From: Squalus acanthias
Taxonomy: Eukaryota
Direction: 5' to 3'
DNA: 64,000 nucleotides
NCBI GenBank assembly: GCA_030390025.1
Contig: CM059432.1
Span: 16,060,001-16,124,000, forward strand
In this document: positions 1-64,000 of the stretch, in pieces
Numbering within the stretch: the first letter of the stretch is position 1
Layout: each line of letters starts with the position of its first letter
Translations under genes and position numbers: made by a program
Notes under the pieces: generated by a model
What the model was told of the DNA's origin: nothing
Databases searched by the model: none
Seen by the model: only the letters and a program-made list of their open reading frames with translations

Positions 1-245
1 TCTCTTCATACTCTTACCTAACAAAAATCTATCAATCTCAGTTTCTACATTTTCAATTGAGCAAGCCTCAACAGCTTTTTTTTGTGGGGGGAGAGAGTTC
101 CAGATCTCCACTACCCTTTGTGTGAAGAAGTGCTCCTGACATCACCTCTGAACGGCCTGGCTCTAATTTCAAGATTATACCCCCTTGTTCTGGACTCTCC
201 CACCAGAGGAAATAGTTTCTCTCCATCTACCCTATCAAATCCTTT
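1..245 (-). mobile_element. CR1 LINE 3' fragment
   Basis: Reverse complement resembles the RT C-terminal/3' region of the other CR1 copies (e.g. 19327-19880); cut by window edge. Confidence 0.75.
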
Positions 246-1740
246 AGTTCAGGACAGAAACATAAATTAAGAGCCTGTCAATGACATCACTGTTTTATAA
301 TTCACCAATGGGTATGATTATTCCCGATATTCAATGATTTCTCTATCTGAGAGAGACTTTCAGCAGCAATAAAATTGAAACTGAATGTTAAAATAATGCA
401 AAGTCTCTGCTATCCCTTTGCCTTTAAGTTTATTAACTCCAGATCCCCAACCCCACCCGAATCTTCCTTCTGATTTTCTCCCCTTACCCGTTTCTCGGCT
501 GACGGTGGTAATTCTTTGCTGCCATTGATCGTGTCCCACAGCCTGCCCTAGAACACCCTGCTCCCATTGATGGTATCGGGGACCTCCCCCTCCCCTCCCC
601 TCCCCCTCGTGTTCCCCTGCTGTCTGTGGCCTGCCAGAGTCGCAGATTCAAGCAATTCGAATAATTGTGCCCTGTGCCTGATGGTACACGTGCAGAGTGT
701 CAAAGTGCCGCCAGAACTTTTAGTTCTAGTTTTCAATCAAGAAAGTTACTGGATAATGTGATTGGGCTGTTCGAGTGGGGGGGGGGGCTATTGCATAAGA
801 ATCAGGAGTAGAAATCCTGATCATTTTTTCCCTATATTGAAGTCAATTGACGCATCACCAAACACTGGCCTCACCCAGTAAGGACCAGCTATCTCAGCAC
901 AAACTAAAGATGGACCCTAAACGTCCTCTGATCCACGTGGTTCAGTATCCCACCGCTGAATTCAATCTACCCATTGAACTGTGCAGTCAGCGGAGCTGAG
1001 CTTGCTTTCCATTAAAAAAGAATCTAGTTAAATAGCAATAATAAACAGACTTTAAAATCACATAAATCATGTTTCATAAATAAATCTTCCATGAGTGTAA
1101 ATCAGACCAGAACATTCATGCACAGAGGTGCAGAGGCACCTTATTCAGAGGGGAGGGCAGGAACAGAAGGACGGACACGTTAACTTTATCCAGTCACGGG
1201 CTAGTTACAGAGTTGCATTGGGAGCAGCTGGGAGAAGACTATCTAAAAACAAAAGGGAAGAGGAAATAACAAAAGCGGATTGACAAAAACTTCAGGTATC
1301 TACGTAGGGGCTCACAAAGTTACCGTTAAAGCTGTCTTTGAGATGATATTACAAAATTGCTCGTTACATGCCATCTTATTGCATCCGGCATTCACCTTGC
1401 AAACGCAAGCTTTTAATGCCTGCTGCCTCAGTCAATCTAACGACTATGTTCCAATGATCCACTGCTAGCTATAAAACTGTTAAGAAGATGCTGTGCTGAC
1501 CGGCAACTGTTTCATGGAAAAGAGAGTCACATCATGCCCCAAGACGCCCATCAGTCAGATTCTAGTGCTTTTCGCTTCCTCACTCAATCCATTACTGGGC
1601 CAAAGAGTGCATTACAGTCCACATCATATAAAAAAGGAAAATACTCAGACAGAGACCTGCTAATTAAACAGGTCAGCCTAACCTCCCGATTGTTGTACTG
1701 TAGGAGTTGTATTACTGTCTAATAGTCTTGTAGTTATAAA

Positions 1741-2198
1741 AGAAAGACTTGCATTTACACAGCACCTTTCACAACCTCAGGACGTCCCAAAGCGCTTTAC
1801 GGCCAACGAAGTACTTTTGGAGTGTAGTCACTGTTGTAATGTAGGAAACGCGGAGCCAATTTGCACACAGCAAGATCCCACAAACAGCAATATGTTAATG
1901 ACCGTATAATTTGTTTTTCGGTGATGTTGGTTGAGGGATAATTATTGGCCAGGACACCGGGCAGAGCAGCCCTGCTCTTCTTTGAAATGGTGCCACGGGA
2001 TCTTTTACGTCCACCATAGAAGGTAAACGGGGCCTCGGTTTAACATCTCATCCGAAAGACGGCACCTCCGAAAGTGCAGCACTCCCTCAGCACTGCACTG
2101 GAGTGTCAGCCTAGATTTTGCGCTCTAGTCTCTGGACTCTGAAGCCACAACCTTCTGACTCAGAGGCGAGTGTGCGGCCCACTGAGCCACGGCTGACA
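1741..2198 (-). mobile_element. tRNA-derived Deu-domain SINE (SacSINE1/AmnSINE-like), near full length
   Basis: Minus strand: A-box TGGCTCAGTGG head, Deu-like core (TCTTTCGGATGAGATGTTAAACCGAGG...), tail ...AAATGCAAGTCTTTTCT; homologous to 23425-23828 and 49695-50157. Confidence 0.85.
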
Positions 2199-2335
2199 AT
2201 CTAGTAGAAATATCACGCTAATATTTTTGTTTAGCTCCTCAAAATAACTTTCTTTTCACATCAATATTTATCACACTCTTTTTAAATTATTGTCTAGTTT
2301 GCAAATCGTGGGAAAATTTAATGCATAAATCCATT

Positions 2336-2993
2336 GGAGGAAAAATTCAGGTATAGACTGTTTTGGGGCGCTAACATCGCCGGGGCGCTAATTAGCACCG
2401 GCGACCACGAAATTGAGTTTTAGCACCCCAAGAGGGAGGTGGATGCCTAGCGCTCCACTTCCTTCTTAGGGCGCTAACGTCAGAGGGGCGGAGACTTCAG
2501 CAGCACTGCACACTGGGCCGTGCAGCGCTGTCGCGTTCAAAGGCTCCTTCCCTTCCTTAAAGGGAACGGCCATCGCTGCTGGCTCTGCAATTTAAAAATT
2601 ACCTACCTGATCGATCGCGGACAGGAACCCGCAATAAAAATTGGAATAAGAAAGGTAAGTTTTTTTTTTACTTACCTCGGCCACCTCTCCTTTAATCATC
2701 GCCCCCGAAGCGGCCGGCCGCCCGCCCGATGCACGCCTCCTGCAGCTGTCGGTGTTTTCGACCGGCGCTGCTGCAGGGGGCGGAAGTCAATTTCGGGTCC
2801 GGGGTGCTACCGGGGCGATGCACACGGCGATGAGGTCACGATCTCGGGGCGAAGGAGATCAGGGCGTAGTGCCGCCACAAAACTCCCGCCGAATATGACG
2901 GGAGTCGATGTCGGCGCCGCGCCCGGTCGCAATGCCATTTGCGCCCCCCCAGGGACGCGAACAGGAGGCGCAAAGGCACCCAATTTCACCCCC
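2336..2993. mobile_element. PIF/Harbinger-type MITE (GCGCTAA-rich family)
   Basis: TIRs GGAGGAAAAATTC / GGGGGTGAAATTG(rc); ATT on both flanks (2333-2335, 2994-2996); CpG-rich interior. Confidence 0.75.
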
Positions 2994-3169
2994 ATTGTTT
3001 CAAGCCAGTGCTCCAATACCCTGCACCACTGCATGATACGACATGTTCCCCCGTAACCTAGAGTGTTCAATCTGCGCTGAGCAATTAGGGGAGAGTTGGC
3101 AATCAGAAGCTGGACAAATACCTTCAGGGGAGGGGGTGAATCAGAGTCAAGTCTCCCTGGAAACCTCAT

Positions 3170-3917
3170 GGGGGAAAAATTCAGCTGCTTGCGCCTCCCG
3201 TTAGCGCCTTAAGAGGGCGCTAATGGGGCGTAAAGCAGCTAACGCCCGGGCGCAGCGCCGCCCACGCCTCCCGAAAAATTTAGTGGGAGGTTAGCGGCGG
3301 CGGCAGCCGGTAGCGCCCTGTGGCGCTGCGCCGCCGGCGATGACGTCATCGCCGTGCGCAGCACCCCGGCCGTGATCTTCAGTCGCGCCCCCTGATTTAC
3401 CGCCAGACGCTATGTCCGACGGGTTCAGGGAGGCGTATGTGCGGCCGGGGCGGCGATATTTAAAGCGGAGGTGGCAGGCGGCCATTTTTGTTGCTGGCCG
3501 CCTGCCAGCACCTGCCCCCGGCCCCCGTGAAGCCCCCCCACCGTGAAGTGCCGGCTGCGCTCCATGAGCCCGGCACTTCTCGAGTGCCGGGCTCTTTTGC
3601 CGGCACTCCCGATCCCTGGGGGCCCAGCTGGGCCCCGGTTCGCGCTGCGCAGGGTCCCTCCCCTTTAAGAAGGGGAGGAAGGCCTGCAATACCACGGCGC
3701 GACATGCCGCAGCGCGTGGCGCTGCGGCACGTAGCGCCAGGATATTCACTCGCAGCGCCCCAAGAGGGATGCGGGCTGCTTCCAGTTGCGCCCCGCTTCC
3801 CTCTTGGGGCGCAACCACTGAAGTTCCGGCGCGGGGCCGCTAATTTTTTCGGGGCGCTAAAAGTTGCGCCCCGGCGAGGTTAGCGCCCCAAATGGGGCGC
3901 GACTCAATTTTTACCCC
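3170..3917. mobile_element. PIF/Harbinger-type MITE (GCGCTAA-rich family), opposite orientation to 2336-2993
   Basis: TIRs GGGGGAAAAATTCAG / GGGGTAAAAATTGAG(rc); TSD CAT (3167-3169, 3918-3920). Confidence 0.85.
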
Positions 3918-4002
3918 CATGTCTCCAGGACCCAGCTATATGGAGGAATTGCTGGAGACCCAAGAGTAGGTCATACCTGTCAACTCTCTTAGATAGAGGA
4001 TA

Positions 4003-5744
4003 GGATTCCTCTGTCACTAAGACTGAGACCATCCTTCCAGCTGCCTCTGCCCACTAGCCTACTAGCCTACCAGGCCAAACTTCCTCTAAGGTTCCCCCCT
4101 GCCCAGCCCTGAACACGCATCTTTCTCTAGGTTCTCTCCTATCTTCCCTCATGCGCACTCCGAGCTCATCCTGTCCATGAGACCCACTCCCTGCTCCCTC
4201 GACCCTATTCCCACTAAACTGCTGACCACCCAACTTCCCTTCCTGGCCCCCGATGTTAGCTGACATTGCTAACGGTTCTCTCTCCTCAGGTACTGTCCCC
4301 CTCTCCTTCAAATCTGCCGTCATCACCCCTCTCCTCAAAACCCAAACTACTGCCCCATCTCCAACCTCCCTTTCCTCTCCAAAGTCTTTGAATGTGTTGT
4401 CGCCTCTCAAATCCGTGCCCATCTTTCCCAGAACTCCATGTTTGAATCTGTTCGATCAGGTTTCTGCCCCTTCCACAGTACCGAAACAGCATCCTTTGTG
4501 ACTGTGACAAAGGTAAACTATCCCACCTCGTCCTTCTCGACCGGTCTGCAGCCTTTGAACGGTTGACCACTCCATCCTTCTCCAACGCCTCTCCACCGTC
4601 GTCCAGCTGGGTGGGACTTCACTCGCCTGGTTCCATTCTTATCTATCTAGTCGTAGCCAGAGAATCACCTGCAACGGCTTCTCTTCCCGCTCTTGCACCG
4701 TTACCTCTGGTGTCCCTCAAGATCTATCCTTGGCCCCCTCCTATTTCTCATCTACATGCTGCCCCTTGGCGATAACATAGTCAGTTTCTACATGTACGCT
4801 GACGACACCCAGCTCCACCTCACCACCACTTCTCTCGACCCCTCCACTGTATCTAAATTGTCAGGCTGCTTGTCGACATCCAGTACAGGATGAACAGATA
4901 TTTCCTCCAACTAAACATTGGGAAGACCGAAGCCAATCTTCAGTCCCCGCTACAAACTCCGCTCCCTAGCCACCGACTCCATCCCTCTCCCTGGCAGCTG
5001 TCGGAGGCTGAACCAAACTGGTCGCAACCTTGGTGTCATATTTGACCCCGAGATAAGCTTCCGACCACATATCCGCACCATCACTAAGATCGCCTATTTC
5101 CACCTCCGTAACATCGCCCAACTCCACCCCTGCCTCAGCTCATCTGCTACTGAAAACCTCATCCATGCCTTTGTTACCTCTAGACTTGACTATTCCAATG
5201 CTCTGCTGGCTGGTCTCCCATCTTCCACCCTCCATAAACTCTGCTGCCCGTATCCTAACTCGCACCAAGTCCCATTCACCCATCACCCCTGTGCTCGCTG
5301 ACCTACATTGGTTCCCGGTTGAGCAACGCCTTGATTTTAAAATTCTCATCCTTGTTTCCAAATCCCCACAAGGCCTCGCCCCTCCCTATCTCTGTAACCT
5401 CCTCCAGCCCCCACCCCCCCACCGAGATATCTGCGCTCCTCTAATTCTAGCCTCTTGCGCTGTGCTCCTCTAATTCTGGCCTCTTGAGCATCTCCGATTT
5501 CAATCGCTCCACCATTGGCGGCCGTGCCTTCAGCTGCCGAGGCCCTAAGCGCTGGAATTTCCTCCCTAAACCTCTCCGCCTCTCTACCTCTATTTCCTCC
5601 TTTAAGACGCTCCTTAAAATCTACCTCTTTTCTGCCCCAATATCTCATGTGGCTCGGTGTCAAATTTTATTTGATAACGCTCCTGTGAAGCACCTTGGGA
5701 TGTTTTACTACGTTAAAGGTGCTATATAAATGCAAGTTGTTGTT
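4003..5744 (+). mobile_element. L2-clade LINE, 5'-truncated, frameshifted RT
   Basis: ORF pieces with [32 protein letters not shown]; tail AAAGGTGCTATATAAATGCAAG(TTG)n. Confidence 0.92.
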
Positions 5745-5899
5745 GGATGTGGCATGAAGAGGGCTGAGAAAAAGGGCAAAAATCAATATCACACTAACCT
5801 AATAGCATGCATATTATCCCATTATTCCTAACCACTGGCTTTGGGAACGACGGATGATTAAAACACAGACGCAGAGTTTACAACATCAAGACAAATGTG

Positions 5900-6290
5900 C
5901 ATGAAAGAGGCCAGCTTGCCCAAATTAGCTCATCCATTTAAAAGTTAGTCACCACATCATGGCATTCAACTAGATCCTGAATGAATGAGGGTTTTTTTTT
6001 TGCCTCCACTACCCAACGCAGAAGACTATTCAAACAGTTCGATCACTCTGTGTGTGAACAAGTTCTTCCTGACGTCAGTTCTGAATTAACATTTTATCAA
6101 TTTTAGTCCACGTCCTATAGTCCCACAGTCATGGCTTACCTTGAAGTAGTGTTCCACCTTTTCTATTTTATATACCTCCATAAACGTCCTCTCACAGCCT
6201 CCTCCTTTCAAAGTCGAAAAACCCAGTTTCTTCAGGTTTTTCTCATTACTCAGTCTCGAGCTCAATCCAGAGCAAGCCAATAGAATCTCG
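5900..6290 (-). mobile_element. Old degenerate CR1 3' fragment
   Basis: ORF 6086-6280(-) LKKLGFSTL...EVYKI...TIGRGLKL resembles the CR1 ORF2 C-terminus. Confidence 0.65.
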
Positions 6291-6944
6291 TCAGTCGCAA
6301 GCCAATAGCTTGGCTCTGGGCCATCCGCTCATTAACATAAACTAGGGGAAGAGCTTAAGAGAATAAGAAGTGCTCACAGAGCCCGAGAGGCTGCCCCAGA
6401 AATGCAATACTGGAAGCTCCCAAACGAAACCCGTGTGCAGCACAAAGAGAAAACGATCTCACTCGACTCTTTGCCAGTAAATTAAAAGGCAATGTGTCAG
6501 CATGCAATGTGAAACCCTAACTGATTCAAAGTCAGCAGCAAACCTCCAACAGACTGACGATCGTCAACACAGTAACAATCTGCACGAGGGGAAAATTCTC
6601 TCTCATCAGTCAAGATTGCTGGCAAAAATCTGCTGGTGTTCGCAGCCAGCTCGGAGTCACTCAATTTTCTCTTAGTGCTGGCCTCCGTTGACAAATGTTA
6701 TTCAGCTTATAGATACAACACCGCAGAGAGGCATTTAAAAAAACCCTCAGTGAAACAGTTAAGCGTGCACAGTGCACCACGTGGGCACGTTCAAGCCCTG
6801 TCAAAAAAATTCCATGCAGTTTCCTTAAAAAAACACTAGCTTCAATGTCTGGACTAAAGTAAGCTTCCATATTTTAAAGTATGGAAGTAGATAACATTTC
6901 CAGATCTTCCAACATTCCCAATACTCACACTCATTACATTTTGT

Positions 6945-7275
6945 TGTAGTGGGAAATGGGTGGTTCTGAAGGTTTAACTCTGCTTCCACCTCTAAATTCA
7001 AATCCAATCCAGACTGAACAGATGAAAGTCTCCTCTCTCTTGAGGCGACAAGCATTGACAAGCACGCTATCACCTTCAAATTTCTCTCCAAGACATCCTG
7101 ACTTGGATATATATCGTTGCTGGATCAAAATCCTGGAATTCCCTCCTTCGCACTATCACCACAATGACTGCAGCAGTTCAAAAAGAAGACCCACCTCCAC
7201 CTTTGCAAGGCAGCCAGCGATGGGCAAGAAGTGAAGCTGTGCCAACCTTGTCCAGGTCCCAAGAACAAATAAAAA
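6945..7275 (+). mobile_element. Degenerate 3' end of the CR1/Jockey-group LINE also at 9808 and 11178
   Basis: Similarity to CAAAATCCTGGAACTCCC...GACTGCAGCAGTTCAAG...GATGGGCAA tail followed by A-rich end. Confidence 0.7.
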
Positions 7276-7699
7276 ATGGCAAAATGACCATGGCAGTCTT
7301 AGTTCAGTTGTTAGTGGGCACAAGTCGACAGAATAAAACTGTTCACACTTCAGCGCTAATTGGCCGCGAAATTGGTTGACAGCGCGCTCGTTTTACGGGC
7401 GTACAACAGGTGCCAATGTGTCCAATATGGCTGGCGGCGTGTACCTGCACATTTCGCGCTGGATGCGCGCAGCCCACCATACTGATAAAGGCAGGAAAGA
7501 GACGTCCAGCGTCGGAGCCTGAGACAGATGTTAGACCCGTTATTGGCGTATGATCTTGGGGCCCCCATCATACTGGTTCAAGGTAGTTACGAGTAGCCAG
7601 AGTATTCAGCTCAAATCTTTTGTGCAACCTCGATGACAACCAAATTACAAACTGCTAGAAAACTGGCTATTACAACAGAGGTATTAATTAATGCCCCTT

Positions 7700-8442
7700 G
7701 AGAGAGATTACAAAATGCTACAGTTCAGAGGGACCTGGGGGTCCTTGTGCATGAAACACAAAAAAGTTAGCATGCAGGTACAGCAAGTAATCAAAAAGGC
7801 AAATGGAATGTTGGCCTTTATTTCAAAGGGGGTTGGAGTATAAAAGCAGGGAAGTCCTGCTACAACTGTACAGGGTATTGGTGAGACCACACCTTGAGTA
7901 CTGCGTACAGTTTTGGTCTCCTTATTTAAGGAAGGATATACTTGCATTGGAGGCAGTTCAGAGACGATTCACTAGGTTGATTCCTGAGATGAGGGGGTTG
8001 ACTTATGAAGAAAGGTTGAGCAGGCTGGGCCTATACTCATTGGAATTTAGAAGAATGAGAGGTGATCTTATTGAAACATAAGATACTGAGGGGGCTCGAC
8101 AAGGTAGATGCAGAGAGGATGTTTCCCCTCGTGGGGAAATCTAGAACTCGGGGGCACAGTTTTAGAATAAAGGGTCGCCCTTTTAGAACGGAGATGAGGA
8201 GGAATTTCTTCTCTCAGAGGGTCGTAAATCTGTGGAATTCTCTGCCCCAGAGAGCCGTGGAGGCTGGGTCATTAAATACATTTAAGGTATAGACAGATTT
8301 TTGTAAGATAGGGAGTGAAGGGTTATGGGGAGCGGGCAGGGAAGTGGCTTTGAGCCCAAGATCAGCCATGATCTTATTGAATGGCGGAGCAGGCTCAAGG
8401 GGCCAAGTGGCCTATTCCTGCTCCTATTTCTTATGTTCTCAT
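7700..8442 (+). mobile_element. CR1 LINE 3' fragment
   Basis: [19 protein letters not shown]...[18 protein letters not shown]; tail CCTATTCCTGCTCCTATTTCTTATGTTC. Confidence 0.95.
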
Positions 8443-9702
8443 GAACTCCAACTGGGATGTGTGCAGCCAGCATACGAAATGTCGGTGGGAGATTAGATGA
8501 TGTGCCTCGTGGTCACTGTGGTCTGCTGGAACCTTCGAGGGTTAGACAGGAATTGCTCAAGATTTTTTTCTCCTGAATTACCTGCGAGTTACATAGAATT
8601 ACTAGAATCTACAGCACAGAAGCAGGCTATTCGGCCCAACTGGTCCATGCTGGCCTTTATGCTCCACAGAAGCCTCTTGTACCCCTCTTCATCTAGCCCT
8701 ATTTAAATGTGGGGTTTTATTTGCCTCTACCATGAGATTATGTGGATTTTTTTGGTGGGAGGGTTTGTGGGGGGGGGGGGGGATCATGATGCTCAATCGC
8801 TGCATGACTGTATGGGACAGGCTTGATGGAGCAGATGGTCTGTCCCCCCTCCCTTCATTCTGGAAACACGCAAAGTCTGGAACGTGAGATTCTAAAGTTC
8901 TAAGAGCTACGAACGTCCGTTGACAACAAGCTTAACACTAGCCCAGCAGAGTTAGGTTAGGAAAGAAATCATGTCATGTAATTAAAACTATCCAGGGGTC
9001 TATCTTATTCGCAGGATTTCCTCTGCCGCTGTAGTCAAGATCTATCACGGACTGACATAACACACACACACCCAAAAGCTTTTTAATCTATGCTTTGCGC
9101 GCATAAACAATCTTGCACTTGGAGTGTTGCATGAATTCTTCCAGGAAGCCTGGTAGGAACTCCACTGGCACTGATCCTCCCATTAACAGAGATTTTTCTC
9201 TTGCCCGACATGAAAAAGTCAAAAGGGATTAGGACTGCGCTGTGCAATATTAGTAACGGAGATGTTGATGCAATCCCTTTCCGTGTTAAAATGGCTGTGC
9301 GTGTTGCAGCCCGTGGGACAAGACTGGTCCTCGTGCCCTGGTAATCTGGCCCTCAAATCCCAGGCAACTCAGTTCTACTTGTGCTATCTGTCTTACTTTC
9401 TGGTTTGTCGTGTTTGAATTTCAGGGGCCCAAAGGTTTTGAAATGGTTGTTGCCTCAGTGGCAGGCAACTCCAAATGGCCTCCATGCACATTGCAGCACA
9501 TTTAGCAGGCGGTGTTCAGAAATGGAGGTTGGGAGCTGAACGCCAGTCCTCGCGTTACTCTTAACTTTTCTTCCACATTTTGAAAGCTCTGCTGTGTTGC
9601 TGGGCTCCCATTCCAAATGGGATTCTGACCACTTATTTTAAGTTAAAACTCAATGCACACAGGTGGGTGCAAAACTATCTGTGGGTCAACAAAGGATCTA
9701 AG

Positions 9703-9808
9703 ACAAACTAAAACAAGGAGTTAACGGAAACGAAAACAAGGAGTTAACAACCTAATTCAAGGAGTTAAAGGAAACTAAAATAAGAAGTTGACACAAACTA
9801 CAATAAGG
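9703..9808. repeat. ~21-23 bp minisatellite (consensus ACAAACTAAAACAAGGAGTTA), interrupted by a LINE
   Basis: About 5 units 9703-9808; one more unit GAGTTAACACAAACTAAAAC resumes at ~10529 after the LINE tail. Confidence 0.75.
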
Positions 9809-10529
9809 CAAGTAACATTTGCGCCACACAAGTGCCAGGCAATGACCATCTCCAACAAGCGCGAATCTAACCACCACCCCTTGACATTCAATGGCATAAC
9901 CATCGCCGAATCCCCCACTATCAACATCCTGGGGGTCACCATTGACCAGAATCTTAATGTGGCTACAAGAGCAGGTCAGAGGCTGGGTATTCTGCGGCGA
10001 GTGTCTCACCTCCTGACTCCCCAAAGCCTTTCCACCATCTACAAGGCACAAGTCAGGAGTGTGATGGAATACTCTCCACTTGCCTGGATGAGTTGCTTGA
10101 TTAGCACCCCATCCACCACCTTAAATATTCACTCCCTCCACCACCGGCGTACCATGGCTGCAGTGTGTACCATCTACAAGACACACTGCAGCAACTCGCC
10201 AAGGCTTCTTCGGCAGCACCTCCCAAACCCGCGACCTCTACCACCTAGAAGGACAAGGGCAGCAGACGCATGTGAACACCACCACCTCCAAGTTCCCCTC
10301 CAAGTCACACACCATCCTGACTTGGAAATGTATCGCCGATCCTTCATCGTCGCTGGGTCAAAATCCTGGAACTCCCTCCCTAACAGCACTGTGGGAGTAT
10401 CTTCACCACACGGACTGCAGCAGTTCAAGAAGGCGGCTCACCACCACCTTCTCAAAGGCAACTAGGGATGGGCAATAAATGCTGGCCTTGCCAGCGACGC
10501 CCACATCCCAGGAATGAATTAAAAAAAAG
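9808..10529 (+). mobile_element. Non-LTR retrotransposon (CR1/Jockey group, distinct family), 3' fragment
   Basis: ORF 9788-10465: ILGVTIDQ, IYKAQVRSVMEYSPLAW (post-RT region); tail GGGATGGGCAATAAATGCTGGCCTTGCCAGCGACGCCCACATCCC + poly(A). Confidence 0.88.
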
Positions 10530-11177
10530 AGTTAACACAAACTAAAACCTCTTCATTTGCATCTGGCTATCCAGGCTCTGCATTACCACCATGTGCGAAT
10601 ACACAAAGCGTGTTGTAATCATAGGCACATTCACTCTACATGCGAGCAGTAAGCGATGCAAATGGTGCATTAAAACCACGGATCAATATTTTCCCAATTA
10701 TGCACATGACTCAGCACATGGTGTGAAAAGTACGGAAGCAGTTTCATTGTTTCCATAATTTGTCTCGATGTTTTTGAAGCCAATGTGTAAGCAGGAAATG
10801 TAATGTTGAGGGAGCGTTGCCCATGACATTTTCTCTACAATGGCAGGGGCTTTTTTTTGGGCTGGATGTTTAACAAAAAAAACAATTGGATCTCATTTTT
10901 TATGATAATGAAATTGACTAGAACAAAAAATTAAGACTTCATGCGCAGTTTTTAAAACTGTAGTTTCCTTCCCTTGGACAGATTCTTTCACAGGACTTTA
11001 GAATTCTGGAACTCCTTACCTCCCCAAGTCTCCCATTCCTGCTACAATCTGCATAAAAGGTTTTTCAAACCCAAGCACAGTGTCACCTCCTCACTACTTC
11101 CCGAGTTACCTCATCTTCTCTCCTGCTCTTTCCAACCTGAGCAGTGTCCCTCGCTGTAGGCCTTTGCTCTTCATCTA

Positions 11178-11643
11178 GACTCGACACCATCCAGGACAAA
11201 GCAGCCCGCTTGATTGGCACCCCATCTACCACCTTAAACATTCACTCCCTCCACCACCGGCGTACCGTGGCTGCAGTGTGTACCATCTACAAGATGCACT
11301 GCAGCAACTCGCCAAGGCTTCTTCGGCAGCACCTCCCAAACCAGAGACCTCTTCCACCTAGAAGGACAAGGGCAGCAGGCGCATGGGAACACCACCACCT
11401 CCAAGTTCCCCTCCAAGTCACACACCATCCTGACTTAGAAGTATATCGCCGTTCCTTCATCGTCGCTGGGACAAAATCCTGGAACTACCTACCTAACAGC
11501 ACTGTGGGAGTACCTTCACCACACGGACTGCAGCGGTTCAAGGCGGCGGCTCACCATCACCTTCTCGAGGGCAATTAGGGATGGGCAATAAATGCTGGCC
11601 TTGCCAGCGACGCCCACATCCCATAAAAACAAATAAAAAAAAA
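11178..11643 (+). mobile_element. Second copy of the same LINE family, 3' fragment
   Basis: Near-identical to ~10090-10529 with the same tail. Confidence 0.9.
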
Positions 11644-12901
11644 GACTGCTCATAGGCTTTCAATTTTAAAAACAATTAGTTAATTTCAGTCTCATAACCA
11701 GCCATCGCAAAACCCAACCGGTGACCCTTGACCACTTGGGTCTTGCATAACAACAGTGACTACACTTCAAAAAATACTTCACTGGCTGTAGATCACTTTG
11801 GGACGTCCTGAGGTCGTGAAAGGTGCGATAGAAATACAAGTTTTTTTCTGTTTTGAATCATATCACAGAATCATACAGCACAGAAGGAGTCCATTCGACC
11901 CATCTTGCCTGAAAGAGATACCAATTAGTCCCACTCCCCTGCTCTTTCCCCATAGCTCTACAAATCTTTCCTTTTATTAATGCTGACAGTCAGCGTTTTG
12001 GGGGTCCTGTCAGCATATCATTGCCATTCCTAGTGCTACTAGAAGGGATTCTTGCCATTGTGCAGTAAAGACACAAATTCTTCGGATAACATGAATTCCC
12101 ACCTACAATATACAGCAGCCAGATTAACACTATTAGCATTAGGAGCAGCATTGAAGAGAGAAGGGCCTGGGTCCAGCGCCTTCGCGGCCAGACTCGGGAC
12201 TAAGGAATGCCAATGAAGGGGGAAGGAAGGAGGCAATTGGCCAGCTATGAAGATGGGAGCAATGCAAATGGCATTGATGGGGAGAGAAAGAAAGAACTTG
12301 CATTTATGCAGGGAAAGGAAAAGGGGGCAATGAAGGAGAGGAAAATGGATGGTCATAAAGCAGAATTAAAAGGGATAAATGAAGGGAAGAGTGAAGGGGG
12401 CAACAAAAGAGAGAAGAAAGGTAGAGAGAGGTAATGGAGTGGCACTTTATGGAAGATAAACTAGAATGCTCGCATTAACTCAGAGGGCGTGGGAGTGGAG
12501 AGTGCCAGCATTAACTGATAATGGGAGAACAATGCCAGCTTGAATTGAGAGGGGGAGAGAGCAAAGAGTGTCAGAACTGGGAGGGTTGGAGGAAAATACA
12601 GTCACCAGAAGAAAATCGCTGTAAACCTGGAGAAAAAGCTGTTTGTGGCATTTCTCTGGGGTTTCCAGTGAAGTTATGTCAGAAGATCAGGGGCCTTCGA
12701 TGGAAATTCTACCACAATATCTCTGTGACTCTTTCCGATCTCTCTATGGTCTAGTGGTAGAAGTATTGGGCCTTCCTGATGATCTGACAGGATTCTGCTT
12801 ATGCTGTTTTCAGTGTCATCAGAGGACTGTTTCATCCGATGCTCTAGTTGAGTAACCAATTGGTCTAGTATTGATGATCGCGGAGATTAAACACATTTAC
12901 A

Positions 12902-13937
12902 GGGGGCGATTTTCCCTGGATACTTTAGGCGCAAAAGAGCCTCTGAGGTAGCCAAGATGGGGCCTTAAGCTGATACGTTGGTTTAGCCCTTGTTTACCGC
13001 AAGGCACCATCTTGGTAAAGGAGTTGAAGCTTGCACTAGGAACGGCCGCCCGGAGGATCGATAAGGGGCTGATTGCCACTTAAATTGCCTGCTAGCGCTC
13101 ATTAATGAGGCTGCACGGCATTTAATGGCTAGCGCTTGACCTAACGCCCTCTCCTAACAACGACCAGCTGATTGGGAGTAAACACGGCGTTGCAGAGGAT
13201 TTCCAGCGCTACTTAAAGGCATATCACCTATTACTGTTCACTTGCTGCTGGAGGTTTGAAAAGATCTTTTGAAGCACATCGGGAGACTTTATGGGACACT
13301 TTGTCAAGACTTCACCAACACGATCAGCATTTATTCTGGAAATTCTCCGAGGACGTCATCTAAAACGCGTGAGTGCTGTGCTACTCCACCTTATTGGGCA
13401 CCTTATAGGAGTCACCAGGGGAAAGGGAGTGCTTGGTCATTGGCATCTTGCTAGAGGTCCCCCTTGGTCTGCAGGAGGAATGGGGGGAGGAGGCGATGAG
13501 GCCAGGCAGAGCAGCACCAGCTGCTGCAGGAGAGAGGGACAGGAGGGCGAGGAGGACTCCTTCCCCCCTGCGGGTATAGGACATCCCTCCTCCTCTGGAC
13601 CTCCTCCGCCAGGACTTCCAGTGCCGCGTACGAGAACTCACTTGGTCCCTGAGCCATCCTGACACGTGCCACTGTGTGTCAGCCAGAGCACTCCACACCT
13701 TCAGTGGAAGTGGTTGATTGTAGCCCACGTATACTGCTCCACGAAAATTGCATCTAATCGGCACATGAGTGCTAAACCTGCAGGTGTCTCTGTTTTAGCA
13801 CCTCCAGGCAAGTCCAAATTATGGTAATCAGCAATTAGGACCAAAATTGCGAGATAAAAACCAGACTTTCAAACAGGCGTGTCTTATTAAGACATCCATT
13901 TAGTGCCTGTTTTCACCCTTTCACCAAAATAACCCCC
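12902..13937. mobile_element. Internally deleted PIF/Harbinger element with Myb/SANT-like remnant
   Basis: TIRs GGGGGCGATTTT / GGGGGTTATTTT(rc); flanks ACA/AGA; minus ORF 13451-13672 FSYAALEVLAEEVQRRRDVLYP matches the start of Harbinger-type Myb/SANT domains. Confidence 0.75.
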
Positions 13938-14690
13938 AGAGTGTTTACCAGCCAAGGAGATTGGATGCCGTTTCATTGCTAGGCAGTTAAGACGATCAGA
14001 TACAGGCACAATATTAGAGATCGGGGAGACCAGACACATGTACTGACTGCATGAGAGATCAAGGGAGATCACGGAAGAATCAACACTGGTAGGCAGCCAG
14101 GGAGATCCGACACAGGAACAGTGCCAGTGAGACCAGAAACAGGGAGAGCATTAGGCAGGCCAGGGTCAATAATAGGTCAATGGGGAGATCTAACATTGCT
14201 ACTCCACTAGGAAGATCAGACAAATGTGCTAGATTCTCAGGGAGATCAGCAAGATAAATGTTTCAAAACAACTAAAATATTTCCTCACAAGGGCACAGAT
14301 GATACATCATGGAGACCTAGAAGTGGACATGTTCTATTCCTGCTAGCCAGCATCGTGGCATAGCATGTAGAAGAATAGGATGGTATGGCATTACACATGG
14401 TAAAGCAAAGAGCATCAGAATAGCTTCCCAAGTGTACAGATCATCACAGTCTGAATCAAAATCCACTGGTCTGGGCAGCTTACGGGAATTTCCTACTTCA
14501 ACAGAAATTGAACCCTTGTGGAATTTTTGTACAATATCACCACTAATACATGAATGAGGTGGCATAAAAGAATTAAAATGTATCCCATACACCAGATATC
14601 TCAGCTTTCAGAACACTGCACAGGTCAATACAGGAGTATAGGAAGAGTGCGTTAGATCATAAGGTAACACAGCCTTGATCCCACATGTGA

Positions 14691-15040
14691 GAAACATAGA
14701 AACATAGAATCTAGGAGCAGGAGTAGGCCATTCGGCCCGTCGAGCCTGCTCCGCCATTCAATACGATCATGGCTGATCATCCAAATCCAGTACCCTGTCC
14801 CTGCTTTAATCCCCACAGTACACATATCCCACCCTACCCCCGTAACCCCACGTATTTAATTCCCCCTAACATATCCCATCCTATCCCCATAACCCCACAT
14901 ATTTAATCCCCCCTAACACTAAGGGTCAATTTATCATAGCCAAATCAACCTAACCCACACATTTTTGGACTGTGGGAGGAAACCGGAGCACCCGGAGGAA
15001 ACCCACGCAGACACGGGGAGAATGTGCAAACTCCACACAG
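14691..15040 (-). mobile_element. HE1/V-SINE, 5'-truncated
   Basis: V-domain GTGTGGAGTTTGCACATTCTCCCCGTGTCTGCGTGGGTTTCCTCCGGGTGCTCCGG on minus strand; CR1-type tail; near-identical to 57351-57700. Confidence 0.9.
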
Positions 15041-15072
15041 ACCAGGTTATAGTCCAACAGGTTTATTTGAAA

Positions 15073-15109
15073 TCACAAGCTTTCGGAGCGCTGCTCCTTC
15101 GTCAGGTGA
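15073..15109 (-). ncRNA. Minimal type I hammerhead ribozyme motif (family B)
   Basis: Minus: UCAC-CUGACGA-A-GGAGC(AGC)GCUCC-GAAA-GCU-U-GUGA. Confidence 0.75.
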
Positions 15110-15151
15110 AGTGAAGAGATACATATAGGCACCTATATGTATCTCTTCACT

Positions 15152-15188
15152 TCACCTGATGAAGGAGCAGCGCTCTGAAAGCTTGTGA
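15152..15188 (+). ncRNA. Minimal type I hammerhead ribozyme motif (family B)
   Basis: UCAC-CUGAUGA-A-GGAGC(AGC)GCUCU-GAAA-GCU-U-GUGA. Confidence 0.75.
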
Positions 15189-15719
15189 TTTCAAATAAAC
15201 CTGTTGGACTATAACCTGGTGTTGTGCGACTTCTCACATTTGTCCACCCCAGTCCAACACTGGCATCTCCACATCTTGATCCCACATGACCTCTGGAAAG
15301 CACTTCCTGTCTTCCTCTTGTGACGAATATTATTCAGTAGGATTCAGGAAATGGACAGGCGCACATATTTACATCCCAGGTAATATATCATTTACAAATT
15401 GCAAATCATCTCCCCCTTCATTTGCAAACATTCTTGGGCGTGTTCAGTTTGTAATCTCAACAGCTGAAAGCACACGAGGAACACAAGCGACCTCAGCAGG
15501 TCCGAGCGACAAATGACTTGAACCTGCCGTCCTTCAATGCCTCTTCTGTCATAGAAATTTACAGCCCAGAAGGAGGCCATTCGGCCCATCTTGTCCATGC
15601 CGTGCCATACATGTCTGAAAGCACTATTCCAATATCACTTTCCAAGATACTTTTCTCAACCTAGTGGATAAAGGCATTGTTATATTTTAGGATATTTTTA
15701 TCCTTTTTCCTCCTCTCTC

Positions 15720-18467
15720 CTCCTTTAAAGCATCTCACCTTATTCCATCCCTCTCACCTCTCATTTAAAATTTCCCTTCTCTACCGCCCACCCAAGTACC
15801 ATAAAAATTTTATTACTGAGATATCTTCACTGCTCTCCTCCCTCAGCCTCTGCACCGAACGATCTCTCATCCTTGGTGATTTCAACCTCCATCTCAATTC
15901 ATCATGCTCTCTCTCTCCTCTGAGTTCACTAGCCTCCTATTCTCCCGTAATCTCTCCCTCCATGTAAACTCCCCAACCCATATTCACGGCCACCCCCTCG
16001 ACCTTGCCATCTCTCGTGGTCGCGCTACTCCCATCATGTCAATCGCAGATAAGGCCATCTCTGACCACTTCCTCGTATCGCACTCCACCCACATCCCTCC
16101 CCCCCCCCACCCCACACACACACCCCCCACACCCCCCCCACACACCCCCAACCCTACTTCCTTCTGTGTCTGCCCCGGAAAAAACTCTCTCCCGACTCGC
16201 TTACAACTGCACTTATGAAATCCCAACTGTCCAGCCTTTGGCCCTCCAGTCACCACGACATTTCTGCAACTACCGATCTGCTCAACACACACCCTCACCA
16301 CCACCTTTGATGCCCTAGTCCCTATTAAAACAATTACTCTCTCTCACCCTGGCCGTTCCCCCTGGTACGGCCCTCATCTTCGCTCTCTCAAGTCCAAGGG
16401 ACGCAGACCTGAATGGATATGGCGGACAACTGGTTTAGCCATTCACCTTGATCTGGCTGGACCACATAAAGCACTATCGGGTCTTGCTCTCATCTGCCAA
16501 AATTGCTCACTATTCCAGAATCATTCTGGAATGCAAAGATAAACCCTGGCTCCTATTCTCTACTGCTAACCGTCTTCTTAAACCCCTCTCCCCTGTCTCC
16601 TCCACCCTCACCTCCGACAACAAGTGTGAGGAGCTCATGGACTTCTTTGTCTCTAAGATTGAGACCATCCGTTCAGCTGCCTCTGCCACTTCCCTTCCTT
16701 CCCCTAGCCCACCGGGCCAAACTTCCTCTAAAGTTCCCCCCTGCCCTAGCCCTGAACTCACATCTTTCTCCAGTTTCTCTCCGATCTCCCCTCATGACCT
16801 CTCTGCGCTCATCTTGTCCATGAGACCCACCTCCTGCTCCCTCGACCCTATTCCCACCAAACTGCTGACCACCCAACTTCCTTTTCTGGCTCCCATGTTA
16901 GCTGAAATTGTTAATGGTTCTCTCTCCTCAGGTACTGTCCCCCTCTCCCTCAAATCTGCTGTCATCACCCCTCTCCTCAAAAAAACAACCCTTGACCCCT
17001 CCATCCTTGCAAACTACCGCCCCATCTCCAACCTCCCTTTCGTCTCTAAAGTCCTTGAACGTGTTGTTACCTCCCAAATCCGTGCCCATCTTTCCCGCAA
17101 TTCCATGTTTGAATCCCTCCAATCAGGTTTCCACCCCTGCCACAGTACTGAAACGGCTCTCATCAAAGTCACAAATGACATCCTTTGTGACTGTGACAAA
17201 GGTAAACTATCCCTCCTCACCCTTCTTGACCGGTCTGCACCTTTGACAAGGTTGACCATCCATCCTTCTCCAACGCCTCTCCACCGTCATCCAGCTGGGT
17301 GGGACTGCACTCGCCTGGTTCCATTCTTATCTATCTAATCGTAGCCAGAGAATCACCTGCAACGGCTTCTCTTCCCACTCCCGCATCGTTACCTCTGGTG
17401 TCCCCCCAAGGATCTATCCTTGTCCCCCTCCTATTTCTCATCTACATGTTGCCCCTTAGCGACATCATCCGAAAACACAGCGTCAGTTTCCATATGTACG
17501 CCGATGACACCCAGCTCTACCTCACCACCACTTCTCTCGACCCCTCCACGGTCTCAATTGTCAGACTGCTTGTCAGACTCCAGTTCTGGATGAGCAGAAA
17601 TTTTCTCCAGTAAATGCTGGGAAGACCAAAGCCATTGTTTTCAGTCCCCGCCACAAACTCCGTTCCCTAGGCACTGACTCCATCCCTCTCCCTAACATCT
17701 GTCTGAGGCTGAACCACACTGCTCGCAACCTTGGTGTCATATTTGACCCTGAAATGAGCTTCCAACCACATATCCGCAGCATAACTAAGACCGCCTATTT
17801 CCACCTCCGTAACATCGCCCGTCTCCGCCTCTGCCTCAGCTGATCCGCTGCTGAAACCCTCATCCATGCCTTTGTTACCTCTAGACTTGACTATTCCAAC
17901 GTATTCCTGGCTGGCCTCCCACATTCTATCCTACGTAAACTTGAGGTCATCCAAAACTCGGCTGCCCGTGTCCTAACTCGCACCAAGTCCCGTTCACCCA
18001 TCATTCCTGTGCTCGCTGGCCTACATTGGCTTCCGGCTAAGCAACGCCTCGATTAAAAAATTCTCATCCTTGTTTTCAAATCCCTCCATGGCCTCGCTCC
18101 TCCCTATCTGTGTAATCTCCTTCAGCCCCACAACCCCACAACCCCCCCGAGATATCTGCGCCCCTCTAATTCTGCCCTCGAGCATCCCTGATTATAATCG
18201 CTCAACCATTGGTGGCCGTGCCTTCTGTTGCCTAGGCCGTAAGCTCTGGAATTCGCCACCTAAACCTCTCCGCCTCTCTACCTCTCTTTCCTCCATTAAG
18301 ACACTCCTTAAAACCTACCTCTTTGACCAAGCCTTTGGTCATCTGCCCTAATTTCTCCTTAGGTGGCTCGGTGTCAAATTTTTTGACTTATAATAGTCCT
18401 GTGAAGCGCCTTGGGACGTTTTTCTACGTTAAAGGCGCTATATAAATACAAGTTGTTGTTGTTGTTG
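15720..18467 (+). mobile_element. L2-clade LINE, longest copy (AP endonuclease + RT, disrupted)
   Basis: LYRPPK, ILGDFNLH, GHPLDL, SDHFLV (APE); NYRPISNLPFVSKVLE, QSGF, PQGSIL, YADDTQL (RT); (TTG)n tail; several frameshifts. Confidence 0.95.
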
Positions 18468-18619
18468 TCTTTTTACTTTTGACTTCAGTATTGCAGGCTA
18501 CTCTTTAGGTGAGCCCTCACTTCTTACGTCCTTTAGTTACCGGCCTCAAACACACATCCAACTCTACTTTAAAATCTTTTACCGTCTGGCTCCGCTGCTT
18601 CCCTGGATGGTCCACTCCA

Positions 18620-20240
18620 CAAATTTACACGTCACAACGCAGCCGAGAGCTCTCCTGCAATGACTTCTCATCCCACACCAGCACAGTCACCTCCAGCATG
18701 CCCCAAAGTCCATCCTGCACCTCCTCCTGTGCCTCATCTCTGTGATACCCCTCGCTAACATTATCCATAAGCAAGCAGAAACTTCTATATTTCTACCTCT
18801 GAAGCTCAACTCTGCTTCACCACCGCTCCCGACCCCTAGTCTATAACTATTGGGTCCAACATCATGTCATGACTATGCCAGAACTTTCACAGGTGACGAG
18901 ATTGAAGCCATCCTATTCAACGCACACCAGAAATTCTGCATTCTTGCCCCCAGTTCAATCCCCGGTTCCGGCTGCTCAATCAGGCACAACTTTGGTGTCC
19001 TGTTTGACCCCGAGCTCAGCTTGAGACCACTTTCCTATCCATTACCAAAACTGACTATTTTTAGCTCCACAGCGTCACCCACTCTGTCCCTGCCTCACCC
19101 CATCTCCGCTGAAACTCTAATCCACAGCTTCATCACCCGCAGGCCCACTTTCTGCATTGCACTCCCACCAACCTCCCGAGCTCCTTCCTGCACAAACTGC
19201 AACTTCTCCAAAGCTCACATCATCCACAGCCTATTCTATACTAATCCCTGATCACCTCTCAACTCTGTTCTAATTGATCTCCACCGACTCCCCACATCGC
19301 CAATACTTTGTTTTCAATATCCTTATAAGAACATAAGAACATAAATAGGAGCAGGATTAGGCCATTCGGTCCTTCGAGTCTGCTCCGCCATTAATAAGAT
19401 CATGGCTGATCTTCTACCTCAACTCCACCTTCCCGCACTATCCCCATATCCCTTGATTCCCTTAATATCCAAAATTCGATCGATCTCTGTCTTGAATATA
19501 CTCAACGACTGAGCCTCCACAGCCCTCTGGGGTAGAGAATTCCAAAGATCCACCACCCTCTGAGTGAAGAAATCGCTCCTCATCTCAGTCCTAAATGACC
19601 AACCCTTTATTCTGAGACTGTGACCCCTAGTTCTAGACTCCCCAACCAGGGGAAACATCCTCCCTACATCTACCCTGTCGAGGCCTGCAAGAATTTTATA
19701 TGTTTCAATGAGATCACCTCTCATTCTTCTAAATTCTAGGGGAATATAGGTCTAGTCTCCTCAATCTCTCCACATAGGACAATCCTCCCATTCCAGGAAT
19801 CAGTCTGGTGAACCTTCGTTGCACTCCCTTTAAGGCAAGTATATCCTTCCTTAAGTAAGGAGACCAATACTGTACACGGTACACAGTATTATTTACAAAT
19901 TCCTCCATCACATTCTCTCACCCTGCCTCTGGAACCTCCGCAAGACCTATGTCCATGCTCAAGTCTTCCACTCTGACCTAATATGCGTCTTCCCATCTCT
20001 CTGCCGCCACTTTCAGTGGAAGAACCTTCAACCACAATGGAGCCTGCACTGTGTAAACCTTGCCCCAAACATTTGCCTCACCTCTCTCCATCTTTAAAAG
20101 CTTCCTCAAAACCCAAATCTTTGGCCTTGCTAGGTCACCTCCCCTAACTCTTAATACCAACATGGGAATTATTTCTCCCTCTCTTTGTGAAGCTCCTTGG
20201 GATGTGTCGTTAAGCTAAAGGGGCTATACAGTGCTCACAG
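18620..20240 (+). mobile_element. Older diverged L2, interrupted by CR1 at 19327-19880
   Basis: NFGVLFDPELSLRP, AETLIHSFIT; degenerate L2 tail TGTGAAGCTCCTTGGGATG...AAAGGGGCTATA at ~20187-20230. Confidence 0.7.
19327..19880 (-). mobile_element. CR1 LINE 3' fragment
   Basis: [11 protein letters not shown]...[12 protein letters not shown]...TRGHSLRI; (ATAAGAAC)n tail at the left end. Confidence 0.95.
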
Positions 20241-20519
20241 GTATAGAAATTGGATCGTGCCCCAAGCATGCTGCACGCGCCGAATGAGGCCAGCAGCAGG
20301 ACCATGGCAAATTGGTCTGCCAGCCTCATTAGTGTGGTACCAGCCAGCTATGGGCACCAGTCACAGCCCCAGAGGCAGCTCGCCGGTCAAGGGGCATAGC
20401 AAGATCGGCCAACTGGGACGCCAGTCGAAGACCTAAGGAGAGTCCGGGGGCAGGGAGGAGACAATCAATGGTCAGCAGCGGCCTGCAGTTTTAATGTGGA
20501 GGATATTATCTGTAACATT

Positions 20520-20860
20520 TCTCCCCCTCTTGTTCTGAAAGCACCAGCTTGTGTACAGTTCTATGGGTACTGGTGCTCTCTAGCACCTTGTCCAAGTGAT
20601 CATACCTCATCTTCAAGTAAGTATGCAGGCTAGTCAGGCGACTAAGCCTGTTCCTGGCCTTAACCAATGCCCACATTCATGCTCTTTCCAGCAAAAATCA
20701 ACAGATAATGATTAGCAGCGAAAACCCTGGACATTATTTCCCTTCCAAGCCCAGGGACACTCGGCCAAGTGAATCACGCCAATTGCTACCCTGATTGGAG
20801 TTAAGTTAACTCAATGCAGATGGGCAAATCGACTTCTTGTCTGGGTCTGTTCTACATTGA
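20520..20860 (-). mobile_element. Ancient tRNA-headed SINE-like repeat (degenerate)
   Basis: Patchy reverse-complement similarity to 44095-44485; related pieces at ~470-990(-), 27985-28240(+), 45260-45900(-). Confidence 0.5.
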
Positions 20861-21504
20861 TAATGCTCCTCGAGAGCTTAGCATGAGTTCCATCAGTGGG
20901 AGCAGGACATAAATCTCACACGGGCTGTGCCACCATAAAGGTAACAAAACTAGAACATGCAAAATTAAGTCTATCAAAGGTTTCTGTCTATTCAATTATT
21001 GTGGGTCTGATAAAACAATACACCTAGTGGTCAACGCTTAGGACACTGAGCTGCTACTTTACAACCATATTCTTCTGCCATTGCCACATGTATAAATCAG
21101 GGATTTATGAGAGGTTCGCTGAGACACCTTTATGTACATGGAGTGCAATAGAAATGCAAATACACATTTTTATTAATTTTTTATCCCAATGTCTAATGGT
21201 ACAATTTCATGTAATAATTTTCTCTCTCATCCATTTAATAATGATTCCCATAATCAAATCTCATCTTTTATGATCTGCACGCTAGATCTTTTCAATAATC
21301 TGCTCTCCCATAGGTCCATAACCTGAGAATTAATTACTCCATTTGAAGCAATCGGTTTACTGCATTAAACGTAGTCTCTACCAAACACTCTAAATATCAA
21401 GTTTTCACAGACTCAACTAACTAATGCATTTACGTACAATTCAACAGAACTTTGAAGCACAAAAAAATTGAACAATTAGGAGTACAAATATTAAACATAA
21501 ATAT

Positions 21505-21692
21505 AGATCTATAATTTCCACAGAGCTCCTCTCAATCTCCCGCCATAACCTCGGAGGAAGACTGGCAGACCACCAGAAAAATCAGGTCAATGGATAAAAA
21601 CAGCCGATCACACCACTTCTCCAGGGTTTCCGCCAATCTACTACTGGAGTTGCGGCCGGAGATCTGAAGAACCCCGTGAAAATTTTCCCTCA
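21505..21692. repeat. Degenerate hairpin MITE
   Basis: Left arm AATTTCCACAGAG...ATCTCCCGCCATAACCTC...AGACTGGCAGA resembles rc of right arm (AATTTTCACGGGG...ATCTCCGGCCGCAACTCC...AGATTGGCGGA); related half at ~12600-12715. Confidence 0.6.
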
Positions 21693-22008
21693 TAATGCAC
21701 AAAGTCTGAAAAGGGTTAATTAAATTTTTTGATAAATATCTCACGAAAATCTTCGAGTACACCCTTACGTTTCACTGTTGAAAATGTATGGATTTGCTCA
21801 TGTCACTTTAAGGTATAGTTCAGTCCATGATCGCTACCAAATGGCTCATGGATGCATCAATGGGAATATCAAAAGTTTGCTATTTCTTGATTAAGCCAAT
21901 TCTGGTTGGGATCCTTTCTGTTTACTTGGCAATGGCTCAATGAAGTGAAGCTATGCAGATAAAAATTTATCTTACCTTCTGCGGTAATTGAACGTTACAA
22001 GAAGCTCA

Positions 22009-22814
22009 GGGGGCGATTTTGCCAGCCCTGGGGAGGTGGGTTTGGAGGCGGGACTGCCGGGAAAATGGCAGACTCTGGGGACGGGTACCCATCCCGCCCC
22101 CAACCCGCCTCTGTGCCATCTTCCCAGGAGGTGGGTACCCGACCCGCGCCAGGAAGGGGATTAGTGCCAATTAACAGGCAGTTTTTTGGCTAAACCCTAT
22201 TTTGAGCCCTGAAGTGTGGGCTTCCCGACAGCTCCGAACCTTGCCAGGGTCAGCGAGGCGGGCCGTCGGTCTGCGGGGGTCGGAGGGGCCGAAATGTCCA
22301 GTGTGCAGGTGAGTGATGGGTGCATGTGTGCAGAGGTAAGTGTGTGAGGTGTGTGTATATAAAGTGTTTTAATAAGTTTTACTTACCTTAACTTCTTCCT
22401 GCAGGCTTCATCCCTTCAGGTCTCGGGAGTCCCTCAGCTCACCGGCACAGAAAGCAGAATGGCCGCTGAACTGTCAAAAGCTGCAGCCTCTGCTTTCTGC
22501 TCAGGAAGGCTTTCTAACTGAGTCTTGAGTAAAGACTCAACTTAGAGGACAGATTGTCAGTGTTTAACAGCTTCACAGAGCTGTCAAACGATGACAATTC
22601 ATCTGTCAAAAGCTCTTGACAGATGAAACGTCACTCGCTGACGTTACCTGTAACTGGTTTTCCCTTAATTGGCCTGCTAAGCCCGCTGGGCGGGCTTAAC
22701 AAGGTCAATCAAGGAAAAATAGCGTGGGTTGGCCACAAGTCGATGGAGGCGGGACTGAAACCCGACAAGTGGGAGTCTCGCCTCCGAAAGCTCCCCATTG
22801 AGAAAATCCAGCCC
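22009..22814. mobile_element. Harbinger-type MITE
   Basis: Termini GGGGGCGATTTT / GGGCTGGATTTT(rc); flanks TCA/TCT; GGCGGG/CCCGCC subterminal motifs like 28471 and 35370 elements. Confidence 0.6.
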
Positions 22815-23424
22815 TCTGCTTTTTTTGAAGTGCAACATCGTTTAGCATGACCTCTTTACCCAGCAACTCATCTACAAGCATCCAAAAGCAATCCCATATG
22901 TGAATTACATAGAAGTCATTTCTTTTGCTGAGAAAGGACACTTTTGAGATTTCTTGGAATGGATAGCTCTGATGCTTTCATGGGTTCAGTTCAGTAGCTC
23001 ATTTTGAGTTTGAGATTTGAACATGCCAGGGGATTTCTTAATGTGAAGCTTATGTTCCGTACATCATGATTCAATTGCAATAAACATTGACCAAAATAGA
23101 ATGAGAGGTAGAAGATAGCTTCACTCTGCCAAGCAAAAGACTTTATTATCCAAAGACATTCCTTCAAAAGTGTAATTAATCCATTCCTGACTTTGTGCAA
23201 TATATTTAAGTTTAGTTTAATATTTGTGCACAGTAGTATTGGGCAAAATTATTTGTGCTTAATCGTAAATAAATATTTGAACTACACCCTGTAAAAGCTC
23301 AGGTCCATATTTAATATTCCACCATTTCTTGAGCGTGTGACAGTACAAAATAAATCTACTTTTACTGATGTAAATAAACGACAGCATGTAAAGTGATTGT
23401 TAATCCTTAGAATCAAGCAACTGA

Positions 23425-23828
23425 GACTTGTGTACAAAAATCTAGGCTGACACTCCAGTGCAGTGCTGAGGGAGTGCTGCACTGTCAGAGGTGCCGTCTT
23501 TCAGATGAGATGTTAAACCAGGGCCCCGTCTGCTCTCTCAGGTAGACATAAAAAATCCCATGGCACTATTTCGAAGAAGAGCAGGGGGAGTTATCCCCGG
23601 TGTCCTGGCCAATATTTATCCCTCAATCAACATCACTAAAAAAAACAGATTATCTGGTCATTATTACATTGCTGTTTGGGGGAGCTTGCTGTGCGCAAAT
23701 TGGCTGCCGCATTTCCTACATTACAACAGTGACTCCTCTTCAAAAAAGTACTTAATTGGCTGTAAGGCGTTTCGAGACATCCCGAGGTCATGAAAGGCGC
23801 TATATAAATGCAAGTCTTTCTTTTCTTT
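23425..23828 (+). mobile_element. Deu-domain SINE lacking tRNA head
   Basis: Deu core and tail GAAAGGCGCTATATAAATGCAAGTCTTTCTTTT. Confidence 0.88.
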
Positions 23829-24489
23829 TGAACTGCTCAAGAGCTGCTGCTGAAAAGGTGCAGCTTCCAAATCATAAGGGGCAAGGATTAATGAAACAGT
23901 TAAAATGGTTCGATAAGAAAACTAAAATCACCTTGATTAACATTAGCAATAATGGCAAAACCTAATGCTAACCATGTGTCACCAAACTAAATTCTTCTAT
24001 AACCGACTTTGAGATCCATTGAATGGCATTTATTTTATACAGTACAAGAACAATGGAATGATAGAAACTGTATCGGAGTGCTGGAGAAAATCTTCACTGA
24101 TCTACAGAGCTCGACACCCATACCTAAATCATTGTGGAACGGGAAACTTAGAACAAGAATGAACATCTAACCTAAACGTAATTATTTGCTGATGGTCACT
24201 TGCGATACATCCAGAGATAGTTTGCAGAAAATCAACAAACAATACTACAAGGAAAAGATTAAGACCAGCTGAATTCTATTTTGTGAAAACACAATTGAAA
24301 ACTAGTTCCAGGAAGCAATTGCTTATAGCGTCAGCTTCTTTCATTTCACCACAAATGGATTGGATAAAAATGAAGGTAAAATTAAATAGAATGTACCAAA
24401 TGGATTAACTCACTGCTGAAACCCAAGAGCAGACTCTCTATCATGCAAATGAGAAGAAAAGGGGTGATTAATTAATTGGTTGAGTTTTT

Positions 24490-25803
24490 ATAACCTCCTC
24501 CAGCCCTACGTGATCTCTGCGCTACTCCAATTCTGGCCTTTTGAGCATCCCCGATTTTAATCACTCCACCATTGGCGGCCATACCTTCAGCTGTCCAGGC
24601 CCTAGAATTCCCTCCCTAAACCTTTATCTCTTTACCTCTCTCTCCTCATTTATATTAATGAGTTGGATGAAGGAACAGCGTGTAATGTAGCCAAATTTGC
24701 TGATGATACAAAGATAGATGGGAAAGCAAGTTGTGAAGAGGACAAAGAATCTGCAAAGGGATATAGACAGACTAAGTGAGTGGGCAAACATTTGGCAGAT
24801 GGAGTATAATGTGGGAAAGTGTGAGGTTATCCACTTTGGTAAGAAAAATAAAAAAGCAAATTACTATTTAAATGGAGAGAGATTACAAAATGCTGAAGTA
24901 CAGAGGGACCTGTACAGGGTATTGGTGAGACCACACCAGAGGGGTCCTTGTGCATGAAACACAAAAAGTTAGCATGCAGGTACAGCAAGTAATCAGGAAG
25001 GCAAATGGAATGTTGGCCTTTATTGAAAGGGGGTTGGAGTATAAAAGCAGGGAAGTCCTGCTACAACTGTACAGGGTATTGGTGAGACCACATCTGGAGT
25101 ACTGCGTACAGTTTTGGTCTCCTTATTTAAGGAGGGGTATACTTGCATTGGAGGCAGTTCAGAGAAGGTTCACGAGATTGATTCCTGAGATGAAGGGGTT
25201 GATTATGAAGAAAGGTTGGGCCCATACTCATTGGAGTTTAGAAGAATGAGAGGTGATCTTATTGAAACATAAGATACTGAGGGGGCTCGACAAGGTAGAT
25301 GCAGAGAAGATGTTTCCCCTCGTGGCGAAATCTAGAACTAGAGGGCATAGTTTCAGAATAAGGGGTCGCCCATTTAAAACTGAGATGAGGAGGAATTTCT
25401 TCTCTCAGAGGGTCGTGAATCTGTGGAATTCTCTGCCGCAGAGAGCTGTGGAGGCTGGATCATTGAATATATTAAGGTGGAGATAGACAGATTTTTGAAC
25501 AATAAGGGAGTCAAGGGTTATGGGGAGCGGGCAGGGAAATGGAGCGGAGCCCAAGATCAGATCAGCCATGATCTCATTAAATGGCGGAGTAGGCTCGAGG
25601 GGCCAAATGGCCTACTCCTGCTCCTATTTCTTATGTTCTTATGTAAGATGCACCTTAAAACCTACCTCTTTGACCAAGCTTTTGGCCATCTGCCCTAATA
25701 TCTCATGTGGCTCGGTGTCAAATTTTGTTTGATAACGCTCCTGTGAAGCGCCTTGGGCCATTTTATTACGTTAAAGGCGCTATATAAATGCGATTTGTTG
25801 TTA
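24490..25803 (+). mobile_element. L2 3' fragment split by CR1 (L2 parts ~24490-24648 and ~25650-25803)
   Basis: L2 3' sequence continues colinearly on both sides of the CR1. Confidence 0.8.
24649..25645 (+). mobile_element. CR1 LINE 3' fragment
   Basis: KFADDTK-region [42 protein letters not shown] tail. Confidence 0.95.
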
Positions 25804-27332
25804 TGAGATTTAAAGTTATTTAGCAAGAGAAATGTTCAACTCCCTAAAATATTTTTGCATTTTCTCCAATAAATTAATTGGGCATTTTCCTTACATGTTT
25901 AGTGTCGGTACAAAAGGTTTGTAATGTAAATCTGGAGTTAAGACAGACCTGACTCCCGAGAAGAACTTAAGGAGACTCCCACCTTTGCTTTACTCTGGTG
26001 TCATGTTGGATCTGACTTCGGATTGAAACTGCATTTACGCTATAACTGTAGCGTGAATTAAAAGCACTCTGCACCAACACTATAGCTGTAATGTACATGC
26101 ACCCTAAGACTCAATGTCAGACGTAACTAGGAACTGGTTAAGAAGTGGGAGAACTAATTTATAATGTTACACAAGGGGGAGGCAATAACCAGATCTAAAA
26201 AATGAAACAGAAATAGACTTAAGCCTTTGAACAGATGATTTGATCGGAACATTTATTTTGGGTGAACAGCCTTAATGTCAGATTACAGACAAACCTCAAG
26301 AAATTCTTTCTGAACACATCAGGGAATGACAGATGTCTCAACATTACAGACTATAACAAACGCAGCAAGTGCAAATATGTGAGGGACCCACTAAATGCGC
26401 TATGAAGGTGCCGAGTTAATCGTAACAGGAGCTTACAAGGTTGAACAAGAGTAAATACAAGAGGCTGAACAAGATTTTGCCAAGCCACGTTATTCTAGAT
26501 ATAACATTGAGTACTCAGGCACTGTGCAGCTGGCTCTGGAATATTGATCCATTCCATTTTTAGAGTCCGACACTGGCGCAGTCAATTAAGGACTCAAATA
26601 ATAGGCTGGAGACGCAAGGAAAAGGGAATGGCCGGAATCAGAGGTCAGAGGAGACTCGTAGGAACCAAGCATGGCGATACATGACAGAGAGCATTACTGC
26701 CGTTTCCGTGACTTGGAAGATCCAGCATGAGGTATGGAAGAAGGCACATTGCTTAAAGAGGTAGACACAGGTAGCGCAATGCAGCGGATTCATTGGCCCT
26801 GAAGTTCTTGGTGTGCGAGGGGTCACGCCTCCGTCACAATCTCAACAAGTCTTTGTGCTTCCATGCCCATATAGATTGCTCTGTTGTGTTTCCCATGTAG
26901 CAAGTGTAAGTAACTGCTGCACTTCATGACCCTCCTATGCCATCTGCACTCCTGGGCTACTCTTCTTCTCCTCCTTCTGCCCATTCTCATAAACCCATCA
27001 GTGGCCACTACACCCATGCTTTTGGTCGGAAAAGCAGTCTCTACTATTTATTTTTCTCACGGCTGTTAAGTTCACTAACTCCAACCTTATCTGCAGTCAA
27101 ATACTTACCTTTTGATCAGTTCTGCAGTTGGGGAATGCTGCACTAGTTTAGCATTAATGCCAATATAACAAGGTCTTAAAAAAAATTACATTTGACTTTT
27201 TCATACTTGCAGCTAGCAAGGTAGGAATGTTCAGAGTTACGCTAATCAAGGACAAAGGTCATTGACCTGAAACGTTAACCCTACCTTTCTCTCTCCACGG
27301 ACGCTGCCTAACCTGCTGTCACTTGCTCCCAA

Positions 27333-27565
27333 AATAAGAACATAAGAAATAGGAGCAGGAGTAGGCCAGTTGGCCCTTTGAGCCTGCTCCGCCATTCAAT
27401 AAGATCATGGCTGATCTGATCTTGGGCTGAGCTCCATTTCCCTGCCTGTACCCCATAACCCATCACTCCCTTATTGTTCAAAAATCTGTCTATCTCCACC
27501 TTAAATATATTCAATGACCCAGCCTCCACAGCACTCTGGGGCAGAGAATTCCACAAATTCCACAA
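27333..27565 (-). mobile_element. CR1 3' tail fragment
   Basis: LWNSLPQSAVEAGSLNIFKVEIDRFL; truncates a degenerate family A hammerhead element at 27251-27318. Confidence 0.9.
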
Positions 27566-28470
27566 ATCCCACCAGGGAATTCTTCATTTGAGGTGAAACA
27601 ACCCAGAAACGCCAGGCCTCATGTTTCTATATAATCTTCCTCCCCTAGTTGATCCTCACAACTTGTAGTTACAATTTAAAAAACTGATGCAAGAAATATC
27701 CAATGCTTTGTACATTTGTTGAACTCACAGGTCATGTCTAATGATGAATGACTACACTTGGCTGTAGAGAATATTTAAGAGAAAGGCGTATTGCAGCAAG
27801 CCTGTGATAAACAACACTAGTCTGCCAAGCACTTACTGAAGCAGCACCAACAATATCATGACTTTGGGAGGGAAACATACAGAAAAGGAACTCTTCCTTC
27901 AGTTAAACCAAAATAAGCTTCAATAAATATTACATAGAGGAAACCTACCGTCAAGAAGACATAATAAAATGAATATTAGTCGGTACGTTCGCAGCTCAGT
28001 ATGTTGCTGAGCCAGATGGATCAGGAATGTCCCAATTCGATCCCCGGTTTTGGTTGAGTAAATTAGTTTCAATTGGGGTTCATTTCGAGGGGCGCCACAA
28101 TGAGTCTGTGCCTCTCGGCAGGATTGGGAAAAGAATCAAGCCTGGGTTCCCACTTCCAATTCCTATCCACAGCCACCTACGAGGACATTGGGTGAATAAT
28201 AAGTTTGGGATTAGCTGTCAAATAGCCTGCTGACACTTCAGAATAGTTTCCTCCCTTTTTGGTGGGTTTATTCAAAAGGGATGTTATTGAAGGAACTATA
28301 TCATTCAATGTATTTTCCTGGGTATTAGGCACAACATTACTTTCCAGCAATAAAAAGAGAAAATGCTGGAAATACTCAGCAGGTCAGGCAGCATCTGTGG
28401 AGAGAGAAACAGAGTTAATGTTTCAGGTCGATGACCTTTCGTCAGGTAATCGACCTGAAACGTTAACTAT

Positions 28471-30204
28471 GGCCGCGATTTCGCCTAGCGAGGCGAGCCC
28501 GGGGTCGGTAGCGCAGTCCCAGCCCGCTGCCTGCTCCATCCCACTCTGCTGAAGTGATTTTACGTCGATGGGGCTTGTTAAGCCCGCCCAGCGAGGTTCT
28601 CGGCCAATTAAAAGGAAGCGGGTCTGATGACGCGTCGTCAGCCAGTTTCTTTAAAGGGGCCATGTCCAAACTGATTTTGACAGTTGTGCTGTCAGTGTTC
28701 TACAGCATTGAGGTGCTGCAAACACTGACAATCACTGCACAAAGGTGCACAGCTGCACCCAGGCTCTCCCATGACTCCCTCCATATGCTTATGGAGGGAG
28801 TCACAGCACGCAGGGAGGTTCTCTTCCCTTCCCATGGGCGGAAGAGACCTCCCCAGGAGACCAACGCAGCCTGGTTGCACATTGCTCAGAAGGACACAAG
28901 CAGGGATGTCATCAGGAGGACCAGGCTGCAGTGCCACAAACCTTTCAATGATCTCAGTAGATCACGAAACGTTACTGCAAAGCCACACTCAACCTCATCC
29001 TGCTGTGCCACTCATCACATCCCCATCACTCTGCCTTCCCTACCCTACTCCTGCACATCCTTGCTCACACCAACTTACCTTGCACCTCCACCCATCCCTC
29101 TCTATCTACATTATCACTTCCCCATCTCACTAGCCACCCTCACACTCATCCTCATCCTAGTCCAATCACACAAGGGTAGGCAGTTGGATGTTTTAGCCAA
29201 TGTTCACGTGAAATTTCTGTTAATGTGCTGTCAAACATTGAAATCTTTTCAACACTTTGCCTTCATGGACAGATTTGTGTGCACCTTTCGAAGTGGCTTA
29301 GTGAGTTGCAGTGAATGGTGAGACATAACAGTTCCCCCTCCAATGGTGGTGAGTGTGAAAGGAATGGCTTGGTCATTGTAGGGATGCTTTATGGTGTTGG
29401 TGTGGGGTGATGCCAACCTGGTGCATCATGTAGCAGCCATATGGGTGTACAGCGTAAAGTTAACTAAATCTGCCCATGAAGGCAGCATCCCGGGCAGCAA
29501 TGTGGTCGGGTGCTGATGCCGTGTCCTGTGCAGCATCAGGTGATTGCGGAGAAGGTTGGTGTTGTTGTTGGTGCTGCTGGTTTGCCTGGTGATGCTGGTG
29601 TTGTGGCTGATCGTTGTGGGATTCTGAGGACCAAGGTGAGATTTTTTTCAAGGGCACCGATGCTGATGGAATAGGTGAGGTTGAGATGACAGAAACGATC
29701 TGTCAATGGTGAGAGAGGTTGTTCCAATGAGGTGACACTAGATAGAGAGTTTGCTCCAAACACTTGCAAGCGACATAAAGCTCAATCTGTCTTCCAAATG
29801 CAGTAAGCAACAGCTTCTAACCTTGGAAGGTGAAGACCTATGAAATGGGAGCTTTTATAGACCATTTGCAGCGGTCAAGTTCGTAAATCATCCCATGCTG
29901 ACACAACACCCGACCTCCTTACATGACGTGATCCCCTAGCAGCAGGGAAGCCATTGGCGAACTCTAAAAATCTAAAGGTAAGCTTAAAATACGACTTAAT
30001 TGCCTCTTAACAATCCAGCTAATGATCTAAATTGCCTCCCCTTCGCTTGGTGTCGGGTCTGTTCAGCACTGACAGACCCGACACCTGGGAGACTAGCGTG
30101 AAGGCGGGTTGACAGCGGGGGTCCCGACCCGCTGTGCATCATTTGAAATTTCACAGCTGGCCCGCCTCCGATCCCGTCCTCTCAGCGCCGGCAAAATTTC
30201 GGCC
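28471..30204 (+). mobile_element. Non-autonomous PIF/Harbinger transposon with Myb/SANT-like ORF remnant
   Basis: TIRs GGCCGCGATTTCGCC / GGCCGAAATTTTGCC(rc); TSD TAT; removing it restores the family A consensus CGTTAACTnTGTTTC. Confidence 0.88.
28725..28975 (+). pseudogene. Myb/SANT-like DNA-binding domain remnant (Harbinger accessory ORF)
   Basis: APRLSHDSLHMLMEGVTARREVLFP...AAWLHIAQ...RRTRLQCHKPFNDL fits the pattern F...LL..V..R...LF...W..IA...RT..QC.K.(W/F).DL. Confidence 0.8.
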
Positions 30205-31372
30205 TATGTTTCTTTCTCCACAGATGCTGCCTGACCTGCTGAGTATTTCCAGCATTTTCTGTTTTTATATCTGATTTCCAGCATCCGCATTATTTTGCTT
30301 TTGCATTACTTTCCAGCATCCATTGCATCTAGTGAGGTGGGAGGGAAGGGGGGGTTACATTTTAAAATGGACCACAATCTGAGTACAAAATCAATCAATC
30401 GTAAGACAATTTTTTTTTTAAATGTAAAAATCTGCAGCCTTCTTTAGCGCCGCTGGAGCCAGCCGACCACGCTTTGCCACTCCAGGTGACCAACACCTGC
30501 AGCAGCAACATTCCCACCACCACGAGCAGACTCCCAGGCAAGGCTGCAAATCCCAGCAGGACCCGGTCCATCTCCAGAGCCGGCAAAATCCCTCTCGGTC
30601 AATGTTAGGGCCGATGCCCAGTCCACCCTGCCGCAATTATTGTGAAGATTATGGCCTCGGAGGAGCTGCCTAGAGCCTCTTAGATAAAGTACTGGAGGTC
30701 ATCCTGTTGAACAATACCCCACCGTAAGACAACTGGGGCTTTGGGGGAGAGAAAGGGAGGGAGGGAAATTGAGGAAGAGAAAAATGAATATAAATGCATG
30801 AAGTTCCCTTTTCTTACTATAGATTTTAAGGAGGATGCATCAATTATGTTCGCTCATTCAAATATTACAAGGTCAGAAGATAGCTACGAATGAGGAAGGC
30901 CATTCGGCCCATCTTAACTCATTCATCCAGAGAGAACATACCCCCACTGCAACATCCTATGCTTTCCTAAGTGATTCCGGGGTTTTTGCCTCTATTACTC
31001 TAACTGGGAGTTTATTCCGCATGTTGATCATGATTTGTGTCCTGATTTCAGTCCTCAAATTATCTCCTACTAGCTGAAATCTATGTCCTCTAGCTCTGCA
31101 CCCATAATTTAATTTGAAGAATGTTCTGGGTTAAACACTTAACAATGTTGTATATCTCTGCGAGATCACCTCTCAGATACCTCCTTTCCAGGCTGAAAAG
31201 TTAAAGTTTCTTCCGTCTTTCCTCAGAACTCAGACGCCTGACACTCGGGATCTGCCTCGTGGCTATTCTCTGCATTGGTTCAAGTTCTTGAATGTCTCTC
31301 TTGTTTCTTGGTGACCAGAAATGGATGTAATCTTCAAGGCGCAGTCTGAGCAGAGTGCTATATAAAGCTTGA

Positions 31373-31586
31373 GAAGTCGCACAACACCAGGTTATAGTCC
31401 AACAGCTTTATTTGAAATCACAAGCTTTCGGAGTGCAGCTCCTTCGTCAGGTGACGTCACTTCACCTGACGAAGGAGCAGCGCTCTGAAAGCTTGTGATT
31501 TCAAATAAAGCTGTTGGACTATAACCTGGTGTTGTGCGACTTCTCACATTTGTCCACCCCAGTCCAACACCGGCATCTCCACATCA
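31373..31586. mobile_element. Palindromic Penelope-like hammerhead element, family B
   Basis: ~85-bp arms 31370-31454 / 31462-31546, 40-nt tail, 14-bp TSD TATATAAAG(C/T)TTGA (31359-31372, 31587-31600); hammerhead cores at 31418-31454(-) and 31462-31498(+). Confidence 0.88.
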
Positions 31587-31620
31587 TATATAAAGTTTGA
31601 TCAAGACCTCCCCTGAATTA

Positions 31621-34441
31621 TAGAAACATAGAAACAGTACAGCACAGTACAGGCCCTTCGGCCCTCGATGTTGTGCCGAGCATTGTCCGAGACCAAGATC
31701 AAGCTATCACACTCCCTATCACTCTGGTGTGCTCCATGTGCTTATCCAATAACCGCTTGAATGTTCCTAAAGTGTCCGACTCCACTATCACAGCAGGCAG
31801 TCCATTCCACACCCCAACCACTCTCTGAGTAAAGAATCTACCTCGGACGTCCCTTCTATATCTCCCCCCATGCACCTTATAGTTATGCCCCCTTGTAACA
31901 GCTGCCTCTACCCGAGGAAATAGTCTCTGAACATCCACTCTATCTATCCCCCTCATCATCTTATAAACCTCTATTAAGTCGCCTCTCATCCTCCTCCGCT
32001 CTAAAGAGAAAAGCCCCAACTCCCTCAATCTTTCCTCATAAGACCTCCCCCCCAAACCAGGCAGCATCCTGGTAAATCTCCTTTGCACTCTTTCCAATGC
32101 TTTCACGTCCTTCCTATAGTGAGGTGACCAGAACTGCACACAATATTCCAAATGTGGTCTCACCAAGGTCCTGTACAGTTGCAGCATAACCTCACGGTTC
32201 TTAAACTCAAACCCTCTGTTAATAAACGCCAACACACCATAGGCCTTCTTTACTGCTCTATCCACTTGAGTGGCAACCTTCAGAGATCTGTGGATATGAA
32301 CCCCCAGATCCCTCTGCTCCTCCACGTTCCTCAGAACCCTGCCGTTGACCCTGTAATCCTTATTCAAATTTGCCCTACCAAAATGAATCACCTCGCACTT
32401 ATCAGGGTTAAATTCCATCTGCCATTTTTCGGCACAGCTCTGCATCCTATCAATGTCTCTTTGCAGCCTACAACTGCCCTCCACCTCATCCACTACTCCA
32501 CCAATCTTGGTGTCATCAGCAAATTTACTGATCCACCCTTCAGTCCCCTCCTCCAAGTCATTGATAAAAATCACAAACAGCAGAGGACCCAGCACCGACC
32601 CCTGTGGCACACCGCTGGTAACTGGTCTCAGTCCGAAAATGTTCCATCCACCACCACCCTCTGCCTTCTATGAGATAGCCAGTTACTTATCCAATCGGCC
32701 AAATTTCCCTCTATCCCACAACTCCTTACTTTCTTCATGAGCCGACCATGGGGAACCTTATCAAACGCCTTACTAAAATCCATGTATACGACATCAACTG
32801 CTCTACCTTCATCTACACACTTAGTTACCTCCTCAAAGAATTCAATCAAATTTGTTAGGCAAGACTTACCCTTCACGAATCCGTGTTGACTATCCCTGAT
32901 TAAGTTGCCCCTTTCCAAATGGTCATAAATCCTATCCCTCAGGACCTTTTCCATTATCTTACCAACCACCGAAGTAAGACTAACCGGCCTATAATTACCA
33001 GGGTCATTCCTATTTCCTTTCTTGAAGAGAGGAACAACATTCGCCACTCTCCAGTCCTCTGGCACCATCCCCGTGGACAGTGAGGACCCAAAGATCAAAG
33101 CCAGAGGCTCTGCAATCTCCTCCCTTGCCTCCCAAAGAATCCTAGGATATATCCCATCTGGCCCAGGGGACTTATCGACCCTCAGGTTCTTCAAAATTGC
33201 TAAAACATCTTCCCTCAGAACATCTACCACCTCCAGCCTATCCACCTTTATCACACTCTCATCCTCAAGAACATGGCCCCTCTCCTCGGTGAACACTGAC
33301 GAAAAGTATTCATTCATCACCTCTCCTATCTCTTCTGACTCCATGCACAAGTTCCCACTACTGTCCTTGACCGGCCCTACCCTCACCCTGGTCATTCTTT
33401 TATTTCTCACATAAGAGTAAAAGGCCTTGGGGTTTTTCTTGATCCAACCCGCCAAGGACTTCTCATGCCCCCTCCTAGCTCTCCTAAGCTCTTTTTTTAG
33501 CTCATTCCTTGTTACCTTGTACCCCTCAATCGACCCAACTGAACCTTGTTTTCTCATCCTTACATACGCTTCCTTTTTCCTCTTGACTAGACATTCAACC
33601 TCTTTTGTGAACCATGGTTCTCTCACTCGGCCATTTCCTCCCTGCCTGACAGGGACATACCTATCAAGGACACGCAGTAATTGCTCCATGAAAAAGCTCC
33701 ACTTTTCGTTTGTGCCTTTCCCTGATAGTTTCTGTTCCCATCTTATACTCCCTAATTCTTGCCTAATCGCATCATAATTACCCCTCCCCCAATTATAAAC
33801 CCTGCCCTGCCGTATGGCCCTATCCCTCTCCATTGCAATAGTGAAAGTTACCGAATTGTGGTCACTATCTCCAAAGTGCTCTCCCACATACAAATCAAAC
33901 ACTTGGCCCGGTTCATTACCCAGTACCAAATCCAACGTGGCCCCAGCTCTTGTCGGCCTATCCACATATTGTGTCAGGAAACCCTCCTGCACACACTGTG
34001 CAAAAACTATCCCATCCGAACTGTTTGACCTATAAAGGTTCCAATCAATATTTGGAAAGTTGAACCCATGACAACTACTCTGTGACCTCCACACCTATTC
34101 ATAATCTGCTTTGCAATTTCTTCCTCCACATCTCTATTACTATTTGGGGGCCTGTAGAAAACTCCTAACAACGTGACCGCTCCTTTCCTATTTCTAACTT
34201 CAGCCCATATTACCTCAGACGGCAGATCCCCCTCGAACTGCCTTTCTGCCGCTGTTAAACTATCCTTGATTAACAATGCTACTCCTCCACCTTTCTTACC
34301 AACTTCCCTACTCTTACTGAAACATCTATACCCCGGAACTTCCAACAACCATTCCTGTCCCTGTTCTAACCATGTCTCCGTAATGGCCACCACATCGTAG
34401 TCCCAAGTACCAATCCACGCTCCAAGTTCTCCTACCTTATT
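31621..34441 (-). mobile_element. Young CR1 LINE, almost complete ORF2 (APE + RT) with two frameshifts
   Basis: ORFs 34007-34393, 32628-34094, 31699-32610: AITETWL, FYRPPNS, SDHN, KSPGPDGI, NYRPVSLTS, DFSKAFDKVPH, PQGSVLGP, FADDTK; (TTTCTATG)n tail. Confidence 0.97.
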
Positions 34442-35261
34442 CTACTGTTCTGTCTACATAGTTCAACATCTTATTTCTCAAGGGCAATTAGGGATGGGCA
34501 ATAAATGCTGGCTATGCCAGTGATGCCCACATCCCAGGAACGAATAAAATTTGCTTTGTTGACTGCTGCTCTGCATTGGTTGGACATGTTTAGCGTTGAG
34601 TCTACTAAGACACCTGGGTCTCTTTACGCTTTATCCGTAGCTATGTCAAGACCATTCATGGAGTAGCACTTTATCAATATTAAATTTCATCCGCCATTTT
34701 ACTCCACTTGTATATTTTGTCCAATTCAATTTCTGAACTGCTTCTTCCCATTCAATTGGCCTTCCTAGTTTGATACTGTCTGCAAATTTGACCACTTTGG
34801 ACTGAGTTTCTGAATCAGAACAGCAGTAGTTCCAACACCAAGCCCTGAGGCACTCCACTCCGTACTTCCTGACGTAACTACTCTCCTGCCAATTTCTTAT
34901 CCATTCCCACGGTTTACTTCTGAATTCCCCCAGTTCTGAGTTTAATGAATAACCTTTAACGTGGAACTTTATCAAAAGCCTTTTGAAAGTCTAGATACAC
35001 CACGTCATAGGGTTTACCACAGTCCATTTAGGTTGTCACTTCCTCAAAGTAGTCGAGGAGGTTGGCCAGACAGGGTCTTCCCCTTCTGAATCCAGGCTGA
35101 CTGCTGTTAACTAGGTTATTGATGGACAGATGATCCTCAAGTTTAATTCCACCACACAAGACCAATTGATATAGATTCACTGCAGTGTGCACTTTTAACG
35201 TACATGTCTATCTATTAGTTGCTGCAGTGTTTTCTAAGTAAATATTGCTCCCATGTTCTGT

Positions 35262-35366
35262 TTTTCTGATAAAAGGCCATCGACCTGAAACGTTAACTCT
35301 GTTTCTCTCTCTCCACAGATGCTGCCTGACCCGCTGAGTATTTCCAGCATTTTCTGTTTTTATTCC
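35262..35366 (+). mobile_element. Family A hammerhead element, single arm with mutated core
   Basis: CTGATAAAAGGCCATCGACCTGAAACGTTAACTCTGTTTC...; G8 mutated to A. Confidence 0.75.
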
Positions 35367-35369
35367 ACT

Positions 35370-37275
35370 GGCCGGAATTTTGCCTACCTGGGCGGGTCCG
35401 GTGCGGGCAGTGGCCATGGCGGGTCGCGACCCCGCAGCTAGCTCCATCCCATTGCTGAAAATGAACTTACGTTAATAGGGCCTATTAAACCCGCCCAGCA
35501 CGTTACCCGGCCCAATTAAATGGAATGGGTCTGGTGACGCATTTTCAGCCGGGGTCCTTAAAGGGACATTGGCTACATTAGATTTGATGTTTAATCCAAC
35601 AGTGTTGTCAGTGCACTACAGCATTGGAGTGCTGCAAACACTGACAATGACTGCACAGAGGCAGAAGGCTGCACCCAGGTTCCCCGATGACTCCCTCCAT
35701 TAGCACGCAGGGAGGTCCTCTTCCCTTCCGATGGGCGGAAGAGACCTCCCCAAAAGACCAAAACAACCTGGTTGCAGATTACAGAGGAGGTCACAAGCAG
35801 GGATGTGTTCAGGAGGAGCAGGCTGCAGTGCCGCAAACATTTCAATGATCTCAGTAGATCACGAAGCGTTAGTACAAATCCACACTCACCTTTATTGGGT
35901 ATATTCAAAACAGAAGTCAATAGATTTCTGACTAGTAAGGGCATCAAGGGATATGGCGATAGGTTCGGTGAATGGAGTTGAGGCAGAAGATCAGCCATGA
36001 TCTCACTGAATGGCGGAGCAGGCTCGAAGGGCCTACTCCTGCTCCTATTTCTTATGTTCTTATCCTGCTGTGCCTCTCATCACATCCCCATCACTCTGCC
36101 TGCCCTACCCTACCCCTGCACATCCTTACTCACACTAACTTACCTTGCATCTCCACCCATTCATCTCTATCTACATTATCACTTCCCCATCTCACTAGCC
36201 ACCCCTCACACTCCCCCTCATCCTAGTGCAATCATACCAACTAATAACACACAAGGGTAGCCTCTTGGGTGTTTTATCCAATGTTTACGTAAAGTTTCCA
36301 TTAATGTGCTGTCAAACATTGAAATCTTTATTTTCAACACTTTCTGTTCTTGGACAGATTTGTGTGCATCTTTGGAAGTGGCTTAGTGAGTTGCAGTGAA
36401 TGGTGAGACATAACAGTTCCCCCTGCAATGGTGGTGAGTGTGAAAGGAATGGCTTGGTCATTGTAGGGATGCTTTATGGTGTTGTTGTGGGGTGATGCCA
36501 ACCTGGTGCATCATGTAGCAGCCATATGGGTGTATAGCATAAAATTAACTAAATCTGGCCATGATGAAGGCATCCCTGGCCAGCAATGTGGTCGGGTGCT
36601 GATGCACTCTGCCCTGTGCAGCATCAGGTGATTGCAGAGAAGGTTGGTGCTAGTGTTGTTGGTGCTGGTGTTGGGGCTCATCGTGGTCCAATTCGGAGGA
36701 CCAAGGTGAGACAGTATAAAGGGCACCCATGTTGATGGAGTAGATGGTAGGTGAAGTACAGATGACAGAAGCATTCTGTCAATGCTGAGAGAGTTCTTCC
36801 AATGATGTGAGACTGGATGGAGGCTTTGCTGGAAAGACTTGCAGCCTGCAGAATCTGTGCTGAAAATGGACTGAGCAACAGCTTCTGCCTGAGGAAAGTG
36901 ATGATCTGTCAGGTGGGAGCTTTTACTGTACATTTGATGCTATCAAGTAATCAGCTGGAGCAATGGCCACTGAACTCCCGCCTCAGGTTGACAGATGTGC
37001 TTCCCGAGCAGCGTGGTTGCCGTGGCCATGCAGTTAAATTTAAAAAGTAAGTTAAAAAAAAGCCTGTTAAGGGTCTAACAACTAGCTGTTAATCATCTCA
37101 ATTGGATCACCCGCTGCTACCGGTCAGGTCAGCTCCGCGATGACAGACGTGCCCAGGGGGGAAAGGCACGTAGGGGCGGGATGACAGCGGGTTCCCGACC
37201 CGCTGTCAAAAATAACAACTTTCCCACCCGACCCACCACCGATCGTGCCCGCTACCACCCTGGAAAATTCCGGCC
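35370..37275 (+). mobile_element. Second non-autonomous Harbinger of the 28471 family
   Basis: 12-bp perfect TIR GGCCGGAATTTT; TSD ACT; colinear with 28471-30204; W.QITEEVTSRDVFRRSRLQCRKHFNDL; CR1 tail inserted at ~35895-36062. Confidence 0.9.
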
Positions 37276-37649
37276 ACTGTTTTTCAGTACGCTGTTTTCG
37301 AAATCCTCTGAGCACGTCCTAATGATTTGCACCTGAGTACGGCTAAATAGACCTTTTCCGTGTAGTTCTGCCTTGTTAAATATTAATTCTCAGCCCTGCT
37401 CTCCAGTATTATCCTGTTGTATACATCACAAATAATTGCTGCGGACAAAGCCAGAACAAATGATGAGATGGCTTCCCACGAGAAGACCATATAAAAATCC
37501 ACAAATATTACACTGAACACATATATACATATTCACATCGAGCATAATCATAAACTATTCCAAATTATTATTGTACCGTCCAGCTTAAAGCACCCAACCA
37601 ATACGATTTTTTGATTGGTGATGTAAAAGATGCCATTTGTTTCTGCCGT

Positions 37650-38415
37650 TAGTTAGACTTGCCTGTTCAATCTCGACGATATTTTGCGCTGAAAGTGCGA
37701 GCTGATAATGCCGCAGTGAGGGAAACCGGGCATCTGGGATTTGCGTGAACAGGTCAAGCAACTGCGTATCTGCTTAACCAATCAGATTAACAGCGCAAGG
37801 ACTGAGAAGGAAATGTAATTAGAGTGGGTGAATTCAATGCCAAATCAGGTACAGAAAAAGAAATAGAGAGAGAAAGAAAGATTGGATTAAGAGAGAGAGA
37901 AAAGAGAGACAGAAAGGAAAAGTAAAAAAAAAAATTAATTTTCACATTTTTAAGATATCCAACAACAATTAAAACCTGAAGGAATGAGACTCCACACTTA
38001 TAATAGTTAATTTTCGATACCAGAGAGGTTTATTGGCAGTATTTAACTATTCGCACTGTTAAAAGAATGACAGACAGCTAATCCAGGCATAATTAAATAT
38101 GCATGGTTGGTAAATGGCTCCAAAATAGGCTCTTTGCATCACTTCAGACCAGCTCCATCTTTCTGTGGCGAGTTTAGTTCGTATCTACCATGCAAGTACA
38201 GCAACGTCACGCCGCTCAATGCATTTCAGTGGTGAGCCAGACAGCGAGACGCCTTTTTCGCGAAGCTAACGGCGGAGCGACGCATCTTGGACAGCGACGT
38301 TTGGATTTCCATGTTTAATCTTGCGTTTAATCGCCTTAAGTTGCTGTACCATTGACGCATAAATAACGGCGAGCGCCATTAGCCTCACTGTTATTTTGAC
38401 GGCAAATTATGGGCC
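37650..38415. mobile_element. Probable MITE/DNA-transposon derivative, only one end clear
   Basis: CpG-rich ends around AT/GA-rich middle; right terminus rc GGCCCATAATTTGC resembles the GGCC...AATTT TIR class. Confidence 0.4.
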
Positions 38416-39399
38416 ATTAGTTGGAAAGAAATTAAAGTTAAAATTAGAAAATTTGAGAGAATGGGGAAAAAGGGAAAATAGAAAAGTACAAGTAGTGTTC
38501 AAAATTTTCAATCTAATATTTTTTTTAAGAAAGGTGTTTTAATTAATTACAGTAACAAAGCTACTCCTGACATCTGAGAGCTTTAGTACCTGTAATATTA
38601 CTGTTTATTTTGATATTACATGGAGCTTTAAAAAAATGGCCAACTCAGGAAAAATGTTATTTTCTTGGACCTGCTAGTATTCCAAAGATTAAGAAAATGA
38701 CAACTCAGAGGAAAAGGTGAAACGTATTTGGCAAATCCTTCCGGCGTGTGTAGGGCACAGGCCAGGTGCACAGCATAGATCCCCCTTTGTTTTGTTTTTA
38801 TTTTCAAATGGTAACTGATTTCCCAGTATTAAGTAAAGTAAAGGATGGAAAAGTGGGGAAAAGAATACTTCAATATCCTCAAGGCAAATATAAATAAACC
38901 ATGTGCCATTTTTGTAAAGGAATAACAGTTAACTTCACTAGGAATGTTGCTTGTTTTCAAACTCTAAAGTGATGAACAACTTTTGTGAGTAGGATTTAAT
39001 GGAAGGCTTACATCACCGGGCCAATCTAAAAAGCAAAGTGGCTTTCAAGAGTGCGCCAGTAATCCCACCAGACAGGCCTTCAGACAGCTGAGGATCACTA
39101 ACTGGCGACATCCCTGAGCTGCACAGTGGTCGGTGGCTAGGCATACACGGCGCAGTCAAGAGATTGAGGACAGTGGCAACTAAATGTGCCCAGCCAATTC
39201 ATGCAAACTGATGTGAGGATGTCATGGCACCTTGCAAGCTGATGAAACGCAGTCTGTGTTATTTTTGGTAACCTAAGTCCTCAACACTGAATGCTGCTAT
39301 CTGTGGGAATAGTGAGAAGTTCGGTAGAGAGATCTTGTAGAGTGACCGATGTGTCCCTTTGTGTGTTACAGGTGTCTTTTTGTAATGTTCGCACGCTTT

Positions 39400-40057
39400 T
39401 ATGTTGATAAGGCTGTTAAAAAAGCATACGGGGTCCTTGGCTTTATAAATAGAGGCATAGAGTACAAAAGCAAGGAAGTTATGCTAAACCTTTATAAATC
39501 ACTGGTTAGGCCTCAGCTGGAGTATTGTGTCCAATTCTGGGCATCACACTTTAGGAAGGATGTGAAGGCCTTGGAGAGGGTGCAGAGGGGATTTGCTAGA
39601 ATGGTATCAGGGAGGAGGGACTTCAGTTACCTGGAGAGACTAGAGAAGCTGGGTTTGTTCTCCTTAGAGCAGAGAAGGCAAAGGGGAGATTTAATAGAGG
39701 CGATCAAAATCATGAAGGCTTTTAATAAAGTAAATAAGGAGAACGGTTTCCACTGGCAGAAGGGTTGGTAACCAGAGGCCACAGATTTAAGATAATTGGC
39801 AAAAGTGCCAGGAGGTGAGATGGAGACATTTTTTACACAAGTAGTTATTATGATCTGGAATGCACTGCCTGAGAGGGTGATGGAAGCAGATTCAATAGTA
39901 ACTTTCAAAAGGGAATTGGATAAATACTTGAAGGGGTAGAATTACAGGGATATGGGGGCAGAGAAGTGGAGTGGGATTAATTGGATAGCTCTTTCAAAGA
40001 GCCCGGCACAGGAACAATGGGACGAATGGCCTCCTTCTGTGCTGTAAGATTCTATGA
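39400..40057 (+). mobile_element. CR1 LINE 3' fragment
   Basis: [44 protein letters not shown]; tail GAATGGCCTCCTTCTGTGCTGTAAGATTCTATG. Confidence 0.93.
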
Positions 40058-40285
40058 TAAAGGCAACTGCAAGTACCTCTTTGTATCATTCATAGGTGTT
40101 TGTAAGGAGGCTGAAGTCTCCCTATACAGCATCCTGCATCTGGGGTACTATTCTCCCTGCTTCATTCTCTGCTATCTTATGCCCCTGACATTCAGATGGG
40201 TGATGCCAAGAAAAGTGCATTCACTCATCCTGCTTGGAGTCTTCCGGGTCAGCCTCCTCCTCCGATACATTGGGTGCTGCAACAG

Positions 40286-41553
40286 CTCACATCAAAGTCA
40301 CAAATGACATCCTTTGTGACTGTGACAAAGGTAAACTATCCCTCCTCATCCTTTTTGACTTGTCTGCAGCCTTTGACACGGTCAACCACTCCATCCTTCT
40401 CCAACGCCTCTCCACCGTCGTCCAGCTGGGTGGGACTGCACTCGCCTGGTTCCATTCTTATCTATCTAATCGTAGCCAGAGAATCACCTGCAATGGCTTC
40501 TCTTCCCGCTCCCGCATCGTTACCTCTGGTGTCCCCCAAAGATCTTGGCCCCCTCCTGTTTCTCATCTACATGCTGCCCCTTAGCGAAATCATCCGAAAA
40601 CACAGCGTCAGTTTCCACATGTACGCTGACGACACCCAGCTCTACCTCAGCACCACTTCTCTCAACCCCCTCTACGGTCTTTAAATTGTCAGACTGCTTG
40701 TCCGACATCCAGTTCTGGATGAGCAGAAATTTTCTCCAATTAAATATTGTGAAGACCGAAGCAATTGTTTTCGGTCCCCGCCATAAACTCCGTTCCCTAG
40801 CCACTGACTTCATCCCTCTCCCTAACATCTGTCTGAGGCTGAACCACACTGTTCGCACCCTGAAATGAGCTGCCAACCACATATCCACAGCATAACTAAG
40901 ACCGCCTATTTCCACCTCCGTAACATCGCCCGTCTCCGCCGTTGCCTCAGCTCATCCGCTGCTGAAACCCTCATCCATGCCTTTGTTACCTCTAGACTTG
41001 ACTATTCCAACGCACTCCTGGCTGGCCTACCCTATGTAAACTTGAGGTCATCCAAAACTCGGCTGTCTGTGTCCTGACTCGCACCAAGTCCCGTTCGCCC
41101 ATTACCCCTGTGCTCGCTGACCTACATTGGCTCCTGGTTAAGCAACGCCTCGATTTCAAAATTCTTATCCTTGTTTTCAAATCCCTCCATGGCCTCACCA
41201 CTCCCTATCTCTGTAATCTCCTTCAGCCCCACAACCCCCCCGCCCGAGATATCTGCGCTTCTCCAATTCTGCCCTCGAGCATCCTTGATTATAATCGCTC
41301 AACCATTGGTGGCCGTGCCTTCTGTTACCAGGGCCCTAAGGCTCTGGAATTCCCTCCCTAAACCTCACCAACTCTCTTTGCTCCTTTAAGACGCTCCTTA
41401 AAATCTACCTCTTTGACCAAGCTTTTGGTCACCTGCCCTAATTTCTCCTTATGTGGCTCGGTTTCAAACGTTTTTGTCTTTTAGTACTCCTGTGGAGCGC
41501 CTTGGGACGTTTTACTACGTTAAAGGTGCTATATAAATACAAGTTGTTGTTGT
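40286..41553 (+). mobile_element. L2-clade LINE, 5'-truncated
   Basis: [33 protein letters not shown]; (TTG)n tail. Confidence 0.95.
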
Positions 41554-42689
41554 GCTTCATTAGAAGATTCAAATTTGCTTTTCAATGAATGGCGCAGGGT
41601 GAGGATATATGAATAGAATTTTGGACTGAAGAGGATTTTATATTTAAAGACTGGGTGCATAAAATATTCCCCTAAAAATGTTACATGCAGATAAAACATT
41701 ATATAGCATTTCATGTTGTATATTGTATTTTATCATGCTAGAGTGACAATGTTAAAAATAGCTTATCAAAATCTAAATGCTCAGTGGATAGACTTCTTCA
41801 TGAGGTTAGAAAGTAGAGACAATTCCCAATCAGCAATAGGCGGGTTTTTCTTGGCCATATACATCCTTGGCCTTTTTTCTAAGACCTTTACCATGGTGCA
41901 CCTTTCAAAATGCTGCTTTTTTAAGGTCACTAAAGCATTTTCCAATTCCTTTAGCATCCCTGGTATTTTGCAACACGTTGTTAACACGTTTTTGGGCTGT
42001 TTTAGCCAAGACATTTTGACACTCGGCAATTATGGGTTGGGGAAAACCATGGCATCTAGACACAAAAGGCTTCAAGGGGTATGGGGAGAGCGCGGGAATA
42101 TGGTATTGAGATAGAGGATCAGCCATGATCATATTGAATGGCGGAGCAGGCTCGAAGGGCCAAATGGCCTACTCCTGCTCCTATGTTTCTATGGTAAATA
42201 AGGCATTGTCTTTATGGCAACGTTTTTGCAAATCTTGCCTTTTTATTTAACTTGGGAAGGAGAAGCACCAGAAAAAGTGCGGATACTGTTTTTGTCATGA
42301 AGAAGTCCCACCCATGTGGCACAGCACGTTTTCCAATCCGATTTGCGTCATTCCAATTTTTCCTTCTTAACAGAGAAAAAGATTTTACAAACACTTCTGC
42401 TTTCATATGTTACCCCTTTAATACATTGTTTAACAATGTATGCCGTTGCTTCTCTCTGAAGCATGGCATTCAATTAAGTTTGGTTTTGCAATGCCCGTTG
42501 CTTTGATTGAGTGCCAGTGCACAATAAGCCAAGCTCATTAACAAAGGTCGAATGGCTCATTTCCAGTTTGTTAAACTGGTTCATTTGCATGATTCTATTA
42601 AACTTTCCACTAGCTTCTGCCAGTGCTAGATTATAATGTAAACATGTGAAAAGTACCCTTATTATGACTCTGCCGTAACAGCTCGCATA

Positions 42690-43350
42690 TACGTAGCATC
42701 TTTAATGTAGTGGAATATCCTACAGACGATGAACGGAGCTGAGCAGTAGTGAAATTTAAGGGAGGTGACTGAAGGCATATAGTCAGAGATAAGTTTTGAG
42801 GAGGCTTTAGAAAATGGACAGAGAGGGAGCAAAGAGGAGGGCTTTAGGGAGAAAGTTCCAGAGTAGGAATCGAAGACAGTGAAAATCCGGTTACCAAAGC
42901 TGGAGTGCTAAGCAGGTGAATGGAAAGGAGGTCCGAGTCAGAAGATCTGTGGGCATATGCTGGCATGGAGGACTGAAGATGTTACAGGAGGTAGGGACAT
43001 GCAGGAATTTCAACGCCAAGACGAGGATTTTGAAGCGTTAGCGGAGAATGAGATTTGCAAGACAGGGGTAATAGACGAGGGATAACTCGTTCAGGAGAGG
43101 ATATGGGCAGCGTAGTTCTGGATGAATTGGAGTTTATGGAGGATAGGGCTCAGAAGGCCAGATAGGAGAGCAGTGGAGAAGTCGAGTCTGGAGTTGATGA
43201 AGTTATGAATGAAGTTTTCATTGGCCGCAGGGAGGAGATAGTATCAGAGGTGGATGAATTTGCAGGAGTGGAAATAGGCAGTCTTGATGATGGACAGGAA
43301 GTGAGCTTTGAAACTCCGCTGAGGGTCAAACAGGACACCAAAGTTACACC
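42690..43350 (-). mobile_element. Old degenerate L2 3' part
   Basis: Patchy similarity to 50461-51200; GVTLVSCLTL...SFITSSTPD equivalent to LGVIFD...HAFVTSRLD region. Confidence 0.65.
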
Positions 43351-44094
43351 CACACAAAGGATAATGCAGGCCTCCTGAGCTTTACTACATAACAGACAGC
43401 TCCGATATTTGCAGTAACTTCCCCTGCTAGTCCCTTTCTCTATTCTAACCGCATTTGATTTGAACTAGTTGGTTAAGAGACTTCCCCTGTAATGAGTCAA
43501 ATGGACTAACACAAGTTTTACACAGTGATGCCTCGGAAGTGCTGACACGTTCGGCATCTTTCATGAACAATTACACTCATTGGAACAGCTGTATCTGAGC
43601 AAAATCACTAGACATATTTGGTTAAACAGAATAGTTTTACTATTTATTCTAATGCAACTTATAACACAGTTTAACATGAGAGGCCGTAGACACAAGATTA
43701 AATCTAAACAGGCAGCAAGAGATTCCTTAGCTCGAGATTCCGATGCTGCAAAATTCACTTCCAGGGTTAGTGGTTGCGGCAAAAACGATGTCAACATTCC
43801 AAATTAGATTGAGTAGGTGGTTGAAGATAAGGGGAACAAAGAGGTATGTGTTATGGATTATTTGCTCACATGGAAGGTAAATTCCGACATGGGCTAGTTG
43901 GGCCGAATGGCCTGTTTCTGCATTGTAACGTCTATGCATTTCTAGTTTGTTAAGTGTTCAATGTTATACAGAGAATATCAGAATAGATATATGGGCTGAT
44001 TCCAAGTATATGCTTTTATTGAGTATTTCAGGTTTTATTTTAATCCACATATCAAATCTCAAGCAGGAATATAACTTGTCATCTGAATAATGCT

Positions 44095-44485
44095 GTCCTG
44101 GTGACTCGGTGGTTAAATGCACTGCCCAATGTGGTCCTTAGCCATTCAGACAAGGAAGGTCCCAGGTCCAATCCCTGGTCAATTAGCGTGAACACCACTG
44201 GGCTAAAAAAAAGGGGTGAGGAATGTCCAGCAATGGTTCCCACTCCTATTCGCTGTCCCGTGGCCCCTGGGTAAAGTTAATGTGTGTGGGTATAAGATGA
44301 GGACAGGATCACGCTAAGCTGGATTGTTTCCTCTGGACGAATAGCCTCTTTCAACACTCAATGCCAGAGCCAACACATGAAGACTGGACCAGCTAGGCTA
44401 AGTATCCAAGGCTGCCAGAATCCATGGAACCAGGCCACTGCACGAGTTGGCACATTCAGGAAAAGGAGGAGAAAATTAGAGGAAA
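44095..44485 (+). mobile_element. Ancient tRNA-headed SINE-like repeat
   Basis: A-box-like TGACTCGGTGG, B-box-like GGTCCAATCCC, purine-rich tail; several diverged relatives in window. Confidence 0.55.
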
Positions 44486-46893
44486 AGTCGTCACCTGTAT
44501 CCAAGACAACATTATATAGCCTGGTATCCAGAATGTGCGCTCTCTCTGATAAGTATTGCAAACGCAATGGGATGGGCTAGTTTCCAGTCAGTTGTTATGG
44601 AAAGACAGTCCTCAGTGTGATGAATGCTCTCGATGTCATTGGCTCCGCCAGATAAATATTGCAAGTTCATTGAGTGATAGTCAATAATCAGTCAACTATC
44701 AGCAAAGAACATGGCCAGTAAGTATAATATTACTTGCTGATCTCCCATGGCATTTCTCACTGGAATTCAGGTGATATGCTTTTCATAATGACAGGAGTTC
44801 TCGAGCATTCATTCACAATGTGTATTATTCTGCTGCTGAAGTGGAACTGCATTTAAGTTGGCCTGTTCCTTTTAAGCCAGAACATCTGGTTGCTATACAT
44901 AAACACAGGCCAGAGTTTAGTTGTTATTTGATGAGGGAACTTTGCAGATTGGAATCTAATTGTTTGTTATTTCAGGTTGCAGCTCAAAAGCACCTAGCAT
45001 TTTAAGATTGTTATGCAGTACCTACATGGGCTCCTCCAGCCCTACATGCAAGCACGTTCCCTCTACTCTCACGACTCTGGCCTCCTTTGCATCTATAACA
45101 AAGTGTGATGTCTGCTCAGGCTAAGATACCATTTACTGATGTACCATTTTTAATATATTACAGATATAAGGCAGTCTATTTCCAAATAATTCATTGCAGA
45201 TTACATTCCTGTAATCTTTAGTGATGATATCTAAAATGAACTTTAAAAAAAAATCTTCTTTAATTACCAGTGTTCTTCCCTTCCTTTATGGTACACTCGC
45301 ATAGTCTCCCTCGAGTATCCTCCACATGTGGTAATTATTTCTGTCCGAGTCTTCATAGTGAGAATCTAAAGGATATGTGACCACAGGGAAAAACCTGATT
45401 CTGGTCTCAACTGGGCCAATATGTACCCCAGCAGATCTTCATGGGTCAAGGTTTGCTTCCATAACTGTGGCACTGCTGGATCACCCTCCTCTATTGCTTT
45501 GCCCAGAGCAGTCGACTGCATTGGGTAAGGTTGCCCTTTGAATTTAAACCCAAATATGGATGGCCATGTTCGACATTCACCATCACTCCCAGCTGGAAAT
45601 CCAGGAAGTGGAGATGAATGTCAGAGAGCCTGGGGAATGGGGTAATTGGGCAGTAACAGGTTGGAAAATCCCGGATACTCATTCCCAGCAAAAGTTTCTG
45701 GACTGTGACCAACAAGAGGCCCAAGAACTGAACTGTCCACCCCTAGCCCAAGGATGCCGAGACCGCTTATTAGAGCCCTTACCGCAACCTAGACTGTGAT
45801 CAGTTTAATCAGTACAGACAAGGGATCGAACATTGCCACCTTCCTGTTCTGTATAGCTCAGCTACTGATTGAATAAACTTCCAGAGCAACTCGGGGAACC
45901 ATGGAAACAAACCCGGCCAGAGAAGATCATTGATGTCCGAGGGAAGCAGGAACATTGTCGAAGCAATGAAAGCCCACGATGTGAGGAAGGTTGCATTGGT
46001 TAAGGTGCCAGCATGTCAAGTGGGTTGAAGGCTGATATTCAAAGAAAGAAGAACTTGCATTTATGTAGCGCCTTTCACAGTCCCAAAGCTGTCCCAGTTG
46101 AGACCAGAATCACCTTTGAAGCCATTGTCTTCGGTCCCCGCCATAAACTATTCACCAAGTGAATGAAACGTCCTGCATCGCCATGTTGCGATCTTCCAGA
46201 GAGAGAAACTTTTATCATTCAAAGTAACAATGCTCCATATATTCCAGAAAATGATGAGTGCATTGAAGTGATTGCAGTAAAAATCATCGCCGGATTCAGC
46301 TGAAAATAAATCACTTGAACTTCATTCCTGTGGTTTGGGATATATTCTGAACATTACCCGGCTCCTCCAGCCCAATGGAATCGGAATATTCCCTTCACAC
46401 CCATTATTCTCTATTTTAATTCATTCTGTGGCTGTTGTGTCTTTTCGTAAAATGTCGATCCAGAAAGTTTTAAAAGGAACTTTATTAATAAGCATGAATT
46501 GGAATGACAGACACCAAAAGTATTGAAAAATAAGGACTTGATGGTTTCCATGTCATTGAAATGACTCATTGTGGTATTTCACTCAATACAGCTGCTGACA
46601 ATTCTACTGGTTAATCATGCATTGTAAAAATAACCAGAAACGCTACACAGCAGTGACTCTTAGTCATGTACAACTGAAAGGAGTGGAGCCTGTAGGAACT
46701 AAAGCCCTTTATAAAACACATAAAACCCTTTATGATCTTCTTCCTAAATCTATGCTTAACACACGCACACACATGCAGACACACGCACACAAAGTCCCCA
46801 AGCACCTCAGTTTAATCAAGGCATTTGAAAAGTGATCTCCCCCCCTCCCCCCACCCCATCAATTCTCCCCCTGCCTTCTCTCCTGAAAGCATT

Positions 46894-47407
46894 AGCCTAG
46901 AAATTCGGCCACACCGCACCCATTTTTTTGAGCGCTAAATGGCCTCCTAAGCCTCCAATATGGCGGGCAGGAAGCATACAATCATTACGAGTTGGAAATG
47001 CCATATTGGTAAAGGGGGGGGGGGGGGGGGGAGGGGGGGGAAATCGGCGTGCAGTGCCCAAGCCTGAAACAGGAGTTAGGACCGTTGCATATACAAATAG
47101 GGGGCCTTAACGCCTGTTTGAGGCCGCCTCTGCAAGATTGGTTTGCCCTGAGGCAGCAAGCGCCCGCTGCACTCAGGAAAACTAGGTCAACATGCAGCCT
47201 TACAGGTAGTCCTTAAAGGTCCCCTTTAACCACTTACCTGAGGGTCACTGCAGGCCCAATCTTCCATTCCTCTTTGCCGGCGTGCTGCCTGTTACTGTTC
47301 GCAGCTCGCTGGCCCAATGGTAATGAGGCCAGAGGCCCAATATCGGGTGCACCTCGAGCCTCACCATTCAAGGGCAGGGATTGTGACGCACCCCAAATTT
47401 CTAGACA
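46894..47407. mobile_element. Harbinger-type MITE
   Basis: TIRs AGCCTAGAAATTCGG / TGTCTAGAAATTTGG(rc); TSD ATT; left part resembles 12930-13030. Confidence 0.75.
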
Positions 47408-48723
47408 ATTGACTCTTTGCTGGCACTGCATTAGTCCTCACAACCTGAGGCAGGCCTGTACCTCCTGCATTCTCTGACCAACGGAGCCAGTCAACCACAA
47501 ATTCTTACAACTCTAGGAGGATCCAGAGCCATGTTTGTTGGAGCCAACTACTGGAGAGCGAGGGCCTCCTCGCAGTTTGGAAGCTGCCAGCGACACAAAG
47601 GTGCAACTCCTCCACCCTACGGCAAATATGGCTGAAGCATCGGTGAGCTAAATCCCAACTGGTGATATTTGGCCTCCCTCTGGAAGAAATACCACAAGCA
47701 ATTTGGAGCCTGTTTGTGGCAGCTCACTCGAAATACTCCCACCCACCCACCACACCCAAACCAGCTCCCAAGAGAAAGCAGATAGGCAACAGTGGCTCAC
47801 CCTTAGACAGGGAAGGGCAATGAGCCCAATCAAGTGGGCAGGGACTTCCTATTCCCTGACCCAACTGAATCCCCAGGGGACCAAGAACAAAGAAATGGTT
47901 TAAATCCATATTGCTCCCAGTGTAAGCACAACCATGACCAAAAAATCCTTGGTGAAACCTGCGCATGTAATCAAAAATCTACTTCATAAAATATACCTGC
48001 GAATGTAAACTTTTGAAGAACCAAAAGCATTTTTTTTTTAAGTTTCTGTGGCGATATGCAAGCAGATAAAATTCGAGAATGGTGAATACTCCTCGTGTAC
48101 ATCCAACCCAATAAATGCTAGATGACAAAAAAAGTCAAATAATTTTAAAACCTGCATCCTAATTCCACGTAAATTTACAACTGGAGTCCATAATGGAAAA
48201 GTACTGGAAGACTAACTCAAGGACGTGAAACACTGATAAAGGTTGTTTTCCCCCTTTATCATTGCACTTGCTTTAAGCAGGCAAGATCACGTGCAAGCAT
48301 TAATTCCACCCACCAGCCCTCGACGGACATTAAAGCAATGCCCCCAGGTTACAGGATGAAATTGCTTATCACAAGCCAGATAGGGCTATAGCAAACTACA
48401 GCAAAAACATTACTGCCTTGTGGAAAAACATGATTGTAACCCTCACTTGCAAAGCAGTAGTTTAACCGCCTAGCTGCTAAATCCCTCCTTGGAATAAATG
48501 CCTTTTGAACTTAGTCCAGCCACGAGCTGACAGATCTAGACCTTCGTCATCTCACCGTGAGGACTGCAGAAACTGGCCCATGGGGTTCGACTAAGCGAAT
48601 CGCTCGCTAATAAACTGAGTTCCCAGAGAGAGAGAGCGAGAGTGCAAGAGAGAGCATGAGGGAGTAAGTAAGTGTGTACTTAATTATTCCAGGTCAAAGA
48701 AAAAAAAAACTTGTATTTATATC

Positions 48724-49288
48724 GGGCTCGATATTAACCCTACCCACCCAGCAGAAACCAGGTGGGTATGCAGGTAAAAACGGGCAGGTTACTTACCCAC
48801 ATGGATATCGACCCTTTCCCACCGCCTCAGTTACTAACCCCGCAAGGTTCTACAGGCGGATAGGAAGCCTGCCTAAAGCATGAATTTATGCAAATCAGTA
48901 GCCTGTTACGTCAATGGAACACTGATGGCATTTTAACCGGGGCCAGAGAGATTTTCCCACCCGGCTGACGCGGGTCCACAGCTTGTGGGAAAGGCGAAGA
49001 GGCCCTCCAGGTATGTCAAAAAATGTCCTTCATGGGACCAGCTCCCCTGCCCAGGACTCCCCCACAACTCCCCGCCTCCCGAACCCCTCTTCCCTCCTGT
49101 AAGACCCTCACAAAATCTCTTCCTGGCTGGCTGCCACTCTATACCCTCTTCGGACGCAAAGTTGACCGGATACATTTAAATGAGGCCCGGGTGTTAAAAT
49201 AGCCCCAGGCCTGAAACTTAGGCAAGGGAGTGTGTTTTTCCATTCACTCGGCCCATCCCCCACCCCGCCTGCCCGAAACCCCTGCTCG
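48724..49288. mobile_element. MITE-like element, right end replaced by a family B tail
   Basis: Starts GGGCTCGATATTAAC; ATTTAAATGAGGCCC motif shared with 56050-56623; family B tail at 49288-49362. Confidence 0.5.
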
Positions 49289-49694
49289 TTGGACTATAAC
49301 CTGGTGTTGTGCGACCTCTCAATTTTGTCCACCCCAGTCCAACACCGGCATCTCCGCATCATCGCCAGCATTAACATCTTATTACTGGAGGAGGCGGATG
49401 TTTGTTAAGATTACAGTGGAAGACCTTCAAAAAACTAATGCTACAGGTGCAGGGCAAATACATGCTTAAGATCAGCAAGCTCAGACTAAACAACTCCAAA
49501 TAGATTAACACACTTTCAAAATGAAATAGAGGAGAAACGCTACAGGGAGAAAGAATGAAGGGCTCACGGAGATGAATGTAGGATCATGCAGAAACAAGTT
49601 GAAAGAAAGAGTGATCAGAGGGGCAAAGAGAGACCTAGGGGGAACAAAAAGCATAGCTGCAGAGACGAAACAGAATGCAAAAAATGCTCTCAGT

Positions 49695-50157
49695 AAGAAA
49701 GACTTGCATTTATATAGCGCCTTTCACGACCACCAGACGTCTCAAAGTGCTTTACAGCCAATGAAGTACTTTTTGAAGTGGAGTCATTGTTGTAATCTAG
49801 GAAGCGCGGCAGCCAATTTGTGCACAGCAAGCTCCCACTAACAGCAATGTGATAATGACCAGATAATCTGTTTTAGTGATGTTGATTGAGGGATGAATAT
49901 TGGCCAGGACACCGGGGATAACTCCCCTGCTCTTCTTCGAAACAGTGCCTTGGCATCTTTTACATCCACCTGAGAGAGCAGCTGGGGCCTCGGTTTAACA
50001 TCTCATTCGAAAGACAGCAGCTCCGACAGTGCAGCACTCCCTCAGCACTGTACTGGAGTGTCAGCCTAGCTTATGTGCTCAAGTTCCTGGAGTGGGACTT
50101 GAACCCACAACCTTCTGACTCAGAGGCGAGTGTGTTACCCACTGAGCCACAGCTGAC
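49695..50157 (-). mobile_element. Full-length tRNA-derived Deu-domain SINE
   Basis: Minus: GTCAGCTGTGGCTCAGTGG (A box), GGTTCAAGTCC (B box), Deu core, L2-like tail. Confidence 0.92.
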
Positions 50158-50460
50158 TACCATAGCCAAATGGCCGCCTTCTGTGCCGTAAACTTCTATG
50201 ATTCTATAGCGAGAGGGCTGTCAGAGAAGAGGCAAGGACATTAAAAGATGCAAATGACTGGAAATTGAAGATGAGCACAAGATACTAAATATTCTGAATG
50301 ATGAGTTCTTCAAAGTACATCAAGTCCTCTCCAAAAAAAACTACCAAGGCAAAATTCAGCATTTTGGTATTAACAAGATAGAAGTCCAAGACAAGTTGAA
50401 AGTATTTAAAACAAATGATTCACCAGTGCTAGACGGTATTTACCTCAGACTTGAGAGAGA

Positions 50461-51582
50461 CAACAATAACTTGTATTTATATAGCGCCTTTAACGTAGTA
50501 AAACGTCCCAAGGCACTTCACAGGAGTATTATAAGACAAATAAATTTGACACCGAGCCACATAAGGAGAAATTAGGGCAGGTGACCAAAAGCTTGGTCAA
50601 AGAGGTAGGTTTTAAGGAGCGTCTTAAAGGAGGAAAGAGAGGTAGAGAGGCGGAGAGGTTTAGGCAGGGAATTCCAGAGCTTAGGGCCTAGGCAACTGAA
50701 GGCACGGCCACCAATGGTTGAGCGATTATAATCAGGGATGCTCAAGAGGGCAGAATTAGAGGGGCACAGATATCTCGGGGGGGTTTGTGGGGCTGAAGGA
50801 GATTACAGAGATAGGGAGGGGCAAGGTCATGGAGGGATTTGAAAACAAGGATGAGAATTTTGAAAATCGAGGCGTTGCTTAACCGGGAGCCAATGTAGGT
50901 CAGCGAGCACAGGGGTGATGGGTGAACGGGACTTGGTGCGAGTTAGGACACGGGCAGCCGCGTTTTGGATGACCTCAAGTTTACGTAGGGTAGAATGTGG
51001 GAGGCCAGCCAGGAGTGCGTTGGAATAGTCAAGTCTAGAGGTAACAAAGGCATGGATGAGGGTTTCAGCAGCGGATGAGCTGAGGCAAGGGCGGAGACGG
51101 GCGATGTTACGGAGGTGGAAATAGACAGGTTTTAGTTATGCTGCGGATATGTGGTCGGAAGCTCATTTCAGGGTCAAATATGACACCAAGTTTGCAAACA
51201 GTGTGGTTCAGCCTCAGACAGATGTTAGGGAGAGAGATGGAGTCAATGGCTGGGGAACGGAGTTTGTGGCGGGGACCGAAAACAATGGCTTCGGTCTTCC
51301 CAATATGTAATTGGAGAACATGTCTGCTCATCCAGAACTGTACGTCGGACAAGCAGTCTGACAATTTAGAGACCGTGGAGGGGTCGAGAGAAGTGGTAGT
51401 GAGGTAGAGCTGGGTGTTTCATGTGGAAACTGACATGGTGTTTTCAGATGTCGTCGCCAAGGGGCAACATGTAGATGAGAAATAGGTGGGGGGCCAAGGA
51501 TAGATCCTTGGGGGACACTAGAGGTAACGATGCGGGAGCGGGAAGAGAAGCCTGTTGCAGGTGATTCTCTGGCTACAATTAG
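50461..51582 (-). mobile_element. L2-clade LINE, 5'-truncated
   Basis: Reverse complement of 17330-18467; CLSDVQFWMS...IGKTEAIVFG. Confidence 0.95.
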
Positions 51583-51813
51583 CAGGAAGATTTGTGAGGC
51601 ACTGACAATTATAAAAAGGTGTCAATGGGAGGTACCAGTAAATTGGAAATATTCAAAATCAGGCTGGTAAAACAGACCTATTGCCAGGAGTAAACTTGAT
51701 TATCTGTACAACAACCACCTAGTCAACAGAGTCACCACGGCTTTAGATGGGAAAGATACTGCCTGGGCAACCTCCAAGTCAACTTTGGTAAACATTACAA
51801 CATTGAATACTTA

Positions 51814-52698
51814 GGGGGAGAAATTCGGTATCGCCCCGTTTGGGGCACAATTATCGGCCGGGCACAAAGTTTAGCACCTGGCGCTAATTATCGCCTCCGA
51901 CTGCAAACTTGGCTTCTATCGCCCCTGGAGGTGATTGAAGCGCTAAATCAGGCGCTTCACACCTCTCTAAGGCGCTAACGCCGAGGAGCGAGGCGCTACC
52001 TCAGAGCGCTGGCGAAGCTCATGTGATGTCAGTCAGCAATGGAACACAGACACACTGGCGCCGGCCAGTTCGTAAAGGGGAGGGTCGATCTTGCTCTCCA
52101 TCCACACCCTGCTCATTGAGGCCTTGAATCTCGGCCTGGACAGACCTGTACATCAAATCTGCTAGAAAGAACAATGGAGAGGCCCAGGGAAAGAGCTCAG
52201 AGTGCAGCCCCCATAATCTCTTCTAAATCGATGCAAGGAAGGTCAAATCAAAATCAAAATGAACCTGCAAAGTGCTGCTCAGTACCCAAAACTTCACACA
52301 GCGTTGAATCTCTCCAGAAGTCTCTCTCTCTCTCTCTCTCTCGCAGAATGCGTGGTGCAAAAATGTCGCCGACAAAAAAAGGCTGGAAGCAGTCGCCTTT
52401 AAATAGCACTCCCCCAGTCCCTTCCTGACTGCAAAACGTTCCCCTCAACCTGTCGTTGCTAGCGGCAGGCGGAAAGGCAGGGGGCGCCACTCAATATCCG
52501 GTCTGGGGCGCTACCGGGGCGTTGCACGCTGACTGATGTCACGATCTGCGGGCGCAGGAGATCGTGGCAGTAGTGTTTAGCACCGCTGCAAAATGTCTGG
52601 TCAATTTCGCGAGCGGTGCAAACATCGCCGTGCCCGGGCACTAGTAGCGCCCTCTTAGGGCGCTAACGGGAGGCGCAAAGCAACCGAATTTTTCCCCC
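51814..52698. mobile_element. PIF/Harbinger-type MITE (GCGCTAA-rich family)
   Basis: 16-bp TIRs GGGGGAGAAATTCGGT / GGGGGAAAAATTCGGT(rc); TSD TTA; empty site restores CR1 codons TAC TTA GAC TTT (YLDF); internal ATG MERPRERA resembles Myb-ORF start. Confidence 0.9.
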
Positions 52699-54864
52699 TT
52701 AGACTTTTGGCATTTGATAAAGTCCCACGTAAAAGATTACTAATTAGACTCAAAGCTGTGGCGCTTTAGGGTAATATTAAGAAATTGGTTGAAGGATAGA
52801 AAATACAATGAGAATAACCTGCATTTATATAGCGCTTTTAACGTAGTAAAACATCAAGGTGCTTCACGGGAGCGTTATCAGACAAAATTTGACACCAAGC
52901 CACATAGGGAGATATTGAGACAGATGAACGACAGCTTGGGCAAAGAGGTAGGTATTACGGACCGTCTTAAAAGGAGGAGAGGCGGAGAGGCCTGAAAAGG
53001 AGGCATCTGAGGTGTCCTTAGAGGTACATACGATAGTAAATGGTATGAAAAAGATTAATCCGCAATACTACTTTAAATTAAAATGTGGGAGTGGGGCAAG
53101 GAGATATTGATTTAAGATGGGCCAAAAGTAAGAATATTTTGTGACGGTTGTTATGCAGACAAATGCCCAGCAATTTTTCACATTGCTGTTTTGCGGGATC
53201 TTGCCATAAGGAAGGAATGCTATCAACTGAGCCAAGCCAACACAACCAAACTGAAGTCGCGATTCTCCGCTGCCAGGACTATATATTTTTTTAAGCCCCA
53301 TCTCCAACCTGCGCTTGGACCTAGTGAGGGTTCATGCTGGCAGTGAAACTTCTGTCCCTAAATCATGTAGGAAAAGCAAGGCTTTCTTGCTGCTTTTTAA
53401 AAAAAAAACACAAGTATATTACATTTCAGTTTTATCGAAGAACACGTTTGTTCTAGTGACTACTCTGAATGTTCAATTGGTTTAAAACACAGAGAGGGGG
53501 AGATTCAGCCTCAAATAGAGAGGATAGTCCGAATATGATCTGAGCCCCATACTCTAATATACTTGTATCATTTACTAAAACTCCCTCTAAGTATCAAGAC
53601 ATATTTTCATCTAGTTAATTATCTCCCAGAGCGGTACTGTAATATTTAACATTGGTGAGCTGCAAGTTTGACTCATAAAAAGGGTAAAGATTAAAGTGTA
53701 GTGAAACAAATGTAAAAAATTTGTCTCTGTCCCTGCATTACTGCTTCAACCCAGCAATAAGGATAAGCAAAGCAGACAATAAAATCTGAGATTTTGACTG
53801 GTGTCAGGGTGTTCAGATTAGAAATTTCATTATCACAAAGAGAGAGAGATTTTACTAATCTTGAGCATTAGCACATTTGATCGGAGTAATAATGTAGATA
53901 TGGTAGAACCAGTGTTCTGACGCCATGCCCTCCTGTTGCAGAATTACTGCTTGCAGTCAGATTTTACTGAGGTACGTTTGGTGGGCTGAGACTTTACTAA
54001 TCTTCACCGGAGGTTGTTCAGTTAATGCCCACACTGAAACTAGAAATTGCTTCTCTGCTATCCTCCTGGCCCCCAGATTGCTGGTAAAACAAACGAGGGG
54101 CCGGAATGGACGGGCTCTTCACAAAGCTTTGAAGTCCCTTGTCACTGCGAGAAAGCTCTTACCGAAAGACAACTCCTCCCTCCTCTCAGTCCCAGTTAAC
54201 AGTTAGTGATCATTTTCTTTCTACAGTTAATCTTTAGACAGAATGCATGCTGTGTCCTTACCTCAATGAACAGTTGGGGCGGGAAAAAAAACAAATAAGC
54301 AGAAGATACTGAACGTGGGTTGATTGAAGCTATTCTTAAAAAAAGACTTACTGGGTCCACAGAACTTCAACAGCATGCTTAATGCATCTGCTCGACAAGG
54401 ATCTCAGGGCTACTAATCCTACACACTGTGATATCTCTAGTGTCACAAGGTCCCTCAATAGAACAAGACCGCCTTGCTTCAATGAGCCGGCAAAACAAAG
54501 AGATATTAAGTTTCCTGTCTTGGGAATCAAACCACACATGACACAGCTACTATTTAAAGAACTGTTAGTTGGAGGACAAATTCTTTAGAACCCGTTTGCC
54601 AATTACGTGTAGCTATTTATCATTTTTCCATTTTTGCAACAAATCAATTCATTGGACTAAGCTGTTTAGCTGAGTATAGCTCCTCTTTAAATCCAGTGGA
54701 GCTCTGCTCTGTAGCAACTGAGAGATTATGATTACACTGCTCCTTTTCAAATTGACAAGACAATTTTTATGTCCAGTTCCCTTTAATTCCAGAACTGCTC
54801 TAAGGTTTGTGCCTAATACAAGGTTTGAGTTCTTCCAATTTCTTTAGATTGACACAGTTCACAC

Positions 54865-55160
54865 AATCCTCATCTTTTGTTTCTTAACTTGTCCCATTAC
54901 CATCTCCTTTTGCCTTGCACCATCATCCCTTTTGTCTCTTAATCTCTCCTGCCTTCCACCCTATCACAGACCTTCCCTTTTGTTCTTTCCTCCCCTCCCC
55001 CCTTTCCCTGCCCCGACACTTGCTTAAAAACCTGTTCCAGCTCCTGCTTTTTTCCAGTTCTGACGAAAGGGTCATCGACCTGAAACGTTGACTCTGTTTC
55101 TCTCTCCACAGATGCTGCCTGACCTGCTGAGCATTTCCAGCATTTTCTGTTTTTATTTCC
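54865..55160 (+). mobile_element. Family A hammerhead element, long single arm
   Basis: Pyrimidine-rich leader, then AGUU-CUGACGA-AA-GGGUC(AUC)GACCU-GAAA-CGU-U-GACU at 55056-55093 and family A tail. Confidence 0.8.
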
Positions 55161-55684
55161 TACTTTGTACTTGTCCTCTTCTGGAACATATATCATTTTA
55201 TGCCAACAAACGTACAGAAACTGAGCAACAAATGGACATGAACTTCAGGGAAAAGTGTTTTGGAAAACATTCTTTGTTTGAAGAAGAGATACAAGGCCAT
55301 GCGTCATTTCTGCCAAGGGTGTGACATTGCGTTACAATGTGATTTCTATAATTACGTGCGCTTCTTGCTTTCTTAAAAAGGGGCAAACCTTTTCTTATTT
55401 GTTTAAAATCTCATCAGCCATTTTAAGCTTTACGTTATCTCTCAAAAAAATGCAATACCTGTAAATCTCTTTCAATGCGAATCCCTCCCAGTCTGATGCC
55501 TGACTACCTGTGATCAAACACAGCTTTGGGAAGGGGCACTTTTTGGACTCACTGACAATTACTCTCCCATTCTCAAATGGCCCCAGCGGACACTGGAAAT
55601 TTCACTCTCTTTGTAAATTCCTATATGTGGTTCAGGTTTGATCTCAGGACTCCCAGTTATAAATTTCTAGCATTGGACTTTTCC

Positions 55685-56010
55685 AATGTGGTTAGAATGT
55701 GGAACTCGCTACCACATGGAGTGCTTGAGGCAAATAGCATAGATGCATTTCAGGGGAAGCTAGATAAGTACATGAGGGAGAAAGGAATAGAAGGATATGC
55801 TGATGGGGCGAGATGAAGTAGGGTGGGAGGAGGCCCGTGTGGAGCATAAACACCGGCATGGGGCAGTTAGGCTGAATGGCCTGTTTCTGTGCTGTTCCCA
55901 CATTACAACAGTGACTCCACTTCAAAAGTACTTCATTGGCTGTAAAGCGCTTTGAGACGTCCGGTGGTCGTGAAAGGCGCTATATAAATGCAAGTCTTTC
56001 TTTCTTCTTC
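55685..56010 (+). mobile_element. CR1 3' end followed by a Deu-SINE 3' end
   Basis: VVRMWNSLP...FQGKLDKYM to ~55895, then CATTACAACAGTGACT...AAATGCAAGTCTTTC. Confidence 0.85.
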
Positions 56011-56049
56011 CTTTCTTAATTCTATGAAATGAAGCAATTCTAGAGTTAT

Positions 56050-56623
56050 TAACAGCTCTGGTTTTGGATCAGCGAGACAGACATACAGACGCAGACAGCG
56101 GGGTTCTTTTTAACATATGCATGTCGGGTCCCGATGGCGACGTTGCAATTTTAACTCGGCAGCCTGAGCAGGAAATGGCAGTGAGTTTCCCGTCAGGCTA
56201 AACTCAATGGTGAAGAGGATCGAGGCTAGAAGAGCCTCAAAAAGTTAGTTAGTTTAAAAAATATATATGTTTTTACTCTCCTCGTGGGGTCAGGAAGAGC
56301 AGGAGTTCTCCTCTGAGGCCCAGAAGGAAAGCTTAGGCCTCCTCTGCCACGGACCTGCCCACCCCCCCCCCACCCCCCTGCAGAACAGCCATGACAACCG
56401 ATCCCGCCAATTATCAGCTGACGGCGGCCCGCATTCGGGCCACACAATTTTCCGTCGCTTCCTGCTGACTTCCCGCTCAGAACAGGTGGAAAGTCAACCA
56501 ATGGGATTTAAATGAGGCCCAGGAGCTAAAATACCCCGGGCCTCATTCCTGGAGCAGCGGGCGAGTTTCTAATTCACACCGCCGCCCACTCACCCACAAC
56601 TGGCCCAGAGTTAAAATTAGGCC
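56050..56623. mobile_element. MITE-like element
   Basis: Right end rc GGCCTAATTTTAAC; internal hairpin AATGAGGCCC...GGGCCTCATT; related to 48724 element. Confidence 0.5.
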
Positions 56624-57350
56624 ACAGGTTGTTTTTTTTTTTTTAAAAAGGGCAAGTTATGATAGGTTTTAAGGCAGGTTTTAAGGCTAATTTTCAGCCA
56701 GTTTGATTAGCCAATCAAAAGCCCACGTGGGGGGTCACAGGTCCATGGTGCTGGATTCCTAACATCATCAAAATTCAGCAGAACAGTTACACAGAAGTAC
56801 CATCAAATGTGACCTATCTATCCCTAAGGCCATCTATCTATAGTTTCCAAATAATGTCAATCCTAAAAATGTACACATGAATTAAATTTAAACCTGTGAT
56901 TGGAGGCCATCTGTCCATAAAGAACAGCTGAAGTCCATCTCAGGGATGGTATCCTTCTGGACCGATCTTGCTGTATAAGGAACTATCTGGTTTATTTTTA
57001 GTTTTCATTCTAAATTAATCCAATGTAAAAATACACAATCATCATTTTACAGCACAGAAGGTGGCCCTTCGGCCCATCGCGCCTATGCCAGCTCTGAAAG
57101 ACCTATCCACTTAGTTCCGTTCCCCTGGTCATTAACATCAACATTTTTCCCTTTCCAAATATTTACCTCTTTTAAACATTGGAAGATAGTGTAGAAATTT
57201 CACACACTAGGGTATATTTTCCAATTGGGCATCCGTTCGGGTATAATTGGACAATGTTACTAGCACCCACTCATCAGTTAGTGCCGTGATCTAGCTTGAT
57301 TTTGCCTGGCATTGGAAGCTTGCTGGGGGAACAGGCATCTGTGTGTAAGT

Positions 57351-57780
57351 AACATAGAAACATAGAATCTAGGAGCAGGAGTAGGCCATTCGGCCCGTCG
57401 AGCCTGCTCCACCATTCAATACGATCATGGCTGATCATCCAAATCCAGTACCCTGTCCCTGCTCCAATCCCCACAGTACACACATCCCACCCTACCCCCG
57501 CAACCCCACGCACCTAATTCCCCCTAACATATCCCATCCTATCCCCATAACCCCACATATTTATTCCCCCCCTAACACTAAGGGTCAATTTATCATAGCC
57601 AAATCAACCTAACCCGCACATTTTTGGACTGTGGGAGGAAACCGGAGCACCCGGAGGAAACCCACGCAGACACGGGGAGAATGTGCAAACTCCACACAGA
57701 CAGTCACCCGAGGTCAGATTCGAACCCGGGTCCCTGGCGCTGTGAGGCACCAGTGCTAACCACTATGCCACCGTGTTGCC
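57351..57780 (-). mobile_element. Full-length HE1/V-SINE
   Basis: Minus: A box TGGCATAGTGG, B box GGTTCGAATC, V-domain, CR1-type tail ending TTCTATGTTTCTATGTT. Confidence 0.93.
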
Positions 57781-57861
57781 TTGAATTGTAAAATTTAAGG
57801 GATTGCCACTTAAAGGTGGATGGGGACAAAAATGTCGGTAGCTTTTACAAAGCTTCTAATA

Positions 57862-58125
57862 TTTGAAACAACAACAGAAAACGCTGGAAAAACTCAGCAG
57901 GCCAGGCAACATCCGTGGAGAGAGAAACAGAGTTAACGTTTCAGGTCGAAACCCTTCATCAGAACTGAGAAAAAAAGCAGGAAATGGAACAGATAAAAAA
58001 GCAAGTGGGAGGCTGGGGGGAGGAATAAAAGAACAAAAGGGGTGGTCTATGGTAAGTAGAGACATTAAGAGATGCTCAAGGCAAGACGAGATGGTAATAG
58101 GACAGGTTAAGAAACAAAAGGTGGC
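57862..58125 (-). mobile_element. Family A hammerhead element, single arm
   Basis: Minus 57931-57966: AGUU-CUGAUGA-A-GGGU(UUCG)ACCU-GAAA-CGU-U-AACU. Confidence 0.82.
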
Positions 58126-58177
58126 TCAGAAGTGTGTGAAATGCTGGCAGACCTTTTGTTTCAGGAGTTTTGAGCTG

Positions 58178-58826
58178 CTAGATCTGTTCTGAATCTATCC
58201 CATTTAGCACGGTGGTAGTGCCACACAACACGATGGAGGGTGTCTCAGTGTGAAGACGGGACTTCGTCTCCACAATGACTGTGCGGTGGTCACTGCTGCC
58301 AATGCTGTCATGGACAGATGCATCTGCGACAGGTAGATTGGTGAGGACGAGATCAAGTAGGTTTTTTCCTCTTGTTGGTTCACTCACCATCTGTCACAGG
58401 CCCAGACTGGCAGTTATGTCCTTCAGGACTCGGCCAGCTCGGTCAGTAGTGGTGCTACCGAGCCACTCTTGGTGATGGACATTGAAGTCCCCCACCCAGA
58501 GTACATTCTGTGCCCTTGCTACTCTCAGTGCTTCTTCCAAGTGGCGTTCAACATGGAGGAGTACTGATTCATCAGCTGAGGGAGGGCAGTAGGTGGTAAT
58601 CAGCAGGAGGTTTCCTTGCCCATGCTTGACCTGAAGTCATGAGACTTCATGGGGTCCGGAGTCAATGTTGAGGACTCCCAGGGCCACTCCTTCCCGACTG
58701 TATACTACTGTGCCACCACCCCTGGTGGGTCTGTCCTGCCGGTGGGACAGGACATACCCAGGGATGGTGATGTAGGAGTTCAGGACATTGGCTGAAAGGT
58801 ATGATTCTGTGAGTATGACTATGTCA
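58178..58826 (-). mobile_element. LINE AP-endonuclease fragment
   Basis: DIVILTESYL, RQDRPTRGGGTVVY, PTRGKNLLDLVLTN, GSSDHRTV. Confidence 0.88.
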
Positions 58827-59719
58827 TTGGCTGTAAAGCGCTTTGGGGACGTCCTGAGGCCGTGAAAGGCGCTATATAAATGCAAGTCTTTCTTTTAATT
58901 TTTTTGTTGTTTCCCTGGTGATCCAGAGCAAGCTGAGCTCCTCTGCCACATCCGGTCGATGCGCCTCTGCTTATTATTATAGACGTGGAGGGTGTTTACA
59001 GTCTGCCTCTGCTCTGCTCTGACTTGGCTGATTTCATCCTGTTGCTCCTCCACTTCTGCAACAGAAAAAAAAACCATATTTGGCGAGGGATACCCGCGGG
59101 GCAACCCATTGTGCCAATACTGTGGCTGTTCCCAAAAAAAAAATGGGAGTGCCCCTTGGCACAGAGCCTCCTTAGCAGGGAAAAGGAACAAAAATCAACA
59201 CAATCTGGAAAAACATCTCAAAATACAGCAATAAGTCTTACAGGACTCTCCAACTGCACTTCTGCATAAAACAGCGGCAAGCTGTACTAACATTTTATGT
59301 AGATAGATTTATGACTCAGTATTATTCCAGCACAAAATCTGGGATATTATATGACGTTGTTTAAAGATCAGGCACATCCAATCAGAACGTTTACCCTACT
59401 CCTTCGGTCTTGGGATCTAATTGTTGAAATAAATGCCAGGGTAAATTAAGACAACGTCACTGGTGTTAGGAAAATTTCAGCACAAAAAGTTATAGAATTG
59501 CTTAAGACTCATTCGGGACTTCATTCATTTTTTTTTGTTCTTATTTGTTCTCAAGGTGTGAACAATGCTGGCAATGTCACAATTATTGCCCATAACAAGT
59601 TGCACTAGTGGTGGTGAGCTTTCTTCCTGAAGGCTATTTCAGGGAACAATGCCAGCCAACCATGTAGTGTGGGACTGGAGTCACATGTTGGGCGGACCAG
59701 CTAGGAGTGGCAGTTCGGC

Positions 59720-60197
59720 CATCGCCCCTGCGCTCGCTGACCTACACTGGCTCCCGGTTAAGTAGCGCCTCGATTTCAAAATTCTCATCCTTGTTTTGAA
59801 ATCCCTCCACGGCCTCACCCCTTCCTATCTCTGTAATCTCCTCCAGCCCCACAACCCCCCCCCCCCCCCCCCACCCCCAAGATATCTGCGCTCCTCTAAT
59901 TCTGCCCTCTTGAGGATCCCTGATTATAATCGCTCAACCATTGGTGGCCGTGCCTTCTGTTGCCTAGGCCCTAAGCTCTGGAATTCCTTGCCTAAATCTG
60001 TCCACCTCGCTACCTCTCTTTTCTCCTTTAAGACACTTAAAAGCTACCTCATTGACCAAGCTTTTGGTCACCTGCCCTAATTTATCCTTATGTGGATCGG
60101 TGTCAAATTTTTTGTCTTAAAATACTCCTGTGCAGCGCCATGGGACATTTTACTACGTTAAAGGCGCTATATAAATACAAGTTGTTGTTGTTGTTGT
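59720..60197 (+). mobile_element. L2 3' fragment
   Basis: Matches 18000-18467; (TTG)n tail. Confidence 0.93.
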
Positions 60198-60285
60198 CTT
60201 TCCAGAAGGGCATTAGTGACCCAGTTTGGGCCTTTACAACAGTGCAGCAGCTTTCTTGGTCATTTTTTAAAATTGGCGTTGACCC

Positions 60286-60480
60286 GGAGTAATTTTAACT
60301 TATCAGGCAAAAAAGCAGGCGATAGCGAATCGTCAGCCTCTTTCACACGTTAATGTCAATGGAAATCCACAATTTACATGTCTGAAGTCAATGGAAAAGA
60401 AAACCAGGCAAGCTGTAAAACAGGCAAGCTGATTCACCGCCACCGGTTTTACGCTCAGCGATACAAGTTAAAAATCACCC
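60286..60480. repeat. ~195-bp hairpin MITE
   Basis: GGAGTAATTTTAACTT / GGGTGATTTTTAACTT(rc) termini with further inverted similarity inward. Confidence 0.65.
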
Positions 60481-61499
60481 TGGATTCAGCTTCACAAATT
60501 TACCACATTGGGATTTGAACGCTCAACCTCAGGATTGCTAGCCCAGTGCCGTAGCAATTAAGCTGTGTCATAGCCACCGACATAAATAAAGTCGACATGG
60601 GCACACAACAGGTCACAGTTTGTTGATGGTACCAAACAAGGCGACAAACTGAGGAAGAACGAAGGAGGATAAAGAGAAAGACAGGTCACTTTGTTTGGTT
60701 AGAACGCGGAGGTGAGCAGCATCGAGCAGAAACCTACAACCCCTCTTCCCGCTGCTGTGTCGGTTTTTGTTTTCAGTATGCCGCTGGCCTGAGCTTTTTA
60801 CGCTGCGACTGACGGCAGTTCTCAGAACCCATGAAACCTCAAGTCCTTAAGGCCGGCAGAAGCGCGCATTTAGATTGCGCGCACGCTGTCAAGTGCTGCT
60901 AACAGTGGGAGCACTGCATGTTGCCACCGAGTGGAACCAGTAGAAGGAAGCCCAGGCAAAGTGAGGGCCCTGGGGATCAGAGTGTCTAGCAATAACCCGA
61001 CGACTATCTGGACGTAAATTTAAAGAATATAAAATCGAACAACTCACATGGTTATCCCACTCATTTGGAGAATTGGGTTATTTTTCTTGTTTTCTCTCTT
61101 TAAAGAATTAACCGTCAATTGAAAAGCTTTGCTCCAGAAAGTTGCCAGCACTCCTGGAACTCGTGGGGAATGGAATGTTGACATGCCTAATTTTAAAAAT
61201 GACCAGGAAGTTCTTTTTTTTTTAAAAAAGTCCCTTTCTTACGACTAATAATAGTTTTTGAGGATATACCATCAGGTTTAGAAAGGGAAGCGGGGACTAG
61301 TTCCTTTTCACACAAATATTTAAGTCTCAGTCACACAACATTCATGAATTACAACTTCCCAAACCGGTTAGAGTTCTGGAGGTACAACAGATAAATCGAG
61401 CAGCCAGAATCCCGGTTTAGTGTCAGGTCTCTCATATGCCCTGGCTTCACTCTAATGCACAAGGGTCATCTTTGCTGTGGAGTCTGCCATAAGGTAGGT

Positions 61500-61732
61500 A
61501 CTAAAGGGAATTCAGATCCAGAGTGATCTCCTGGACTAGTTTTGATTGCCTCGATGGGTTGGAGAGGAATTTCCCAGAATTTCCCCCCCCCCCCCCCCAG
61601 ATTGGCCTGGGTTTTTTTTAAATCCATTTTTTGGCCTCTCCCAGGAGATCACATGGTTACGGGTGGGGTGGAGTGTATATATTGTCATACGCAAGGATTC
61701 GCAATTGTGGGGGACAGGCTCGATGGACCGGA
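61500..61732 (+). mobile_element. LINE-like 3' UTR remnant
   Basis: Ends GGGACAGGCTCGATGGACC; diverged relative at ~8500-8845. Confidence 0.5.
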
Positions 61733-61759
61733 ACTTGTGACCTGTCAAGTTTCAGCTTG

Positions 61760-62330
61760 ACAGATCCACCGCATCCCCGGGAAATGGACATTTGCCCAGC
61801 GAATGCCCGCGAAACCAGCCTAAGAGTTTAAATAAATATTAAAATGATTTTTTTTTAAATTATTTAAACATTAAAAAAAAACTTTAAAATTAGTTTAGGT
61901 TATTTTTAGCCCCTTTAAAATGTTTAATTTATTTTTCAAAAAATTAAATTTTTGTTTTAAATGTTTAATTAAATTGTATTTGAATTAATTTTGAACATGT
62001 AATGATTTATTTTTATTTAACTGGTGTGTAATTGTGTTTTTTTTTTAGGGGATTCCTATTCATGCTTCTGGGGTATTCCGTACGTAAATGGAATCCCCAG
62101 AAGCATAATGGGGATCCCCCTTTTTGATTGGTTGGGCCCGCCCACGGAATCCCAGGGACGCTTACGAACCGTGTGCGCCCCCTGGGATACGTGGACCTTT
62201 ACGCAGGCGTACGCGTGGAGGCCCAGGAGCGCGAGTCTACGAACCTCCGGGCCCATCAGGTGGGTTCGTACTTTTCTTGCGGTTCAGAGGCATTCGCCCG
62301 CGGGAAGCCTCCGACCGCAAATTCAGGCCC
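61760..62330. mobile_element. MITE-like element with very AT-rich core, left end missing
   Basis: Right terminus rc GGGCCTGAATTTGCGG; CGTA/TACG-rich subterminal region. Confidence 0.55.
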
Positions 62331-63196
62331 AGTGATGTGGAATACAATCTGCTCAGCTGATGCCAGCGTAAATCAGGGGCATTTTCGTGCTGGCACCAAT
62401 TCGGTACATAGCAGGCTGCAGACTTTCCACCAATTTGTACCTGATCTGACCATCGTACCCTCTCCGCGTACGGTGCCCCTCGCAGTTCAAATGTCTTTTT
62501 TTTTTGGATTATTCCTTTGTCAGAGGTACGATCAAAAGAAATAAAGGAAGTTCAGTGTGATACCACCACACTGAAAGAATTCGGTACAAATCAAGGCAGC
62601 ATGACTCGTAGGTTTCATCACGGTTCAGAATTCCCACATACATTTGCTTGATGTTGTTAACTTCGTCATAGAAATCACAGATCCATGGTGGCCATCCACA
62701 GCACTATTGCATACTACATTGCCATCCTTTCACTGGCAGATGACTTTTTAAAAATATTTTAGAATGGGGCTTTTTTTTTTAAGTTTAAGGGAAAATATCT
62801 TGGTATCATTTTTAAAAACAGGAAGTAAGTTTTAGGGGATGAATAATGGGAAAGCAGATGGTTTCGACAGTGCTTTTCAAGCTTTTCTGTGCAAGGAAAG
62901 CCCCACAGATAATGACACACTCCTGGGGACCCTAGTGTCCTAACTCCAGAAGGGAAGTCTGAACTACCCAAAGGAAAAGAGTGCTATCATTATATACAGT
63001 GACACCGACGTCGGGTGGGAGAGGGTCGTGGCGGGTTAAATACGGGGAACGTGACCACACCACGCAACTGCCCGAGTGTCCCGCCGTGGAGAGGCGGGAT
63101 GCTTAATTAACATTCAAATTAATGCAATTGGGAACAACAACAGAAAACACTGGAAAAACTCAGCAGGCCAGGCAGCATCCGTGGAGAGAGAAACAG

Positions 63197-63233
63197 AGTT
63201 AACGTTTCAGGTCGAAGACCTTTCGTCAGAACT
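63197..63233 (-). ncRNA. Minimal type I hammerhead ribozyme motif (family A)
   Basis: Minus: AGUU-CUGACGA-A-AGGUC(UUC)GACCU-GAAA-CGU-U-AACU. Confidence 0.75.
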
Positions 63234-63454
63234 GGAAAAAAGCAGGAAATGGAATAGATTTTAAAGCAGGTTTAGGGGCGGGGAAATGGGGATGGGGATG
63301 AAAGAACAAAAGGGAAGGTCAGTGATAGGATAGAAAGCAGGAGAGATTAAGAGACATTGAGAGATATTCAAGACAAGAGGAGGTTTCCCTCATTTCCCCC
63401 ATTTCCCCGCCCCTAAACCTGCTTTAAAATATATTCCATTTCCTGCTTTTTGCC

Positions 63455-63491
63455 AGTTCTGACGAAGGGTCACAGACCTGAAACGTTAACT
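63455..63491 (+). ncRNA. Minimal type I hammerhead ribozyme motif (family A)
   Basis: AGUU-CUGACGA-A-GGGUC(ACA)GACCU-GAAA-CGU-U-AACU. Confidence 0.75.
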
Positions 63492-64000
63492 CTGTTTCTC
63501 TCTTCACGGATGCTGCCTGGCCTGCTGAATTTTTCCAGCATTTTCTGCTGTTATTTCGGATTTCCAGCATCCGCAGTATTTTGCTGTTGTATTAGTGCAA
63601 TTGGGAGCCCGATTCAATATTTACTGCGCGAGTTTCCCCGGGGTCAGGAAAATCAGCAATGAAGGAGGTGGCAGCAGCTGCCAGCTCCATAAGCTAAGTG
63701 CCTCTTTCAGCATTCCTTGTGGGTCAGGAATCCTCCCCAGCACCGATCGCAGGCACCTCCTCCCGCCACCCCCAGCCCCAATCGCAATCGGAGGCCTCTT
63801 CCCCCCTCCCGATTGCCGAGGACGGTCCCCGTGTGCGTCTTCTTGCCGTTCGTATTTCCTCCCGCCCACCCGCCGGCCAGGCTGTCCATTCGGCTAAAAA
63901 ATGATAATGAGGTCCTGCCATTAAGCTCGGCAGGACTTCCGCGTCCCCGGCCTTGCCGGATTCTTTGGCCATTTTCAGCCTCCCTGTAAATATCGTGGCC

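Follow-up and report, generated by a model that had tools for sequence, protein, structure and literature searches.

Terminal repeats of two coding Penelope-like retrotransposon families of Squalus acanthias carry predicted minimal hammerhead ribozymes of type I

Minimal hammerhead motifs (min-HHR) have been described in the terminal repeats (pLTRs) of metazoan Penelope-like elements (PLEs) by Cervera and De la Pena 2014 (PMC4209133). That paper gives them a CUGANGA core with one extra nucleotide, a stem I that is 3-5 bp long, a palindrome at 15.2-16.2 and no loop on helix III, and reports mostly solo copies, nearby opposite-strand pairs and thousands of motifs per genome, all of which recur in the shark sequences analysed here. 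PLEs of the EN+ Neptune clade (Craig et al. 2021, PMC8557442) combine a reverse transcriptase (RT) with a C-terminal GIY-YIG domain, a CX2-5CxxC linker, a CCHH motif and pLTRs, and show 5' truncation, inverted 5' arms and a 30-40-bp tail that is often single-ended; we found this organisation here as well. For PAc, the Poseidon element of Anolis carolinensis, RT start sites and protein-assisted cleavage have been reported (Frangieh et al. 2024, PMC11167929), and our families appear to share its tail delimited by two internal RT start sites, its pLTR hammerhead near the ORF start and its uncut RNA template. Animal non-LTR retrozymes (bioRxiv 10.64898/2026.07.22.740005) likewise carry type I hammerheads of Penelope pLTR origin. 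Taking these systems as reference, we analysed 64 kb of Squalus acanthias DNA (the window) and further loci of the genome, and we conclude with high confidence that the motifs of the window are predicted minimal type I hammerheads in the pLTRs of two coding Penelope-like families, A and B, whose window copies are 5'-truncated and inverted 3' ends, likely copied from uncut RNA by the element's enzyme. The hammerhead-in-pLTR arrangement is already known; the two families are apparently undescribed, their sequences being absent from the motifs in the available table of PMC4209133, as shark terms are from its supplement file 2.

The original prediction, made from the sequence of the same DNA, listed eight intact motifs, and all eight read exactly as placed, strand included (Table 1). 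A descriptor requiring a 4-bp stem I, CUGANGA, 0-2 extra nucleotides, a stem II of at least 4 bp and GAAA-NN-U-H recovered exactly these eight from the window with no other match, and none from 100 dinucleotide shuffles of it. Each has the core, stems I and II, the extra nucleotide after A9 and the palindrome replacing helix III of a minimal type I PLE hammerhead. As described, family A has stem I AGUU/AACU, palindrome ACGU, an extra A after A9 and a GUU triplet, and family B has stem I UCAC/GUGA, stem II GGAGC/GCUCC, palindrome AGCU, an extra A and a CUU triplet. For stem II of family A the proposed pairing GGUC/GACC held but its length did not: the helix has five pairs (RGGUC/GACCU), and the 10.1-11.1 pair is therefore A-U or G.U. 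This is so throughout family A, in departure from the consensus G10.1-C11.1 of PMC4209133, and we count it against our preferred explanation, although the table of that paper holds similar exceptions; in family B the pair is G-C, in some copies G.U. Every other motif feature fits Cervera and De la Pena 2014, supporting the assignment to Penelope-type minimal type I hammerheads. In the table of that paper a lamprey motif has a stem I identical to that of family B, and a turtle motif has a GC palindrome and the CUU triplet. Self-cutting by the minimal hammerhead of either family is predicted from sequence.

Four further motifs had been called decayed. They exist, but they are mainly truncated or split instead, beginning (with C3, the first core base, as position 0) at +6 without the core start (27254), at C3 (28445, minus strand), at +8 and split by a 1.7-kb insertion (28444, plus strand) and at -2 with G8 lost (35264). 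The estimate of about 12 copies holds for motifs (12), but these represent only 8 separate insertions; a ninth piece, free of any hammerhead, lies at 49288-49365. A relaxed descriptor over the examined loci yielded no third family and a single AT-rich stray. No hammerhead family was matched at E up to 1 in an Rfam covariance-model search, which we count against our explanation, and two Rfam microRNA matches were dismissed as lying below curated cutoffs and reflecting inverted pairs.

Table 1. Family A and family B features in the window. Arm and copy ends are given relative to C3 (position 0).
Feature	Position	Strand	Remarks
Family B left arm of head-to-head insertion	15042..15132	-	5' end ~-27; holds motif 15073-15109; native 3' end gone, SINE-like piece takes over at ~+63
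Family B minimal hammerhead motif	15073..15109	-	
Family B right arm, -24 to +123, long tail end	15132..15278	+	holds motif 15152-15188
Family B minimal hammerhead motif	15152..15188	+	G.U at 10.1-11.1
Family A fragment, +6 to +68	27254..27318	+	core start absent; LINE 3' end next
Family A left arm, 0 to +96, short end	28349..28445	-	without stem I 5' strand; mutated palindrome; 15-nt target duplication surrounds 28349-30308
Family A right arm, part one, +8 to +32	28444..28468	+	
Dispersed element nested within family A right arm	28471..30204		terminal inverted repeats, 3-nt duplication, weak Myb/SANT match; Harbinger-like by inference
Family A right arm, part two, up to +135, long end	30205..30308	+	
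Family B left arm, -7 to +81, short end	31370..31457	-	holds motif 31418-31454; 9-nt target duplication surrounds pair 31370..31587
Family B right arm, -9 to +122, long end	31457..31587	+	holds motif 31462-31498
Family A solo mini copy, -2 to +99	35264..35367	+	G8 lost
Family B solo piece, +48 to +125	49288..49365	+	without hammerhead
Family A solo copy, ~-185 to +98	54871..55159	+	holds motif 55056-55093
Family A solo copy, older, ~-217 to +102	57861..58151	-	holds motif 57931-57966
Family A left arm, -152 to +96, short end	63133..63382	-	holds motif 63197-63233; 11-nt target duplication surrounds pair 63133..63597
Family A right arm, -64 to +138, long end	63395..63597	+	holds motif 63455-63491

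Each family is the terminal repeat of a protein-coding Penelope-like element, of which the window holds cut-short tail ends. Full copies elsewhere in the genome consist of a hammerhead, an ORF with RT and GIY-YIG, and a second hammerhead; in L051 and L048 of family A and L047 of family B, which are full elements, each direct repeat carries one hammerhead at a spacing of 3.1-3.2 kb, and the direct pLTRs flanking the ORF match over 243 nt at 98% (L051), 365 nt at 95% (L048) and 149 nt at 98% (L047). The single RT-bearing ORF stays open over 705-813 aa, contains DKG and YIDD motifs, and matches RVT_1 above the cutoff in B (E 6e-10) and below it in A (E 4e-5 and 2e-4). Pfam GIY-YIG matches in both A ORFs are weak and below cutoff (E 0.002 and 0.005), and the Pfam search of the B ORF gave no GIY-YIG, which again counts against our explanation. 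All three ORFs have a CX4CxxC linker between RT and endonuclease (EN) and, from the endonuclease CCHH, the split motif with two Cys, both His motifs being present in two of the three. A solved-structure comparison for an A ORF returned no match. Placed by the CX4CxxC linker motif, both ORFs are putatively Neptune-type; Nematis likewise has a linker motif. The first ATG of the long ORF lies at +121 (B) and +168 (A), whereas PAc, of the Penelope/Poseidon clade, begins its ORF inside the hammerhead (PMC11167929). The two families had been termed unrelated, which is true of the motif sequences only, as the A and B ORFs are 35% identical over 663 aa.

We then asked how far core and helices are conserved among genomic copies. 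Inserted copies show no excess core conservation and decay neutrally, whereas changes between subfamilies appear to preserve pairing and avoid catalytic positions, being located at N7, H17 and loops or in pairs that wobble or are compensated, a divided outcome for the conservation check named in the original prediction; the fold may be under selection in source elements only, with inserted copies left to decay. Among 12 hand-picked family B copies 93.5% of cells are paired, with wobbles at two pairs, and covariation is thin, with a single change of both partners across the 9 pairs. Several folding results count against the hammerhead: z-scores of the eight motifs range from -1.4 to +0.3, three of the four A motifs have a minimum-energy fold without stem I, in which core and palindrome pair with each other, and the 4-bp dimer helix provides only -1.7 to -2.5 kcal/mol. 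Co-folding did not give a hammerhead dimer, in a model that cannot draw kissing pairs. By analogy with the Anolis element, the ribozyme alone would cut poorly and require the element's protein. We consider it unlikely that the motif has ceased to cleave and is retained as a protein binding or folding signal, or for RNA-RNA pairing through its palindrome. Such a role would suit cDNAs that extend through the cut site, the ribozyme mutants with unchanged in vitro insertion and the lack of RNA reads starting at the cut site in PMC11167929, and a few pairs (L203, L196, L183 and window 63197/63455) that differ at two diagnostic sites, as from two templates; however, the sparing of catalytic positions is what would be expected if the chemistry matters, and the same source shows the related Anolis motif cleaving with protein.

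Insertions of both families display the traits of EN+ PLEs, namely 5' truncation, inverted 5' arms, an optional 30-40-nt tail and target duplications. Copy coverage is about 29 at the 3' end and drops smoothly to a single copy where the ORF begins. The 3' ends in 1.29 Mb are bimodal, with 31 short and 38 long ends in family A and 14 short and 10 long ends in family B, the two end points lying about 38-40 nt apart. Among 58 abutting head-to-head pairs, 53 were classable and 52 of these join a long to a short end, a count in which most pairs came from similarity-searched loci, the tail contained in the family B query forced one arm long, and three 'short' calls are imperfect (L003 at +70, L171 at +108 and window 15042). 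This strict pairing was not found stated for PAc in the available part of PMC11167929. A shared flank stretch of at least 7 nt (mode 12) accompanies 48 of the 53 pairs, as opposed to 2.75% of mismatched flanks. Paired arms come mostly from one donor: they disagree at 16 of 324 diagnostic sites in A and at 9 of 94 in B, where random arms differ at 37% and 44%. Descent of the arms from two subfamilies, an idea prompted by window 63197/63455, was mostly rejected on these sites; the small excess left in B (9.6% versus 1.4% at other sites) could also be explained by mutation hot spots. A search for tiny hidden inverted arms next to solo copies gave 1 in 45, itself a paired copy.

Arm 5' ends lie at most 10 nt apart in 5 of 22 pairs and in 13 of 36, compared with 0.9 and 3.0 pairs under the null. 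Their head-to-head orientation rules out close pairs as ribozyme dimers, and a transcript therefore holds one sense and one antisense motif. It is improbable that inverted pairs arise when one cDNA primes itself by snap-back, or when an antisense template is used, rather than through priming at both nicks. Snap-back was suggested in PMC3846280 on the basis of palindromic junctions, and the common donor and often matching 5' ends are consistent with it, but a short arm copied from the long one should never extend further 5', as it does in several pairs, among them L036 (-2063 versus -17), L146, L008, L158 and L185; moreover, the Anolis protein extends both strands in vitro (PMC11167929).

At the ribozyme cut site falls only 1 of 48 5' ends in family A, and likewise 1 of 23 in family B. 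Truncation there as a sign of in vivo cleavage was rejected: three A copies that seem to begin at +27 have inverted-repeat element ends in their flanks, L079 and L103 keep their 5' half upstream, and all three, with window 30209, were left out of these counts. Family A 5' ends cluster at the hammerhead 5' edge, from -9 to +4: of 42 arms at risk, 16 end there where 2.6 would be expected. Strict counting gives 12 of 38, loci added once the hypothesis had been formed give 5 of 10, and between -24 and -100 there are 0 of 19. Ends at this edge rather than at the cut site, together with the long and short pairs, suggest twin priming on uncut RNA. Family B has no such cluster (2 of 20), and a seemingly fixed B end at -2 was mostly an artefact of diverged upstream sequence in subfamily B3. 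A splice acceptor at family A stem I gained no support, with no clean GT-AG joint among the contig joints listed.

Many family A copies are minis of 100-145 nt with a recurring 5' end, which favours the non-autonomous derivatives of the original prediction. Even so, it is quite improbable that most copies form a separate mini-element, SINE-like or a retrozyme monomer, with its own lineage and mobilised in trans. The family A cluster and the target duplications adjoining the 5' end of several minis argue for one, but minis bear diagnostic bases of several subfamilies that also include long ORF-bearing copies, they are without the upstream TATA-like box, half of the arms reaching +4 extend further 5', many into the ORF, and the cluster is absent in B. 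The window holds no hammerhead-bearing tandem array (periods up to 500), and in contrast to the non-coding tandem arrays of retrozymes the copies are dispersed, with same-strand neighbours of one family mostly flanking an ORF. Separate derivatives are not supported, as copies have their 3' ends in common and nested 5' ends that extend back into the GIY-YIG and RT ORF. Chance look-alikes in repeats would accord with the missing Rfam match and the unremarkable conservation of copies, but given the empty shuffles, the whole geometry kept by two diverged families at the same element position and the agreement of that position with the one described for PLEs, this reading is exceedingly improbable and, as regards ancestry, already refuted.

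We propose that in these coding elements the GIY-YIG domain would nick both target strands about 12 nt apart, and the reverse transcriptase would prime at both nicks, once from a distal and once from a proximal start site just beyond the hammerhead, after which two cDNAs, mostly of one donor, would join head to head. Most copying events would end early and, with the hammerhead 50-110 nt from the start sites, it would become the most amplified part. More tentatively, these tens of thousands of copies might form an in vivo fossil record in which the family A transcript begins at the hammerhead first base, with an initiator-like motif on stem I and a TATA-like box lying about 32 nt upstream. On a single uncut RNA, a protein dimer would prime both target strands, each of the two start sites always being used once, and priming in the 5' leader would yield dead-end hammerhead minis; the ribozyme would then act at another step, such as limiting templates, and not on copied RNA. 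These young, abundant families offer a way to approach what Penelope hammerheads do: their copy ends point to uncut templates, and the long-plus-short rule makes sharp predictions for an in vitro Penelope assay.

The predicted SINE-like density was borne out. Genome extrapolation gives about 78,000 intact motifs. The window is unusually rich, with 8 motifs in 64 kb, whereas samples taken at even spacing hold 27 in 1.29 Mb and the 40 kb of window flanks hold none. Coelacanth and Xenopus have about 4,000 and 9,000 motifs (PMC4209133, with a different descriptor), and these two additional hammerhead families probably rank among the larger vertebrate hammerhead loads. Both families were also matched in public-run contigs of several organisms, from runs that we guess to be RNA.

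Direct reading of the sequence confirmed all eight intact hammerhead motifs of the original prediction, and a structural descriptor scan of the window returned exactly these eight and no others, with zero matches across 100 dinucleotide shuffles of the window. An Rfam search of the window (E up to 1) gave no hammerhead match, perhaps because helix III is missing. Four further motifs that had been called decayed are mostly truncated or split. Counted as insertions, 8 hold hammerhead sequence and one (49288) lacks it. Positions relative to a motif are counted from 0 at C3, where CUGANGA begins; on this numbering the predicted cut falls between +28 and +29 in A and in B. The remaining window is packed with other repeats, LINE RT fragments among them; at 31699-34094 such fragments lie side by side on both strands (321 aa, +; 488 aa, -).

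Penelope-like insertions of families A and B in the window
Position	Hammerhead sequence
15042-15278	yes
27254	yes
28349-30308	yes
31370-31587	yes
35264	yes
49288	no
54871	yes
57861	yes
63133-63597	yes

A 358-nt stretch comprising a LINE 3' end, a 47-nt repeat and part of a SINE-like element occurs in two copies at 96% (14686-15042 and 57344-57701), and its first copy takes the place of a B arm's 3' end at 15042.

The literature considered comprised PMC4209133, PMC11167929, PMC8557442, PMC3846280, PMC2377424, PMC6155905 and bioRxiv 10.64898/2026.07.22.740005. Minimal hammerheads in terminal repeats (pLTRs) are described with an extra base after A9, a palindromic 15.2-16.2, opposite-strand pairs and low in vitro activity (PMC4209133). 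Family B has close counterparts in that paper's supplement table, which also gives a consensus; family A departs from it at the 10.1-11.1 pair. The hammerheads were correctly recognized: the hammerhead-in-pLTR kind is known, and A and B are apparently new members that may already be catalogued in Repbase or Dfam. Literature searches turned up no work on Penelope hammerheads of sharks, a point on which PMC4209133 supplement file 1 may bear; retrozymes are reported in one chondrichthyan (bioRxiv 10.64898/2026.07.22.740005). Stem II appears in the predicted folds of all eight monomers. Stem I is predicted for every one of the four B motifs but for a single A motif; the other three A motifs favour a predicted helix pairing core with palindrome. 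None of the eight folds more stably than its shuffles, and the computed dimer helix through the palindrome is weak. As close pairs are head-to-head, a single transcript cannot carry both motifs in sense orientation.

The original prediction took the copies for separate non-autonomous derivatives, a view not borne out by their nested 5' ends, the full ORF-bearing elements and a smooth fall in coverage. Outside the window, copies of both families have common 3' ends and nested 5' ends, with the end of a GIY-YIG ORF upstream. Longer fetches elsewhere in the genome yielded full elements (loci L051 and L048 for A, L047 for B) with one motif per direct repeat. Of four proteins scanned with Pfam, three matched RVT_1 (the remaining one was an N-terminal piece), and GIY-YIG matched weakly in the two A proteins. 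All three long ORFs contain DKG, YIDD, a CX4CxxC linker and a split GIY-YIG motif with two cysteines; a linker between RT and EN is a trait of Neptune and Nematis (PMC8557442). The A and B ORFs share 35% identity over 663 aa. [quoted passage not shown] The copies are ordinary 5' truncations of coding elements. The B 3' untranslated part holds, ~300 nt before the B motif (L045 7387-7530), a diverged piece that resembles A +37 to +127, which would suggest past insertion of an A-like end into an ancestor of B.

A sample of 129 stretches of 10 kb, evenly spaced and totalling 1.29 Mb, held 27 intact motifs under a strict descriptor, or 21 per Mb, extrapolating over the 3.7-Gb genome to ~78,000 (51,000-113,000; Poisson, clustering ignored). 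Terminal pieces in this sample numbered 69 for A and 24 for B. Motif density in the window is six times the sample mean, and the 40 kb beside it contain zero motifs by the strict descriptor.

Among 38 unselected A copies, with four subfamily-diagnostic columns removed, non-CpG core positions were variant in 8/380 cells versus 57/1862 in the 3' flank (p = 0.40); G8, within a CpG, was lost in 7 copies. Family B gave 2/126 versus 11/630. Because core positions vary about as the flank does in both families, inserted copies decay neutrally. Of the two conservation signals named in the original prediction, excess core conservation is absent among inserted copies, and pairing-preserving subfamily changes are present. 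Recurrent variants fall at N7, H17, the loops, and as A/G at 10.1 and at 10.3, each opposite U, and in subfamily B3 one stem I pair has changed from C-G to U-A; this pattern, drawn from few events in a hand-picked alignment, is compatible with selection in source elements. Subfamilies B2 (L048, L129) and B3 (L024, L068, L099, L105, L125) differ in a longer stem II loop, a stem I pair and upstream sequence.

With four copies split by nested elements removed, 5' ends lay at the predicted cut site in 1/48 A and 1/23 B copies, a scarcity consistent with uncut templates. Between -9 and +4, a bin set after the first batch had been inspected, A 5' ends numbered 16 among 42 arms reaching +4 (the halves of an inverted pair counted separately), against 2.6 expected; a later batch gave 5/10 and a strict count 12/38. 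Family B showed no excess of this kind (2/20). In both families a TATA-like run lies 30-32 nt upstream of an initiator-like motif, which sits at -4 in A and at -7 in B. Transcription starting there would account for the A minis, short copies beginning near the hammerhead, and motifs of this type also occur in a rotifer pLTR (PMC3846280). The Drosophila element has a promoter that lacks a TATA box and starts well before the intron, so this arrangement is not universal. Alternatively, A minis could stem from a splice acceptor at -2, for which the Drosophila virilis intron is the comparison (PMC4209133), or from microhomology joining. TIR elements with 3-nt duplications split A copies at the predicted cut or a few bases away, three at ~+27 (L079 3885-6566, L103 2337-3091, L132 604) and the window's (28471-30204) at ~+33; a 77% relative of the latter (35368-37275) directly follows the A mini at 35264-35367.

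The insertion statistics deserve further attention. Two 3' end classes exist in A (~+97 and +123 to +140) and in B (~+82 and ~+122), the longer carrying the Penelope tail, which has been linked to two RT start sites (PMC11167929). Among 58 pairs with abutting arms, 52 of the 53 classed combined a long and a short end, L049 being the sole exception, although most came from loci picked by similarity and with the B query one arm was bound to be long. In the last-fetched stretches, the three clear pairs (L218, L210, L239) likewise joined a long to a short end, L233 extended to the query end and L213 was ambiguous. Target duplications (mode 12 nt) surround 48/53 pairs, indicating that each pair is a single event. 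Arms of a pair mostly share a donor haplotype and often the same 5' endpoint; either arm may be longer, which argues against simple snap-back, and we infer that twin priming at two start sites would produce the pairs. As the tail is often or optionally on one end only (PMC8557442, PMC3846280), the rule was already known in broad terms, and what is added is the near-strict count. The two arms of one insertion (motifs 63197-63233 and 63455-63491) have agreeing flanks but carry, in stem II and in the loop of that stem, bases typical of different A subfamilies; two templates may have been used, the donor may have been chimeric, or gene conversion may have intervened. [quoted passage not shown]

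Follow-up and report, generated by a model that had tools for sequence, protein, structure and literature searches.

Insertions of EN+ Penelope-like elements (PLEs), as described in parts of two earlier papers (Arkhipova et al., 2013, PMC3846280; Craig et al., 2021, PMC8557442), carry an inverted pLTR, a tail of 30-40 nt on one side only, and a target-site duplication (TSD) that is present as a single copy at the empty site. Passages of the first paper interpret palindromes at inverted junctions as a result of self-priming, and they propose an antisense template as the source of the inverted copy. In the relevant parts of the cited papers, the formation of inverted ends in Penelope-like elements is called undefined. 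Parts of both papers, as well as a preprint on retrozymes (bioRxiv 10.64898/2026.07.22.740005), also describe non-autonomous derivatives of PLEs and trans mobilisation between pLTRs. Part of PMC8969392 treats inverted pLTRs with short 3′ extensions as routine features for curation and describes DIRS-type retroelements as having inverted ends without TSDs. Further context on Penelope-like elements is found in part of PMC6155905.

Ribozyme motifs and enzyme activity are covered by other sources. According to parts of PMC4209133, minimal hammerhead ribozymes (min-HHRs) occur in PLEs as opposite-strand pairs 100-700 bp apart, and their G10.1-C11.1 pair is highly conserved but not universal. Parts of a study of an anole PLE protein (Frangieh et al., 2024, PMC11167929) report that the protein cuts and extends both strands with a preference for ATT, that two reverse transcriptase (RT) start sites on the RNA bound the tail, and that uncleaved RNA serves as the template.

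The insert near 63 kb of the 64-kb window (the whole stretch of DNA that was analysed) is another example of this published Penelope-like layout and is mostly ordinary. Like EN+ PLE insertions in the passages cited above (PMC3846280, PMC8557442), it contains a head-to-head inverted 5′-truncated copy, a tail of 30-40 nt at one end, and a TSD whose empty site holds just one target copy; some of the junctions also have palindromes. The 3′ ends are fixed and the tail is optional, again as in those elements. Unlike them, both copies here are cut down to the terminal repeat and carry no ORF, and the TSDs span 14-16 nt, compared with 8-10 nt in the rotifer insertions covered in the same passages. The initial annotation had treated an inverted pseudo-LTR with a tail as an established Penelope feature, and the descriptions in these papers bear this out. 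We consider it very probable that the insert is the single insertion product of a Penelope-like RT/GIY-YIG enzyme and consists of two unequal, 5′-truncated, hammerhead-bearing ends placed head to head. The Penelope-type assignment in itself has a high probability of being correct.

Layout of the 63-kb insertion

The 63-kb unit is a real insertion in which two stumps of a very common repeat lie back to back. The surrounding window is repeat-rich animal DNA, apparently shark-like in its repeats, with SINEs and many remnants of CR1/L2-type LINEs. The unit comprises the following features.

63118..63133, plus strand: left TSD copy, 16 nt; its final base fits the arm as well
63134..63382, minus strand: left arm of ~249 nt, an antisense, tail-less copy of the family-A terminal repeat truncated at its 5′ end
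63197..63233, minus strand: minimal type I hammerhead motif of the left arm, core at 63229
63383..63396, no strand: head-to-head junction, pyrimidine-rich; the exact start of the right arm is uncertain
63397..63554, plus strand: right arm, a sense, 5′-truncated copy of the same family-A terminal repeat
63455..63491, plus strand: minimal type I hammerhead motif of the right arm, core at 63459
63555..63590, plus strand: tail, 36 nt, on the right arm only; 39 nt when the first three TSD letters are counted
63591..63606, plus strand: right TSD copy, 16 nt; its initial 3 letters fit the tail end of the family as well

The insert proper (63134-63590) is 457 nt long, and the two 16-nt direct repeats that bound it within the 64-kb window are identical at 15 of 16 positions. 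The initial annotation had described a ~457-bp insertion with a 16-bp, one-mismatch TSD and a ~37-nt tail restricted to the right arm, all of which agrees with these measurements. Its inverted arms also exist, but the figure of ~165 bp reflects an ungapped 166-nt extension that runs into the TSD; the match itself covers 159 nt (63133-63291 against 63397-63555, 147 of 159 identical). The 105 nt between the matched arms are mostly a continuation of the left arm, with antisense family sequence reaching ~63382. Specifically, 63130-63356 matches 55160-54933 at 87%, and 63350-63382 matches 58058-58090. Because the left arm runs on through the supposed loop, the unit consists of two unequal 5′-truncated copies arranged head to head. 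The left arm extends about 90 nt further in the 5′ direction than the sense arm, which begins somewhere in 63383-63397.

The arms agree with each other at 146 of 158 positions, and each is 85-86% identical to the copy at 55 kb. At one site the two arms read TG and CA, versus CG in the 58-kb copy. Both arms belong to one subfamily.

The TSDs at this and three related loci (listed below) stand out from chance, since none of 400 random pairs of 60-nt windows scored as high as the lowest of the four. By eye, the TSD ends overlap the element ends by approximately 4 letters in total at each locus, and thus the stagger lies between 10 and 16 nt across loci (12-16 nt at 63 kb, 10-15 nt at 28 kb, and 10-14 nt at both 14 and 31 kb). 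The proposed stagger of ~15 nt falls within this range but near its upper bound, owing to the same overlap. The sequence ATT is located at the tail end of both family-A TSDs (63 and 28 kb).

Related loci, empty sites and family copies

Three further inverted insertions lie in the window, two of them belonging to a second family, B, together with single copies of the family-A end.

14674..15288, no strand: family-B inverted insertion; TSD 14/14; near-perfect palindrome at the centre (~15130)
28335..30318, no strand: second family-A inverted insertion; TSD 15/15
31359..31600, no strand: family-B inverted insertion; TSD 13/14; two hammerhead cores 15 nt apart; right-hand tail
54855..55159, plus strand: single, non-inverted, tail-less family-A copy that displays the sequence 5′ of the arms
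57865..58143, minus strand: single, non-inverted, tail-less family-A copy; it is the one most similar to the 63-kb arms, with 129/141 matching the left arm

The initial annotation had seen the same design at all three inverted loci and in both families. The TSDs are indeed real, but the intervals 14688-15274 and 28350-30303 hold nested elements, and the 28-kb locus, despite its inverted arms, has only one hammerhead core because its right arm starts inside helix II. This right arm is split by a nested element of 1734 nt (28471-30204) with 3-nt duplications. Part of the outer left arm at 14 kb is replaced by a 5′-truncated SINE of 350 nt (14693-15042) that is 96% identical to a full copy starting at 57351. 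The clean family-B example is 31373-31586, whose palindromic centre is at 31451-31460. As at 63 kb, the tail sits on the right arm at the 14-, 28- and 31-kb loci.

Several observations concern the neighbouring repeats. The truncated 5′ end of the nested SINE (14688-15045) resembles the replaced family-B arm over ~25 nt, and microhomology or template switching may have produced this junction. The element nested at 28471-30204 has a second long copy at 35370-37275. The two are ~77% alike, have short inverted ends starting with GGCC and 3-nt duplications (TAT, ACT), and give a weak Myb/SANT-like match with an E value of 0.0088, below the cut-off; the element is likely of PIF/Harbinger type. Both copies are in or adjoining a family-A hammerhead arm, which may be chance given the abundance of the family. 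On the minus strand, 31699-34441 contains long, nearly open CR1-type LINE frames of 322 and 488 aa and is apparently a young copy.

Of 24 runs listed, four, all from organisms other than the best holder, were compared with the window at a likeness setting of 80. The initial annotation had proposed a search for empty sites, and a joint from 63113 to 63594 was found in 6, 4 and 2 contigs of runs X19, X20 and X16, which represent three other organisms. This joint skips 480 nt, approximately the length of the insert plus one TSD (473 nt), and 13 of the 16 TSD letters remain in these contigs, in a single copy. The sides of the joint measure 25-28 letters at likeness 80, a setting prone to repeat-derived joints, and the intervening letters are not displayed. 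The joint is absent from run X14, which is shallow (631 records). A 1010-nt contig of X19 tracks the left flank (62500-63124) with 33 differing letters and then departs with 109 letters that are foreign to the arm, and a contig of the same depth (15.7) bears an indel at 63667 in the right flank. These contigs suggest that the orthologous site is empty. The contig sequences support the view that the 63-kb site was once empty with a single target copy, although some of the empty sites are probably paralogous, given that several empty-site contigs occur per run and that the host stretch is repeated. Indeed, the host stretch itself (~63000-63117 and 63607-64000) appears as a dispersed repeat elsewhere, as seen from its raised depth and the several empty-site contigs per run; no second copy of it is present within the 64-kb window.

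The arm family is very abundant, with matches in 38,081-88,160 contigs of three large runs, a figure that does not give the copy number. Loose ends peak at 63547 and 63585, corresponding to two preferred 3′ ends, without and with the tail, that are ~36-39 nt apart. Both among the window copies and in contigs of other organisms, the 3′ ends are fixed and the 5′ ends are ragged. Of the 15 joints listed (there are 728 further), 10 lead from the left arm into the right one, and no two of these share the same point. All arm-to-arm joints among those listed are asymmetric, with offsets of 17-92 nt as determined by hand, and several have extra letters between the arms; assemblers may drop symmetric palindromes, in which case asymmetric joints would be over-represented. 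Because the junctions differ in every copy examined, it is likely that every insertion generates its own inversion and that the inversion is not copied as a unit. The idea that a complete fold-back unit moves as such, put forward in the initial annotation, is not supported by this pattern, and the comparison it had suggested of TSDs, arms and inversion points yielded, across the four loci, TSDs of 14-16 nt and inversion points that differ throughout.

A self-contained, non-autonomous fold-back element whose transcript is re-inserted whole, in trans, would have precedent in the PLE derivatives and trans mobilisation described in parts of the literature cited above, and would accord with the abundance of the arm family. 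We nevertheless judge it quite improbable, as the junctions differ at the four window loci and in all 10 arm-to-arm joints listed, single non-inverted copies of the same end exist in the window, and the transcript of a whole unit is predicted to fold into a 159-bp hairpin over its own hammerhead (-291.5 kcal/mol). Such an abundant family could also have supplied two insertions independent of each other, or copies could have been put back to back by a subsequent inversion or conversion, and around loop II the arms do have different letters at 4 of 8 positions. However, one TSD pair encloses both arms at each of the four loci, both arms are missing from the empty sites, and both are of the same subfamily, making this origin very improbable.

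Units of this kind resemble MITEs, which is relevant for annotation: long inverted arms, no coding capacity and a flanking duplication would all be expected if a DDE transposase had mobilised a MITE or a fold-back DNA transposon. This reading is extremely improbable in light of the asymmetric ends (a 36-nt tail on one side), the variable length of the duplications (14-16 nt), the ragged inner ends, the existence of single-arm copies and the PLE-type hammerheads in the arms. We rejected a MITE or other class II non-autonomous element on the first four of these grounds. The preference of the initial annotation for retro-insertion of Penelope-type ends is supported by the empty sites, the two 3′ ends, the ragged 5′ ends and the published layout. 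A DIRS-type retroelement was rejected because TSDs are present. Non-LTR retrozymes, in the parts of the preprint concerned (bioRxiv 10.64898/2026.07.22.740005), are likewise non-coding, hammerhead-bearing and related to PLE pLTRs, and are reported in one chondrichthyan. They are composed of head-to-tail tandem units, whereas the 63-kb arms are head to head, and this candidate was rejected since there is no tandem array at these loci.

The preferred reading, a single Penelope-like insertion product, is weakened by the parent element searches, which linked no RT or GIY-YIG sequence to family A or B. Specifically, translations upstream of five window copies contain no RT or GIY-YIG protein, and a scan for GIY-YIG-like motifs returned no PLE protein. 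Family-A motifs had no match in viral, metagenome or genome contig collections, and two short arm motifs had none in the literature searched. Literature queries combining Penelope with shark and hammerhead, or with Chondrichthyes, returned no account of families A or B, which may already stand in Repbase or Dfam. The portion of the PMC4209133 supplement that was searched contains no shark term, and other supplements may hold shark examples.

Formation of the inverted copy

Within the Penelope-like reading, we lean slightly towards double priming, with four loci only as the basis. By this route, the endonuclease would nick the two strands of an AT-rich site at points 12-16 nt from each other, and each 3′-OH would prime reverse transcription on a pLTR-containing RNA. 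One cDNA would begin at the outer start and yield the tailed arm, while the other would begin at the inner start, 36-39 nt upstream, and yield the tail-less arm. Both cDNAs would stop early and then be joined at their 5′-truncated ends, and gap filling would create the TSD. Two start sites bounding the tail, cutting and extension of both strands and a preference for ATT would be features shared with PAc, a Poseidon-type PLE from Anolis carolinensis (PMC11167929, in part). Arms that span the predicted cleavage site also fit the uncleaved-RNA template reported for PAc. The parts of the PAc study concerned give no account of inverted insertions or TSD length.

Alternatively, the second arm might arise within the same single PLE event by fold-back self-priming or from an antisense template, with the asymmetry produced by later deletion of the palindrome centre. 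This is a variant of the best explanation that differs only in how the inversion forms. Long palindromes can lose their centres, which counts in its favour, as do the palindromic centres of both family-B loci (~15130; 31451-31460). Junction palindromes are also taken as evidence of self-priming in part of PMC3846280. Against it, the tail-less arm at 63 kb has ~90 nt extra and the tailed arm 36 nt extra, the tail-less arm at 28 kb is likewise longer at its 5′ side (by ~13 nt), and the 63-kb junction can form a hairpin of only 4 bp (63380-63391). Neither 63-kb arm is a plain copy of the other, because each holds sequence missing from the other, barring a later deletion at the centre. This asymmetry favours two separately primed cDNAs over a simple fold-back, and we regard the fold-back variant as rather unlikely.

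That the short insertions are direct records of double priming, with one cDNA per nick and one per RT start site, is a serious possibility that we stop a little short of favouring. If true, short TSD-bounded copies would allow stagger length, the choice of start site on each strand and junction chemistry to be read in vivo, and such records would settle how Penelope-like elements make inverted ends. The single locus matters little, being one decayed copy of a high-copy repeat. As a population, the short insertions provide a convenient in vivo data set for the origin of the inverted copy and the one-sided tail.

Hammerhead motifs in the arms

The left-arm motif is composed of a 4-bp helix I, the CUGANGA core, an extra A, a 5-bp helix II, GAAA and the palindromic tetramer ACGU. 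By hammerhead convention, cleavage in the right-arm motif is predicted to occur after 63487. Both focal motifs resemble the min-HHRs of PLEs as described in parts of PMC4209133: they have the CUGANGA/GAAA/UH core, an extra nucleotide before helix II, a short helix I, and no helix III, in place of which stands a self-complementary, palindromic tetramer. They differ from those ribozymes in their 5-bp helix II, which opens with G-U in the right motif and A-U in the left. The G10.1-C11.1 pair is therefore missing from both, which counts against the best explanation; a G-C pair is found at this position in 2 of 8 aligned motifs. The initial annotation had called the hammerhead intact on each strand, and this holds for the core letters but not for helix III, the G10.1-C11.1 pair or a match in Rfam.

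A descriptor written from these motifs, after they had been seen, matches 8 times in the window versus a mean of 0.02 in 100 shuffles. Families A and B have no other sequence in common, yet each preserves both helices and the palindromic tetramer through letters that differ from those of the other, with 92.5% of 80 cells paired, compared with 15-42% in slid controls. This test covers 8 of the 9 motifs, the 55-kb motif having been left out for its one extra base, and two families represent few independent events. The lowest-energy single-strand folds of five motifs contain no hammerhead (z-scores -0.04 to -1.17), and unconstrained co-folding of the motifs gave no hammerhead dimer. Rfam has no match at gathering score in the whole window; at E<=10, the interval 63000-63700 has only sub-threshold, hairpin-driven matches of miRNA type and none to a hammerhead family.

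The presence of two hammerheads per insert would be a side effect of the inversion. A transcript running across the insert is predicted to form a long hairpin that contains one hammerhead together with its antisense. The 63-kb insert was probably dead on arrival.

An open-reading-frame survey found no frame of 120 aa inside the insert, as expected from its description as ORF-less in the initial annotation, but a 45-codon open frame (63459-63593) crosses both the hammerhead and the tail and contains an in-frame ATG (63510). The ORF of PAc overlaps its pLTR in the same manner. Pyrimidine tracts ending in AG, possible splice acceptors, directly precede this ATG, and similar tracts directly precede the tail in related copies of both families. 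The frame had no match among longer proteins and four among representative proteins, with no PLE protein among them. Three of these look like chance translations of the same repeat, being short unnamed singletons, and the fourth is an unrelated repetitive protein.

Many copies of the family end within a few bases of the hammerhead core, on its 5′ side (at 63232 in 204 and 232 contigs of two runs), and three copies in the window stop likewise just 5′ of the core (28445, 31454 and 35264). These stops could be due to RT halting at the ribozyme or to an alignment effect of the T run upstream.
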